Below, piece by piece: positions 1 through 64,000 of a stretch of DNA of 64,000 nucleotides; position 1 is the stretch's first letter, and the number at the start of each line of letters is the position of its first letter. A program made the translations under genes and the position numbers. The stretch covers positions 128,001 through 192,000 of the forward strand of contig JBKAGE010000035.1 of the NCBI GenBank assembly GCA_046290225.1. The letters run 5' to 3'. Origin of the DNA: Bradymonadia bacterium (lineage in GTDB: Bacteria; Myxococcota_A; Bradymonadia; UBA7976; UBA1532). The notes under the pieces were generated by a model. That model had not been told where the DNA came from and made no database searches. It worked only from the letters and a program-made list of their open reading frames with translations.

Positions 1-1
1 C

Positions 2-580
2 TTGTCGGCCCCGCCGGGCCTGGCGCCGGTGAGCTTCTCTGATCGCGCTGTCGACGTGTTGTCGAACCGCGCTCAGCCGGTGCAGAGCTGGTACCTCGAT
101 CTCAACCTCATCGCCCGCTACTGGGGCGGCGAGCGGGCCTACCACCACACCGCGCCGGTGAACATGGTGGTGGCGTTGCACGAGGCTCTGCGTCTGGCCC
201 TCGAAGAAGGCCTCGAAGCCCGTTTCGCCCGCCACGCCGCCAACGGTGCAGCCTTGCGCGCCGGCGTGGCGGCCATGGGGCTCAGCCTGCCCGTGCCTGC
301 CACTGAGCGCCTCGACCAGCTGACCCTGGTGGAGATCCCCGACGGGGTGGCCGACAAGGCTGTTCGTGGTCATTTGCTCACCCACCACGATCTCGAGATC
401 GGCGGGGGCCTGGGCAAGTTCGCCGGCAAGGCATGGCGCATCGGCCTCATGGGTCACGCCAGCAGCCGCCGCAACGTCCTGCTGGCCCTCTCGGCCCTCA
501 AGGGCGCCCTCATGGCTCAGGGTTTCATCCCTGCAAACGATCCCATCGCCGCAGCAGAGCAAAGCTGGAGCAGTAAGTAA
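2..580 (+). CDS. Alanine-glyoxylate/serine-pyruvate aminotransferase (class V PLP enzyme), 5'-truncated by window edge
   Basis: Motifs [25 protein letters not shown] and EIGGGLG..AGK.WRIGLMG are typical of the AGAT/SPT C-terminal half. Confidence 0.88.
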
Positions 581-718
581 CTCCACCCCCCTGGTTTGGG
601 GTGTAGTCCTCACCTACCCCCACCATCAAGCTCACCCATTCTCTTGTCGTAACACCCATTCAGGAGTGGTGCGCAGCCGACAGGCTTCGTACGTCAAGTT
701 GCTGAGGTGGGTGAGCAC

Positions 719-3226
719 ATGTTCAAGAACCTTTCATTGAGTTGGAAGATCCCTGCGCTGTTGGTCTGCTCGGGGTTTTTGGTGGCGTCGATCAGCGGGG
801 TGGTAGGGTACCAAAACGCGACAAAGATCCTCGAACACCAAGCCAAAGAGCATCTCGAGTCGCTGACACAGTCGCGCCGCTCGGAGCTGGAATCTTATCT
901 GAAGTCCATCGACGAGACGCTGGCGATCAGCGCCGGAAACGCGCAGGTGAAGGCGGCGTTGAGCGAGTTCGGTGCGGCATGGGAGAAGATCGAGGGGCCA
1001 GAAAAGACGCTGCAACGACTGTACATCACCGAGAACCCGAACCCCACAGGCAAGAAAGAAGAGCTCGACTTCGCCTCTGACGGCTCTGAGTACAGTGCTG
1101 TGCACAAGCGCCACCACATCTGGTTCCGCGACCTGCTGCGCCGCCAGGGGTACTACGACATCTTCTTGTTCAACACCGAGGGTGATCTCATCTACACGGT
1201 GTTCAAAGAGCTCGATTACGCCACCAACATGAACACCGGCGAGTGGAAGGACACTGATCTCGCCAACGTGTTCCGAGAGTCGCTCGCGAGTGGCCAGCCC
1301 GGCTTCGTCACCTTCAAAGACTTCAAGCCCTACGCCCCCAGCCACGGCGCTCCGGCGAGCTTCATCGCGACGCCCGTCATCGGCGACGGCGGACAGACCA
1401 TCGGGGTGCTCGCGTTTCAGATGCCCATCGACCGGCTCAACGCCCTCATGGGTCGCACCACAGGCCTCGGCGAGACGGGCGAGACCTTCATTGTGGGCAC
1501 CGACACGCTGATGCGCAGCCAGGCCCGCGGGGTAAAAGAGTCCACCATCCTCACCCAGTCGATCAAGCTCAGCGCCGTGAAGGAGGCTCTCAAGGGCACG
1601 AAGGGCGTCACCTACGACGCAGACGTCGAAGGCCGAGACTTGCTGGTGGCCTACGACAGCCTGAACTTTTATGGCACCACCTGGGCCTTCATCGGGCAGC
1701 AACGCCTCGACGAGATCATGGCCCCCGTCAGCACCCTACGCAACGAGACGCTGGTGGCCACGGCGCTGTTGATGTTGGTGCTCGGGGTGGTGGGCTTCTG
1801 GTTGGGCCGCGGTCTGGTGGGCCCACTGATGCGGCTTCAGGGGCGCATGTCCACCCTCGCCGAAGGCGACGTAGACTCGGACATCCCCTATGTGACTCGC
1901 CGCGAGGAGATGGGGGCCATGGCCCGTTCGCTCCAGGTGTTCCAAGCCAATGAGCGCGAGAAGCGTAAGTTGCAGCTCGAGCAGGAGGCGCTCCAAGAGC
2001 AAGCTGAGCAAGCCCGCGTGCTCGCCCTGCGCACCATGGCCGACACCCTGGAGAGCGAGACTCAGGGGGTGGTGAAGGGGGTCTCCGGATCCGCCCGGAC
2101 CATCAACAACAACGCCCGCAACCTCACCCAGGCCTCGAGCCGGGTGAAGGACAACGCCAACGCCGTGGCCGCCGCTGCCCACGAGGCGCTGGTCAATGCC
2201 GAGAATGTGGCCAACTCCACAGAGCAGCTGTCGGCCTCAGTGCAGGAGATCGCCAATCAGGTGGCACACTCCTCACAGATCGTGCGCTCTGCGGCAGAGG
2301 AAGCCGAGAGCGCCCAGTCGGTGGTGGGCCAGCTCCAAGCCAGCGCCGACGAGGTCACTCAGGTGTTGGGGGTGATCTCGGAGATCGCAGAGCAGACGAA
2401 CCTGCTGGCCTTGAACGCGACGATTGAGGCCGCCCGGGCTGGCGACGCAGGCAAGGGCTTCGCCGTCGTCGCCGACGAGGTCAAGAGCCTCGCCAGCCAG
2501 ACCGCGAGCTCTACTGAGGAGATCGGCCGCCAGTTGCAGCAGATGCGCTCGATCACCACCGAGGCGGTGAAGGCGATCCAGAGCATCGGCCAGACCATCT
2601 CCGAGGTGCACATGTCGAGTGAGGCCATCGCCACAGCGGTGGAGGAGCAGTCCGCATCGACCTCGGAGATCGCTCGAAGCGTGGGCGAGGCCGCCAATGG
2701 CTCTCGTGAGGTGACAGCTCGCATCGCCGAGGTGTCCACGGAGGCCATCTCCGTAGCCGACACGGCGGCGGTCTTCAGCGAGAGTTCACAGATTCTGGAG
2801 TGTGACGTCGACTCCTTGAAGTCGACCCTGACCCGCCTGGTCCGCACAGCGGTCGCCGATGTGGACCGCCGCGCTCACACCCGCTTCGAACTGACCCGCG
2901 AGTGCCGCATCGAGATGACCACTGGCCGAGTGTCGAGCACGGTGGGCAACATCTCACTGGGTGGCGCCCGCATCGCCTGCAGCCCACCGCTGACGGAGCA
3001 CGCTCGGGGGACGATGTACGTCAGAGGTATCGAAGAGATCCCATTGGACTTCGAGGTGGTGGGGGTGCACAAAGACAACGCCCACCTGCGCTTTATCCTG
3101 AACGCCGACACCCGGATGGCGCTGGAGGCGACCTTCGACGGGTTCATCGCCGCGAGCGGAGGTACAGTGGACTCGGAGCCCCGGCGCCCGAGTCAAGCTC
3201 AGGCAGCACAACACGCAGCGTTCTGA
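719..3226 (+). CDS. Methyl-accepting chemotaxis protein: TM-dCache-TM-HAMP-MCP signalling domain plus C-terminal PilZ domain
   Basis: Two TM helices; Cache-like [13 protein letters not shown]...PASFIA; MCP hairpin [37 protein letters not shown]; PilZ motifs RRAHTR (RxxxR) and NISLGG (D/NxSxxG). ATG at 719 chosen over GTG at 707. Confidence 0.92.
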
Positions 3227-3241
3227 AGCGTGCCCTGAGGC

Positions 3242-5047
3242 TCAGCTCAGCCCCTCGTAGAACGCCTCGATCTCTGCGGCGTACTTCTCGTTCACCACCT
3301 TCCGCTTCACCTTCTGCGTCGGCGTCAGCTCCCCGGTCTCGGGGGTGAAGTCCGCAGGCAGGATCGTCCACTTCTTGATGGTCTCGTACTTCGCCAGCTG
3401 GGCGTTGGCCTTTTCGACCTCGGCCTGGATGTAAGCCAGGAAAGCCTCGTGCTCCACCAGCTCTTCCGGCAGGGTGGGCCAGCCGTTGGCCCAACCCAGG
3501 GCAGGGCCCTGCTCGGGCTCGATGGTGAGCAGGGCGCTGAGGAACTTGCGACGATCGCCGATGACCACGGCGTGGCCCACGCCCTTGATGGCCCGGAGCA
3601 GCTTCTCGATGCTCTGAGGGGCCACGTTCTTACCGCCGGCGGTGATGATCAGATCCTTCTTGCGATCGGTGATGCGCAAGAAGCCGTCGCGGTCGAACTC
3701 GCCGATGTCACCAGAGTGCAGCCAGCCGTCGATGAGGGTCTCCGCCGTGGCCTCGGGCTTCTTGTAGTAGCCCTGGAACACGTGGCGGCCCTTCACCAGG
3801 ATCTCGCCGTCGTTGGCGATCTTCACCTGGGTGTTGGGGAAGGTCAGGCCCACGGTGCCCATACGGCGGCGGCCGGGGAAGGGCTGGTTGAAGGTGGTGG
3901 GGCCACAGTCCTCGGACTGGCCGTACACCTCGTGGATCGGCAGCCCGATGGACATGAAGAAGTCGAGCACGTCGCGGCCGATGGGGGCCGCGGCGGTGAC
4001 GGCGATCTTCATGCGATCGAGGCCCAGCTCGTTTTTGACCTTGCTGAAGAACAACGTGTCGGCAATGGAATACTTGATGCCGGCAAAGACACCGGGATCA
4101 CCATCGGTGAACATCTTCATGCCCACCTTGAGGCCCACCTGCATCGACCAGTCTACGATGGCCTTCTTGGCGCCGGTGGCCTGACCGAGCTTGGTCTCGA
4201 GGGCGGCCTTGAACTTCTCCCAGACACGAGGCACGGCGATCATGAAGGTGGGCCGCGCGTCGACGAGGGTGTCCTTGAGCCGGATCATGTCGTCGCAGAA
4301 CCACACGGGGTACCCGGCGGTGATGGCCAGGTGGATCGTGAACATCTGCTCGGCGATGTGGCTCAGGGGCAGGTACGACACCACGCAGTCGTCCTCGGCG
4401 ACGGCGCCGAGCATCTCGATGGCGTTCGAAGCGGCGAAGGACAAGTTGTCATGGCTGAGCATGACCCCCTTGGGCTCACCGGTGGTGCCGCTGGTGTAGA
4501 TGAGGGTGGCCAAGTGCTCGCCCTTGAACTCGTCGAAGCGATCTTCGAGCTCGTCGAGGAAGGGCCGCCCGGAGTCGAGGAACTCGGTGAAGGTCATGAT
4601 GATGGGATCTTTGATGCCTTCACCATCGTTGATCATGACCACGCGCTTCACGTGGGGCAGATGCTCACGGGCCTCGACGAACTTGTCCCACTGCAGCTTG
4701 TTCTCGAGGACCAACACCTTGGCCTCGCAGTGGTGGGCCACGTACTGCATCTGCATGGGCTTGAGGGTCTGGTAGATGCCCGTGGCCACGCCGCCGGCGC
4801 ACATGGCGCCCACGTCGGCGATGACCCACTCGGGGCTGTTATTGCCCACGATGGCCACGGCGTCGCCGATCTCGTAGCCCTCGGCGAGCAAGCCACCGGC
4901 GAACAGGCGACACCGCTCGGCGTAGGTGCGCCATCCGATGGAGTGCCACACCTCACCGCTGGAAGTCTGAACCCGGTACCACAGGGCGGGGCGATCGCCC
5001 TGCCGCTGACCCTGACGCATCAACCGATCTGGAATGGATTGCCGCAC
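3242..5047 (-). CDS. Long-chain fatty acid-CoA ligase (AMP-dependent synthetase, FadD15-like)
   Basis: AMP-binding motif IYTSGTTGEPKG; YLPLSHIAEQ; EVYGQSE; GWLHSGDIG; ITDRKKDLIITAGGKNVAP; GELTPTQKVKR. Confidence 0.93.
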   Translation of the reverse strand: MRQSIPDRLMRQGQRQGDRPALWYRVQTSSGEVWHSIGWRTYAERCRLFAGGLLAEGYEIGDAVAIVGNNSPEWVIADVGAMCAGGVATGIYQTLKPMQMQYVAHHCEAKVLVLENKLQWDKFVEAREHLPHVKRVVMINDGEGIKDPIIMTFTEFLDSGRPFLDELEDRFDEFKGEHLATLIYTSGTTGEPKGVMLSHDNLSFAASNAIEMLGAVAEDDCVVSYLPLSHIAEQMFTIHLAITAGYPVWFCDDMIRLKDTLVDARPTFMIAVPRVWEKFKAALETKLGQATGAKKAIVDWSMQVGLKVGMKMFTDGDPGVFAGIKYSIADTLFFSKVKNELGLDRMKIAVTAAAPIGRDVLDFFMSIGLPIHEVYGQSEDCGPTTFNQPFPGRRRMGTVGLTFPNTQVKIANDGEILVKGRHVFQGYYKKPEATAETLIDGWLHSGDIGEFDRDGFLRITDRKKDLIITAGGKNVAPQSIEKLLRAIKGVGHAVVIGDRRKFLSALLTIEPEQGPALGWANGWPTLPEELVEHEAFLAYIQAEVEKANAQLAKYETIKKWTILPADFTPETGELTPTQKVKRKVVNEKYAAEIEAFYEGLS

Positions 5048-5097
5048 CGCTGCTCGTCTCCTGTGTGAGGACCTCTGAATTTCGTGATGTCGCTTGG

Positions 5098-5967
5098 CTA
5101 CACCTTGCCGTCTGCGGTGGCAAGGGCCTGATACAGCTCGGGGCGCCGGTCTCTGAAGAAACCCATGCCCGCCCGGGCCCTCGCCAGGGCCCTCCGATCG
5201 AACCGCGCCACCCGCACCCCGGTCTCGTCGCGACCCATATCAGCCACCAAATCACCCCCCGCGTCGGCGATGAAGGAGCTGCCGTAGAACAGCTGCCCCG
5301 ACTCGTCGCCCACTCGATTCGACGCGGCCACGGGCATCCAGTTGCTCACGGCGTGGCCGATCATGGCCCGGCGCCACGGATCTCGGGTGTCGAAGCTCGG
5401 ATCGTGGGGCTCGGCGCCGATGGCTGTGGGGTAGAGCAGCAGCTCGGCCCCCATGAGGGCCATGGCCCGGGCGGCCTCGGGGAACCACTGATCCCAACAG
5501 ATGCCCACGCCGATGGGCCCCCCGGCGGTCTGCCACACCTTGAAGCCGGTATCCCCAGGCCGGAAGTAGAACTTCTCTTCGTAGCCAGGGCCGTCGGGGA
5601 TGTGGCTCTTGCGATACACACCGAGCTGGCGCCCGTCGGCGTCGATGACCGCGAGGCTGTTGTAGTAGGCCTGCCCAGCCCGCTCGAAGAACGACACAGG
5701 CAAGACCACCTGCAGCTCCGCGGCGAGGGCCTGCATGCGGGCGAGGGTGGGGTGCGACTCGACGGGGTGAGCGAGATCGAAGGCCTCTTCGATCTCTTCC
5801 CGAGGGAAGTACAGCCCCTCGAAGAGCTCTGGCGGCAGGATGATCTTCGCCCCCTGCCCCGCGGCCTCTCGGATCAACGCCTCGATCTGATCGACGTTGG
5901 CCGCCGTGTCGGCGCCAAAGGCCGCCTGGATGATGCCCACGCTCAAGTGGGTTGGGGTGCTGTCCAT
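5098..5967 (-). CDS. aguB: N-carbamoylputrescine amidase (nitrilase superfamily)
   Basis: Catalytic E-K-C context PELFEG, YRKSHIPDGPGYEEKFYF and GICWDQWFPEAARAMAL; LLYPTAIG. Start abuts the stop of the giant upstream gene. Confidence 0.92.
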   Translation of the reverse strand: MDSTPTHLSVGIIQAAFGADTAANVDQIEALIREAAGQGAKIILPPELFEGLYFPREEIEEAFDLAHPVESHPTLARMQALAAELQVVLPVSFFERAGQAYYNSLAVIDADGRQLGVYRKSHIPDGPGYEEKFYFRPGDTGFKVWQTAGGPIGVGICWDQWFPEAARAMALMGAELLLYPTAIGAEPHDPSFDTRDPWRRAMIGHAVSNWMPVAASNRVGDESGQLFYGSSFIADAGGDLVADMGRDETGVRVARFDRRALARARAGMGFFRDRRPELYQALATADGKV

Positions 5968-5969
5968 GC

Positions 5970-8900
5970 TCAACGCTCCAGGAGATCGACGGCGAGCCGG
6001 CGGTGAAACTCCACCTCGTCGGCGTCGGTGATCTCGTCGTGCCAGTGGTTGAGGGCGGTGTAGATCATCGACGCCACCAAGGCGAGCTCACGGGGCGCGA
6101 TGGCCTGCTCTGCACGCACAGCCTTCATGAGGGGCTGCAACAACGCGTGATCAGGGTTGATGGCGCACCCTTCACCGCTGGCGGTGACCACAGGTGCGTT
6201 CCGTCTCAAGGGGTAGGCCTGCATCTTCAATCGATCGAGGTGCAGGTTGGCCAGCAGCTCGGCGTTGCCTCCGCGGACGCGCTTGAGGGTCTGACGGATG
6301 GCCTCCAGCACTCTGATCTCGGGATCTTCAGGCTGAGACGCCGCCACAGGCTCCGATGCCTGCGAGGCCTTCGCGGGCGCCTCCTCGTGCCACAGAGCCA
6401 GATGCACGAGGCTGTGTGGCCTCTCGTTGAGTGCGGTGAGCACGCTGATGAAGGCGCCACCTTCCACGGCATAGACCGGCACGTCGTACAGATCTTCGAG
6501 GAGGGCGCGCTCGATCCGGCCCATGGCGCTGCCCTCTCGGCGCTCTTGCTGCCTCAACACCGTGACGAGGTGACGCAAGAGCCCTCTCGCCTCCTGTTTG
6601 GCTGCACGCTCCAAGCTGTCGTTCTGAAGCGCTTCGGCGAGATCTCGATAGAGATCGGCCCCCTGACGCTCGAGATAGATGCTCTGATCACGGGTGAGCA
6701 GCGGGGTGCCCTGCTCGATGTTGATGGCTGGCCCCTCGATGGATCCGGCGATGGGCACGGACATCGACGTCCGGGCGAGGGCGCGGCCTTCTTCGCCAAA
6801 GTCGACCGCAGGGTGCTCGGCGTCGAGGGGCAACCAGATCTCACCTCGGAGGCCCCGGTTGTCCACGAGCGTGTGGCCCAGGGTCTGCTCGGGACGCTCT
6901 GGCAAGGGCGGCGCCTTGGTGCGCGCAGCATGGCGCCGGGCAAGCCGGTGGTGATGCTCGGTGTAATCCTGGAAGGCGCCGAAGAACTTCTCCAGGCGCT
7001 TGCGCACGTGAAAGTCGGCGATGAGGACGTGCAGATCAGCCTCTACAGGGGCCTCGATCTCCGGCATCGACGGCAGAAACCGCACCTTGCCTGCCCGCTC
7101 AGCTGCACCGGCGATCGCCTCGAGGCTGGCGAGCGTGCCGTCCACCTGAGGCAAGATGGGCAACTCCCGCAGGCTCTTCAGCAGCCCCTTGCGAGCCTTC
7201 AACGCGTTGGCGCTCTCCAAGGCGAGGTGATCGAGCACGTGCAGACCAGCCTCTTGCCGCTCTGCCTCGGAGAAGCCCGCCCAGGCTTCGAGCACAGCCT
7301 TCATCAGCGCCTTCGGGCTGTCGACGAGGGCCTCGACCATCGCCGTGAGCGCAGGATCATCGCGCCGGATGGCGAGCTGTTCGTCGAGCTTCAACCCAGG
7401 GTGATCCAGGGCGCCGACGAGGGCGCGGCCGTGGGCCACAGTGTGGGTCTGGATCGTCTCCACGTGCCGACCTCGGGTATGCACCATGAGCTGCACGTCG
7501 GTGTGTCGCGGGTGAGGCGTCGTCAGCGCCACAGCGCCTGTCACCGGGCCGCCCTGATCTTCGGAGATGTCGATGGGCACCTCGACGAGCACCCGCTCTG
7601 GCGGCGGCGCGACATCCACCTGGGGCCGCGCTTCGAATCGCGACAACGCCGCCTGACGACGGGCCCACGCCCCAGCGCCGAGGAGGGCCTCACCAAAGAC
7701 CTCTCTCAACAACGAGGCCGACATCTCGCCAAGGGCGATGACAGGCTGCTCGAGATGCTCGGCCCCTGCGCTGTCGGCATACAGCACCGGCGAGCCAGCG
7801 GTGAGCGGCGCACACAGCGCCATGAGGTGGACCGGCCCCTGCTGGCTCGGCCAGATGGGGCGCAGCGCCAGCGCCTCGATGAAGGCCAGCGCCGCAGGCG
7901 GCACCTCACCGGCCCCATCGTCTCCTGGCGTCTCGAGATCACTCCGTTGCCTCGATCCCGCATCCCGAGCGACGGCGGCCACAGAGGTGGGGTCAAGCTC
8001 TCCCCCGCCGGCAAGCCGGCTCTCAATGGCCTCGGCGACAGCCTTCGGGCCGTGGCGCCGGGTGATGCGCATCATCCGGGCCCACTCTTCGACGAGCCGC
8101 TCAGGGGCAGCCTGATGTCGGGCAGCCGCCCATCGGAGATACACTGGCTCAGGGGCGAGAAAGCCCGTAGCCCGACACACAAGCGCCCAGGGCCCACCGG
8201 GCACGCGCTGGCCCCGTGACCGCGCACCGACGAGCTTGCTGACCACCTCGGGCACCAGGTGGGCGAGGGCGTGCCAGGCCTCACGCCTCAGCCCGTCCAT
8301 GCCCCTCTCTACGGCGCTCCAGTGAAGATCGGGTATGAGGGTGTCATCGTTGATCGCAGCAGCGACTGGCCCGATGACGTGATCGGACCGTAGATGATCG
8401 AGCGGGCGGCGGTTGCGCCAGGCCCAAAGCTGCTCAATGGATCCGAGATCTCTCACGGGCGCTCCGAGCACACCGGATCGGCGCCCTTCGATCTGCACCT
8501 GCACCCACATCTCGTCGCTCAGGTACGGATCTCGCGGCCACTTCCCGAAGAAGATCTCTGCCTGATCGCATTGCCGCCGCACCTCGGCGCTCGACAACGC
8601 GCTCGCCGAGGTGAGGGTGGCTCGGCTGTCGCCATGGGGCCACAGCAGCGGCAGCTTCTCGAGGGTGTTCGCGTACAGCCGCCGTGCTGCACGATCGAGC
8701 TGGTTGCGCTTCTGGGCCTCTCGGAACACGAGGGCCAGCTCGAGCAGCACGCGACGGGCAGGTGTCGCCCGCGGATCGTCCTCAGCGAGCCACTGGGGAT
8801 AGGCCTCAGCCAACAGGGTGTACAGGCGATGACCCGCGAGCTCCACCGCTCGACGGCCGCCATCGCCCAGAGCGGCGCTCTGCCAGCTCTCGTCCACCTC

Positions 8901-11900
8901 GACCCGCCGACCCCAGAGCGTGGCGGAGACAGGGTACCGCCCAAAAGCCTCGATGGTGGCCACGGCAAGGCCATCTCCTCCGAGGGTGAGCCTGCGAGGA
9001 TCGTGCGCTTGCTGCCGGTGGAGGTACACCGCCCCCTCGAGGCCGTCTTCCGGATCAGTCAACGCCAGTTTCACCAGCACAGCGTCGTCTTCGGGGATCG
9101 TCAACGGCTCCAGGCTGGCGCGGCGCTGATGGGCTTTCTGATCGAGGGCCCACCGCTCGGAGTAGTCCTGCAAGGCGCCGAAGATGCGCCTGAGCGCCTC
9201 CTGCTCGGCGTCGCTCTCCACCCACAACACCCTGCGCTCCGGATCGACGGGCGACTCTCCCTCTGGAGCGCCGTGAGGCATGTAGAGCAGGGCACCTTCT
9301 CGGGCCCGGCTGCGGGCAGCTTCTTTCAGGGAGATCGTCGGCCCGTTCACCGTGGGCAAGCAGGGCACATCGGCCATCGCCACGCCCGCTTCGGTCTGGA
9401 GCGCCCGATGGCTGCCTTGTCGAGCGAGGGTGTAGAGCACATGGTGCAGCGCCACTTTCCGGTACGCCGGGTCGAGCTCGGGCCATCGCACCACCAGGGC
9501 CTTGATGAGATCAGCTCGGGCTCGCTTGCAGCGTCGGAGCACCCGCTCCAGGGCCGGGCCTTCTGCCACCCCATCGAGATCGTCGTTGAGGGTGAGCCGC
9601 ACATCGTCGATGGCCGCCACCAGCCCTGGATCAGGCGCCGGCGCATGGCCCAGGGGCCGCTTCTCGCGATACACCCGCAGCCCCTCGGGATCAGGGGCGT
9701 CATTCACGCCGAGCTGAAACCGCGACGACAGCCCCACGATGCCGTCCATGCCCACGCCGGTGCGGTTGCCGTCGCCGATGTCGAGGGTGACGAGGGCATC
9801 GCCTGGGGCCAGAGCCACCTCGGCCACAGGGCGGGCGGAGAGCGCCCACTGTCGTCGGGCCTGCTTGAGCCAGTCCGTGGCATCTTCGAAAGACTCAGCC
9901 CCGAACAAACGCTGGAGCAACTCGCGCTCGCTCTTCCCCGGGACCAGCACGAGGCGCTCGGGCTCGAACTCGCAGCGCACCGCCTCGGAGATGTAGAGCT
10001 TCGACTTCGGCGACCAGCTGCGGATCACGTGCAACAGGCTGCACAGCGGTTCACGTTGTCCTGTGGGGGCGTCGCTCTCCGGTGGACCCGCCACGGTGAA
10101 GAGAGGCGCACTCAGCAGCGCCATCAGCGGCCGCGGCGGACCGACCTCGGCCTCGGGCAGCAACGGCCACAGCGCGATCTCGCCGATGGATTCGAGGGCG
10201 TCGCGCATGCCCTGGGCGCTGCGCTTGCGCATGATCAGGGGCAGATGCTCCGGATCACCTTCCACTGCTCGGACCAGTGCGGCGTAGGTGATCAGGGCCG
10301 AGTCGAGGGTGGTCTCACTCTGGTCATCGTCCACCTCTTCCACGAGCCAGCTCAGCGCCCGAATCAACGCTGGATCAGGTACGTATGCCCTCAGGGCCGC
10401 CATGAGCCAGTATCGATCCGAACGGAGCGCCCCCCGCTCGATCACCGCCTCGACGAGGGCGGGCACAGCGCCGAGCACCTGCTCGATGACGGCGTCGTAA
10501 TCAGAGCCCGTGACGATGTCGTCCAGCGAGAGCGTCGACATCAACCGCTCATCGACGAGCGCCACGTGAAAAGGCCCCAGAGGTGATGTCTCTCCCCGCT
10601 GGGTCAGATGTCTACTCTGCCAGAAGACGTCCACCTTCATGGCCCCCCCAGGGCGAGGCACGCTGTGCACGTCGATGGCGCGTTGGGACACCCCGAGCAC
10701 GGCCTGACCCGTGGGCCAGCTCACCGACACCGGCGCCATGGCCCACTGCTCCCCTTCTCCTCTCAAGGCCAGGGCGGTGGTGGTGTTGCGCAGGCGCCAC
10801 AGCCGCACCCGCTCAGACCAGTCCACCGCCTGTTGAAACGATGCACCAGCGTCGACAGCTTTTTGCAACGTGGGGAAGTGCGGGTGATCGACCAAGTGGA
10901 GCTCGGAGGTCACACGGCGCCATGCCTCGGCGGCCTCTCGGGGCAGGCTGGGCACAGCAGGGGCCTCGGGGCTCGTGGACACCCAGTCGATCAAAAGTCG
11001 CCCGATGCGCTGGCGTCGATCCTCCGGCGCCTCGCCGTACTCACCGATCAGCGCACCGTACAGCTTCATCGCGGCGTTGACGAAGCGGCGCTCCAGATCA
11101 TCGCTGAGCCCAGCATGACGCCACGAGGCGTCGACGTCGACGCCTGCCCCTGTCGCGACGGCCATACACGGCAAGTGCGGGTGAAGTTGAACGTGGTCGA
11201 CCACATGACCGTGCTTGCACACCGCCACTCGATCCACCTTGAAGGCTGACGTGCCCTGAGGCAGCGCCCCCTCGGGCACCAACGCCACCCATCCTTCACC
11301 GCCAGGCCAGCTCAAACGCTCCACGGCGAGGGCGGCCTCGGGCACCTCGGGCTGTCGCGCCGTGTGCCGCTGACGACCATGGGCCACAACTGCGGCCTTC
11401 ACCTCGTTCTCCACCAGCGTCGGTGGGGCGAGGCCGGCCCTGAGGGCGTCGCGGCTCTCCACGTCGAGGCGCAGCACCACCCGATCATGGAGCCAGACCG
11501 ACAAGTCAGAGGGTCGGAGCACGGGATCTGGCAACTCGATGTCGCCCATCACCGCCTTGGGGCGCTCACCGTCGAGGTGATCTCTCAGCGCCGAGATCGA
11601 CCACCACTTGCCTGTGAGATCGCGAAAGCACGGGGTGCGTAACAACGCCCCATGACGTTTGCCCGTACGCTGCAATGCTTCGTACACGCGGGGCAGAAAG
11701 TGTGGGTGGGGCTCGCGCACATCGTCCACCGCCTCGGCGAGGCGGGCCATGAGGGCGTCAGTGGCCCTGATGACGGCCTGATGGATCTTTCGACGCCCCG
11801 TGTCCCGGGCGATGGTGGTCAGCTCGGCATCCGCCATGTCTTCGGGGACCTGCAGGCGTGCCACCCGGTGCTTGAGATCGTGATACGTCAAGCGACACAG

Positions 11901-14846
11901 CGCGCGCCCTTCGATGCGCACGTCGACCCAACCGCCTTCTTCACCGCCCCGAGGCAGGCCGACGACGCCCGTGATGTCACCGTGGGTCACCTCTACCTGG
12001 GCCACGACCTCGCCGAGCCCGAGCGCTGTGGGGATGACGGGCTGGGCCATGAAACGCACTCGGCGGGCGCGGGCCTCGATCCATGGCTGAGCATCCACCA
12101 GCGCATGGGGCTGCACGACTTTCTCGAGCCAGCTCCAGGCATCACCGATCACTGGCACCCTCGCGCCCTCGAGCTCTGGTCCCGACTGAGCTCGACGCAA
12201 GGCGTAGAGCCGCCGACCGTTGGCCGCAGCCTCTGCCCGGGCCTCGTCGACGGTCATGGGCACGAGCGGGCCCCGCACGGAGGCTCGATGCATCAACGGG
12301 ATCGACCTCAGGGCCTCGATCAAGGGCCTCAGCGTGCCCTCGCGGGTCTGGGGCAGCCAGCGGTTGTCGAGGGCCGCCGCCAGGACGCCCCGCATTCGAG
12401 CGAGCACATCCCGCGGAGGCAGTGCATCGGCGCTCAGGGCCTGGACCTGCTCGATCACCAGCTGGGTCACCCCCTCGCTGACGAGCTCCAGCGCCTGCGT
12501 GCAGGCCCCGTCGTGCACGATGCCCGACCAGTCGGGGGTGGGCTTGAAAGCCGTGCAATCTACGGTGGCCACGAAGGGCCCCAGCTGCCGTAGGGCGGTG
12601 CTCACCTCGATGGGCGTCTCTGCCAGTAACCGATCGTGCCGCAGCCAGCGCACCACCATGGGTGTGTGTACCGTCTGTCTGCCCGTCCAGAACCACCCCG
12701 ACTTCTGAGGCTCGAGGCGGGCCACCTCACCCTCGAGGGGCATGTCGTTGATCCAGCCAGAGAGGGCGTGCCGCTGCACCGCGTCAGGCGCTTGAATGGC
12801 CGTGACGGGCTTTCTCAGGTGGCTGTCGGCCCACCAGCTGCGGGTGTAGTCTTCAGTGATCTCTGCCCGGGCTTTTCGGCCGAAGACCTGGGTGACCACC
12901 CGCTTCTCTCGCAGATCAAGGCGCACAGCCCGGGGGGGCACCTCACCGGATTTCCCCCAAAAGGGCGCACCGGCGTCGACCCAGGTGATCGGCCCCTCCT
13001 CGCGCCACGCCTGCAGATCGACCAACCGGACCGGCTGCTCGCGCAGGTCGCGAAAGAGCGGGCACCGCATCAGCGCCGTGTCACTGCCCATCACCTGGGC
13101 AGCGGGGCCCTCTTCACCACCCTTGGCCTTCAGCCCCAAGGCCGCCTGGACGAGGCCCTGCCAGCCCTGGTTCGCGCTCAGATAGCGCAAGAGCACATCT
13201 CGCACCGCGTCGTCTGTGGGCCGCTCGATCAGCTGCTCGGCGAGGCGCAGCATCAGCCGCTCCAGCGCCTCGTGGAGCGCCTCGGCAGCCGTCTCCAGCG
13301 CCTCGTCGATCTTCACACCCTCGTAGGTCTCATCGGGGGTGAGATCACCCTGCAGCACCGCCACCAGCCCGGGGATCTCCGAGGGCAAGGTCCGCTCACC
13401 GAGCAGGCAGCCATCGACGATGAGCTTGACGCTGATCCAATCGTCTTCGTTGCCGCGGATGCCGAGCTCGCCCACGAAGCCCTTCCAATCGATGGGCACC
13501 TTGGCCAAACACCACAGCGATCCCAGATCAGGCTGCGCCGTGCGCAACCGCCACGCCTGGCGGTGCCTGGCCCGCACCGCCTCTGCCTCGAGGGCCTCGG
13601 TGACGTCGACCAGCTTGAGGTCGGTGACGCCATGGCTCCTCGCAAAGCCCCACAGCGCCGCTCTGCGCTGATCGTCGAGCACGATCACCCAGGGCTGCTC
13701 GGGCATAGGCACAGTGGGGCCCTCGGTGTGGGTGTAGGGCACCTCGTCGCCTGCCTGGATCCACATCAGCAGAGCCCGAGTGGGGATGGGCTCGCCCAGG
13801 TTGGACAACCACAGGTCGCAGTCGAGCACGGCCCTGGCCACGCCCACCAGCTCGCCACCGAGAGCGTCGAACAGGCGATTGCGCAGCCAGTCGGGGATGA
13901 ACCGCTGTCCGCCCTCTTTCTCCACGAGCATGCGCCACAGCTTTGGCGCCACACCCTTGAGGCCGCGGACGACGTCCCACCACGCAGTGTCCATGACGAT
14001 GTTGCGCTGAGAGACGTCTTTGGTCAGAGCGCCGCTCTGCACAGTGGCCAGGAACCCAGGGGGCAAACCCTCGTCTTCGAGGGTGTGCGTGGTGATCCAG
14101 ACGCCGTCTTTGACGAGGTGCACCGCAGGCGGCTCTTGATTCGCCCGCAGGGCTGCCACCCCCTCATAGTCATTGCCTTTCACCTCGGCAGTGACCTCCC
14201 CCCCGGTCACGAAGAGGCCCCGGGAGACGGTCTTACCGTTCACCACCACCTCGCACTGGGCGTAGCGGCACTTCGTGGTGAGGATCTCCACCTCCCGCAG
14301 GGTGCCCACCATCCACCGGAACACCTCGCTCGCGCTCACGCTGCTCAGAGGCTCTTTCAGGTGAACGTGCGTGCCCGTGGGGGCTGGGTGCAGATCTTTG
14401 AAGCTGTCTCGATCGGCCTCGGCCATTTCGAGCATGGCGCCGGTCTCGCCGTCGCCGCTGGTGACCTTGACGAACTGCGGCGTGAGGGCGGTGGCGGCGT
14501 TGAGGCCGATGGCCAGGGCCTGCCGCGCCTTGAACACTTGCTTCGGCGCCCCACCGTCTTCGCCGAGCAAGGCCTCGTACAGCCTGTCGAAGTCTTCGAG
14601 GGTGAAGGGATCACCGTCAAAGCGCAGATGCATGTCGTCGGTGTCGATCTTGAACTCAAGGCGGCTGGCCCCTTTGAGCACGGCGGCTTCGACGAGCAGC
14701 AACATGTAGTGCAGCGGCTCGGCGAGCTGGAACTTCTGCATCTTCGACCGGGCTTTGTCGCGGTCGAGGGTGAAGCGCCCCTTGGAGTCGATGCGGCCCT
14801 CTGCCTTGAGGGCCTCGATCATGTCGTCGAGGCCGCCTTTGCTCAT
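5970..14846 (-). CDS. Giant (2,958 aa) Hsp90/HtpG-like protein: degenerate GHKL N-domain, ~10 middle-domain-like repeats, Hsp90-type C-terminal motif
   Basis: Uninterrupted ORF; ATG at 14846 follows a GGAGG RBS. N-terminus LLVEAAVLKGA...FDGDPF...AIGLNAA...GTHVHL resembles degenerate GHKL boxes. Recurring P-Phi-Phi-x4-5-G-x2-3-[ST]L motif. C-terminal INPDHALL resembles Hsp90 E[IL]NPDH. Confidence 0.62.
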   Translation of the reverse strand: MSKGGLDDMIEALKAEGRIDSKGRFTLDRDKARSKMQKFQLAEPLHYMLLLVEAAVLKGASRLEFKIDTDDMHLRFDGDPFTLEDFDRLYEALLGEDGGAPKQVFKARQALAIGLNAATALTPQFVKVTSGDGETGAMLEMAEADRDSFKDLHPAPTGTHVHLKEPLSSVSASEVFRWMVGTLREVEILTTKCRYAQCEVVVNGKTVSRGLFVTGGEVTAEVKGNDYEGVAALRANQEPPAVHLVKDGVWITTHTLEDEGLPPGFLATVQSGALTKDVSQRNIVMDTAWWDVVRGLKGVAPKLWRMLVEKEGGQRFIPDWLRNRLFDALGGELVGVARAVLDCDLWLSNLGEPIPTRALLMWIQAGDEVPYTHTEGPTVPMPEQPWVIVLDDQRRAALWGFARSHGVTDLKLVDVTEALEAEAVRARHRQAWRLRTAQPDLGSLWCLAKVPIDWKGFVGELGIRGNEDDWISVKLIVDGCLLGERTLPSEIPGLVAVLQGDLTPDETYEGVKIDEALETAAEALHEALERLMLRLAEQLIERPTDDAVRDVLLRYLSANQGWQGLVQAALGLKAKGGEEGPAAQVMGSDTALMRCPLFRDLREQPVRLVDLQAWREEGPITWVDAGAPFWGKSGEVPPRAVRLDLREKRVVTQVFGRKARAEITEDYTRSWWADSHLRKPVTAIQAPDAVQRHALSGWINDMPLEGEVARLEPQKSGWFWTGRQTVHTPMVVRWLRHDRLLAETPIEVSTALRQLGPFVATVDCTAFKPTPDWSGIVHDGACTQALELVSEGVTQLVIEQVQALSADALPPRDVLARMRGVLAAALDNRWLPQTREGTLRPLIEALRSIPLMHRASVRGPLVPMTVDEARAEAAANGRRLYALRRAQSGPELEGARVPVIGDAWSWLEKVVQPHALVDAQPWIEARARRVRFMAQPVIPTALGLGEVVAQVEVTHGDITGVVGLPRGGEEGGWVDVRIEGRALCRLTYHDLKHRVARLQVPEDMADAELTTIARDTGRRKIHQAVIRATDALMARLAEAVDDVREPHPHFLPRVYEALQRTGKRHGALLRTPCFRDLTGKWWSISALRDHLDGERPKAVMGDIELPDPVLRPSDLSVWLHDRVVLRLDVESRDALRAGLAPPTLVENEVKAAVVAHGRQRHTARQPEVPEAALAVERLSWPGGEGWVALVPEGALPQGTSAFKVDRVAVCKHGHVVDHVQLHPHLPCMAVATGAGVDVDASWRHAGLSDDLERRFVNAAMKLYGALIGEYGEAPEDRRQRIGRLLIDWVSTSPEAPAVPSLPREAAEAWRRVTSELHLVDHPHFPTLQKAVDAGASFQQAVDWSERVRLWRLRNTTTALALRGEGEQWAMAPVSVSWPTGQAVLGVSQRAIDVHSVPRPGGAMKVDVFWQSRHLTQRGETSPLGPFHVALVDERLMSTLSLDDIVTGSDYDAVIEQVLGAVPALVEAVIERGALRSDRYWLMAALRAYVPDPALIRALSWLVEEVDDDQSETTLDSALITYAALVRAVEGDPEHLPLIMRKRSAQGMRDALESIGEIALWPLLPEAEVGPPRPLMALLSAPLFTVAGPPESDAPTGQREPLCSLLHVIRSWSPKSKLYISEAVRCEFEPERLVLVPGKSERELLQRLFGAESFEDATDWLKQARRQWALSARPVAEVALAPGDALVTLDIGDGNRTGVGMDGIVGLSSRFQLGVNDAPDPEGLRVYREKRPLGHAPAPDPGLVAAIDDVRLTLNDDLDGVAEGPALERVLRRCKRARADLIKALVVRWPELDPAYRKVALHHVLYTLARQGSHRALQTEAGVAMADVPCLPTVNGPTISLKEAARSRAREGALLYMPHGAPEGESPVDPERRVLWVESDAEQEALRRIFGALQDYSERWALDQKAHQRRASLEPLTIPEDDAVLVKLALTDPEDGLEGAVYLHRQQAHDPRRLTLGGDGLAVATIEAFGRYPVSATLWGRRVEVDESWQSAALGDGGRRAVELAGHRLYTLLAEAYPQWLAEDDPRATPARRVLLELALVFREAQKRNQLDRAARRLYANTLEKLPLLWPHGDSRATLTSASALSSAEVRRQCDQAEIFFGKWPRDPYLSDEMWVQVQIEGRRSGVLGAPVRDLGSIEQLWAWRNRRPLDHLRSDHVIGPVAAAINDDTLIPDLHWSAVERGMDGLRREAWHALAHLVPEVVSKLVGARSRGQRVPGGPWALVCRATGFLAPEPVYLRWAAARHQAAPERLVEEWARMMRITRRHGPKAVAEAIESRLAGGGELDPTSVAAVARDAGSRQRSDLETPGDDGAGEVPPAALAFIEALALRPIWPSQQGPVHLMALCAPLTAGSPVLYADSAGAEHLEQPVIALGEMSASLLREVFGEALLGAGAWARRQAALSRFEARPQVDVAPPPERVLVEVPIDISEDQGGPVTGAVALTTPHPRHTDVQLMVHTRGRHVETIQTHTVAHGRALVGALDHPGLKLDEQLAIRRDDPALTAMVEALVDSPKALMKAVLEAWAGFSEAERQEAGLHVLDHLALESANALKARKGLLKSLRELPILPQVDGTLASLEAIAGAAERAGKVRFLPSMPEIEAPVEADLHVLIADFHVRKRLEKFFGAFQDYTEHHHRLARRHAARTKAPPLPERPEQTLGHTLVDNRGLRGEIWLPLDAEHPAVDFGEEGRALARTSMSVPIAGSIEGPAINIEQGTPLLTRDQSIYLERQGADLYRDLAEALQNDSLERAAKQEARGLLRHLVTVLRQQERREGSAMGRIERALLEDLYDVPVYAVEGGAFISVLTALNERPHSLVHLALWHEEAPAKASQASEPVAASQPEDPEIRVLEAIRQTLKRVRGGNAELLANLHLDRLKMQAYPLRRNAPVVTASGEGCAINPDHALLQPLMKAVRAEQAIAPRELALVASMIYTALNHWHDEITDADEVEFHRRLAVDLLER

Positions 14847-16199
14847 CGCCGACGCTCTTCCTCCCCGCCTTGAAAGTCGGGGTCTCCCACGCCGTCCCAA
14901 GTGGTTGATGGATACACTCTATACAGAGAACAAATGAGCAGATAAGTTGAGTAGATGGACATCAAGCGGGCATACCGATTCAGGTTCTACCCGAGCGAAG
15001 AGCAGGCGAAACAGCTTGCCCAGACGTTCGGGTGTGTACGCTTCGTTTACAACTGGGCGCTGAGGTTGCGCAGTGACGCTTGGAAGCAACGCCAAGAGAG
15101 CATCAGCTACGGCCAGTCCTCCGCAGCCCTCACGGCCCTCAAGAAGACCCCAGAGCATGCGTGGCTCAAAGACGTGAGCAGCGTACCTTTGCAGCAAACG
15201 CTTCGCCACCTCAACACAGCGTTTGGCAACTTCTTCGCCAAGCGCGGACGCTACCCGAGGTTCAAGCGCAAGCATGGGTCACAATCAGCGGAGTACACCC
15301 CCAGCGCCTTCAAGTGGGATGGCCAAACCCTCAAGCTGGCTAAGATGAAGCGCCCTCTCGATGTCCGGTGGTCGCGTCAAGTGCCCAAGGGCGCTCGGGT
15401 AACCACGGTGACCGTCTCCAGAGACGCCGCGGGGCGCTATTTCGTGTCCATGCTCGTCGACGACGCCGTAGCACCCTTGCCCAAGGTAAAGGGTCAAGTG
15501 GGCATCGACCTGGGGCTGACACATTTCGCCACATTGTCCACCGGCGAGAAGGTGGCTCCTGCCAACGTCCTGAGAAAACAAGAGAAGAAGCTGGCTCGAC
15601 TGCAGCGACAGATGGCCAGAAAGAAGAAGGGCTCGAGCAACAGAGTGAAAGCCCGCATCAAGATTGCCCGTTTGCATGCCCGCATCGCAGACACACGCAG
15701 GAACTTCCTGCATCAACTCTCCACTCGGCTCGTGCGCGAGAACCAAGTGATTGCCGTGGAGAGCTTGTCCGTGAGCAACATGCTGCGTAACCACTGCCTC
15801 GCCAAATCCATCACCGACGCCAGTTGGTCGGAATTCTTGAGACAGCTTCAATACAAATGCCTGTGGTATGGGCGCACTCTTGTTACCGTCGACCGCTGGT
15901 TTCCGTCCAGCAAGCGATGCTCAAGGTGCGGCTACACCCACACGAAAATGCCGCTCCATGTACGTTCTTGGCAGTGCCCTGAGTGCGGCATCACCCATGA
16001 CCGCGACATCAACGCGGCACGCAACCTTTTGGCCGCCGGGCTGGCGGTTTCTGCCTGTGGAGAGCTTGTAAGACCCACCTGCGCTTCGGCGCAGTTAAGG
16101 CCTTGGCCTTAGGCTTCTGTCGGGCGCGGCTTGTTGAAGCAGGAAGCTCCCCGAAGTGATTCGGGGAATCCCCTTCCTTTAAGTCGGGGAGGATGTCAA
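14847..16199 (+). mobile_element. Non-autonomous IS200/IS605-family element (IS1341-like, tnpB only, no tnpA)
   Basis: Begins right after TCAT (14843-14846, putative TAM). Left-end hairpin CCCCGCCTTGAAAGTCGGGG (14863-14882). Right-end hairpin CCCCTTCCTTTAAGTCGGGG followed by AGGATGTCAA ending at 16199. Removing 14847-16199 rebuilds an ATGA stop/start overlap between the flanking genes. Confidence 0.88.
14955..16112 (+). CDS. tnpB: RNA-guided endonuclease TnpB (IS200/IS605 family)
   Basis: N-terminal KRAYRFRFYP HTH; RuvC-I GIDLG; RuvC-II AVESL; Zn ribbon CSRCG...CPECG; RuvC-III DRDINAA. The D-E-D triad appears intact. Confidence 0.96.
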   Translation: MDIKRAYRFRFYPSEEQAKQLAQTFGCVRFVYNWALRLRSDAWKQRQESISYGQSSAALTALKKTPEHAWLKDVSSVPLQQTLRHLNTAFGNFFAKRGRYPRFKRKHGSQSAEYTPSAFKWDGQTLKLAKMKRPLDVRWSRQVPKGARVTTVTVSRDAAGRYFVSMLVDDAVAPLPKVKGQVGIDLGLTHFATLSTGEKVAPANVLRKQEKKLARLQRQMARKKKGSSNRVKARIKIARLHARIADTRRNFLHQLSTRLVRENQVIAVESLSVSNMLRNHCLAKSITDASWSEFLRQLQYKCLWYGRTLVTVDRWFPSSKRCSRCGYTHTKMPLHVRSWQCPECGITHDRDINAARNLLAAGLAVSACGELVRPTCASAQLRPWP

Positions 16200-16216
16200 C
16201 GCCAATCTACCCAGAT
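16040..16216 (+). ncRNA. Putative TnpB omegaRNA (right-end scaffold plus flank-derived guide starting CGCCAATCTACCCAG); 5' boundary approximate
   Basis: Hairpins TGCGC-TTCG-GCGCA, TAAGGC-CTTG-GCCTTA, CCCCGAA-GTGA-TTCGGGG and a GAAGCAGGAA motif lie between the tnpB 3' end and the terminal TCAA. This matches the established location of the TnpB reRNA. Confidence 0.7.
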
Positions 16217-19024
16217 CTTCACCTGAGCCTCGTCGGGGGCGTGCTTGCCGGGCTCGGCGAGTTCGATGCTGAGCCCCTCGGGGGGCACCTTCACCCCACC
16301 AAAGTAGAGCTTGGGGTTGGCCCACCGTTCCGAGGTGCGATCGTCGAAGCGCTTCACCGCAGGGGCGGGGCGCTTCTCCGTGGGCACCAGCGACTTGCCA
16401 TCGACTCGGTAGAAGACGAGGGCATCCTCGAAGGGCTTGAGGCTGAAGGGAGCGTCGAGGGTGTGCATGTACCGCAGGGTGCGATCGCGCATGCGATAGA
16501 AGATGCTGGGCTCGGTGGGCTTGCCCGGCCCGGCCTTGGGCTTCTTGACGCGGTAGTCGTACAGCTCGCTGGCGCCCCAGTACCGCTCACGGGCTGCGCC
16601 GGGCAGCATCTCGTTGATGATGCGGTAGCTGTACATGAGGCCCCGGCCTTCGTAGGTGATGTCCTGCACCGGAGCCTTGGGCCGATGGCACTCGGCCTTC
16701 AGCTCGGCCTCCGGCAGCCCCACGGGGTACCAGCCCATGTCCCGCACGAAGCAAACGGTCTTGTAGAAGGCCGACTTCATCGCCTCTTGAGCGCTCTCGG
16801 ACTTCAGCTCGTAGCGGGTGTCGAAGGCCTTGTCGTCGCCCTGGAACCACGTGTCGAGGCCCGGCAACTTGATCTCGTTGGGGTTGGCGTCGACGGCGAG
16901 CAGGAACCCCTTGCCCTGACCGTTCGTCGCCGGATCGTTCTCGCTCCAGGCGTAGGCGCCGTCGTAGTACCAGAGCACCACACCCGGGCGGGGCCGCGAG
17001 CGCACCGCCGCCATGGCCTGGGCCTTCGGATCGAAGAAGAACTTCACCCCAGGGCGGGCGAGGCCGGCGTCGTAGCGGTAGTGATCCTTGGCCTCAGCGT
17101 AGGGATCTCGATGCTCCACGAGGTAATAGTGGGGCACCAGCAGGGTGTGCTTGCCGGGGCTGCGGGTGAAGCCGTCGAGGCGCCACTCCGCCGCCGCTCG
17201 GGCCTCGAAGTCGTCGGTGAACATCGCGGCGCCGTCGGCCTTCACAGTGACGTTGTCGATGAGCATGCCCCGCATGACCGCCGCCATGTCGGTGAAGTAA
17301 CGCAGCCGGAACAGCGCCTCTTTGCCCTTGGCCGCGCCGAGATCGAAGCTGACGTTCACCCAGGTGGGCGCCAGGCAGGGGTTCTCCTGCTCGGCGCTTC
17401 GATCTTCCCCGTGAGCCAGCTTCTTCTTGGGATCGCACGCCTTGGCGCTCTCGTTCTTGCCGTCGCCGTCGAGATCACCCGAGAGCCCGGTGAAGCCCGG
17501 CAGGCTCTGCTTGCCGTCGTGGCCGTGCTTGGCGGGCATCATGGCCTTGTCGGTGGGCAGCACCCGGGTCCACGACCGGCCCCCGTCGGTGCTCAGCTCG
17601 GCATAGACGAAGTCCCAGCCCCCCTCGACCTCCCACCAGGCGTCGAAGCTGAGCGTGGCGCTCTTCTTGGCCTCGCGCAGATCGAGGGGCAGGGTGGCGG
17701 TGCGGTTCATCCCGTTGCCCTGGCCGCTGTAGAGGGCCATCTTCCCCTGCTTCTCTGCGAGCTCGGTGAGATCGAGCTTCAGAGTCTTCGGGGGCAGGAT
17801 GATCATGCCCGCCCGCCACAGCCCGGCCTTCTGATTGGCCCGAGCCACCGAAGCGGGGTCGAGAGGATCGTCGAGGGTGCGCAGATAGAATGAAGAGGTG
17901 GGCTTCCCCCCGAAGGCCGGAGGCGTGACGATGATCGGTCGCAGCCACCCGAGCATGATCCGAGACCACGCCGACAGGTTCTGGGGGCTGGGGCTGGCGG
18001 TGCTGCTCATGACCTCCCAGCCACCCGTGGAGTTGCTGCTGCTCCGGGCGTAGATGTCGGGCAGCCCGATGCTGTGACCGAACTCGTGGATGAAGGTGGC
18101 GGCCTCGGTGTACTCGGACTGCATGTTGTAATCGAGAGACCACAGCCCGTTGCCCATGGGCACCCCGCCCCGGGCGTGGGTGCGCCCTTCCACCACGGGG
18201 CCCTGACCCTCGCGCCGCTGGATGGCGAACCGGTGAGGCCACAACCGCTCGGCGCACTCCCGGGCCTCGGGGCTCAGGGTGTCGATGACGTCGGGGGCGG
18301 CGTTGGGGGTGAAGACGGTGTGCAGCTTGTAGAGCCCCTGGCACGAGGACTGACCGCCGCCGGCGTAGATGAGCACGAGGTGATCGAGGTAGCCGTCGGG
18401 CTCGTCGAGCACGCCATCACCGTCGAAGTCGTTGGGATCCCACCGATCATAGGCATCCCAGTCGAGGTTGCCGTGCTGCTTCACCGCAGCCTTGAGGGCC
18501 TCCTCCACGAGCCCCTCGGTCTCGCTGTCATTGCGCCATGAGCCGCCGGCAGGGCGCTTGGGGGCCCCATAGGCAGCCCGAGGCCGCTCGAGCTTCACAG
18601 GAGGCAGCACCTGACCCTGCAGGTGGTAGGTGTTCAGGCTCTGCTGTCGATAGTAGTGGCTCAGCGTGTTGGGCTTGGCGTAGCCCTCGTCGAAGAGCAG
18701 ATCCTCGTAGTAGGCGGTGAGCTTCAGGCCCTGGTTCTTGCTCTCCTTGAACCGCTCAAAGCCTCGATCCTGGAACTCCACGAGCACCACGAGCAGGTTG
18801 TGGGGCTTCTTCTTGCTGGCCCGCACCGGGGGGATGTGATCCCACCGCAGCTGCGGGTTGCCGAGCCGATCGAAGCGCATGGCGGCGAGATCTTGCACCA
18901 TGCGGGCTCTGGCCCCAGAGAGACCCTCTTCACCGATGGGGCCGTCTCCACCCGGGCCGATGGCGCCGGCGGGGGTCATGGTGAGCAGCAACAGGGCGGT
19001 ACACGCGCTGACGATGTGTCGCAT
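16196..19024 (-). CDS. Secreted M6-family (immune inhibitor A-like) zinc metalloprotease
   Basis: Signal peptide; LVVLVEFQD; YD..D..D.DGDG...EPDG..DH; zinc motif HEFGHSIGLPDIY; WEVMS Met-turn; C-terminal E.STDGG.SW...RLRYFTD...G..IDNV domain. Start set at the ATG after GGAG. Confidence 0.9.
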   Translation of the reverse strand: MRHIVSACTALLLLTMTPAGAIGPGGDGPIGEEGLSGARARMVQDLAAMRFDRLGNPQLRWDHIPPVRASKKKPHNLLVVLVEFQDRGFERFKESKNQGLKLTAYYEDLLFDEGYAKPNTLSHYYRQQSLNTYHLQGQVLPPVKLERPRAAYGAPKRPAGGSWRNDSETEGLVEEALKAAVKQHGNLDWDAYDRWDPNDFDGDGVLDEPDGYLDHLVLIYAGGGQSSCQGLYKLHTVFTPNAAPDVIDTLSPEARECAERLWPHRFAIQRREGQGPVVEGRTHARGGVPMGNGLWSLDYNMQSEYTEAATFIHEFGHSIGLPDIYARSSSNSTGGWEVMSSTASPSPQNLSAWSRIMLGWLRPIIVTPPAFGGKPTSSFYLRTLDDPLDPASVARANQKAGLWRAGMIILPPKTLKLDLTELAEKQGKMALYSGQGNGMNRTATLPLDLREAKKSATLSFDAWWEVEGGWDFVYAELSTDGGRSWTRVLPTDKAMMPAKHGHDGKQSLPGFTGLSGDLDGDGKNESAKACDPKKKLAHGEDRSAEQENPCLAPTWVNVSFDLGAAKGKEALFRLRYFTDMAAVMRGMLIDNVTVKADGAAMFTDDFEARAAAEWRLDGFTRSPGKHTLLVPHYYLVEHRDPYAEAKDHYRYDAGLARPGVKFFFDPKAQAMAAVRSRPRPGVVLWYYDGAYAWSENDPATNGQGKGFLLAVDANPNEIKLPGLDTWFQGDDKAFDTRYELKSESAQEAMKSAFYKTVCFVRDMGWYPVGLPEAELKAECHRPKAPVQDITYEGRGLMYSYRIINEMLPGAARERYWGASELYDYRVKKPKAGPGKPTEPSIFYRMRDRTLRYMHTLDAPFSLKPFEDALVFYRVDGKSLVPTEKRPAPAVKRFDDRTSERWANPKLYFGGVKVPPEGLSIELAEPGKHAPDEAQVKIWVDWR

Positions 19025-19104
19025 GGAGACTCCACGGTGATCGGGCCAGATGATCAGGACCGTGTCGTCATAGCTGATTTTCGGTGGAGTGTCGTGGTGA
19101 CGCG

Positions 19105-21774
19105 TCAGGGCACTTCGAGGCACTCGAAGAACAGGTTGATGTCGCAGATGCCCAGCTCAGCAGTCTCGATGGCACATTGCGCCACGGGATCTGCAGGGTC
19201 CAGCTCACCACCAGGGCATAGAATCTCCTGGCAGAACCCCGGCGGGAAGATCCCGCACTCCTCAACCAGCCCGCAAATCTCCTGGCACGTGGGCACCGGG
19301 TCAAAGCACGCCGCCACAGCCCCGGCATCGCACACGCCATTGTTCACCGCTGCCCCCACACAGGCTGGCAGCGCCTGCAAGAACTCCGGAGGGCTGCTGG
19401 GGCTGCCTGCGAGGCCAGCGCAGTCCACCTGACAGTCACCATCAGCCCCCCAGGGCGCCGGGCATGGTGCAGCGGTCTCACACGCAGTGACACAGGCCTC
19501 AGGGATCACCTCGTCGAGGGCCAGACACGCCTGTATGCCTCGGCACCCAGCCACTTCTATACAAGCAAGCTGTACATCGAGAGGCGCCGGATCAGGGGTG
19601 CACTGGCGCTCGCACAAGAAGACGTCGAGCTGAGGATCACAGGCGAGCTGCCCCTGGCAGAGCGCCTGGCAATCAGCGCTGGGTTGCTCACCCTCGAAGC
19701 CTGTACATGCCGCCACGGCACCGCAGCCCTGTTCGAGACGCACCGACTCGGCGACGCAGGCCGCCTCTGCAGGCAGCACACCCTCGACGCAAGCCGCGGC
19801 GCAGCCCTCGTCGGCCACGCCACACCCCACCGCAGCCTCGCAGTAGGCACCACAGCTCACCTCGGCCTCGAGCGGATCGACACACGCGCGGAGCACATCA
19901 CAGGTCGCCGTGGGGGGGAGATTGGCGAGGCACTCACCGGACTGCAGCCTCAGCGCATCTTCTGGCGGCAGCGCTCGACCACACGACCTCATACATGCCT
20001 CGAGGGTCCGATCTGCCTCAGGATCACACTCGGTGGTGGCCCGGCAATACTGGTAGCAGGGCGTCATCTCTGGCGCCGCCCCGCGTCCGACCTCGTTTTC
20101 GCACTCGAAGACGCTGAACGTGCTGCCGAGGGCCGACTCGCAGACCGGCGCTGCGCCGGTACACGCCACCTGCTCCACCACGAAGGCAGCATCGACCAGG
20201 TGGTTGTCGTCACATCGAAGGGCGCAGCTCTCCACATCACGCTCGAAGCCACATTCGAGGCGGCGATCGCAATACACGTCACAGGCTGGGGGCTCAGGCG
20301 GTGTGCAGGCCGCCATGGCATCGCAGTCATCGCCCGCTTCGGCCACGCAGGCGCGCCATTGTTGCTGTCGCTGAGGCGCGAAGCCTTCCACACACGCTTC
20401 GATGCAGCCTTCTGCATTGCCGGCAGCAGGTGGCAAACCACACCCGTCGAGGGCCCCACACCACTCACCGCAGATGGCCTCAGGGCTCACACCATCAAGA
20501 CAGCCCGTGAGCGCACCACATGTTTGCGCAAAACGACACGCCAGCGCCTCGGTCTGCGCCAGGGCCGGATCTCCACCGAGCCTGAGGGTGTCGACACACT
20601 GCTGATTGCATTGGGCGAGGTTCACATCCTCGGGCAACAGCCCGCACACCGACTGCGCCTCGCACAACGCAGGGCATTGAGCAGCGGCACCGCCATTGCC
20701 GCCTCCTCCACCTTCGAAGCAGCGCTCCAAGGCGTTGAAGTCACACTGACCGTTCACGAGCACCTGGCTCACGGTGCATTCGAGGATCGGCTCGAAGAAG
20801 ATCGGATCTTCTTCCAAGATGAGGCCACATTCGAGCAGGCAATCTTCGAAAATGGGCTGACACTGGCCAATGACATCGCAGAACGCGCGGCAGTCCGCCA
20901 CGGGTGGCGGATCTCCGGGCTCCGGCACCTCGAAACACTCCGCCACGGCGCCGCAAGCATCGCCGGCGATGCGCACACAGCTGTTGCGCTGCTCTCCACG
21001 CAGGCGGGCGAGGGGATCGACCGCATTGATCTGCGCGATGCACTCCGGCACGCAGGTGGCGCGATCTTCGATCCCACACTCCACGGCAGCCTGACAGCGG
21101 GTCCCACACTCTTGATACACGGACTCACCCAGGCAGCCCCAGAATGCCTCCTCCTGGCACACGCCCACGAGAGACTCGCCACAGGCAGAGAAAGCGCTCT
21201 GCCCGTCTGCCTCCCAGCCTTCACAGGTGGCGACACATGTCCCGATCGGATCAGCGAGCCCGCACCCCTCAGCGGCTTCGCACACCTCGGCGCAGGTCAA
21301 CGCGGGGGGCTCGGGCAACGGGCAGAACCGCAGAGTGCCGCAGGCCTCGGCCCCCAGGCATTCGAACCAGACCTCGGGTGCCCCGCTGCTGCTCGACCGC
21401 TCACAGGCGGTGAGGCAGGCCTCGAGGCTGCCCCAGTCACGGGCAATACGCTCGCAGTCCTCGAAGCGTCCGCAGGCCTCTTCACACGAGTCGATTTCCA
21501 CGGGCACGAAGGCATCAGAGGCCATCATCATGTCGGGCGGTGAGGCATCTGAAGGCTCAGCGTCTACATCGATCGCCCCATCGATACGCATCATCGCATC
21601 TGGAAGCACCTCACCGGCGTCAGCCTCCAAGCCCATGTCAGGGCTCAGCGATCCATCAGTCACCACCCGGCCTGTGTCGGGGGTTTCCGGATCAACCTCG
21701 CTGGCTTCTTCCACCGTGCAGCCCCAGGCCAGCAACACCACCCACACCCACCACCGGCTCAACGCGTTCACCAT
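19105..21774 (-). CDS. Cys-rich repeat lipoprotein (~12 repeats of ~60 aa)
   Basis: GGAGG RBS before ATG 21774; lipobox-like LLAWGC; acidic PD/DA linker; twelve C-x3-C-x5-C units (CEEACGRFEDC ... CQEICGLVEEC). Confidence 0.8.
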   Translation of the reverse strand: MVNALSRWWVWVVLLAWGCTVEEASEVDPETPDTGRVVTDGSLSPDMGLEADAGEVLPDAMMRIDGAIDVDAEPSDASPPDMMMASDAFVPVEIDSCEEACGRFEDCERIARDWGSLEACLTACERSSSSGAPEVWFECLGAEACGTLRFCPLPEPPALTCAEVCEAAEGCGLADPIGTCVATCEGWEADGQSAFSACGESLVGVCQEEAFWGCLGESVYQECGTRCQAAVECGIEDRATCVPECIAQINAVDPLARLRGEQRNSCVRIAGDACGAVAECFEVPEPGDPPPVADCRAFCDVIGQCQPIFEDCLLECGLILEEDPIFFEPILECTVSQVLVNGQCDFNALERCFEGGGGGNGGAAAQCPALCEAQSVCGLLPEDVNLAQCNQQCVDTLRLGGDPALAQTEALACRFAQTCGALTGCLDGVSPEAICGEWCGALDGCGLPPAAGNAEGCIEACVEGFAPQRQQQWRACVAEAGDDCDAMAACTPPEPPACDVYCDRRLECGFERDVESCALRCDDNHLVDAAFVVEQVACTGAAPVCESALGSTFSVFECENEVGRGAAPEMTPCYQYCRATTECDPEADRTLEACMRSCGRALPPEDALRLQSGECLANLPPTATCDVLRACVDPLEAEVSCGAYCEAAVGCGVADEGCAAACVEGVLPAEAACVAESVRLEQGCGAVAACTGFEGEQPSADCQALCQGQLACDPQLDVFLCERQCTPDPAPLDVQLACIEVAGCRGIQACLALDEVIPEACVTACETAAPCPAPWGADGDCQVDCAGLAGSPSSPPEFLQALPACVGAAVNNGVCDAGAVAACFDPVPTCQEICGLVEECGIFPPGFCQEILCPGGELDPADPVAQCAIETAELGICDINLFFECLEVP

Positions 21775-22005
21775 GACCAACCTCCTCCTCTCGCTTCTGA
21801 CGACCCCGGTGCACCCAACATACCAAGAGGTCCCAGACTGTAGACACCTCCCACAGGTGTAACCGTGTCGCCTACAGAGATCGGGAATATTACGGAGTGG
21901 TGGTGCCTGAATGACTGCCCACGAGGGGGGGTCTGTTGCGGGTGTCAGGGCGAGCACGACTTGCCCGAACCAATACTCAGAAAACAAAACTTTGAGAGGT
22001 ACACC

Positions 22006-22791
22006 ATGACTCGCTTCAACACCCGTTTCGCTGCGCTCCGCAACCCCCTCACCATCGTGCCTGCCCTCATGGCCATGGCCCTGATCGGCTGTGATGTACA
22101 GGACGGCGACGACTCCACCTGGGGTCAGAACAGCAACTGGGACACCAATGAGAGTCCCCCTGAGACTGTCGATCCTGGTGGTGGTGCCGAGGAGGGCACT
22201 GAAGAAAACCCTGAAGAGAGCGCCAACAATGGCACCACCGAGGGCGACTTCGTCTATGTGGTGATTCGAGACGTCTCCGAGGGCTACAACGACGAAGGCA
22301 CCCCCGGCGTCGACATCTGTGGCGTGTCGTTCGTCTGTGACGACGGCACCGAGGGCTGGGCCTCTCGTGCTGAGCTCGACACCGGTGCTGGCTTCATCTG
22401 TGGTGAGGATGACCTTGAGTGTTTGGCTGATCGCGGCGATGCCATGGCCGCCATCGGTCAGCCGGAGGCCTTCTGCGAGCCCCGCTCGGTGCCCAGTGAG
22501 TACGTCTCCCTCGGCGTCGGCGGTGAGCTGACCCTGCGCATGATGGTGCCCGGTGATCCCGGCGCACTGGAGGCCCGTGGCGGGCTGGCGGGCTGTACCC
22601 TGGTGGTGCACGAGCTCGACGGCATGACCCACGAGGCCTACACCGTGAACGTGTGTGACTCCGCTGCTGGCGACAACTGCCAGAGCGAGAACCCCATGGT
22701 GATGGCCAGCAACGGCGGCTCTGTCTCTGTGGAGGTGCCCATGGCTGCCCCCGAAGAGACTGAAGACGAGATGGTGGCCGTGAACGACTGA
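22006..22791 (+). CDS. Acidic lipoprotein of unknown function
   Basis: GAGG RBS; lipobox ALIGC; acidic linker; globular domain containing PGVDICGV and YVSLGVGGEL motifs. Confidence 0.75.
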   Translation: MTRFNTRFAALRNPLTIVPALMAMALIGCDVQDGDDSTWGQNSNWDTNESPPETVDPGGGAEEGTEENPEESANNGTTEGDFVYVVIRDVSEGYNDEGTPGVDICGVSFVCDDGTEGWASRAELDTGAGFICGEDDLECLADRGDAMAAIGQPEAFCEPRSVPSEYVSLGVGGELTLRMMVPGDPGALEARGGLAGCTLVVHELDGMTHEAYTVNVCDSAAGDNCQSENPMVMASNGGSVSVEVPMAAPEETEDEMVAVND

Positions 22792-22837
22792 ACGACTCAC
22801 GACGCTCACATTTTCGACCGCCTGACGTCAGATTTCT

Positions 22838-22891
22838 GAGGGGATGGCCGGGGGTTTCTGCTTCCTCCCCTGGGCATCCCCTCTTCTTTTT
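22838..22891 (+). terminator. Probable intrinsic terminator
   Basis: Stem GAGGGGATGGCCGGGGG / CCCCTGGGCATCCCCTC followed by TTCTTTTT, downstream of the 22006-22791 gene. Confidence 0.65.
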
Positions 22892-22972
22892 GTGCCGCTG
22901 TACAGCTGCGAAAAACCCAAGCCCGAAAATTGCTATAACCCTCCCAGCGAGTTCGACACGTGAGGAGGACGC

Positions 22973-24679
22973 ATGGCCCGCAACACATTCACATGGCTGA
23001 TGTGCTTGTCGTTGATGGCCCCCCTGTGGGGCTGTGACGACGAAGAAGAAGGTGGTGACACCGGTGGCGCCGGCGGCGCCGTCGCAGGCTCTGGCGGTGA
23101 AGCTGGTGGAGAGGCCGGCGCAGGCGGTGCCGTAGCAGGCTCGGGCGGCGACGTCGGTGGATCGGGCGGTGCGGTCGCCGGTGCAGGTGGCGATGTTGGC
23201 GGATCTGGCGGCGCAGTCGGTGGATCTGGCGGCGAGCCCGGTGGCGCCGGTGGCGCCGTCGGAGGCGCTGGTGGTGAGCCTGGTGGTGCCGGCGGCGCAG
23301 TAGGCGGATCTGGCGGTGAGCCCGGAGGTGCCGGTGGTGGCATGGGTGGCGCCGGTGGCGTACCTGGAGGCGCTGGCGGCGCTGGCGGTGAGCCCGGAGG
23401 TGCCGGCGGCGGTATGGGTGGCGCCGGTGGCGGTGGCATGTGTGAAGACATCCCCGTCTTCAGCCCCGAAGATCCAATGTACGATCGCTATGAAGGCACC
23501 GGCGCCAACAACGCCTGCCGCCAGGACGCCGACTGCATGCCCTCCGGCTGCAGCGGCGAGGTCTGTGCCGCAGAGCCCGTGGCCTCTACCTGTGAGGCCA
23601 TCGCCCCTGCCGGCGGCGCATGTGGCTGTGTCGAAGGTCAGTGCATCTGGCACACCAACGAATGCGGTGGTGGCTGCGACGACGCCGATGGCGACGGCAC
23701 GTGCAATGATGCCGACAGCGACTGCAACGCCGACGGCACCCCCTTGATGTGCCGTCGGGTCGCCCCCGAATGCCCCCCGGGCACCGTGCCCGAGATCACC
23801 AACGGCTGTTACACAGACCGCTGCGTCACCTGGGCGGAGTGTGGCGGAGATCCGGGCCCCGTGGCCTGCGCACCTGTGGTCGAAGGCGAGTTCGGGCTGT
23901 GTGATGCCATCCTCGGCTGGGCACCCAGCGGTGTGGCGGGTCAATGCATTCAGGTCTCGGGGTGTGGCTGCGACGAGGGCTGTGAAGGCCGCGTCTTCGA
24001 GACCGAAGCCAGCTGCCAGCGCGCCTGTGGCGGTGGTGTCGATCCCGGCGGACAGATGTGTGGCGGCTTCGCCGGGCTCGAATGTCCCGACGGCCAGCAG
24101 TGCATCGACGATCCCAATGACGATTGTGATCCACGCAACGGCGGCGCGGACTGTGCGGGCATCTGTGTCGAAGGCCCCGCCATGTGCTCACCGATTCGCC
24201 CCGGCGAGTATGGCGATTGTCGCGCCGTCATCGGCTACGGCATCGGCCTCAACGGTCAGTGCCAGGCCATCTCCGGTTGTGGCTGTGACGAGACCTGCGA
24301 GGGTCGAGTCTTCGAGAACGCCGCAGACTGTGAGCGTGCCTGTGTCGATCCTCTGCCCCCGCAAATGTGTGGCGGCTTCGCAGGCTTCGAATGCCCTGAG
24401 GGCCTGATCTGTGTGGATGATCCCAACGATGAGTGTGATCCCGCGCAGGGCGGCGCTGATTGTATCGGCATTTGTGTAGAGGATGACTCACCGGCCCCCA
24501 ACCAATGTGCGGCGGTGCAGCCCGGTGAGTTCGGGCTGTGCGAGGCGGTGCTCGGATGGGGGATCAACCCCCGAACGGGCACGTGCAGCGTGGTTTCAGG
24601 CTGTGGCTGTGACGAGCGTTGTGATGGCCGGGTCTTCGAGGATCAAGCCAGCTGCCGAGAGAACTGCGAGCTGCGATGA
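22973..24679 (+). CDS. Gly-rich/Cys-rich modular lipoprotein (eight-Cys cluster domain, 3 Kunitz-like modules, 2 CGGFAG modules)
   Basis: GAGGAGG RBS; lipobox LWGC; GGAGG/GGSGG linker; CRQDADCMPSGCSGEVC...CGCVEGQC; three G.C.A..G[WY]...C..[VI]SGCGC...F....C...C units; two CGGFAG..C....C.DDPND.CDP..GGADC.GIC units. Confidence 0.82.
   Translation: MARNTFTWLMCLSLMAPLWGCDDEEEGGDTGGAGGAVAGSGGEAGGEAGAGGAVAGSGGDVGGSGGAVAGAGGDVGGSGGAVGGSGGEPGGAGGAVGGAGGEPGGAGGAVGGSGGEPGGAGGGMGGAGGVPGGAGGAGGEPGGAGGGMGGAGGGGMCEDIPVFSPEDPMYDRYEGTGANNACRQDADCMPSGCSGEVCAAEPVASTCEAIAPAGGACGCVEGQCIWHTNECGGGCDDADGDGTCNDADSDCNADGTPLMCRRVAPECPPGTVPEITNGCYTDRCVTWAECGGDPGPVACAPVVEGEFGLCDAILGWAPSGVAGQCIQVSGCGCDEGCEGRVFETEASCQRACGGGVDPGGQMCGGFAGLECPDGQQCIDDPNDDCDPRNGGADCAGICVEGPAMCSPIRPGEYGDCRAVIGYGIGLNGQCQAISGCGCDETCEGRVFENAADCERACVDPLPPQMCGGFAGFECPEGLICVDDPNDECDPAQGGADCIGICVEDDSPAPNQCAAVQPGEFGLCEAVLGWGINPRTGTCSVVSGCGCDERCDGRVFEDQASCRENCELR
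23052..23438 (+). repeat. Low-complexity Gly-rich tandem repeat (GGAGG/GGSGG/GGEPGG) encoding a flexible linker
   Basis: Directly visible GGC/GGT-rich repeats in the CDS. Confidence 0.85.
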
Positions 24680-24681
24680 CC

Positions 24682-25087
24682 TGAGCGGACGGCCGTGCCT
24701 TTGGCACCGCCTGTAGCGGACGGCCGTGCTGCGCACCGCCTGTAGCGGACGCCTGCTTCGGCTTCGCCTTGCAGAGCTGTAGCGGACGCCGAGTCTGCCT
24801 TCGGCAGCCTGAGCTGTAGCTTTTTAAGAGACTTTTGGTGTGGCTGGTGGGTTTCTCAACCCAGGTAGGGGCTTACGCCGAAAGTGGTGCGTCAGGGGCC
24901 AACAGCATCTGCGGTAGATGAACCCACACACACCCCCCTCAACTGATCTTCAAAAAAGCTACAGGGAATTTGCCGGAGGCAAATGAGCGTCCGCTACAGC
25001 TCTCGCCAAAGGCGAGGCGTCCGCTACAGGCGGTGCGCAGCACGGCCGTCCGCTACAGGCGGTGCCAAAGGCACGGCCGTCCGCTCA
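24682..25087. repeat. 406-bp modular palindromic element (REP/BIME-like or MITE-like) between convergent genes
   Basis: Perfect 73-bp terminal inverted repeats (24682-24754 and 25015-25087). Each arm is built from (CTGT)AGCGGACG units separated by small hairpins and ends internally in CTGTAGCTTTTT. Confidence 0.9.
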
Positions 25088-25099
25088 AGGCACTGTCGC

Positions 25100-26305
25100 T
25101 CAACGAAACAGCGATTTGATCTTCCCTACGAGCCCTCGCTTCACCGAAGCCCCCACCATGCTCGCCGCTTCATTGGCCACCGACTGACCCAGGGCAGCAG
25201 CGCTCGCCCCGACATTCTCTGCAGCGCGCTCGGCAGCGCTCACGGGCACGCCCCCACGCGCCACCACTCGGGGCACTGGTCGCTCCGGCTGCTCCCACTC
25301 TTCTGAGAGATGCTCCGCGAGGGTGTTCACCAGTGAGGTGAAGTCTTGAATCTTCGCCTGCAAGAACACGCGCTCGGGCACGCGCTGGTTCTGAATCGGG
25401 GCAAAGGCCGCCTCGAGCTTGCCGAGCTTCTCCTGGGCGCGGTTGAGGCACAGCTCCATGGCATAGCGTACCTCGTCGGTGTAGCGCTCGAGCTCCATGA
25501 GCAGCTCTGCGGCGTTCTCGGCGTCGCTCACGGTCTCATCGTCGTGACGCTCCAGGATCTCCACGAGCACCGGCACACAGCGCAGGTAACCACGGGCTTG
25601 GGGTGTCTCGTCGAAGTCAGCGATTTGATACATGTTCGCCAGATGACGGGCGGCGAGCCAGCGGGCCTCTCGTGATTTGCTGTCGAGATCGGCGAGGCAC
25701 TGCTCCGGGGTCAGATCTTCGGAGTCTTCGTCGTCGTCATCGACATCGCGGGTGGCTTTGTCGGCCACCAGCATCGCCGCCACCTGATTTTGCATGTTCT
25801 GCTGAAAATTCGGGGTGTATTTGGCGTACAACTCGCCGTACTGCGTGGTCAACTTGAAGGTGGTGTCTGCCGCCATGGCAGCATTCCAGGCGTTCTGAGC
25901 GCGCTGATAGCCCGCATGATCGAGCCCGAACTCGGCCACCACCTGCTCAAACGGCTCACCACCAGCGATGCGGGCAGAGATCGCGGCATATTGCTCGAGG
26001 GTGATGCCTTCGAGCACGTCCTGACTCATATCGCGTACGTCACCGAAGTGCGCCTGAGTGGCCCCTTGCTGCATGAGCATGGAGAACTTCGCCTGCAACT
26101 GCCCTGTGGGATCAGCCTCGAAGCGCTCGTACCACACATTGTAGGCCGTCCAGAAAGTGTGGCTGTTCATACCCAGGGACTGATTGAGGAACTGCTCGAA
26201 ATGCCCTGCAGCTTCAGCGTCACCGTATTGAGCCTGCAGCTCACTGTATTTGGCCATGCCCTGGGCCGCCATCTCGAGAGTCACACCGTGGATCGCTTCA
26301 CTCAA
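25100..26305 (-). CDS. Hypothetical protein with two DUF6620-like helical repeats and a HEAT-like segment
   Basis: Repeats IHGVTLE.../LEGITLEQYAAISA...GLD...W...M..DTTF.L...YG..Y, then ARWLAARHLA helical repeats. Start uncertain (TTG 26305 or ATG 26272). Confidence 0.65.
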   Translation of the reverse strand: MSEAIHGVTLEMAAQGMAKYSELQAQYGDAEAAGHFEQFLNQSLGMNSHTFWTAYNVWYERFEADPTGQLQAKFSMLMQQGATQAHFGDVRDMSQDVLEGITLEQYAAISARIAGGEPFEQVVAEFGLDHAGYQRAQNAWNAAMAADTTFKLTTQYGELYAKYTPNFQQNMQNQVAAMLVADKATRDVDDDDEDSEDLTPEQCLADLDSKSREARWLAARHLANMYQIADFDETPQARGYLRCVPVLVEILERHDDETVSDAENAAELLMELERYTDEVRYAMELCLNRAQEKLGKLEAAFAPIQNQRVPERVFLQAKIQDFTSLVNTLAEHLSEEWEQPERPVPRVVARGGVPVSAAERAAENVGASAAALGQSVANEAASMVGASVKRGLVGKIKSLFR

Positions 26306-26450
26306 AACTGAACCCTTGTACAGCAAAACAATAAATCGAGGTGACCATAGCGGTCGCCATGGGTCCCGGCAAGACACACCCTTACTCAAGTGACTCAAAT
26401 TGGCCAAAGCACCTGCCGATAACATGAGGGGTCTGAGGAGTGTTTGTTTT

Positions 26451-27926
26451 ATGCAGTCAACTGGGCAGCTCAACCTGAAGCAGTCGGGCATTAAAGTGCT
26501 TGTGGTTGAAGATGACGAGGTGGACCGCGCCCTAATACGAAGGACGCTGGAGCAAACCACACAAGGTTACGTCATCACCGAAGCGACAAGCTGTGTCGAA
26601 GGTTTGGTGCTCATCGGTGAGCAGACCTTCGATTGTGTATTGCTCGATCTCAACCTCACCGACGGCGAGAGCATCGATGTGCTCATCGCTTTGGAAAAAT
26701 CCGACAACATGTGTCCGGTGATCATCCTCACCGGTGAGGAGACGACCGATGCACGGCGTCACGAAGTCTTCAGCCGCGGGGCTCAAGACTTCCTCGAGAA
26801 GCAGACCCTGAGCCCTGCCATGCTGAGCCGGGCTCTTGAGGCGGCCATCGAGCGTCACAACCACCTGCAGCACATGCAGCGCGATCGCAAAACCTACGAG
26901 TGGCTGGCCACGCAAGACCCGCTCACGGGCCTACTCAACCGCAGAGGCCTCGAGCGCACTGTGGAGCGCCTGCACAGCGAGCTGAGACCTGACCAGACCC
27001 TGCCGTTTCACGTGTTGCTCGTCGATTGCGACGACTTCAAGGGCATCAACGGCCAGTACGGGCATGCTGCGGGTGATCGCGCCCTCAAGTGCATCGGCGC
27101 TCAGCTCCGGGATCAGGTGCGGGCAGGTGATGTGGTCTCCCGCATCGGCGGAGACGAGATGATGATCCTGCTCAACCAGCATGATCTCAGCGGTACCCTG
27201 AGAACGGCCGAGCGGCTCAGGCGCGCGATCTCGGAGACGTTGATCACCTGGGACGACTCTGTGTTCCGACTCACTGTGAGCATCGGGGTGGCCCCCTACC
27301 CTGCCGGCGTGCAGTCGGTGACAGAGCTGCTCAAGATCACACAAAAAGCCCTGGCATCGAGCAAGGGCGCCGGCAAGAACTGCGTGCACGTGGCCCCCCA
27401 AACGGCGAGCGACGGCGAACCCGAGCGGTTCGAAGACTACCTGCAGGCCAAGATCGCCCAGGCTGCGCAGGACGGTGAGATCTTCGTCGAAACACCTACG
27501 CCGTTTCTTCAGACTCTCGATCCGATGCGCTGCCTCTCGACGCTCGACCCCTCGGTCTGTCAACGTACGGTGCTCCGGATCCCTGCGCGGGATTTGATCC
27601 ACTCCCGAGCCCTGGAAGCGCGACTCGCGCCCTTGCGTGCTGCGGGCGTGACCATCGAGCTGGATCTCGAAGCGCCGGACGACATCAGTCATCTGCTGCA
27701 CTTTCTGCCCGATCGCCTTCACATTCCGGATCACATGATCGACGGGGTGAGCGAGCATTCGGAGGCCCGACAGACGCTGGAGCGCCTGGTCCTCATCGCC
27801 GAGCGTCTGGGCGTACGCGTCACCGGTGAGCTGGTGAAGAACCACTCGGATCGCGCCATCATAGAAGACTTGGGGGTGAGTACACCGATGCCGCTCTCGG
27901 GTCTGCAGATGCGGAAATCTCCGTAG
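26451..27926 (+). CDS. Response regulator-diguanylate cyclase (REC-GGDEF) with a truncated, degenerate EAL-like tail
   Basis: VLVVEDD...DCVLLD...T...K receiver; DPLTGLLNRR, D.DDFK.IN..YGH.AGD, RAGD I-site, GGDEM active-site variant. The C-terminus retains only late EAL-like helices. Confidence 0.85.
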   Translation: MQSTGQLNLKQSGIKVLVVEDDEVDRALIRRTLEQTTQGYVITEATSCVEGLVLIGEQTFDCVLLDLNLTDGESIDVLIALEKSDNMCPVIILTGEETTDARRHEVFSRGAQDFLEKQTLSPAMLSRALEAAIERHNHLQHMQRDRKTYEWLATQDPLTGLLNRRGLERTVERLHSELRPDQTLPFHVLLVDCDDFKGINGQYGHAAGDRALKCIGAQLRDQVRAGDVVSRIGGDEMMILLNQHDLSGTLRTAERLRRAISETLITWDDSVFRLTVSIGVAPYPAGVQSVTELLKITQKALASSKGAGKNCVHVAPQTASDGEPERFEDYLQAKIAQAAQDGEIFVETPTPFLQTLDPMRCLSTLDPSVCQRTVLRIPARDLIHSRALEARLAPLRAAGVTIELDLEAPDDISHLLHFLPDRLHIPDHMIDGVSEHSEARQTLERLVLIAERLGVRVTGELVKNHSDRAIIEDLGVSTPMPLSGLQMRKSP

Positions 27927-27969
27927 GGTCCCGCTGCTGTGCAGCGGAATTCATGCTATCCCCCCATCC

Positions 27970-28959
27970 ATGACGTCCTCCGCATTCGGTGCCCTCTGGG
28001 CCGAAGACATCGACCTCTCCGATCTGCAGTTCGCCCTCCCGGCGCTCGCCCGGCATGGCCTCGCGGTGCATCTCGCGTGGCACGCCGGGTCCGACGATGC
28101 TGATCGGCTCGCCCTCGCCGCTGAAGCAGCCACATATGGGGTGCCCGTTCGGCCTTGGCTGCTCCTGCCACCCGAGGAGGGCTATTGGGCCGGTGCAGAG
28201 AACGCCGCGGTCTTCGCCGACACCGCACGACGGCTCTTCGATCGCTGGTGTGGCGCAGGTCTCGCCCCAGGGCTGTGGGTGGTGGACATGGAGCCGCCGA
28301 GACACCGAGTCGAGGCCCTGGACGCCGCTCTGAAGGATGGCATACGACGATGGCCCGCCATGTGGCGCCAGCTGCGCGACGAGGCGAGCGTCGACTTGAG
28401 CACCCCAGCGCGGGTCTATGCCGATCTGGTCGATGAAGCAACCCGCCTCGGGTTCTCCACGTGGCTCACCACCCTGCCCATGGTGGCCGATGACTTCGCC
28501 GCAGGCACAGACACCTATCAGCGATGGCTGGGACTGCCTGTAAATGGGTCACCGTGGTCGGTGGTGTCATTGCAGGTGTATCGCACCATGTTCGACGACA
28601 GCCTGCCCTGGGGGTTGAAGCAGATGGGTGTGGGCCCTGGCATCGTGGCCCGCTATGGCCGCCTGGTCCGCGCAGCATTTGGTGATCGCGGCGGGTTGGA
28701 CTTGGGTCTGGTCGGCGGGGGTGTCATCGAGGACTCAGGTCGATACTCAGCACCGAAAGATCTCGGCGCTGATCTCGCAGCCGCTCATGGTGTCGGGGTG
28801 CCTGCAAACCAGATATCGGTCTTCTCGTTGGAAGGCGTGCTCGAACGTGGACCTGTAGAGGGCTGGCTGGCGCCACCCACGCACAGGCCTGTGAAGGCAG
28901 GCATCAGGGCAGCGTTACAAGGCAAGCTGATGACCACGCTGGCCCGCTTGGGGCGTTGA
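27970..28959 (+). CDS. Hypothetical protein, possibly TIM-barrel/glycoside-hydrolase-like
   Basis: Plausible codon usage; VRPWLLLP..EGYW, VVDMEPP, SLQVYRT and VFSLEG strand-like motifs. Function is inference only. Confidence 0.6.
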   Translation: MTSSAFGALWAEDIDLSDLQFALPALARHGLAVHLAWHAGSDDADRLALAAEAATYGVPVRPWLLLPPEEGYWAGAENAAVFADTARRLFDRWCGAGLAPGLWVVDMEPPRHRVEALDAALKDGIRRWPAMWRQLRDEASVDLSTPARVYADLVDEATRLGFSTWLTTLPMVADDFAAGTDTYQRWLGLPVNGSPWSVVSLQVYRTMFDDSLPWGLKQMGVGPGIVARYGRLVRAAFGDRGGLDLGLVGGGVIEDSGRYSAPKDLGADLAAAHGVGVPANQISVFSLEGVLERGPVEGWLAPPTHRPVKAGIRAALQGKLMTTLARLGR

Positions 28960-28970
28960 AGCTTTGAGAT

Positions 28971-30146
28971 TCAGTCGTCCGACTCGAGCGCATCCGCCAT
29001 CGCCCCTTTGAGTGGGGGTACCCAGCTCCCCATATTGGGTACATCGAGCGTGTCGGGGGCCTGCTCGTCGAGGCTCACCAGCCGTACCAGTGCGTCGACG
29101 CAGTCGAACAACATGCTGTTGTCTCGAGGCGTATAGCCTCCGAGGGCCTGCTGATACACGTCGACCCCTTCGAGGAATCGGGCCACCGAGTCGGCGTCGG
29201 GGGCGTCTTCCTGGCACACCCCGTACCCGAGCTTCTCGAGATACAGCGCGTTGAGCGTCTGCTCGTACTGCCCGTGGATCGGCAGCGCCATCATGGGCAC
29301 CTGCAGATGCACCGCCTCGCCCATGAGGGAGAAGCCCGCCGCCGCCACCACCGCCTGTGCAGTTCGAAGATCGTCCACAAAGCCTGGGCCGCTGAAGGGC
29401 ATCAGCTCGATGTTACCCTCGGCGCCGGTCTTGCCCGTGCCGTACACCTTGAAACGACGATCCGAAAGCCTCTGCAGATGTGGGATCAACGCCTCGGCGG
29501 CCTCTGCCTTGAGATACACCAGCACGTGATCACCCGGATCTCGCGTGGCCTGCAGAATGTCGGGGCGCAAGATCGGCGGAATCAGCGTCGTACGGCGCTT
29601 GCGCACCGTGGGAAAAAAGAAGCTGGTGACGAGGTAGTGCCACGCGCCGGGCATCTTCGCCTTCACCACATTCTTCGCCAACAGGAACGCCCGACTGCGC
29701 AGGGTGGTGACGTCATCGTCGTGGGCGCAGCGGTTGATGATCTGCATGTTGTCGAGGCCGATCACCGGCAGGCGGTGGTTCAGACCATAGAGATAGGCCC
29801 AGGTCTCGAAGTCGCTGATCACCAGGTCGGGGGTGAAGCCCGAGTCGATGAGTTTGAAGTAGGCCTCGACGTTCTTCTTGAGCCCCTTGGGCAGCGCCTC
29901 GAGGTTCGCCGAGAACGTCTCGCTCTTGTCGATGCGGTTGCCTTCGATCTGAAACGTGAGCCCGTGGATCTCTTCGACGACGGCCCGCTCACCAAAAGGC
30001 GCCAGCTCTCGCCGCAGGTAGTCGTGAGCCTTGCCCGAGACCACCACACGGACCCGGTGGCCCCCTTCGAGCAGATGGCCGAGGACCACCCGGCTTCGGG
30101 TGGCGTGGCCCATGCCCTCGCCCACCACACCATAGAGAATGTTCAT
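28971..30146 (-). CDS. GT-B glycosyltransferase, MJ1255/VC2487 family
   Basis: MNILYGVVGEGMGHATRS, PDLVISDFE, IPPILRP, HVLVY, AGFSLMGEA, P..GQYEQ.LNA.YLEKLGYG. ATGA overlap with the upstream gene. Confidence 0.88.
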   Translation of the reverse strand: MNILYGVVGEGMGHATRSRVVLGHLLEGGHRVRVVVSGKAHDYLRRELAPFGERAVVEEIHGLTFQIEGNRIDKSETFSANLEALPKGLKKNVEAYFKLIDSGFTPDLVISDFETWAYLYGLNHRLPVIGLDNMQIINRCAHDDDVTTLRSRAFLLAKNVVKAKMPGAWHYLVTSFFFPTVRKRRTTLIPPILRPDILQATRDPGDHVLVYLKAEAAEALIPHLQRLSDRRFKVYGTGKTGAEGNIELMPFSGPGFVDDLRTAQAVVAAAGFSLMGEAVHLQVPMMALPIHGQYEQTLNALYLEKLGYGVCQEDAPDADSVARFLEGVDVYQQALGGYTPRDNSMLFDCVDALVRLVSLDEQAPDTLDVPNMGSWVPPLKGAMADALESDD

Positions 30147-31969
30147 GCGTCCTCGCGCAGTGTCACCCTGATGAGCCAGATCAAAAACGCAAAGACGAAC
30201 ACGTTCAAGCCTGTATCCACCACCGAGGGGCTCAGCCCTGCAGCTTCGGCGGGGTTCGGGGCCCCTGCCTGAACGTTCCACGCCGAGGGCAGCGCCGGAT
30301 CTGGCGCCTCGGAGATGCGGGTGGCCGAGGAGAGGGCCTTCACCTGCTCCGGGCTCAGGGGCCTGCTCGACGGGCGAATCGCCGCCGCGGGACCGCCACC
30401 ACCCTCACCGAGGCCCTGACGGCCAGGGCCGGCAATGACCACCTGAGCGGCGAGGGTCTCCATGGCCATGTTTTGACCAGGGTACGTTGCCGGGGGCAGA
30501 CGAGCCTCTCTGAAGAAGGGCAACTGTGACACCCGGTTCGCCGTCCACTCCCCTGTGAGGTTCACCAGAGCAGCCTGACCCGAAGACAGCGCCTCGCTCA
30601 CGGCGGCCTCACCTGGGGGCACCAACAAAACCACAGCATCGAGCTCCTGGGCTGCGAGCTTGCCCAGCAATGACTTCACGTCAGAAGACGTCGCGGCCTG
30701 TTGGGTCGACAACGAGAGCAACGCCTCACCGGCCCATGCGCCACCACTGTCGCGCTCTTGCACCCCCACTCGACCAGAGAGTGGATCCTGCACCTGCAGA
30801 TCGTCGGCTCGGCGGAGCACGTGCACCATGCGCGTGCCCAGGGCCGCCACCGCCTCGATTCGATCTTCACGGATGAAGCGACCTCGACGGCGGAGGGGGA
30901 AAAAGCGCTCAGCCCCCAACACCGCGAGACGGGCCTCACCATCCACCACCGCCTGCACCGGATCACGGACCGGCTTCACGCTCACCGGACGCCCGGAGAA
31001 AGCCTGGCTCGCAGCCCGAAGCGCCCGCTGAGAGGGCTCTGTCAGACCATCGGCGGCACTCACCGCCACCACGATGGGCTTCGCGCCCTCTTCGCTCGAT
31101 CCTTCGGGGATCAGCTCTTCGGCCTCGAGGAGCTGCCGCGCCACAGCCTTCGCCGTCTGGCCACTCACCTCTACGGCGTAGTTGAGGGTGCGCATCTCTT
31201 CGACGGAGATCCGGTTGTGCAGGCGGTTGAGCACCGCCTCGAGATCTTTGTGGGTGCTCATGGCCCCCGTCCGAGCCACCACCGCCGCCTCGTAGGGCGG
31301 GAAGAAGCCCAGCGAGTCTTCGAGCACGTGCAGGCCCAGGCCCACGATGGCCCCGTCGGTGGCATAACCCACCGCCACGTCAGCTCGACCATCGAGCAGC
31401 GCCTCCATCCGGGCTTGCGGGTCGTTCACCACGAGAGGCTCGGCGGCCATGCGCAAGCCGTAGCGACGCAGCAGCGCCGCGAGGCCATCGCCAGGGCGTC
31501 GCAGGAACTCTTGAGGCGCCGCCACCCGCACGCCGCCTTCGAGGCGGGCCAGATCAGCGATGCTCGACCAGCCCATGGACTGTGCTCGGCCCGAGGGGAC
31601 CAGCAGGCGATAGCCATTGTCGAAGCCCATGGGCACCACCCAGCGCAAGCCCAATGGCTTGTAGAGCTTACGCACCAGATCGAGGCCCTTCTCACCAGAG
31701 GGCGACGCCCCCACGAAGGCCAGCCCTGTGCCCGTGTAGTCCACCATGACGTCGAGCTGACCGCTCCGCAGCGCCCGTTGACAGGCATACGTGTCGTCGC
31801 AGTCCACCACCTGCTCGGCGGGGAGCCCCTCAGCCCGGAGCAGGATCACCAGCGCCTCGGCAAGCACCTTCTGCTCGGCGAAGCTCTTCGCCCCCACTCG
31901 GATCGCGCGGCTGTCGTCACTGCAGCCGAGCAGCGTCAGTACCCAGAGCCACCAGAGATGCCGCATCAC
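30143..31969 (-). CDS. Lipoprotein fusing an OpuAC-type glycine betaine/choline-binding domain to a TAXI-like binding domain, with a C-terminal TM helix
   Basis: Lipobox LLGC; IRVGAKSFAEQ, DYTGT, GFDNGY, YATDG.I and FFPPYEA (OpuAC/OsmF); then DSGG...ELDAV...PFF....LPPATYPGQ....TL (TAXI-like); hydrophobic C-terminus. Confidence 0.78.
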   Translation of the reverse strand: MMRHLWWLWVLTLLGCSDDSRAIRVGAKSFAEQKVLAEALVILLRAEGLPAEQVVDCDDTYACQRALRSGQLDVMVDYTGTGLAFVGASPSGEKGLDLVRKLYKPLGLRWVVPMGFDNGYRLLVPSGRAQSMGWSSIADLARLEGGVRVAAPQEFLRRPGDGLAALLRRYGLRMAAEPLVVNDPQARMEALLDGRADVAVGYATDGAIVGLGLHVLEDSLGFFPPYEAAVVARTGAMSTHKDLEAVLNRLHNRISVEEMRTLNYAVEVSGQTAKAVARQLLEAEELIPEGSSEEGAKPIVVAVSAADGLTEPSQRALRAASQAFSGRPVSVKPVRDPVQAVVDGEARLAVLGAERFFPLRRRGRFIREDRIEAVAALGTRMVHVLRRADDLQVQDPLSGRVGVQERDSGGAWAGEALLSLSTQQAATSSDVKSLLGKLAAQELDAVVLLVPPGEAAVSEALSSGQAALVNLTGEWTANRVSQLPFFREARLPPATYPGQNMAMETLAAQVVIAGPGRQGLGEGGGGPAAAIRPSSRPLSPEQVKALSSATRISEAPDPALPSAWNVQAGAPNPAEAAGLSPSVVDTGLNVFVFAFLIWLIRVTLREDA

Positions 31970-33612
31970 AGGCCTCCCTCCTTACCTGGCACCGCCATAT
32001 CCGGTGGCGGCACCTCCGTGGTGGCCGGCCCATCGGGGATCTGGCTCAGCGCAGAGCGGCTGCGGCGTGTCTTCGGCGGGGGTTGATCCACCGTCTCACC
32101 AGCTGCGGTGTCGGCGGCCAGGGCCTTGAACAAAGCACTCACTTGTATGAGCAGGATGAACACGAAGGGGATCGCCCCGCTCACCGCCGCCGCCCGCACC
32201 GCGTAGATGTTCCCCGAGAGCATCAGCGCCGCCCCAAGGGCACCCAGGATCAACCCCCAGCCGATCTTCCGGCTCGTGGGCGGGTTGAGGGAGCCCTTGC
32301 TGGTGAGCATGCCCAGCACGAAGGTGGCCGAGTCAACGCTGGTCACCAGGAACACGAAGAGCAGGAACAGGGTCACCACCCCGAGCACGCCGCTCATGGG
32401 CAGGCGGTCGAAGAGCGAGAACAGCGCCACGGTGAGGTTCTCTTGCACCATCTGACCCACGCCGCCGGCGCCGAAGAGATCTTCGTAGAAGCCCGTGCCG
32501 CCAAAGACGCCGAACCAGATGATGGAGAACAGCGTGGGGGCGAAGAGCACCCCGAGGATGAACTCCCGGATCGTGCGTCCCTTGCTGATGCGGGCGATGA
32601 AGATGCCCACGAAGGGGGCCCATGCGATCCACCAGATGAAGTAGGTCAGCGTCCAGCCGTGCAGCCAGCCCTCCACGGCTTCACCCTGATAGGGGTGCAT
32701 CTGCAGCGACATCTGGGGCAGGGCAGCGATGTAATCGGAGAGCGAGGTCACCACAGTGCGCAACAAGAAGGGCGTGGGGCCGGCGAAGAGCATGAAGCCC
32801 AGCAGCAGCAGCGCCAGCACCATGTTGATGTTGCTCAGCCACTTGATGCCTTTGTCGAGGCTGGTGGCGGCACTGGTCATGTAACTGATCACCAGCACCA
32901 CCAGGATCGCCCAGGGCACCCAGGAGGCGTCGTTGGGCGTGCCCGCCACCACGTGCAAGCCGGTCTTGAGCTGGAAGATGCCCATGCCGATGGAGCCCGC
33001 CACCCCGAAGGCCACCGCCAGGATCGCGATCAGATCGGCGGCGTAGGCCACGGGGCCCACCCAGCGGCCCGAGAACACGCTGCGGATCGGCGCCCCTGCC
33101 AGATAGGGCGTACCTCGACGGAAGCCGAAATAGGCCAGCACCAGCGCCCCGATGCCATAACAGGCCCAGGCGTGTAGCCCCCAGTGGAAATTGGTGATGT
33201 TCATGGCCTGTCGAGCAGACTCGACGGTCCCAGCCTCGCCCACCGGCGGGTGCATGAAGTGCGTGAGCGGCTCCGCCACCCCCCAGAAGAGCAACCCCAC
33301 CCCCATGCCGGCGCTGAACAGCATGGCGATCCACGAAGCGGTGCTGAACTCCGGCTCGTCTTCAGGGCGGCCGAGCTTGAGCTTGCCGTACTTCCCGAAG
33401 GCCAGCCACAGCGCCAGGATCACAAAGGCGCTCACGCTCAGCATGAAGAACCAGTCGAGGGCCCTGAACGATGTACTCGTCAGCGCCTCGGTCGACTCAC
33501 CGAGGGAGTCGGGATCAGCGATGCCCCATGCGGCGATGGCGGCGCAAAATGGAAGGGAGACATAGAAGAGATTGAGGCCACGAGGCCGGGCAGGGCCGGT
33601 CTTGTCCGGCAT
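31966..33612 (-). CDS. BCCT-family betaine/choline/carnitine transporter
   Basis: PEFST.SWIAMLFSAGMGVGLLFWGVAEP, FHWGLHAW, KGIKWLSNIN, WT..Y..WWIAWAPFVG.FIARISKGRTIREF, VTS.DSA. Confidence 0.95.
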   Translation of the reverse strand: MPDKTGPARPRGLNLFYVSLPFCAAIAAWGIADPDSLGESTEALTSTSFRALDWFFMLSVSAFVILALWLAFGKYGKLKLGRPEDEPEFSTASWIAMLFSAGMGVGLLFWGVAEPLTHFMHPPVGEAGTVESARQAMNITNFHWGLHAWACYGIGALVLAYFGFRRGTPYLAGAPIRSVFSGRWVGPVAYAADLIAILAVAFGVAGSIGMGIFQLKTGLHVVAGTPNDASWVPWAILVVLVISYMTSAATSLDKGIKWLSNINMVLALLLLGFMLFAGPTPFLLRTVVTSLSDYIAALPQMSLQMHPYQGEAVEGWLHGWTLTYFIWWIAWAPFVGIFIARISKGRTIREFILGVLFAPTLFSIIWFGVFGGTGFYEDLFGAGGVGQMVQENLTVALFSLFDRLPMSGVLGVVTLFLLFVFLVTSVDSATFVLGMLTSKGSLNPPTSRKIGWGLILGALGAALMLSGNIYAVRAAAVSGAIPFVFILLIQVSALFKALAADTAAGETVDQPPPKTRRSRSALSQIPDGPATTEVPPPDMAVPGKEGGL

Positions 33613-33752
33613 GAGAAAGCGTCCTCCTCCAGCGCAGTCGGGTCTCTCATCACTGCGAGAAATACCGCGATGAAATTACTTTGAGCACTGAAGGTTTTAA
33701 CAGAACAGACTTTCACCCGTAAGGGGGCTGCTGATCGTGCGCTGGACTCATA

Positions 33753-34634
33753 TCAGCGTGCAAACGCAGCCCGACTGGCTTCGATGAAGGTCTTCAGACC
33801 ATGGCCCGGGCGGCCCAGCACACGCTCCACGTCTGGAGAGACCTGCGACGCCCAGCCTGCAGCCTTCACCCGCTCGAGACCCACCATGTCGTCGGCCATC
33901 CACTCGGGCACTTGCTGCGCCACCATGCCGTCGCGCAGCTGCTCAGGAGAGAGATCGACATAGCCCACGTCGTAGCCCGCCACCTCGGAAATCCATTGGG
34001 CGATCTCCGCCTCGGTGTGGGCCTCCGGCCCGGTGAGCTCCAAAGTCTGTCCAGCGTACAGCTCGGGCGCCCGCAACACCCTCACGATGACCTCGGCGAT
34101 GTCGGCGGTGCTCACGTAGGCCGTGGCCTGACCTGCAGAAGCACCGTACCAGGCCCCCTGGGCCTTGATGCTGCCTGCGGAATAGTTCACGAAGTTGTCC
34201 TGGAAGAAGGTGGGCCGCACCAGCACATACGGCCGGCCACTCTCCTTCACAGCCTGCTCAGCGAGACCATGGCTCCGGGGCAGGGCGCCCTCGGCTTCGG
34301 GATCTGCCCCCGCCGCGGACATGCGCACCAGCAACTCCACCTCGGCAGCCTGGGCGGCAGCGACAGCGTTGCGGACCATGTCGAGTTGCTGCTGAACGTA
34401 AGGGGTGACGAGGGCCACTCGATCCACCCCTTCGAAGGCTGCGGTGAGGCTCTGACGATCGGAGAGATCTGCCTCCACCACCTCGGCACCGAGCGCCGCG
34501 AGGTCAGCGGCACGCTCAGTGTTGCGGACCGCCACCCGCACCCGGGCCTCGGACTCGAGCAGTTGCCGCGCGATCTGGTTGCCCACGGTGCCGGTGGAGG
34601 AGAAGACGAGGAAGAGAGGGTTCTGCGTGGTCAT
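33753..34634 (-). CDS. NmrA-like atypical SDR/NAD(P)H-binding oxidoreductase
   Basis: LVFSSTGTVG Rossmann motif, AAFEGVDRV, H..AEQ, VRPTFFQDN, STADIA, LELTGPE. Confidence 0.88.
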   Translation of the reverse strand: MTTQNPLFLVFSSTGTVGNQIARQLLESEARVRVAVRNTERAADLAALGAEVVEADLSDRQSLTAAFEGVDRVALVTPYVQQQLDMVRNAVAAAQAAEVELLVRMSAAGADPEAEGALPRSHGLAEQAVKESGRPYVLVRPTFFQDNFVNYSAGSIKAQGAWYGASAGQATAYVSTADIAEVIVRVLRAPELYAGQTLELTGPEAHTEAEIAQWISEVAGYDVGYVDLSPEQLRDGMVAQQVPEWMADDMVGLERVKAAGWASQVSPDVERVLGRPGHGLKTFIEASRAAFAR

Positions 34635-34720
34635 GGCTGTCATCCTGGTGTGTTGTTCATGGATGACCTCACCTTGACGCTGCAGACTCATTTACTCCAA
34701 TTGATAGTTTGAATCCGTAC

Positions 34721-34735
34721 ATTCGCATGGCTTAT
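34721..34735. promoter_or_regulatory. Possible LysR T-N11-A box between the divergent SDR and LysR genes
   Basis: ATTCGCATGGCTTAT (T34722-N11-A34734) in the AT-rich intergenic spacer. The motif is weak. Confidence 0.3.
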
Positions 34736-34744
34736 ATACAGACC

Positions 34745-35659
34745 ATGACCACTCGACAGCTCAGTCAGATCGACGTCAACCTGTTGATCACCCTCGATGT
34801 ATTGCTCGAAACCCAGAGCGTCACCGGCGCCGCCAGACGTCTGGGGCTCACTCAGCCAGCGGTGAGCCAGGCCCTCGGACGCCTGCGCTCGATGCTCGAC
34901 GATCCGATCCTCGTTCGCCGTGGCTCTCGTATGGCCCCTACGCCGAGGGCGCAGTCCCTCGCGGGGCCCCTCAGGCGCATCTTGTCCGATCTACAGGCTC
35001 TGATCGCCGATCAGCCCCGCTTTGATCCGGCAACTTCGACGGCGGCCTTCACAATGTTCATCAACGACTACGTGGGGCTGGTGGTCCTGCCACCATTGAT
35101 GGCCACCCTTCGACAGATCGCACCGGGGATCGATCTCAGGTGTCGTCCTGTAGCCTTCGACACGCTCACCTCGGAGCTGGATCGCGGCGACGTCGACCTG
35201 GCCCTGGGTGTCTTGCCGCCTCACCCCGACAGCATTCAAAGCGCTCCAGTGATCGACGAGTCCTTTGTGTGCTTGCTGCGGCCCGACCACCCCGCCCTGC
35301 CGCACTTCGACCTGGCCACATATGCCGACCTGGGCCACTTGCTGGTCAGCCCAAGGGGGCAAAGACGCGGTGGCGTGGTGGATGACCGGCTCGCCGAGCA
35401 GGGTCTGAGCCGCCGAGTGGTGGTGGAGGTGCCCTACTTCCTCGCGGCGCCCTTTGTGCTGGCCCAGACAGATCTGGTGACCACCTTGCCCAGCCGAGTA
35501 GCTGGAGCGCTCTCTGCGCCCCACGGTCTGGTGCAACGGCCTCCGCCGCTGCCGCTCAACGGCTTCTCCATCAATATGTACTGGCACATGCGCTACGACC
35601 GGGAGCCGGCCCTGACATGGCTGCGGGGGGTGATCACCGAGGTGTGCGCTGAGCTGTAA
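34745..35659 (+). CDS. LysR-family transcriptional regulator (NodD/LeuO-like subgroup)
   Basis: IDVNLL..LDVLL...SVTGAARRLGLTQPAVSQALGRLR..LDDP HTH; FDPATS; APGIDL; WH.R...EPA..WLR. Confidence 0.93.
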   Translation: MTTRQLSQIDVNLLITLDVLLETQSVTGAARRLGLTQPAVSQALGRLRSMLDDPILVRRGSRMAPTPRAQSLAGPLRRILSDLQALIADQPRFDPATSTAAFTMFINDYVGLVVLPPLMATLRQIAPGIDLRCRPVAFDTLTSELDRGDVDLALGVLPPHPDSIQSAPVIDESFVCLLRPDHPALPHFDLATYADLGHLLVSPRGQRRGGVVDDRLAEQGLSRRVVVEVPYFLAAPFVLAQTDLVTTLPSRVAGALSAPHGLVQRPPPLPLNGFSINMYWHMRYDREPALTWLRGVITEVCAEL

Positions 35660-35665
35660 TCGGAC

Positions 35666-36835
35666 CTAGAGCCAGGACTCCAAACCCAACAGGCGGCGCT
35701 CACGAGCGCTCAGCTCGAGGCCGCCCGAACGCTGCGCCTCGGGGGTACGCCGGCGTACACGCTCGGCAGCGTATCGATCGTGCTCGGCATAGAACGGATC
35801 CACCTCGGGCGCGGGGTACATCCGGATGAACTGCTGAAGCCTCAGCTGGTCAGTGTGATTGTCGAGGCAGCCGTGCAGCTGACCCCAGGACCACAACAGC
35901 AAGTGCCCTTGCCTCAGCGGGAGAGGCTGCATCCAGTCGCGGACCGCATCATCTTGTGTAGGCCTGTGACTGCGGCGCTTGAGGCCGAGCTTTTCAGGGT
36001 AGGGGGTCTCTCTGCACCAACGGTGCAGATCCGCCTCACCCCCAGGCAGGGTCAGGTGGCAGCCCATCTCCAGGCTCTGATCGACCAATGCCAATAGACC
36101 CTGCCAACCATGCATGCGGCCCCGGCTCAGCTCATCGACGAAGAGCCAGGGGTTGTAGTCCCAGTGAGGCTTCAGACCTGCACCCCAGCGGGGTGAGGCG
36201 CCGGGGGCCAGCGTCCCGCGTTGTACACCCCAATTGTCGATGCTGGTCTGCAGCCTCTCGTCACCCCAGAGGTGAGTGAAGAGCGTGTGCACGCGCGGGT
36301 CGAGTCGATTGTGGAAGGCTTGAGCGTGCAGCGCGGGATCGTCGATCAGGAACTTCGTGCTGCTGGGCCAGTTCTCGGTGCTCCACGTGCTCGGATCGTT
36401 CGGGTCGATGGCCTGAGGCACTCCCGCAGCGGCCCCGGCAGCGTTGATCTCCTCGAACATGGCCTTGATGGTGGCCTCGCAGCGCTCAGGTTCGAACAGA
36501 CGGATGACGACGCAGCCATGGCGGCGCAGTGCTTCGCGGTAACCGTCGGGGTTCTCCACCTCGAAGCTCTCAGCAAAGCCATCGCTGTCGACAGGGTATC
36601 GAGGGAAGATCTCAGCCCACTCTTCTGGGCTGCGCCGGGCAGCGTCGCGGGCCGCCTCTGCGATCGCCATGTTGAGCCAGCGGGCGGTCAGATCCAGTTT
36701 GGGGAAGGCAGCTTGAACTGCATCGAAGCATACTGCGCGCAGTGCTTCTGTATCGGGGTAGCCATGGGCTGCGTGATGTCGAACGACATACGCCTTCGCC
36801 TCAGCGTAGGCTTTTGCTCGTGCTTCTCGATTCAT
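35666..36835 (-). CDS. Phytanoyl-CoA dioxygenase-like Fe(II)/2-oxoglutarate oxygenase
   Basis: HxD motif PHWDYNP, QGLLALVD, G.LLLW....LHG...N....LRL.QFI.M.PA. Confidence 0.72.
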   Translation of the reverse strand: MNREARAKAYAEAKAYVVRHHAAHGYPDTEALRAVCFDAVQAAFPKLDLTARWLNMAIAEAARDAARRSPEEWAEIFPRYPVDSDGFAESFEVENPDGYREALRRHGCVVIRLFEPERCEATIKAMFEEINAAGAAAGVPQAIDPNDPSTWSTENWPSSTKFLIDDPALHAQAFHNRLDPRVHTLFTHLWGDERLQTSIDNWGVQRGTLAPGASPRWGAGLKPHWDYNPWLFVDELSRGRMHGWQGLLALVDQSLEMGCHLTLPGGEADLHRWCRETPYPEKLGLKRRSHRPTQDDAVRDWMQPLPLRQGHLLLWSWGQLHGCLDNHTDQLRLQQFIRMYPAPEVDPFYAEHDRYAAERVRRRTPEAQRSGGLELSARERRLLGLESWL

Positions 36836-36882
36836 GGGCAGTGGATAGCATCATCGTCGAAGCTGGCTCAAACGGCCCCGAC

Positions 36883-38511
36883 TCAGCCCTGAGCGGCGAC
36901 AGCAGCCTGCTCGATGGCGGCGTCGGCGGCCTGCTTGTAGCCGATGGGCTTGAACTTGATGATGAACATCATGGCCTTGAGGCCCCGCACCAGCCAGAAG
37001 AACACGATGAAGCCCAGGGTGAGAATCAACGGACCAGTGAGCAGCAAACTGCTGAAGCTGATGTCGTCACCCGAGGTCTGGCTGTCGATGAGGGCTTCGA
37101 CGGCGGGCTGGGCGAAGGAGATGTAGATCGGGGGCAGAATGAAGGCCCACAGCAGCGAGATGAAGCCCCACTTCCAGAACTTCTGGGCCTTGAAGGGCAC
37201 CTTCTCGTGATACTTCGCCCGGAAGATCTTCTGGGCCTTGCCGAGGAACATCAACGTGGTGACGAAGATGGCCACGACGTTGAGCAGCACGAAGGCCAGT
37301 GCGCCACCGAGGCTGCCGTAGATGACCCCCGTGGAGGCCTCAGCATCGACGGCGACATAGAAGTAGCCCACGAAGGTGTAGGCCATGAAGGCCTCGATGG
37401 CAGGCTCAACGGCCACTGACAAGAACGCCGAGGAGAAGATCATGATGAAGATCAGCAACAGCAACAGCATGCCCGTGGACTTCATCTCCGCTGTGAGCTT
37501 CCCGAAGATCAGCTTCATCGTCTGACCTCCGGTGACCTCACCCCGCACCACACGCTCTGGCAGTTTCACGATGTCGAGCATCACGTCTTTGAGCCCCACC
37601 AGGAACAACAAAACCGCGATGACTGACAAGATGGGTGGCAGATAGCCCATCAACCCCGACAAGCTGTTCATCCAGCCCTTCACGGTGTCGAAGGCTTTGA
37701 AGTCTGCCCGCAACTTCTGAGCATTGTTGAGCAGGGCCATGGGCACCGAGTCGGCCTCGCCGGCGGCCACCTGGGCCAGGGGGGCCTCGATGAGCATCGG
37801 GGCCATCTCCAGCACGTCGTCGATGTTGTTTTCGATGGAGGCGAAGCCCGCCTCGACGAGGGCGATCTGCGGGTTGGCCACGGCACCAAGGCCGCCCTGT
37901 ACCTGCCGGAACACCACCAGCACCAATGTGAAGAGCAACATCGACACGATGAACGTGCCCGAAGCCAGCACGCTGTACTTCACCAGCAGCCCGTCGTTGC
38001 CGGGGTACTTCTTGCGCAAGAACAACGGCATGAGCAGCAGCAGCAGCCCCGAGAGGGAGAACCAGCCGAGCACCTCGGCCATGAAGGCGTTCTTCTCCTC
38101 TTGCTTGGCCATCATCTTGTCTTCGATTTTGGCCACCATGGTGTCGCGGGTCTGCACCACCTTGGCCAGCAGCATCTGCTTGTAAGCCTCTTTCTCCTCG
38201 GGGGTCATCGAGGCCACGTCGACCATGCCCCCACCCTCTTCAGATGCACCTTCGGGTTGGGCCTCGGCCATCTCGTCATCGCCGGGTGGCACCTCACCCG
38301 GAGCAAAAGCACCTTGCTCCTCAGTGTCTTGCAGCGGATCGTCGATCACGCCTTCGGCCCCAGGGGGCAGCTCCCCCTCGGCGCCCATGGGATCCTCGTC
38401 GCCGATGGGTTGGTCGACGACGCCCGGCTCATCGGGCTGCGCCATGACGGCGGTGGACCACAGTGGTACGAGAGCCAGCACACACACAGAGAGCAAGGCA
38501 CGCATCGACAT
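36883..38511 (-). CDS. Multi-pass membrane protein of unknown function with signal peptide and acidic N-terminal region
   Basis: GGAG RBS; signal peptide ending AVMA; E/D/P-rich linker; about seven hydrophobic helices. Confidence 0.75.
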   Translation of the reverse strand: MSMRALLSVCVLALVPLWSTAVMAQPDEPGVVDQPIGDEDPMGAEGELPPGAEGVIDDPLQDTEEQGAFAPGEVPPGDDEMAEAQPEGASEEGGGMVDVASMTPEEKEAYKQMLLAKVVQTRDTMVAKIEDKMMAKQEEKNAFMAEVLGWFSLSGLLLLLMPLFLRKKYPGNDGLLVKYSVLASGTFIVSMLLFTLVLVVFRQVQGGLGAVANPQIALVEAGFASIENNIDDVLEMAPMLIEAPLAQVAAGEADSVPMALLNNAQKLRADFKAFDTVKGWMNSLSGLMGYLPPILSVIAVLLFLVGLKDVMLDIVKLPERVVRGEVTGGQTMKLIFGKLTAEMKSTGMLLLLLIFIMIFSSAFLSVAVEPAIEAFMAYTFVGYFYVAVDAEASTGVIYGSLGGALAFVLLNVVAIFVTTLMFLGKAQKIFRAKYHEKVPFKAQKFWKWGFISLLWAFILPPIYISFAQPAVEALIDSQTSGDDISFSSLLLTGPLILTLGFIVFFWLVRGLKAMMFIIKFKPIGYKQAADAAIEQAAVAAQG

Positions 38512-38691
38512 CACAGTCTCCGTCAACAGAGCATTCAGAAGCGCCCGTGATATGGACAATGACGTGGTCGATGTCAACGCGATCTCGTGGCATCACACAC
38601 ATCATCAAATGGTGAATTGTGCTGCCCTTGATCTGCAGTGCGTCACCGTGGATACGATGCCCCTGCCTCAAGCCGATTAAGGAGTCCCCCC

Positions 38692-39978
38692 ATGCGCAGA
38701 TCCACCGCCCTGTTGCCGGCCCTCTTGTGCAGCGTGGCCGCGCCGTGCCTCACGGTGGGGACCGCCGTCGCCCAGGACAACCCCGAGCTGATCGAAGCGT
38801 GTCGACCCCAAGGAGTGGCCTTCACCTTCACGCAGCCCACCAACCTGTCGCTCAACGATCAAAACGCCGTGCGGTGGCCCCTCAACGGCACGATCCGCCT
38901 GGGCTACACCGGCGCGTGGTGCCCGGAAGATGGCCAGGTGAGCTTCGTGGAGCTCGACGGTGAGGGCAACGAGGTGGGCGAGGTGCCTGCTCAGGTGCGC
39001 ATGCGCATGCCCTACCTGCTGGTGCAGAACGACCCCGAAGAGCCCGAGACCGTGCTCGAGGTCGATCCGGTGGGTCTGCTCAAGCCCCGGACCGACTACC
39101 GGGTGACGGTGAGCCCGCCGAACCCGCTGACCCCGCTCTATCGCGACTACACCCTCGAGTTCCGTACCCGAGCCTCTCAGACCGAGGGCGTGCCCGACTT
39201 CGAAGGCATCACCTCTGTGGAGCTGCCCATGCCGCTGTGCCCTGTGGACAGCAGCCCCTACCGCGAGGCGGCGGTGCCCAGCCCCGAGTGCGTCGTGGGC
39301 TCTCGTCTGGGCCTCACGGTGCGCTTTACGCCGGCGGCGCAGCGACCTGACCTGAGCTATGTGGTGTATCGCACCTCACGGCAAGTCATCGATCCCATGA
39401 CGATGGAGGTGGTGGAGTCGGAGTACAACACCACCGAGGAGTCGCCGGTACGCTATGTGCGTTCGAGCGTCTCGGGCGATCCGTCGAAGCCTGTCACCGA
39501 GCTCCCGGTTTCGGTCATCACCCATTATGGCCCTCTGCCCCGGCGAGAGTGCTTCAGCGTACGCATGGCGGATGACTACCTGCGAGAGCGCGGCGATCTC
39601 ACCAACCAGGCCTGCATCGACATCTTGACCCTGGGCACCTGCCCGCCGGGCTGTACCCCGGGCGAGATGGGCTGCTTCTCGTACCCTGATCCGATCTTGT
39701 CGGAGATCACCGCCCCCACCCCTGGGCAGAACTGCCCCAACCTCGGCCTCGCAGGCGCTGATCCGAACACGCCGATCCCTGGCATTGGCGAAGAGCCCAG
39801 CCTCGACCCCGATGCAGGTGTGGTCGAAGCCGACATGGGCATCCCACCCGATGGTGGTGCTGGCAGCGAAGGTGATGGCGGTGGTGGCAGCTGCGCCACT
39901 GCACCTGGGCGTACGGGCCCGCTGGGGCTGTTGCTGATGCTCGCAACGGGTGTGTTGGGCTGGCGTCGCCGTCGTTGA
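38692..39978 (+). CDS. Secreted protein with MYXO-CTERM-like sorting tail (Ig/Big-like domains)
   Basis: AAGGAG RBS; signal peptide AVA; P...L.P.T.Y.V...EFRT Ig-like motif; tail GGGGSCATAPG-hydrophobic-RRRR. Confidence 0.8.
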   Translation: MRRSTALLPALLCSVAAPCLTVGTAVAQDNPELIEACRPQGVAFTFTQPTNLSLNDQNAVRWPLNGTIRLGYTGAWCPEDGQVSFVELDGEGNEVGEVPAQVRMRMPYLLVQNDPEEPETVLEVDPVGLLKPRTDYRVTVSPPNPLTPLYRDYTLEFRTRASQTEGVPDFEGITSVELPMPLCPVDSSPYREAAVPSPECVVGSRLGLTVRFTPAAQRPDLSYVVYRTSRQVIDPMTMEVVESEYNTTEESPVRYVRSSVSGDPSKPVTELPVSVITHYGPLPRRECFSVRMADDYLRERGDLTNQACIDILTLGTCPPGCTPGEMGCFSYPDPILSEITAPTPGQNCPNLGLAGADPNTPIPGIGEEPSLDPDAGVVEADMGIPPDGGAGSEGDGGGGSCATAPGRTGPLGLLLMLATGVLGWRRRR

Positions 39979-40021
39979 GCCTCTCCGCACTCACACACCA
40001 GTGATACGTGTCATGATTTAG

Positions 40022-40053
40022 GTGTAGTCCAGGCACTCCCCGTCACTTACACT
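40022..40053 (+). promoter_or_regulatory. Conserved upstream motif, class A, member 1
   Basis: GTGTAGTC-N18-TACACT; same arrangement upstream of members 3-6. Confidence 0.55.
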
Positions 40054-40102
40054 GTGCTGGTTCAATCTACAGCTCAGTACAAGAGAAGACCGAGGAGGCC
40101 TC

Positions 40103-43100
40103 ATGGCTCAGTCGCTGACACAGAAGCTCTTGCAGAGCGCCCTCGCCGCGGGGGTCATCACCCTTGCAGGTTTGAGCACCGCCTCTGCGAGCACGGGTTA
40201 CCACCACTGCGCCATCGATGATGCTGGCCAGCTCAAATGCTGGGGCTACAATGCCGGCGGCCAGCTCGGCCAGGGCAACACCACACAGTATGGTGATCAA
40301 GCCAACGAAGTCGCCAACATGTCGCCGGTGAACTTGGGCACCGACGCCCAAGGCCAACCGCTCACCGTACGCCAGATTGCCCATGGCTATCGGTTCTCCT
40401 GCGCCCTGCTCGAAGATGGTCGGTTGAAGTGCTGGGGCCTCGGCTCTTATGGCAGAACCGGTTACGGAGAGACGGCCACCCGTGGTGACAGCGCCAACGA
40501 GATGGGTGACAACCTGCCCTTCGTCGATCTCGGCACCGGCCGCACCGCGGTGCACATCATGAACACCCGGTACAGCGCCTGCGCGATTCTCGACGACGGC
40601 GGCGTCAAATGCTGGGGCCGCAACAACTATGGTCAGCTCGGTCAGGGCAACACCGTCAACCGAGGCGACGGCAACAACGAGATGGGTGAAAACCTCGCCT
40701 ACACCCCCCTTGGTACTGGACGCACCGCCGTGCAGATGTCCGGCGGGTACCAGCACAATTGCGCACTGCTCGACAACGGCGACGTCAAGTGCTGGGGCTG
40801 GGGTGGCTCGGGCATGTTGGGTCAGGGCAACTCGGCCAACATCGGCGACAGCGCCAACGAGCTGGGCGACAACCTGCAACCCATCGACCTGGGCACAAAC
40901 CGCACCGCCACCATGGTGAGTTCGGGCTATCAGTTCAACTGCGCGATCCTCGACAACGGTGGTGTCAAATGCTGGGGCTACAACGGCCACGGCGAGCTGG
41001 GCCAGGGCAACACCACCGCGCGCGGTGACAACGCCGGCGAGATGGGCGACAACCTCGCTTACACCAACCTCGGCACTGGTCGTACCGCCACCCACATCGC
41101 CTCGGGCAACAATCACACCTGCGCGATTCTCGACGACGGCGGTGTCAAGTGCTGGGGCTACAACCATCATGGCCAGTTGGGCCTCAACAACACCGCCTAC
41201 CGCGGCGATCATGCCAACGAGATGGGCGACAGCCTGCCCTACGTCAACCTCGGCGTTGGCCGCACGGCAGTGTCTCTCGGTGTGGGCTTCCACAGCACCT
41301 GCGCGATTCTGGACGACGACTCGGTAAAGTGCTGGGGCTACAACCCTTACGGCAACCTCGGCACCGGCAACACAGCCAGCTATGGCAACGCCAGCTTCAA
41401 CATGTCCAGCAACCCGGGGGTGAACCTTGGCGCCAACTTCGGCACCCCCATCGATCTGGACAACTCTGGCGGCATCACGTGCCCTGACACTGACAGTGAC
41501 GGCCTGTGCGACGAGGAAGACAACTGCCCACTGGCGGCAAACGTGAACCAGGCTGATACCGACGCTGATGGCCTGGGTGATGCGTGTGACGTGTGCGCCA
41601 ACGATGCGACGAACGACGCAGACGGTGATGGCATCTGCCAGGACGTGGACAACTGCATCACTGTGGCCAACGCCGACCAGACGGACAACAACGGTGACGG
41701 CTATGGCGATGCTTGCGTGAGCGTGAACGCCGACATCGACCCCACCGCTACCCTCGGCAACGACCTCGTCATCGGTGAGAACGCTGTCATTGGTGCGTTC
41801 TCTCGCATTGGCGATGGATCCACAGTGATGGGCAGCCTCGGCAGCAGCGTGGGCGTCGGCGCCGGCTCAGTCATCGGCGCAGGTGCAGACATCGAGAACG
41901 GCGTCAGCATCGGTGAAAACGTGGGCGTTGGTGCCAACACCACGATTGGTTTGATTGCCCGCATTGGCGACGGCGCCAGCATCGGTGCTGGTGTGAGCAT
42001 TGGTACTCAGAGTGACATCGGTGCTGGTGCAGTGATTCCCGACGGCGTGCAAATCGGCGAGATTTCGGGTGTGGGAGCCAACACTCAGTTGGGTGCCGGC
42101 TGTGTGTTGGGCAACAATGCTCGGTTCGGCGCCAATGGCTCCACTGGGACTGACTGCACCCTTGAATCGAATACCCAGGTAGGTGAAGGCTTCGTCTTCG
42201 GCAGCACGGTATACATCGAGTCGAACGCCACCATCGAGGCAGAGGCCGACTTTGGTGATGGTGTCCGCATCGGCGACTACGCTGTCGTGGGCCGAAACGC
42301 TCACCTTGCTGCAGGCACCATCCTCGCTTCTGGTGCAGAGCTGGGCGAGAACGCAACAGTAGGCGCTGACTCCGAGATTCGCGGCTCCCTGGGCAACGGC
42401 GTGACTCTGGGTGCTGACTGCTTCGTGGGCAACCAGAGCAGCCTCGCCGACAACTGCACCTTTGGAGATCGCGTCACCACCGGCATCTTCGTCACCCTCG
42501 GCGCTCGCTGCGATGTGGGTGAAGATTCAGCGATTTACGACGGCGTCACCCTCGGGGTCGACGGCAACATCGGTGCTCGCAGCACCGTGCTCTTCCGCGC
42601 GGCGATTGGTGACGAAGCCACGATTGGCACCGACACCATCATCGATGAGCAGGTCACCACGGGGAACCGCTTCACCCTCGGCAACAACAGCCGCCTGTGG
42701 CCCCGCTCCGGGTTCGGCAACGACGTCAGCATCGGCGCCAATGTGCTCATCCGCGACACCGCTGATGTCGGTCATGACGTGACCATTGAAGACGACGTCA
42801 CCATCTTCCCCGAGACCACCATTGGCGAAGGCACCACCATCCGTCAGGGCGTCGAAATCGGTGTGGCAGTGTGTGAGACCCAAGTTTGTGGTCAGGTCAC
42901 CATCGGCCAGTGCAACGACATCAACGCCGATGTGCAGCCTGGCAGCGACATGGGCGGCAACTGTGCCGACGGCAGCGAGGCTGCTCGTGCCGGGGCCTCC
43001 TGCCTCGACCTTCTGAACAACGGCGTCGGCGCTGACGGTGTGTACTGGGTCGACCCCGACGGCGACGGTGGTAACGCCGCCTTCGAGGCCTACTGCGACA

Positions 43101-43696
43101 TGACCACTGATGGTGGTGGTTGGACCCTGATCAGCAACCGCCGGGCCCATCAGAACAACACCGAAGCCTGCGGCAGCAACATTCAGCAGTTCTTCACCAA
43201 CGGCTGTGGCTCGGCGAATGCCATCGGTGCCAACGACAGCTACGCCCTCACTCAAGGGCAGCGCACCAGCATCGAACACTACGAGCTCATGAGCTTGCAG
43301 TACCTCAACGGCGCCCTCGACGCCGACGACGCCTTCATCGTCGAGAAGGCTGGCGGCTTTACTGATTTGTTCCCGAACACCAATGCCTCGACCAACATCC
43401 CCATGGTGCAGGTGTGCACCCTCGACCGCAGCACGTGCGACAGCAGCAATGTCTACTGGAAGTACATCGGCGACTACTGGTTCCACAGCTCCGAGTGTCA
43501 CTCGGGTTCCTCGGGCAGCACCAGCTACCGTGGCAACTATGGCCTCTGCCACAACGGCGCATCCAACAACGGCGCCGGCGCGAACTACTACTCCAACACC
43601 TTCAACGGCAACCGGGAGCACTACCAGGAGACGAAGCTGTGGGGTTACAACAGCCACGGCAGTGATGACTACCAGGAGCGCCTCTTCGTGCGCTGA
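40103..43696 (+). CDS. Array member 1: signal peptide - 7x RCC1-like repeats - TSP3 repeats - hexapeptide beta-helix - fibrinogen-like variable C-domain
   Basis: Seven KCWG repeats; DTDSDG.CD..DNC TSP3 units; ~400 aa of [IVL]G-x4 repeats; SC...[10 protein letters not shown]...[12 protein letters not shown]; ends RLFVR. Confidence 0.88.
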
Positions 43697-43790
43697 TGCC
43701 CCGCAGCCCACGCACCAGCACATCCCACCTGCACCAGGGCGCCCGGGCATCCAGTCATTCGAAAGAACTGATGTCTCTTTCTAGGGTACC

Positions 43791-43815
43791 CATTCATCAC
43801 ACATGCCGGTACACT
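43791..43815 (+). promoter_or_regulatory. Conserved upstream motif, class B, member 2
   Basis: CATTCATC-N9-GGTACACT; identical arrangement at 62676-62700. Confidence 0.5.
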
Positions 43816-43850
43816 CGCTGCATTCACCTGACCTGTGTGGAGTGTATGTC

Positions 43851-46583
43851 ATGGGTGTGAAGCTTCTCACCATCACCGGGGCCACCGCGCTGCTCTGTGC
43901 CAGCGCAGCTCAGGCGCAAACACCGTCGAGTTGTGCGAGCATCGTGCGCAACGGGCTGAGCAACGGCGACGGTGTGTACACCATCGACCCCGACGGGGCT
44001 GGTGGCAACGCGGCCTTCGATGTGTATTGCGACATGACCACCGACGGCGGTGGCTGGGCCATGCTCTACAACAGCGTCGGTGATCCTGGCGGCCAGACCA
44101 CGGCCTTCTGGCAGATCCCGTACGCAGAGCGCCTCAACGTGAAGGGCACCCCCAACCTCTCGAGCAACTTCTATGCGGGCTCTCTCTACATCTACGGTCG
44201 GGAGTACCGAGAGACCATCACCGATCTGAACGACACGACGGTGGAGGTGTACCGAGCCACAAGCCAGGGCATCAACACCTCCAACATGCACCTCACCAGC
44301 CCCGCCTTCGTCTCGGGCAACAGCAACTCCTACAGTTGTCAATTCGCCAGCGGGTGGGCGGCGTCCAACTACGACGCCGACGGCTATGGCGGGAACTGTG
44401 CGTCGGCCTACTCGAACGTCACCCAGCACTACTGCAGTTGCTGGTATTACAACCTCGGCTCAGATGCCGACGGCCCCCACTTTGATGGTGGCTGGGGCCC
44501 TCACTATCACTCGAGCACGGCGAGCTCCGACGGGCTGTCCACCGATGGCAGCGGATACTCTCGGATGAACGCCATCACCCGATGGACCCGTTGGGATGGC
44601 GGTGAAATCATCGTGCTTGATGCCGACAGTGATGGTGTGAACGACGACAACGACAACTGCCCGAACACCGCCAACGCTGATCAAGCAGATGGTGATGGTG
44701 ATGGGCAGGGTGATGTCTGTGATGCTTGCCCTGCTGATGCCACGAACGACGCAGACGGTGATGGTGTCTGCCAGGACGTCGACAACTGCCCCACCGTCGC
44801 CAACGGCGATCAGCTCGACGACAATGGTGATGGCTATGGCGACGCCTGCGTGAGCACTGCCGCCGACATCGCCGAAACCGCCACCCTCGGCAGCGACATC
44901 GTCGTCGGTGCTGATGCGATCATCGGGCCCTTCGCCCACATCGGCGACGGCGCCACGGTGAACGGCACCCTGGGCAGCAGCGTGCGCGTCGGCGCCGGCG
45001 CTGTCGTGGCTGCAGGTGCCAGCGTAGGCAACGGCGGCCGCCTCGGCGCCAACGTCGGTGTCGGCGCCAACTGCGCCCTCGGCGTGCTGGCGAACATCGG
45101 TGATGATGTGACGCTGGGCGCTGGCTGCTCTGTGGGCACCCGGGCGAGCATCGGCCCCCGGAGTAACCTCGGCGCCAACACTTCTGTGGGAGATCTCTCC
45201 ACCGTGGGCGAAGAGGCAAGCTTCGGCGACGGGGCCAGCGTGGGCAACAGCAGTAGCGTGGGCAACAGCGCCGAGCTGCTCGCCGGTGCCTCGGTGGGCT
45301 CGAACACCACCATCGGCCACACCCTGAGCCTCGGGGCCGGGGCTTCGGTGGCCACCAACTCCATCATCGGCGACGCAGCCATCATCGGCGCCAACGGCGT
45401 GGTGGGGAACTACGTCAACATCGGCGACAGCCTCGCCATGGGCGCCGACAGCGAGATCGCCGACGGCGCCAACCTCGGCCATGACGTCACCCTTGGCGCG
45501 AGCACCGAGGTCCGTGGCAGCCTCGGGGACAACGTCACCCTGGAAGACCGGGTGTTCATCGGGAACCAGAGCAGCGTCGGCGCCGACAGCCACCTGCACC
45601 ACGACGTGAGCCTCGGCATCTTCGTCAGCTTGGGCTCCAGCGTCATTGTCAACGACGACAGCGCCATCTACGACGGCGTCTCCATCGGCGCCAACAGCAC
45701 CCTTGGCCAGGCCACCAGCGTGCTGTTCCGCAGCACCATCGGTGCCCGAGCCAACATCGGTGACAGCGCCATTGTCGACGAGCAGATCACCATCGGCGAC
45801 GACTTCACCCTCGGCACCAACAGCCGGCTGTGGCCCCGCTCGACCTACGGCAGCACCGTCACCATCGGCAACAACGTGCTGATTCGCGACAGCGCCGATG
45901 TGGGCGACGACGTCACCATCGAGAACGATGCCATCATCTTCCCCGAGACCACCATTGGTCGGTCATCCATCATCCGCCAGGGCGTGGAGATCGGTGTAGC
46001 CACCTGCGAGACCCGCGTCTGCGGTCAGGTCACCATCGGTGACTGCACCGACATCGGCGCTGACATGCAGCCTGGCGCTGGGCAGCCGGGCACCTGCACA
46101 GTGCCTCCGGTGGTGTCTTCGGTGGAGCACTACGGCAGCGGGAACCGCGACGGGAACAACCTGCCCGCCACCAACCTCTTCGACGGCAACATCAACACCA
46201 AGAGTCGTTACCGCACTGGGGGCGATCGGTCCTACCGGATCGAGATCATCCTGCAGGGCCCGTCGACGCTCTCTGGTCTCGACATCTATGTGCCCCCAGG
46301 CCAGAACGCGGGCTACGCCGGCATCCAGATCTCCACCGACTCGGGGAACGGCTATGAGGTGCAGTACACCAACACCAACATGTTCGGCATCACCGGCCGC
46401 TTCGCAGGTGCAGAAGAGGTAGGCGGCCCGGGCTACGGCGCTGGTCATCAGGGCATTCAGGGCTGGTACAGCCACGCCTTCCCCCGCGTCGACGACGTCA
46501 CCCGCATTCAGATCATCACTGGCTGGAACGACGAAGCCAACGATGCTTGCTACTCCATGAACGAGATCGAACTCGTCGAGTAA
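43851..46583 (+). CDS. Array member 2: signal peptide - fibrinogen-like N-domain - TSP3 - hexapeptide beta-helix - discoidin/F5-8C-like C-domain
   Basis: AQA signal; SC...[10 protein letters not shown]...[11 protein letters not shown] at the N-terminus; same core as member 1; C-terminus NLFDGNINT...IEIIL...ISTDSG...EIELVE. Confidence 0.86.
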
Positions 46584-46622
46584 CCCGCCTCCGCGACCCC
46601 CCACCCCTCTCGAGCTTCTCAC

Positions 46623-46670
46623 CTACATCATACTTTTGTGTGGTCAGGCGTAAGTCTGAACACCTACAAT
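46623..46670 (+). promoter_or_regulatory. Conserved upstream motif, class A, member 3
   Basis: CTACA-N11-TGTGGTC-N19-TACAAT. Confidence 0.6.
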
Positions 46671-46735
46671 GCTTAGGTCATCGCACACTGACCCAAAACG
46701 TCATTGCCACACATCACCATCGACACGAGGCAACC

Positions 46736-49700
46736 ATGGATACTCGCCGTATCTTGAAACGCGCCCTCTTCGCCCTCATGGGCGCGGGATCGCTCACTCT
46801 GCTCGGGGCCTCGGTGGCCCAGGCCAACCACGACTACCACTCGTGTGCGCTCTTCGATAACGGGCAGATCAAGTGTTGGGGCTACAACTCCAATGGTCAG
46901 CTTGGTTACGGCAATACCAACTATCGAGGCGATACAGCCAACGAGATGGGCGACAACCTCCCCTTTGTCGACCTCGGTACTGGGCTCACGGTCGAGGAGG
47001 TTTCGTCAGGTTGGCACCATACATGCGCGCTGTTCACCGATGGGCGAGTCAAATGCTGGGGTTACAACAGCCACGCTGAGCTGGGCAGCGGAAACGTGGC
47101 CCACCTCGGTGACGGTGCCAGCGAGATGGGCGACAACCTGCCCTTCGTGAACTTCGGTACGGGTCGCACAGCCGTTTATGTGGACTCGGGTGTGCACCAC
47201 TCCTGCGCCATCCTCGACAACAACGATGTGAAGTGCTGGGGCTACAACGGCCATGGTGAGACAGGTGTGGGTTTCTCCGGGGGGTACATTGGTGATGCCA
47301 ATGGCGCCGAGATGGGCGACAACCGACCCCCTGTGAACCTCGGCAGCAACCTCACCGTAGCTCACGTCGATGCGGCCTACTTCCACAGCTGCGCCCTCTT
47401 CGACGATGGCCGCGTGAAGTGCTGGGGTCGCAACAACTACGGCCAGATCGGTTATGGCAGCAACACCATCATCGGCGACGTCGCAGGCGAGATGGGTGAC
47501 AACCTGCCCTTCGTCGATCTCGGCACCGGTCGAACAGCGAAGCATGTCGAGGGCGGCATCTACCACACCTGCGCACTGCTCGATAACGATCGCGTGAAGT
47601 GTTGGGGTCGCAACAACTACGGCAACCTTGGGTATGGCGACAACAACAACCGTGGCGACGGACCCAACGAGATGGGCGACAACTTGCCCTATGTCGATCT
47701 CGGCACCGACGGCCAGGGCAACCCGTTGCTGGTGGATCGTCTCTGGGTTGACGCCTATCACAACTGTGCGCAGCTCCAGAATGGTGGGGTGAAGTGTTGG
47801 GGCCATGGCACCCACGGCGCCCTGGGCCTTGGTGAGAGCAATCACCGCGGTGATGCTGCCAACGAGATGGGCAACAACCTGCCCTATGTCGATTTGGGCA
47901 CGGGCCGCAGTGTCGTCGATATGACGCTTGGCTACCTCTTCAGCTGTGCACAGCTCGACGATGGTGGGGTGAAGTGTTGGGGCTACAACGCCCATGGCCA
48001 GTTGGGTCAAGGGAACACGACTCAACGAGGCGACAACGCCGGCGAGATGGGCGACAACCTCGCCTACACCCCACTTGGCAGCGTTTCTTCTGTGGTGGAG
48101 CTGTCTTCACCGGCATCCAACCGGATCACCGACGACGATGGTGATGGCGTCGATGATGGAGTGGACAACTGTCTTCTCGTGGCCAACGCCGATCAAACAG
48201 ACACTGATGGCGATGGCGCCGGTGATGCGTGTGATGCCTGCGCGAACGACGCGACGAACGACGCTGACGGCGATGGCATCTGTCAGGACGTGGACAACTG
48301 CATCACTGTGGCCAACGCAGACCAGACGGACAACAACGGTGATGGCTACGGCGACGCTTGTGTGAGCGTGAACGCCGACATCGATCCCACGGCTACGCTG
48401 GGCGCTGACCTCGTGATTGGTGAGAACGCAGTGATTGGTGCCTTCGCCCGCGTGGACGACGGCGCCACGGTGATGGGCACTCTCGGCAGTAGCGTCGGCA
48501 TTGGTGCTAGCTCGGTCGTAGCCGCTGGAGCCAACCTCGCGAACGGCGTCAGCGTGGGCGAGAACGTGGGCATCGGGGCTGGTACCAGCATTGGTGTGAT
48601 TGCCCGCATCGGCGACGGGGCCAGCATCGGCGCCAACGTCACCATCGGCACCCAGGGTGAAATCGGCGCTGGCGCTGTCATCCCTGACGGCGTGCAAATC
48701 GGTGAGATTTCGGGCGTGGGTGACAACACTCAGCTCGGCGCCGGCTGTGTGCTGGGCAACAACGCCAAGATGGGGTCGAACGGCTCCACGGGTACGGACT
48801 GCACCCTTGAGTCAAACACCCGCGTGGGTGACGACTTCGTCTTCGGGACTACGGTTTACATCGAGTCGAACTCCACCATCGAGCCCGAGGCTGACTTCGG
48901 CAACGGCGTGCGCATTGGTGACTACGCTGTCGTGGGCCGAAACGCTCACCTTGCTGCAGGCACCACCCTCGCATCTGGCGCGGAACTCGGTGAGAACGCC
49001 TCTGTGGGTGCTGATTCCGAGATTCGCGGTGCCCTGGGCAACGGCGTGACTCTGGGCGCTGACTGCTTCGTGGGCAACCAGAGCAGCCTCGCTGACAACT
49101 GCACCTTTGGGGACCGCGTCACCACGGGCATCTTCGTATCCCTCGGCGCTCGCTGTGACGTGGGCGAGGATTCGGCGATTTACGACGGTGTGACCCTCGG
49201 TGTGGACAACACCGTGGGCGCCCGCAGCACCATTCTGTTCCGGACCACCATCGGCGACACCGCCAACATCGGGACCGACACCATCATCGACGAGCAGAAC
49301 ACCATCGGGCACCGGTTCACCCTGGGCAACAACAGCCGTCTGTGGCCCCGCTCTGGCTTTGGCAACGACGTCAGCGTCGGCGCCAACGTGCTCATTCGCG
49401 ACACTGCTGACGTGGGCGACGAGGTCACCATCGAGAACGACGTCACCATCTTCCCCGAGACCACCATTGGTCAGGAGACCACCATCCGCCAGGGTGTGGA
49501 GCTCGGCGTAGCCATCTGCGCCACTCAGCGCTGTGGTCAGGTCAACATTGGCGAGTGTCTCGACATCAACGCCGATATGGGCCCTCTGAGCGACATGCCC
49601 GGCAGCTGCGCCGATGGCAGCGAGGCTGCCCAGGCGGGCCAGAGCTGTGCTGACCTGCTCGCCAACGGCGTCACCACCACGGGCACTTACTGGATCGACC

Positions 49701-50218
49701 CTGATGATGGTGGCCCCATCGCGCCGTTCCAGGCCTACTGCGACATGACCACCGACGGCGGCGGCTGGACCATGATCGGGAACGGCACGTGGTACAGCAG
49801 CACCGCCAACTATGTGGCTCCGGGCCAGGGGAATGTTCAGCTGGCCACCACCACCATCGACGCGCTGCGGACCAACTCCGAGGACCTGTTCCGCGTGGGC
49901 CAGGGGAACACCCGCATGTTCATCCGGGACTCGGGCGCTCTCATCGAGCAGGGCCTGCACTACTGGCGCTCCACCGCCAACGATCTGGAATGCTCCACGG
50001 GCTACGACGCGGTCACCTCGAACACGATGACCGACGTGCCAAACAACCGCCTCACTTGCGATGCGTTCGGTGTGGGCTCACACACGTGTGGCTCGGCGAA
50101 CGGCTGGATCCTGATCCACGTGGTGGATGCCTTTAACTGGAACGGTACTCACCCTTGTAGCTTCGGCGTGGCCTACTACCCCACCAACCAGGCCCTCAAC
50201 ACACTCTGGTTGCGCTGA
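46736..50218 (+). CDS. Array member 3: signal peptide - 7x RCC1-like - TSP3 - hexapeptide beta-helix - fibrinogen-like variable C-domain
   Basis: GAGG RBS; seven KCWG repeats; conserved core; [12 protein letters not shown]; ends TLWLR. Confidence 0.88.
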
Positions 50219-50291
50219 CGGCACACACCTCCTGGTCAACGCCCGCCTGATAATCCCCCCTCTTTTCAGCCTGATTCAGCGCCATTTAGGC

Positions 50292-50339
50292 CTACATCGT
50301 GATTTGGTGTAGTCCATGGTGTGTCAATTCACCTACAAT
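50292..50339 (+). promoter_or_regulatory. Conserved upstream motif, class A, member 4
   Basis: CTACA-N11-TGTAGTC-N19-TACAAT. Confidence 0.62.
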
Positions 50340-50377
50340 GACTCCGCTTGCATACTCCCGATGCTCACGGAGGACCG

Positions 50378-53300
50378 ATGTCTCGCCACCATTTCTTTCG
50401 TCGTACGCTCCAAAGCCTTCTTGGGGCTGGTGCGCTGACGCTTCTGGCCGCCTTTTCGGCCCATGCAACTCACGACTACCTGACCTGCGCGCTCTTCGAT
50501 GACGGCCAGGTCAAGTGCTGGGGCGACAACGGCCATGGCAGCCTCGGCCTCGGTGATGGCAACGATCGTGGTGACAATGTCAACGAGATGGGCAACAACC
50601 TGCCCTATGTAGATCTCGGTGAGCCCGCCGTGGAGGTGTACACCTCACTGCGGGTGGCCTGCGCCAGGCTGCAAAGCGGGGCGGCGAAGTGCTGGGGCTA
50701 CGGTGGCCAGGGCATGTTGCTTCAAGGTGACACCAGCAGCCGCGGTGACCAGGCCAACGAGATGGGCAACAACCTGCCACCCATGAACTTCGGCACTGGC
50801 CGCACCGCCGAGGTCATCGACCTGGGTCACATTCATGCCTGCGGGGTGCTCGACAATGGCCGGGTGAAGTGTTGGGGCTATGGCGGTTGGGGCAACCTCG
50901 GCCAGGGCAATACCGCCAACCTCGGGGATTCAGCCAACGAGACGGGTGACGGCCTGCCCTATGTCGACTTGGGTACTGAGAATGGTCAACCGCTGCTGGC
51001 GAGCCAGGCGACCGCAGGTTACCCCACCAGCTGCGCCATTTTGGAAGACGGGCGGGTGAAGTGTTGGGGCTACAACAGCCATGGTGAGCTGGGTCAGGGC
51101 AACAACACCCAACGTGGCGACAACGCCAACGAGATGGGGAACAACCTCGCCTTCACCGACTTGGGCACTGGCCGGACTGCCAAGTACATCGACGGTGGCA
51201 TTCACACCTTCTGCGCAGTCCTCGACAATGACCGCGTGAAATGCTGGGGCTATGGAGGGTATGGCACCCTCGGCTATGGCGACAACCAGAACCGCGGTGA
51301 CGGTGCCAACGAGATGGGCGACAACCTGCCCTACGTCGACTTCGGCACCGACGGTCAGGGTAACCCGCTCAAGGTGAAAAACCTCTGGATGGGCGCCTAC
51401 CACAACTGCGTACAGCTTGAGAACGACGGCATCAAGTGCTGGGGCCGCGCTCAGCTCGGCGCCCTGGGCCGCCCCATCGGCAACGCCTACATCGGCCGCG
51501 GTGCCAATGAAATGGGTGACAATCTGCCCTATGTGGACCTCGGCACCGATGGCCAGGGCAACCCGCTGGTGGTGGCTGACATGAACCTGGGCCACTACTT
51601 CAACTGTGCGTTGTTCACCAACGGCAGCCAGAAGTGTTGGGGTTACGGCGTTTATGGCCAGCTCGGGACCGGCAACACCAGCAACCTCGGTGACAATGCC
51701 AATGAGATGGGGAACTTCCTGCCCTACCTAGACCTTGGTAATGGCACCGTGGTGGGCCTCTCACAGCCTTCACCGCTGCTCACCATCGACGAGGATGACG
51801 ACAACATCGACGATGCCATCGACAACTGCCTCTTCGTGGCCAACCCTGACCAGGCGGACACTGATGGCGACGGTCTGGGTGATGCGTGTGATGCCTGCGC
51901 GAACGATGCAACGAACGACGCTGACGGCGATGGCATCTGCCAGGACGTCGATAACTGCATCATGGTGGCCAACGCAGACCAGACAGATAACAACGGCGAC
52001 GGCTTCGGTGATGCTTGTGTGAGCGTGAACGCCGACATCGACCCCACTGCGACTTTGGGTGCTGATCTCGTCATTGGTGAGAACGCTGTGATTGGCGCCT
52101 TCTCTCGCGTGGACGACGGCGCCACCGTGATGGGGACCCTCGGCAGCAGTGTTGGCGTCGGCGCCGGCTCGGTCGTGGGCGCAGGGGCCAACCTCGCGAA
52201 CGGCGTCAGCGTGGGCGAGAACGTGGGCATCGGCACTGGCACCAGCATTGGTGTGATTGCCCGCATCGGTGACGGGGCCAGCATCGGCGCCAACGTCACC
52301 ATCGGCACTCAGGGCGACATCGGCGCTGGTGCTGTGATTCCCGACGGTGTGCAAATCGGCGAAATTTCGGGTGTGGGGGCCAACACTCAGCTTGGTGCTG
52401 GTTGTGTGCTCGGCAACAACGCTCGTTTCGGCGCCAACGGCTCCACTGGGACCGACTGCACTCTCGAGTCCAACACCCGTGTGGGCGATGACTTTGTCTT
52501 CGGCGACACCGTGTATGTCGAGTCGAACGCCACCGTCGAGCCTGAGGCTGACTTCGGCAATGGTGTGCGCATCGGTGACTACGCCGTGGTGGGCCGCAAC
52601 GCTCACCTCGCAGCGGGCACCATCCTCGCTTCTGGTGCGGAGCTTGGTGAAGACGCCGCTGTGGGTGCCGACTCCGAGATTCGCGGTGCCCTGGGCAACG
52701 GCGTGACTCTGGGTGCTGACTGCTTCGTGGGTAACCAGAGCAGTCTCGCCGACAACTGCACCTTCGGGGACCGTGTCACCACCGGCATCTTCGTATCCCT
52801 CGGCGCTCGCTGTGATGTGGGTGAGGATTCAGCGATTTACGACGGTGTGACTCTCGGCGTCGATGGCACCATTGGCGCTCGCAGCACTGTGCTCTTCCGC
52901 GCCACCATCGGTGATACTGCCAACATTGGCACCGACACCATCATCGATGAGCAGAACACCATTGGTCACCGGTTCACCCTCGGCAACAACAGCCGCCTCT
53001 GGCCTCGAAGCGGCTTCGGCAACGACGTCAGCGTCGGTGCCAACGTGCTGATTCGCGACACCGCTGACGTGGGCGACGAGGTCACCATCGAGAACGACGT
53101 CACCATCTTCCCCGAGACCACCATCGGCGCCGGTGCAACCATCCGTCAGGGCGTAGAGCTCGGTGTGGCTGTGTGTGAGACCCAGGTGTGCGGGCAGGTC
53201 ACCATCGGCGAGTGCTCCGACATCAACGCCGACATGAACCCCGGGAGCGACATGCCGGGGAGCTGCCAGCAGGGCCTCGACGCCGAGAGCGCGGGCATCG

Positions 53301-54118
53301 ACTGCCTGGACCTGCTCAACAACGGGAACGTGGACACTGACGGTGTGTACTGGATTGACCCCGACGGCAACGGTGGGGATGTACCCTTCCAGGCCTACTG
53401 CGACATGACCAGCAGCGGTGGTGGTTGGACCCTGGTGCTCAACCTCGACACCTCTGACGGCCACGTCATGTGGTGGCACAACAACCTCTGGACCAACGGC
53501 ACCCTGCACAACAGCGCCTCGCCCGACCTCAGCGGCGACTACAAAGGCCTCGGCTGGAACGAGATTCCCGCTCAGGAGTTCCTCCTCCTCGTGCACGAGC
53601 AGGGCAACTACAAGGGCTGGAAGTCCTTCAACAGCGCCAACGCCGGCAACACCATGAACACCTGGCTCAACAGCGGCGACAACGTCCCCATCTCCACCTT
53701 CGGCGCCACCGACAGCTTCCTCGCCGGTGACCTCTGGAACGGTGAGCACCTCGTCCGCGACTCAAACCAGCTCTGGATCAACCAGAACGACAACTTCAAC
53801 GGCTACTGCAACACCAACGACTGGGATCGCATCTGCTCCGACACCTGCAAGGTCGGCGGCAACGACGGCGGTGGCCTCGGTAACTGCCACGACTGCACTC
53901 ATGGCCCCCAGTGGCGCACCACCTCGGAGGCCCAGGCTGGCTGGCACAACTGGACCAGCAACTCAGCCTGCTACGCCGGCACGCCCCACAACGGCCTCGG
54001 CCACTACGGCACCGACACTGCCTACCCCGCCACCTGCAACAACAGCGGCGCCAACAACGCCGCTTCGTGGTCCTGCGCCAATGGCATCAACTACGACTAC
54101 GCCATCTTCGTCCGCTGA
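50378..54118 (+). CDS. Array member 4: signal peptide - 7x RCC1-like - TSP3 - hexapeptide beta-helix - Cys-rich fibrinogen-like variable C-domain
   Basis: GGAGG RBS; seven KCWG repeats; conserved core; [12 protein letters not shown]; ends AIFVR. Confidence 0.88.
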
Positions 54119-54208
54119 GCCCTCCAGGGTGATTTCACCCTGTGAGATACCTGCCGGATAACCGCTCGCGCCCCACCCGTTTCCGCCTGAGATCACAGCC
54201 CCAGATGC

Positions 54209-54256
54209 GTACACTGTGATTTTGTGTAGTCCCCAGTGTATCCATTCACCTACAAT
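54209..54256 (+). promoter_or_regulatory. Conserved upstream motif, class A, member 5
   Basis: GTACA-N11-TGTAGTC-N19-TACAAT. Confidence 0.62.
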
Positions 54257-54294
54257 GGCTCCGTTTGCATACTCCCAATGCTCTCGGAGGGCCG

Positions 54295-57200
54295 ATGTCT
54301 CGCTCCAACTTCTTTCGCCGCACACTCCATGGCTTGCTCGGGGCTGGTGCGCTGACGCTGCTGGCCGCTTCTTCGGCCCAGGCGACTCATGACTACCAAA
54401 CCTGTGCGCTCTTCGACGACGGGCAGGTGAAGTGCTGGGGCTACAACAGCCACGGCAACCTCGGCCTCGGCGACACCAACCATCGCGGTGACTCTCCTGG
54501 CGAGATGGGCAACAGCCTGCCCTACCTCGACCTCGGTGAGCCTGCGGTAGAGGTCCACACGAACTATCTCGTCGGCTGCGCCACATTGCAGAGCGGTGCT
54601 GTGAAGTGCTGGGGCTACAACGCCCACGGTCAGCTGCTCAAAGGCAACACCAGCTCCCTCGGTGACGGGCCCAACGAGATGGGCAACAACCTCACGCCCA
54701 TCGACTTGGGTACGGGGCGTACTTCGGCATACCTCGACATGGGCATGTATCACATCTGTTCCGTGCTCGATAACGGCCGCATCAAGTGTTGGGGTTACAA
54801 CTACTATGGCCAGCTGGGCTACGGGGACACCAACTACCGTGGCGACCAGGCCAACGAGAGTGGTGACAATCTGCCCTATGTGGATCTCGGGACTGAGAAC
54901 GGCCAGCCACTTCTGGCTGCTCAGGTGGGGGCAAACTACATCAGCACCTGCGCCATCCTCACCGACGGCCGCGTGAAGTGCTGGGGCTACAACAACTATG
55001 GTGAGCTGGGCCAGGGTCACACCGCCCATCGTGGTGATCATGGCAACGAGATGGGGAACAACCTGCCCTTCACCAACCTGGGCACTGGGCGGACCGCCAA
55101 GTACATCGACGGTGGCATCCACACCATGTGCGCCATCCTCGATAACGACCGCCTCAAGTGCTGGGGCTATGGTGGTTACGGCACCCTCGGCCAGGGCAAC
55201 ACCACCCACTACGGCGACAACGAGACCGGCGACAGCATCCCCTATGTGCCTCTTGGCACCGACGGCCAGGGCAACCCCCTCACTGTGAAGAACTTCTGGA
55301 CAGGCGCATATCACTACTGCGCCAAGCTCGAGACCGACGGCGTGAAGTGCTGGGGCACCAACTCAGGCGGCGCCCTGGGCTATGGCCACAGCACCCGCCT
55401 CGGCGACAACCCTGGTGAGATGGGCGACAGCCTGCCCTATGTGGATTTTGGCACTGACGATCAGGGCCAGCCTCTCGTGGTGGCCGACATGGACCTGGGC
55501 CACTACTTCGGCTGCGCATTGTTCACCAATGGCACCCAGAAATGCTGGGGCTACGCGCTCTATGGTCAGCTTGGCACGGGTGACACCACCCACCGCGGTG
55601 ACAACGCCAACGAGATGGGGAACAACCTGCCCTACCTCGACCTCGGAGACGGCACTGTGGTGGCGCTCTCCGAGCCCACGCCTCTGCTCATCGTCGACGA
55701 CGACGGCGACAACATCGACGATGCCATCGACAACTGCCCCTTCCTCGCCAACGCAGATCAGGCCGATACCGATGGTGACGGCATGGGTGACGCGTGTGAT
55801 GCATGTGCGAACGACGCGACAAACGACGCTGACGGCGATGGCATCTGCCAGGATGTGGACAACTGCATCACCGTCGCGAATGCAGACCAGACGGACAACA
55901 ACGGTGATGGCTACGGCGACGCTTGCGTGAGCGTGAACGCCGACATCGACCCCACCGCTACCCTCGGCAACGACCTCGTCATCGGTGAGAACGCTGTCAT
56001 CGGCTCATTCGCCAATGTCGGCGACGGCGCCACAGTGATGGGTGACCTTGGCAGCAGCGCCAGCGTAGGCGCAGGCTCTGTCGTGGCCGCGGGTGCCAGC
56101 CTCGCCAACGGCGTTCGTGTGGGTGACAACGTGGGCATCGGGGCTGGTACCAGCATTGGTGTCATCGCTCGCATCGGTGACGGGGCCAGCATCGGCGCCA
56201 ACGTCACCATCGGTACTCAGGGTGAAATCGGCGCTGGTGCTGTCATCCCTGACGGCGTCCAGATTGGTGAGATTTCGGGTGTGGGTGACAACACTCAGCT
56301 CGGTGCTGGCTGTGTCCTCGGCAACAACGCCAAGATGGGCGCCAACGGCTCCACGGGGACCGACTGCACCCTCGAGTCGAACACTCGCGTGGGCGATGAC
56401 TTCGTCTTTGGGAGCACGGTGCACATCGAGTCGAACTCCACCATCGAGCCCGAGGCCGACTTCGGCAACGGTGTCCGCATTGGTGACTACGCTGTCGTGG
56501 GCCGCAACGCTCACCTCGCAGCGGGCACCATCCTCGCTTCTGGTGCGGAGCTTGGTGAAGACGCCGCTGTGGGCGCTGACTCCGAGATTCGCGGTGCCCT
56601 GGGCAATGGCGTGACCCTGGGCGCTGACTGCTTCGTGGGCAACCAGAGCAGCCTCGCCGACAACTGCACCTTTGGTGATCGCGTCACCACTGGCATCTTC
56701 GTCACCCTGGGCGCTCGCTGTGATGTGGGTGAAGACTCCGCCATCTATGACGGTGTGACTCTCGGCGTGGACAACACCGTGGGCGCCCGCAGCACCATTC
56801 TGTTCCGGACCACCATCGGCGACACCGCCAACATCGGGACCAACACCATCATCGATGAGCAGAACACCATCGGGAACCGCTTCACCCTGGGCAACAACAG
56901 CCGCCTCTGGCCCCGCTCTGGCTTTGGCAACGACGTCAGCGTCGGTGCCAACGTGCTGATTCGCGACACCGCTGACGTGGGTGACGAGGTCACCATCGAA
57001 GACGATGTCACCATCTTCCCCGAGACCACCATCGGCAACGACGTCACAATCCGTCAGGGTGTGGAGATCGGCGTAGCTGTCTGTGAGACTCAGGTCTGTG
57101 GGCAGGTCAACATCGGCGAGTGTCTCGACATCAACGCCGACATGAACCCGGGTGAGGCCCTCGCCGCCGATTGTATCGACGGTGGCGATCCCGGCAGCGC

Positions 57201-57813
57201 CGGCTTGAGCTGCTCGGCCATTCTCGCCAGCGGCGCCACCGACAGTGGTACATACTGGCTCGATCCTGATGGTGACGGTGGCCTTGCGCCCTTCCAGGCA
57301 TACTGTGACATGACCACGGATGGTGGTGGCTGGACCCTGCTCGCGCGCAACAACCAGACCACCACCTTCACCAACTTCCACCGCACCTGGGCGGACTACC
57401 GTGATGGCTTTGGTGACGCAGCCAACAACAACCTCGGCTGGATCGGCAATGATCGGATCCATGCACTCACCACCAACGGAAACGGTGAGATGCACATTCG
57501 TACGAACTCACTGACTCATGTATACGCCAACTTTGTGGTACAAAATGAGGCCAACAACTATCGAATGACGTTCAGCAACACTGCACAGTCAAACGATGGC
57601 AACCACTTCAGCTACCACAACAACCGTAACTTTACCACTTACGATGATGACAACGACAGTTATGGTGGCAACTGTGCCAGCGTCTACAAGGCAGGCTGGT
57701 GGTATGGCTCGTGTTACAACATGACCATTGCGGGCAGTAACAACAACCATGTGTACTGGCGCAGTGACGCAGGCCTTTACTACGTCAACGACATCGCCAT
57801 CTGGATCCGCTGA
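54295..57813 (+). CDS. Array member 5: signal peptide - 7x RCC1-like - TSP3 - hexapeptide beta-helix - canonical fibrinogen C-terminal (FReD) domain
   Basis: GGAGG RBS; seven KCWG repeats; FReD motifs F.RTWADYRDGFG, WIGNDRIHALT, FTTYDDDND....C......GWWY..C; ends AIWIR. Confidence 0.9.
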   Translation: MSRSNFFRRTLHGLLGAGALTLLAASSAQATHDYQTCALFDDGQVKCWGYNSHGNLGLGDTNHRGDSPGEMGNSLPYLDLGEPAVEVHTNYLVGCATLQSGAVKCWGYNAHGQLLKGNTSSLGDGPNEMGNNLTPIDLGTGRTSAYLDMGMYHICSVLDNGRIKCWGYNYYGQLGYGDTNYRGDQANESGDNLPYVDLGTENGQPLLAAQVGANYISTCAILTDGRVKCWGYNNYGELGQGHTAHRGDHGNEMGNNLPFTNLGTGRTAKYIDGGIHTMCAILDNDRLKCWGYGGYGTLGQGNTTHYGDNETGDSIPYVPLGTDGQGNPLTVKNFWTGAYHYCAKLETDGVKCWGTNSGGALGYGHSTRLGDNPGEMGDSLPYVDFGTDDQGQPLVVADMDLGHYFGCALFTNGTQKCWGYALYGQLGTGDTTHRGDNANEMGNNLPYLDLGDGTVVALSEPTPLLIVDDDGDNIDDAIDNCPFLANADQADTDGDGMGDACDACANDATNDADGDGICQDVDNCITVANADQTDNNGDGYGDACVSVNADIDPTATLGNDLVIGENAVIGSFANVGDGATVMGDLGSSASVGAGSVVAAGASLANGVRVGDNVGIGAGTSIGVIARIGDGASIGANVTIGTQGEIGAGAVIPDGVQIGEISGVGDNTQLGAGCVLGNNAKMGANGSTGTDCTLESNTRVGDDFVFGSTVHIESNSTIEPEADFGNGVRIGDYAVVGRNAHLAAGTILASGAELGEDAAVGADSEIRGALGNGVTLGADCFVGNQSSLADNCTFGDRVTTGIFVTLGARCDVGEDSAIYDGVTLGVDNTVGARSTILFRTTIGDTANIGTNTIIDEQNTIGNRFTLGNNSRLWPRSGFGNDVSVGANVLIRDTADVGDEVTIEDDVTIFPETTIGNDVTIRQGVEIGVAVCETQVCGQVNIGECLDINADMNPGEALAADCIDGGDPGSAGLSCSAILASGATDSGTYWLDPDGDGGLAPFQAYCDMTTDGGGWTLLARNNQTTTFTNFHRTWADYRDGFGDAANNNLGWIGNDRIHALTTNGNGEMHIRTNSLTHVYANFVVQNEANNYRMTFSNTAQSNDGNHFSYHNNRNFTTYDDDNDSYGGNCASVYKAGWWYGSCYNMTIAGSNNNHVYWRSDAGLYYVNDIAIWIR

Positions 57814-57936
57814 GCTCTCTCCCCCATTTGGGCCATCGCATTGCGCTTGAGCCCCCTACATGATTTGCCTGCGACAACGGTCCACGTGCCGAATCCCTAT
57901 GGGGTCCAGCTCACCACAGTCGCCAGGCATCACTCC

Positions 57937-59406
57937 ATGACCCTTCCTCCTCCGCTCTACCCTCTCCGCGTCAACGCACTCAACGACTCACCGTTACGCA
58001 GCGATGGGCGCTATGTGTTGTATTGGATGATCGCCGCCCGGCGCCCCCGATATAACTTCGCCCTGGAGCGCGCTCTCGAGCTGGGGCGGCAGCTCGATCG
58101 GCCCGTACTGGTCTTCGAGCCACTGCGCATCGGATATCGCTGGGCCTCTGATCGCATACATCGATATGTCCTCGATGGCATGAAGGCCAATCACACCGCC
58201 TTCATGGCTGCTGGTGTGCGCCATTACCCCTACGTCGAACCCGAAGCGGGTGCAGGCAAAGGGTTGCTCGAAGCCCTTGCAGAGCACGCGTGCGCCGTCG
58301 TCACCGACGAGTTCCCATGCTTCTTCCTCCCCCGAATGGTCCGCGCAGCAGGTGAGCGTCTGTCAGTGTACGCCGAGCAGGTCGACGGCAATGGCCTCAT
58401 GCCCCTGAGAGCCGCCGAGCGAGTGTTCACGACGGCGGCAAGCTTCCGCCGCCATCTGCACAAGACACTGCCCGATCACCTGGGACATTGGCCCATGGCT
58501 GATCCGCTCGTCGATCTCGCGCAACCCATGGCCGAGATCCCCGAGCAGGTGAGTCATCAGTGGCCCATGGCCGATCTTGCCGATGTAGAGGCTCTGATCG
58601 AGCGCTTGCCCATCGATCACACAGTGGCTCCGGTGGCTGAGCGTGGAGGCTTCGTCGAAGGCACCCGGGCCATGAGCCGGTTCATCGAGCAACGCCTCTC
58701 GCGCTACGGCGACGATCGCAACCACCCCGACGAAGCAGGGGCGAGCCAGCTGTCGGGCTGGCTGCACTTTGGCCATGTGTCGGCCCATGAGGTCGTGAAG
58801 CGGATCTTCGAGGCGGAAGACTGGTCCCCGGCCCGCCTGGGCCCCAAGCCCACGGGCAAACGAGAGGGCTGGTGGGGCCTGAGCGCACCTGCCGAAGCCT
58901 TCATGGACGAGATCGTCACCTGGCGGGAGGTGGGCTTCACCTTCACCTTCCAGCGGCCCGACGATTACGATCAGTTCGAGTCGCTCCCGGCCTGGGCGCT
59001 GACCACCCTTGCCGAGCACGCTGACGACGAGCGCCCCCACCTCTACACGCTCGAGCAGCTCGACAGCGCCCGCACTCATGACGAGATCTGGAATGCTGCT
59101 CAACGACAACTCAAGCGCGACGGACGCATCCACAACTACCTGCGCATGCTCTGGGGCAAGAAGATCCTGCAGTGGAGCCCAACGCCTCAAATGGCTCTCG
59201 AGCGCCTCATCGAATTGAACAATCGCTACGCCATCGATGGCCGTGATCCCAACAGCTACAGCGGCATCTTTTGGGTGCTGGGCCGCTTCGATCGCGCATG
59301 GGGACCAGTACGGCCCATCTTCGGCAAGGTGCGCTACATGACCTCGGAGAGCACAGCGAAGAAAGTGCGTCTCAAGAAGTACCTGCACACCTACCGCCGC
59401 CTATAG
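57937..59406 (+). CDS. phrB: Deoxyribodipyrimidine photolyase, class II CPD type
   Basis: YVLYWM....R...N.AL, DRNHP....SQLS.WLHFG.VS, THDEIWNAAQ, HNYLRMLWGKKILQW, YAIDGRDPNSY.GI.W, RPIFGKVRYM. Confidence 0.92.
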   Translation: MTLPPPLYPLRVNALNDSPLRSDGRYVLYWMIAARRPRYNFALERALELGRQLDRPVLVFEPLRIGYRWASDRIHRYVLDGMKANHTAFMAAGVRHYPYVEPEAGAGKGLLEALAEHACAVVTDEFPCFFLPRMVRAAGERLSVYAEQVDGNGLMPLRAAERVFTTAASFRRHLHKTLPDHLGHWPMADPLVDLAQPMAEIPEQVSHQWPMADLADVEALIERLPIDHTVAPVAERGGFVEGTRAMSRFIEQRLSRYGDDRNHPDEAGASQLSGWLHFGHVSAHEVVKRIFEAEDWSPARLGPKPTGKREGWWGLSAPAEAFMDEIVTWREVGFTFTFQRPDDYDQFESLPAWALTTLAEHADDERPHLYTLEQLDSARTHDEIWNAAQRQLKRDGRIHNYLRMLWGKKILQWSPTPQMALERLIELNNRYAIDGRDPNSYSGIFWVLGRFDRAWGPVRPIFGKVRYMTSESTAKKVRLKKYLHTYRRL

Positions 59407-59427
59407 CCTCACTTGTCCCTTCAAATC

Positions 59428-59474
59428 CTACCTTCTACATTTCTGTAGTCTTATGTGTGTCATGGCAGTACCCT
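59428..59474 (+). promoter_or_regulatory. Conserved upstream motif, class A, member 6
   Basis: CTACC-N11-TGTAGTC-N18-TACCCT. Confidence 0.5.
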
Positions 59475-59505
59475 ATGACAGTGTTCAGCCCATAGGGAAT
59501 CGACG

Positions 59506-62500
59506 ATGACTCGACGCCTTGTCTTTCTGACCTCCGCCTTCTCACTGGCGCTCGCCGGTGCAGCTTCGGCGCAGACCATCAACAACATGCCTGGTGGTGA
59601 CGCTGGCCCTGACCTTTCAGGTGAAGGTCTCATCCAGTGTTATGGATGGCACAACAACGGTGTGTCGCCCTCACCCGATCTGGATGCGGTGAGAGCAGCA
59701 TGTGGTGACGCCGTGCGCATCACCTTCGCAGGCTACCGTCATGATGGCACCTTCGTCCGCCACGACATGAGCTTGCAGCAGTCCTTCGTCAACTACCTCG
59801 GCAACGGCAGTCTCTTCTTCCAGCAGTTCGACACCAGCAACAATTACAGCTGGCACAAGGACAACAACTGGCTCCTGCTCGTCGACTACAACAACGCGTG
59901 GTCTGATCCCGGCCGTCTCTGGGAGCCCAGCTTCAACGGCGGCACCAGCGCCACCAACGGCCACGTGCTCTCACAGCTCGGCAACAACGCCCACGATCAG
60001 CACAGCCACCTGGGCGATCGCTACTTCATCTACAAGGGCCTCTCGAACTCAACAGCCCGCATCGACAACATGCCTGGCGGTTATGCTGGCCCCGACCTCT
60101 CCGCTGAAGGTCGCACGCAGTGCTACGGCTGGCTCAACAACGGCAACACCCCACCGCCTGACATCGCAGCCATCCGCACGGCCTGCGGCGACGCTGAGGG
60201 CATCACCTTCGCAGGTTACCGCCACGACGGCACCCTTGTACGCCACGACATGAGCCTGCGGCAGCCGTTCATCAACTACCTCGGCAATGGCCGGCTCACG
60301 TTCACCGACTTCGACCACAGCAGCCAGTACTCCTGGGAGAAGTCCGACAACTGGATCCTGCTCACCGACTACGCCAACGGCTGGTCGGACCCTGGCCGTC
60401 TCTGGGAGCCCGGGATCAACGGTCAGTCCGGCGCCACCGGGGGCCACGTGCTCTCGCAGCTCGGCAACAACGCCCACGATCAGCACAGCCACACCGGCGA
60501 CAGCTACTTCATCTACAAGGTGGTGGTCGATCCTGACGGTGACGGCATCAATGAAGGCGACAACTGCCCCGATGTGGCCAACGCCGATCAGGCCGATGTG
60601 GATGGTGATGGTGTCGGTGACGCCTGTGATGTCTGCCCTGCAGACGCCACGAACGACGAAGATGGCGATGGCATCTGTCAGGACGTGGACAACTGCCCCA
60701 CTGTGAGCAATGGCGATCAGGCAGATGACAATGGTGACGGTTATGGCGACGCCTGTGTGAGCCCTGATGCTCAGATCCCGGAGACGGCCACCCTGGGCAA
60801 CGACATTGTCATTGGTCCTGCTGCGGTCATCGGCACCTACGCTCGGATCGGAGACGGGGCCACGGTGAACGGCTCTGTGGGCAACAGTGTGGTGGTGGGC
60901 GCAGGCTCTGTGGTGCCCGCAGGTGCCACGGTGGAGAACGCCGTGGTCATCGGGGCCAACGTGGGTCTGGGCACCGGCTGTACCGTGGGCATCCTCGCCA
61001 ACATCGGTGACAACGTCACCGCCGGTACGAACTGCGCCTTCGGGAGCAAGGCTGAGGTGGGTGCCGGAAGCACCTTCGGCAACAACACCAGTGTGGGCAC
61101 CCTCGCCATCGTCGGTGATGGTTCCAGCTTCGCCGATGGCACCAGCCTCGGGAACAACAGCCAGGTCGGCGCCAGCGCTGACCTGCTCGCTGGTTCCAGC
61201 ATCGCCAGCAACACGCGTGTGGGTCACACCCTCAGCCTCGGTGCCGGCGCCATCATCGAAAGCAACACCGAGATCGGCGACGAAGCCATCATCGGTGCGA
61301 ACGGCATCGTGCGCAGCTACGTGACCATCGGGAACAGCCTGGCTATGGGCGCTGGTGCTGAGTTTGCCTCTGGTGCTGCCGCCGGTGATGACGCCACCCT
61401 GGGCGAGAACACCGAGGTCCGCGGCTCACTGGGCAACAACGTCACCCTCGAAGACCGAGTGTTCATCGGGAACCAAAGCAGCGTCGGCGACAACACGCAC
61501 ATGCACCACGACACCACGCTGGGCATCTTCGCCACCGTGGAGTCGGGCTGCACCATTCACGACGACTCTGCTCTATACGACGGCGTCACTCTCGGGGCCG
61601 ACAGCACCGTGGGTGAGCGCACCACCATCTTGTTCCGCGCCAACGTCGGCGCTCGGGCCAGCATCGGTGACGACACCATCATCGACGAGCAGAACACCAT
61701 CGGCACCGACCTGACGCTCGGCAACAACAGCCGCCTGTGGCCCCGAAGCACCTATGGCAACAACGTCAACGTTGGCAACAACGTCCTCATCCGTGACACC
61801 GCAGACATCGGTGACGACGTCATCATCGAAGATGATGTGATCATCTTCCCCGAGACCAGCATCGGGAACGAGAGCGTCATTCGCCAGGGCGTGGAGCTCG
61901 GCGTGGCCACATGTGCCGATCGGGTGTGTGGGCAGGTGACCATCGGCGCATGCCAGGAGGTCAACGCCGACATGGATCCCGCAGCGTTGATGGACGGTGA
62001 CTGCGTCAGCGGCGATGCCCCGGAGAACGCGGGGCAGGATTGTGGGGCACTCCTCGCCGAAGGGGTCAACGTCGACGGCACCTACTGGATTGACCCGGAT
62101 GGAGATGGCGGCATCGACCCGTTCCAGGCGTACTGCGACATGACGAGCGCTGGCGGTGGGTGGACCCTCATCGTGTTCAACAACACGAACAACAACAGCG
62201 CCCTGTGGAACCAGAACTGGGCGACCTACAAGGCAGGCTTTGGCAACACCGCGAACCGTGACAACGGCTGGATTGGAAACGACAAGCTGCATGCGCTGAC
62301 GGCGAACGGCGCCAACGACATGCAGGTCCGCATCAACGACGACCTCAACACCAGCTCGGTGTACGGCAACTTCAACGTCGAGAACGAGGCCAACAACTAT
62401 CGCATGACTGTGGGCGCGGTGATTTCGGGGCCGACGTACGGCAACCTCGCCTACCACAGCGGCTCGATGTTCAGTACCTACGACCGGGACAATGACAGTC

Positions 62501-62634
62501 ACGGCAGCACGTGCGGCACCTTCTATGACAACGGCTGGTGGTTCCACAGCTGCTGGACCATCAACCCCATCTACGGGGATGGTCGACCTTACTGGGGCAG
62601 CTACTACAACTCCATCACCCTCTGGCTCCGCTGA
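59506..62634 (+). CDS. Array member 6: signal peptide - two tandem 161-aa novel domains - TSP3 - hexapeptide beta-helix - canonical FReD domain
   Basis: Duplicated NMPGG.AGPDLS.EG..QCYGW...YFIYK unit; conserved core; [36 protein letters not shown]; ends TLWLR. Confidence 0.88.
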
Positions 62635-62675
62635 GACAACACACAACACCCTCCCTGTAAAAAAACCCCCTTCCT

Positions 62676-62700
62676 CATTCATCCCACACTCAGGTACACT
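62676..62700 (+). promoter_or_regulatory. Conserved upstream motif, class B, member 7
   Basis: CATTCATC-N9-GGTACACT; same as 43791-43815. Confidence 0.5.
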
Positions 62701-62735
62701 GTACGGGCCTTATTTACCCTTCCGGAGTATGTGTG

Positions 62736-64000
62736 ATGGGGTTCAAGCTGATTTCACTCGTAGCGGCCACGGGTGCCATGTGGTCCGTGAGCGCCCAGGC
62801 GCAGACGCCGACGAGCTGCGCGAGCATTCTGAACAATGGGCTGAGCAACGGCGACGGTGTGTACACCATCGACCCCGACGGAAACGGTGCCAACGCCCCC
62901 TTCAGCGTGTGGTGTGACATGACCACCGACGGCGGTGGCTGGACGGTCATCGCCAACAACGACAACGGTGACGTGGAGCCCAGCGGCTGTTGGGCCCGCA
63001 TCGGCAGCCACTCCACCTTCGTTTGCGGCAACATCTCTCAGGGTGAGGACTTCGTCGTTCCCGCATATGGCATGGTCTTCGACGAGCTCGTCTGGGCCAC
63101 CTACGACAACGACGACTTCTCCGACATCAGCGCATACCAGTACATGCTCTGGAACAACGACCAGACCATCCCCAACAACAACGGTCGCTGGTCGCTCAGT
63201 CCCAACAGCAACACTCAGAACCTCAACGGCTACGCTGCTCAGAGCAAGATCTACTGCAACTACAACGGCACCAGCAGCCTGCAGTCCGTGGGCAACGAGA
63301 TCCCCCAGGGGGGTGACTACGGCAACAACCCCGTCACCATCTTCGACGAGATCAACAACTTCGACAATCCCGGCCACATGAGCTTCACCGAGCATGACCA
63401 GCACGGCGGTGGCAGCAGCATGAACGGCCTCGACGACTTCCAGGACGGCCACGGCTGTGGTGACAACTGGCAGCCCAAGGCTGATCGCGGCAAGTCCAGC
63501 TACATCATGATCCGCGGTGAGGATCCTCAGGTGCTGGTGTTCGACGCTGACAGTGATGGGGTGAACGACGACGTCGACAACTGCCCCAACAATGCCAACG
63601 CTGATCAGGCCGATGGTGATGGCGACGGCAGTGGTGATGTCTGCGACGCCTGCCCTGCAGACGCCACGAACGATGCTGATGGTGATGGTGTCTGCCAGGA
63701 CGTGGACAACTGCCCCACTGTCGCCAACGCTGATCAGGCAGATGACAACGGCGACGGCTACGGTGACGCCTGTGTGAGCACCGCCGCCAACATCGACCCC
63801 ACAGCCACCCTGGGCAACGACATCATCATTGGCGCCGCAGCAAACGTCGGCTCTTACGCCCGCATCGCGGACGGGGCGACGGTGAACGGGTCCGTGGGCA
63901 ACAGTGTGGTGGTGGGCGCAGGCTCTGTGGTGCCCGCAGGTGCCACGGTGGAGAACGCCGTGGTCATCGGGGCCAACGTGGGCCTGGGCACCGGCTGTAC
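62736..64000 (+). CDS. Array member 7 (3'-truncated by window): signal peptide - fibrinogen-like N-domain - TSP3 - start of hexapeptide beta-helix
   Basis: Absent from the ORF track because it runs off the window. ATG 62736 follows GGAG and reads [49 protein letters not shown]...[12 protein letters not shown]...[14 protein letters not shown]...; paralog of member 2. Confidence 0.88.
   Translation, partial: MGFKLISLVAATGAMWSVSAQAQTPTSCASILNNGLSNGDGVYTIDPDGNGANAPFSVWCDMTTDGGGWTVIANNDNGDVEPSGCWARIGSHSTFVCGNISQGEDFVVPAYGMVFDELVWATYDNDDFSDISAYQYMLWNNDQTIPNNNGRWSLSPNSNTQNLNGYAAQSKIYCNYNGTSSLQSVGNEIPQGGDYGNNPVTIFDEINNFDNPGHMSFTEHDQHGGGSSMNGLDDFQDGHGCGDNWQPKADRGKSSYIMIRGEDPQVLVFDADSDGVNDDVDNCPNNANADQADGDGDGSGDVCDACPADATNDADGDGVCQDVDNCPTVANADQADDNGDGYGDACVSTAANIDPTATLGNDIIIGAAANVGSYARIADGATVNGSVGNSVVVGAGSVVPAGATVENAVVIGANVGLGTGC

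Follow-up and report, generated by a model that had tools for sequence, protein, structure and literature searches.

A tandem array of modular proteins in uncultured Myxococcota suggests a hexapeptide beta-helix scaffold for exchangeable recognition domains

The locus described here raises the question of what is made by a row of neighbouring bacterial genes that carry enzyme names in databases while their products join one repetitive stalk to end domains of several different kinds. A stretch of 64,000 nucleotides, hereafter the window, was analysed together with the genome around it. The array comprises nine co-oriented family genes, seven within the window and two beyond. The first-pass annotation had reported seven co-oriented paralogs from 40103 to 64000, six of them complete at 910-1,246 aa. 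These were all recovered, with lengths of 1197, 910, 1160, 1246, 1172 and 1042 aa from likely starts, and all seven match both TSP_3 and Hexapep. The seventh is indeed cut by the window, but it is whole in the genome (982 aa) and is followed by members 8 and 9. The features are as follows.

40023..40053, + strand: promoter-like motif TGT[AG]G[TC]-N19/20-TACA[CAG]T preceding member 1 and found again at 46639, 50308 and 54225
40103..43696, + strand: member 1, 1197 aa; signal peptide, RCC1 propeller, TSP3, beta-helix, GGGWT-type divergent C-head
40190..41470, + strand: member 1, RCC1-type seven-bladed propeller (UVR8, E 3e-23)
41483..41713, + strand: member 1, TSP3 calcium-binding-type repeats with the conserved NGDGYGDAC link at the end
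41714..42961, + strand: member 1, hexapeptide beta-helix stalk of 63 units, bearing the conserved corner ladder and a cap with paired Cys
43851..46583, + strand: member 2, 910 aa; GGGWT N-head, TSP3, stalk, weak F5/8-like C-head
46736..50218, + strand: member 3, 1160 aa; RCC1, TSP3, stalk, GGGWT-type C-head
50378..54118, + strand: member 4, 1246 aa; RCC1, TSP3, stalk, GGGWT-type C-head
54295..57813, + strand: member 5, 1172 aa; RCC1, TSP3, stalk, complete ficolin-type FReD C-head
57841..59406, + strand: class II photolyase-like gene, a non-family insert between members 5 and 6 (TIGR00591, E 2e-103, below cut-off)
59506..62634, + strand: member 6, 1042 aa; duplicated 160-aa N-head, TSP3, stalk, complete FReD C-head
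62736..64000, + strand: member 7, first part; GGGWT N-head, with a COLFI-like C-head in the genome
C35:193805-200279: members 8 and 9, beyond the window

Family members each carry a signal peptide, TSP3 repeats of calcium-binding type and a hexapeptide beta-helix. The stalk parses into 63 hexapeptide units with two 4-residue breaks, that is, 21 turns; the earlier estimate of about 22 turns and ~10 nm is corrected in its turn count, and its length holds with an assumed rise of 0.48 nm. PF00132 is matched at E<=2e-36 in the six complete array members, and the structure model of member 5 (pLDDT mostly 85-95, strand period 6 residues) indicates that the stalk folds as a beta-helix, which we take to be left-handed as in the hexapeptide family. 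When the whole model was submitted to Foldseek, RCC1-type propellers were the sole matches listed.

The repeat pattern, with three units per turn, is that of the LbH acyltransferases and gamma-carbonic anhydrases (LpxD, LpxA, GlmU, NeuO; PF00132), and it could be asked whether these proteins are extracytoplasmic enzymes of that type, with the heads choosing the substrate. Matches to the LpxD, LpxA and NeuD models exist, and NCBI and JGI name family genes as LpxD or "isoleucine patch". However, stalk scores for the LpxD, LpxA, NeuD and GlmU models lie far below the cut-offs (132-147 against 207 bits for LpxD), and no conserved His is seen, the most frequent one reaching 25% of 52 rows in the array genome (G000) and 45% of 91 in a genome of a second genus (G105, below). 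Unlike the enzymes, the helix proteins have a signal peptide, disulfide-type caps, 21 uninterrupted turns, fused heads and tens of copies; their helix is 2-3 times longer and lacks the catalytic His, the loops and the helical domain. Ordinary LpxD and LpxA genes are present separately, and we know of no acyl-CoA supply outside the cell. An enzymatic role is thus highly improbable: the helix proteins are not LpxD-type enzymes, and the database labels, under which the family genes have been hidden, are mislabelling.

The heads point instead to recognition. As had been described, RCC1 family models match the N-heads of members 1, 3, 4 and 5, and those of members 2 and 7 are fibrinogen-like. The propeller model of member 5 resembles UVR8/RCC1, and BLIP-II was absent among the 31 solved matches of the RCC1-type propeller. 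At the C-end, members 5 and 6 match the full Fibrinogen_C domain (E 7e-40 and 2e-40), and they are the only array members in which that domain is complete with calcium loop and ligand-site motif. In member 5 both are of ficolin type, with ficolin-3 as best solved match (E 7e-33). The divergent fibrinogen-like C-heads of members 1, 3 and 4 were also confirmed, the Fibrinogen_C match being limited to the first ~50 aa, and the discoidin-like C-head of member 2 corresponds to a weak F5/8 type C match (E 3e-4, below cut-off). Most members show the GGGWT sub-domain (NF040941) alone followed by unrelated sequence; the whole Fibrinogen_C domain was covered at E<1e-30 in 3 of 32 scanned pieces, and in the majority of divergent C-heads no binding site can be recognised. 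The N-head of member 6, earlier called novel, does lack a Pfam family, but it is not unique, since it recurs elsewhere as the tip of tail-fibre-like proteins. In fold comparison it may resemble TLDc domains (best Z 6.3, rmsd 3.7, 128 aligned; intelectin Z 3.6), Foldseek gave E>=0.11, and in Atlas only unnamed clusters were found. A stalk query in Atlas returned nothing, and no head matched an annotated tail-fibre PHROG. The complete FReD of members 5 and 6 recalls ficolins, tachylectin-5 and FIBCD1, in which a FReD likewise stands on a stalk; here the protein is bacterial and a beta-helix takes the place of the collagen stalk.

Exchange of these heads becomes clearer in the whole array genome, where 45 family ORFs occupy 2.2% of the genome and account for 26 of the 31 GGGWT ORFs. 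Stalks that are 84-93% identical bear C-heads alignable over ~60 aa only. Conversely, one C-head type is found on stalks 39-53% identical, and N-heads swap too. For example, the C-head of member 1 is 64% identical to that of C41_93962 in the same genome (stalks 52%) and 54% identical to one G105 head; that of member 3 is 62% identical to the GGGWT-type C-head of C81_69934 on a 39% stalk, and the RCC1 propellers of member 4 and C83_10159 are 78% identical (stalks 54%). A quick stalk tree, with 6 divergent stalks left out, was used. Assembly chimeras or decayed repeats could mimic such swaps, and several members do lie at contig ends of an assembly in 83 contigs. This explanation is scarcely credible: the stalk matches are free of stops (44/44), distinct members share no exact DNA match longer than 71 bp (three adjacent-ORF overlaps left out), so that the array is not a collapsed repeat, and identical architectures occur in independent ENA/Logan assemblies. 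Four-fold sites in stalks differ by 0.18-0.58 (22 pairs), and the 0.18-0.47 difference among stalks 84-93% identical in protein implies purifying selection. The first-pass picture of exported modular proteins with a beta-helix rod of ~10 nm and swapped end domains is supported. Many members of this genome bear a head at each end, but having two is optional: a C-head is missing from 11 of the 40 full-stalk members and an N-head from some, and headless members exist.

A second Myxococcota genus (g106) carries a shorter version of the stalk, with at least 103 and at least 81 matches in two genomes, and this expansion is independent of that in the array genome. Its stalks keep near-invariant Arg, Tyr and Pro every ~18 residues at a median identity of 34%. 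The 91 G105 heads fall into 65 clusters, mostly on one-headed proteins; Pfam families match 57 of the 91 (28 fibrinogen/COLFI; others TLDc, glycine-rich/gp38, Ig, FG-GAP, RCC1, LamG and CBM96) and none matches the other 34. In other phyla, secreted proteins end in shorter TSP3 and helix tails, and the module may stand first, middle or last in the chain. Pattern scans of genome contigs gave three loci (one real, two weak) and those of metagenome and viral contigs none, and in a profile search of 1.84 billion proteins, with whole proteins in the alignment, RCC1 dominated and the stalk was present in 0 of 139 new matches. No description of TSP3 and hexapeptide-helix display proteins was found in the literature searched, in agreement with the earlier statement that no family of this architecture had been described. 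More than a spacer, the helix seems to be a display module that can be carried from one protein to another. We consider it reasonably likely that TSP3 plus the hexapeptide beta-helix forms a portable, non-enzymatic scaffold displaying extracellular recognition domains, the exchangeable heads of which probably constitute a repertoire for sticking to prey or particles.

The nearest parallel is the mosaic adhesive trimer (MAT) fibres of Bdellovibrio (PMC10769870; NF053851), likewise a large paralogous repertoire with a constant part and exchanged adhesin-type tips; mosaic paralogs with exchanged tips are found among the helix proteins too. Nevertheless, the helix proteins are not MAT members. Theirs is a single-chain hexapeptide helix with TSP3, ~10 nm long against ~55 nm for Bd3182, with heads at either or both ends. 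The MAT N-terminal domain gave no match at E<=0.001 in 17 proteins scanned, including all nine array members, and no Pfam family of a phage-type intertwined trimeric fibre shaft or S74 chaperone was found in array members. Fibrinogen-type tips are not mentioned in the available main text on MAT fibres (PMC10769870). In g106, the tips of two helix proteins share 79% and 73% identity with those encoded by adjacent MAT-like fibre genes, whose products score far below the NF053851 cut-off. Identity of 73-79% across carriers shows that the helix and MAT-like carriers are interchangeable display scaffolds. The first-pass reading of "analogous, not homologous" consequently holds for the scaffold but not for the tips, which share descent with those of MAT-like fibres. 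The 11 MAT-like proteins of the array genome are the best match of no head, and MAT-like genes are the commonest neighbours of G105 helix genes, in weak excess (11 within 509 kb, where a density of 84 per 7.2 Mb predicts ~6). The interchangeable tips of the Myxococcus Kil/Tad pilus, in the available text of PMC12075869, likewise present variable exposed domains for diverse prey contact in Myxococcota; by comparison, the helix proteins are not pilins, the array has no adjoining pilus genes and diversity lies within single chains.

How the rods are held may be reflected in one corner of the helix, where a ladder is conserved every 18 residues (entropy 1.54 bits against 2.11 and 2.24 on the other corners), aromatic here and Arg/Lys elsewhere. 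It is aromatic in 36 of 40 array-genome stalks and basic in only 2; a basic ladder occurs in 36 of 91 G105 stalks, 11 of 20 distant proteins and 0 of 3 in G228/G005. The ladder is probably a docking or assembly edge. Since its chemistry varies by lineage, one common partner is unlikely. Antifreeze-type Thr arrays were rejected by inspection, since each strand points just one residue outward. Most of the solved hexapeptide relatives are enzymes that form trimers, and the trimer first proposed for the stalks is conceivable; a three-copy prediction of stalk residues 85-416 scored 0.00, unlike the calibration, and bears neither way. If the ladder marked a three-fold axis, the proteins might be free soluble trimeric lectins resembling ficolins, released as two-headed rods that cross-link or agglutinate prey and particles. 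The FReD heads are nearest to ficolins, many array-genome members are two-headed, and no membrane anchor or sorting tail was found in family proteins. This is nonetheless unlikely. One-headed and headless members could not bridge, an Arg ladder on a three-fold axis would presumably require counter-ions, and tips are exchanged with MAT-like carriers, the Bdellovibrio counterparts of which lie at the cell surface (PMC10769870). Furthermore, in the LbH enzyme NeuO the trimer contacts are provided chiefly by a loop and by the C-terminal end, according to the available text of PMC3046976, and both elements are absent from these stalks.

For the display scaffold, the following course is proposed. 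The signal peptide, whose motif is seen, would take the chain to the periplasm for presumed export; there the many cysteines may pair and TSP3 loops may bind calcium, as expected of the family. The type II secretion system, of which GspD scores above cut-off in the array genome, could then move the chain out. Twin-arginine export as a rule was rejected, since among the first 24 array-genome proteins listed only 9 have RR, RK or KR close to the start. Outside, the modelled helix would form a stiff rod of ~10 nm, and all paralogs may use its conserved corner to dock on a shared partner: further stalks, in a trimer or lattice, or else a polymer on the surface of the cell that makes them. Of the 342 ORFs that neighbour family genes in the array genome, none recurs as a dedicated partner. 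Lectin- or adhesin-type heads, recognised by fold in some cases, would project outwards and bind to prey, to particles or to other cells. We infer both the surface location and the ligands. Over evolutionary time the repertoire is built by duplication and by recombination, for which the position directly behind the GGGWT motif is a frequent site, and tips are traded with MAT-like fibres. As a more tentative extension, with the ladder common to all 50-100 paralogs suggesting co-assembly of stalks, the ladder might be a lineage-specific assembly code by which they form mixed oligomers or a surface lattice, combining heads and drawing on a tip pool common with MAT-like fibres; an enzyme fold would then have given rise to a recognition coat that assembles itself.

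The display scaffold would represent a second, unrelated solution to the mosaic-adhesin strategy of Bdellovibrio, in uncultured Myxococcota, with tips moving between the two, and would give a fold familiar from enzymes of the cytoplasm a structural role outside the cell. The ~200 natural stalk-head fusions are a ready library of candidate bacterial lectins, the rod of 5-10 nm offers protein design a rigid display element, and the ladder provides a clear test of how such proteins stay on the cell.

Alternatively, stalks packed into a surface layer might form a variable coat whose heads vary against phages and grazers, or mark kin, rather than capture prey. Copy number (45 ORFs, and ~100 in G105), genus-restricted expansions, the lineage-specific ladder and headless members are all compatible with it. 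It is considered quite unlikely, since the heads are lectin or adhesin folds kept intact and rapid switching is not seen: every region compared shows a four-fold-site difference of 0.15 or more, and exact repeats are short. Many genes also have their own promoter-like motif, which stands upstream of 13 of 52 family ORFs among 21 sites genome-wide and may be a common promoter-like element.

It had been proposed in the first-pass annotation that seven reading frames here encode secreted proteins in which TSP3 repeats and a hexapeptide stalk carry different end domains, and both ORF reading and domain searches bear this out. The array is in fact composed of nine genes across 32 kb, continuing past the window and split by a photolyase-like gene. 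Every member starts with a signal peptide bearing an AxA-type site, as judged by sequence inspection, and each of the eight proteins counted holds 20-39 cysteines.

Features in and beside the window (window coordinates unless a locus is named)
5970-14900, minus strand: putative coding ORF, 2976 aa, no Pfam match
14955-16112, plus strand: IS605-type TnpB gene, from domain search
16196-19123, minus strand: immune-inhibitor-A-like M6 metallopeptidase, from domain search
19105-22809, minus strand: putative coding ORF, 1234 aa, no Pfam match
38638-39978, plus strand: 446-aa secreted protein just upstream of the array, no Pfam or NCBIfam match, with a tail that we take to be MYXO-CTERM-like
57841-59406, plus strand: class II photolyase-like gene, splitting the array
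L001:9846-15704: AAA/M41-type ATPase gene and 1149-aa uncharacterised ORF, directly after member 9

Member 5 was modelled by AlphaFold2 from a 28-row alignment with a mean pLDDT of 83. The propeller, which matches UVR8/RCC1, has seven blades (pLDDT 90-97), the stalk is a helix with a 6-residue period (mostly 85-95) and the FReD is confident in part, while a pTM of 0.48 leaves the domain arrangement unfixed. The C-head matches ficolin-3 (E 7e-33), a likeness with which free ficolin-like trimers would be consistent, an unlikely reading overall; a trimer may form, and it is not implied by the fold alone, because few contacts come from the helix rungs in NeuO (PMC3046976).

In the source genome, the stalk query retrieved 45 ORFs at E<=1e-30 (44 stalk matches in a separate count), which together make up 185 kb, 2.2% of the total sequence; about nine further pieces are partial or lie at contig ends. 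Among the 40 full-stalk members the N-head is RCC1 in 22 and GGGWT-type in 7, the remainder carrying PKD, Ig, L-lectin or TSP3 arrays, or in some cases no N-head. The largest RCC1-headed ORFs, up to 5203 aa, contain many propellers.

Giant members, with many RCC1 propellers before the stalk
L015:1968-12578: ORF of 3537 aa
L021:1450-17058: ORF of 5203 aa
L024:1438-13332: ORF of 3965 aa

A C-head is present in 29 of the 40, falling into 21 clusters, and the other 11 stop at the Cys cap. C-heads borne on stalks 84-93% identical can be aligned over their first ~60 residues only, as far as the GGGWT motif, and one head type is found on stalks only 39-53% identical to each other. The propeller of member 4 shares 78% identity with one whose stalk shares 54%, and in a quick tree head types are scattered across both of two well-supported stalk clades. 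Since four-fold sites differ by at least 0.15 in every region compared and the longest exact repeats are no more than 71 bp, the sequences indicate that head swapping is evolutionary shuffling rather than phase variation or misassembly, and an artefact is scarcely credible. Of 52 family ORFs, 13 have a promoter-like motif on their 5' side, 4 of these in the window; the motif occurs at 21 sites genome-wide against ~14 expected by chance, and shared ancestry explains part of its recurrence.

Along the stalk, corner positions of every third hexapeptide are more conserved (1.54 bits vs 2.11 and 2.24; p 1e-5, 52 rows, columns not being independent). This ladder reads Y, N, N, N, Y, F-NQ, IF, YD, LFR, DEQ, R-WP, L-RD, YP, runs on across both 4-residue breaks, and is aromatic in 36 of 40 stalks by permutation test in the source genome. 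In G105, a genome from another family, it is basic (Arg 79-99%, Tyr 90%, Pro 99%, spaced ~18 residues) and is kept despite a median stalk identity of 34%; a basic ladder is absent from LpxD and LpxA of the source genome. As this edge stays constant under wholly different heads, a common binding target is implied, presumably other stalks or a shared partner.

The stalk of member 1 had no match among 40 relatives. Matches at 42-50% came from 13 metagenomic proteins of other assemblies, one of them partial, whose architectures are the same. Within a 400-genome sample of the phylum, with 4-6 candidates scored per genome, at least one other genome matched one query and at least four another. One of these was G105, where scoring 150 of the 222 candidates gave no fewer than 103 matches; another genome of its genus, G249, gave 81, and in their family 5/49 genomes and 2/22 genera match, the second genus weakly. 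Going by the source names attached to proteins of this kind, the phylum is Myxococcota. From 73 G105 loci, 97 members were recovered, in which a helix of ~235 residues lies close behind the signal peptide in 91 and last in 3. The 91 heads sort into 65 clusters, and 57 have Pfam matches: 28 fibrinogen/COLFI, 8 glycine-rich/gp38, 6 Ig, 5 TLDc, 3 FG-GAP, 2 RCC1 and one each of LamG, CBM96, EGF, PMP and CARDB. The two stalk types are alignable from the first Cys onward, and the head of member 1 is 54% identical to one G105 head. A photolyase-like gene 56% identical to that of the array also adjoins a G105 helix gene (L096), a single case that may be chance.

The heads are linked to fibres resembling the mosaic adhesive trimers (MAT) of Bdellovibrio. 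The duplicated head of member 6 has no Pfam family; its predicted fold is confident (pLDDT 90.5) and middlingly resembles TLDc domains (Z 6.3). In 10 tail-fibre-like proteins it makes up the C-terminal tip or a sub-tip, and 2 of 4 such proteins tested show a weak MAT N-domain match. A protein 92% identical to this head lies on a 2486-bp contig labelled Phycisphaerales (L045), probably mis-binned or recently transferred. Two G105 helix proteins have a tip in common with an adjacent MAT-like gene (79% over 212 aa, 73% over 270 aa). Overall, a match of at least 120 aa to one of 32 MAT-like carriers was found for 15 of the 152 heads. MAT-like genes number 84 in G105 and 11 in the source genome; 5 of 8 MAT-like neighbours in G105 match NF053851, all far below cut-off. 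A large MAT-like N-domain family with variable tips, at 84 places, stands in G105 beside ~100 helix proteins. For Bdellovibrio, PMC10769870 puts forward the idea that MAT proteins attach by their constant end to the surface of the predator itself. Because the helix module carries the same tips, it would most simply be another display or anchoring scaffold. The family is like the MAT repertoire in its way of working, yet membership tests place it neither with MAT nor with the hexapeptide beta-helix enzymes.

These observations are best read, with reasonable though not high probability, as a pathway in which the chain would be exported by Sec, fold with disulfides and calcium, be released by type II secretion (GspD is present in the source genome), dock through its ladder to a putative partner and display candidate binding heads, whose ligands may be those of prey. 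A surface coat for defence or kin recognition is judged improbable. An enzyme, as hexapeptide helices might suggest, is very unlikely, and no conserved catalytic His is found in the stalks.

No description of the helix family was found among the papers listed by full-text searches of non-subscription literature, nor by term search in PMC9957290 and PMC12923769. Many helix proteins are named LpxD or acetyltransferase by their sources. In other phyla, a TSP3 link followed by a helix of 120-330 residues forms the tail of secreted S8 peptidase, FG-GAP, PKD, LRR and Ig proteins, with hosts including Pelagicoccus, Competibacter and Contendobacter, and 11 of 20 non-Myxococcota tails carry an Arg/Lys ladder. 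In genome G228, TSP3 and helix stand alone (L057:1354-2235) behind ASGC, presumably a lipoprotein-like signal, a possible membrane-anchored stalk. The proteins P0049-P0071, of 1120-1270 aa and lacking a signal peptide, with hexapeptide-like solenoids of ~850 residues and Noviherbaspirillum among their hosts, are a separate family.
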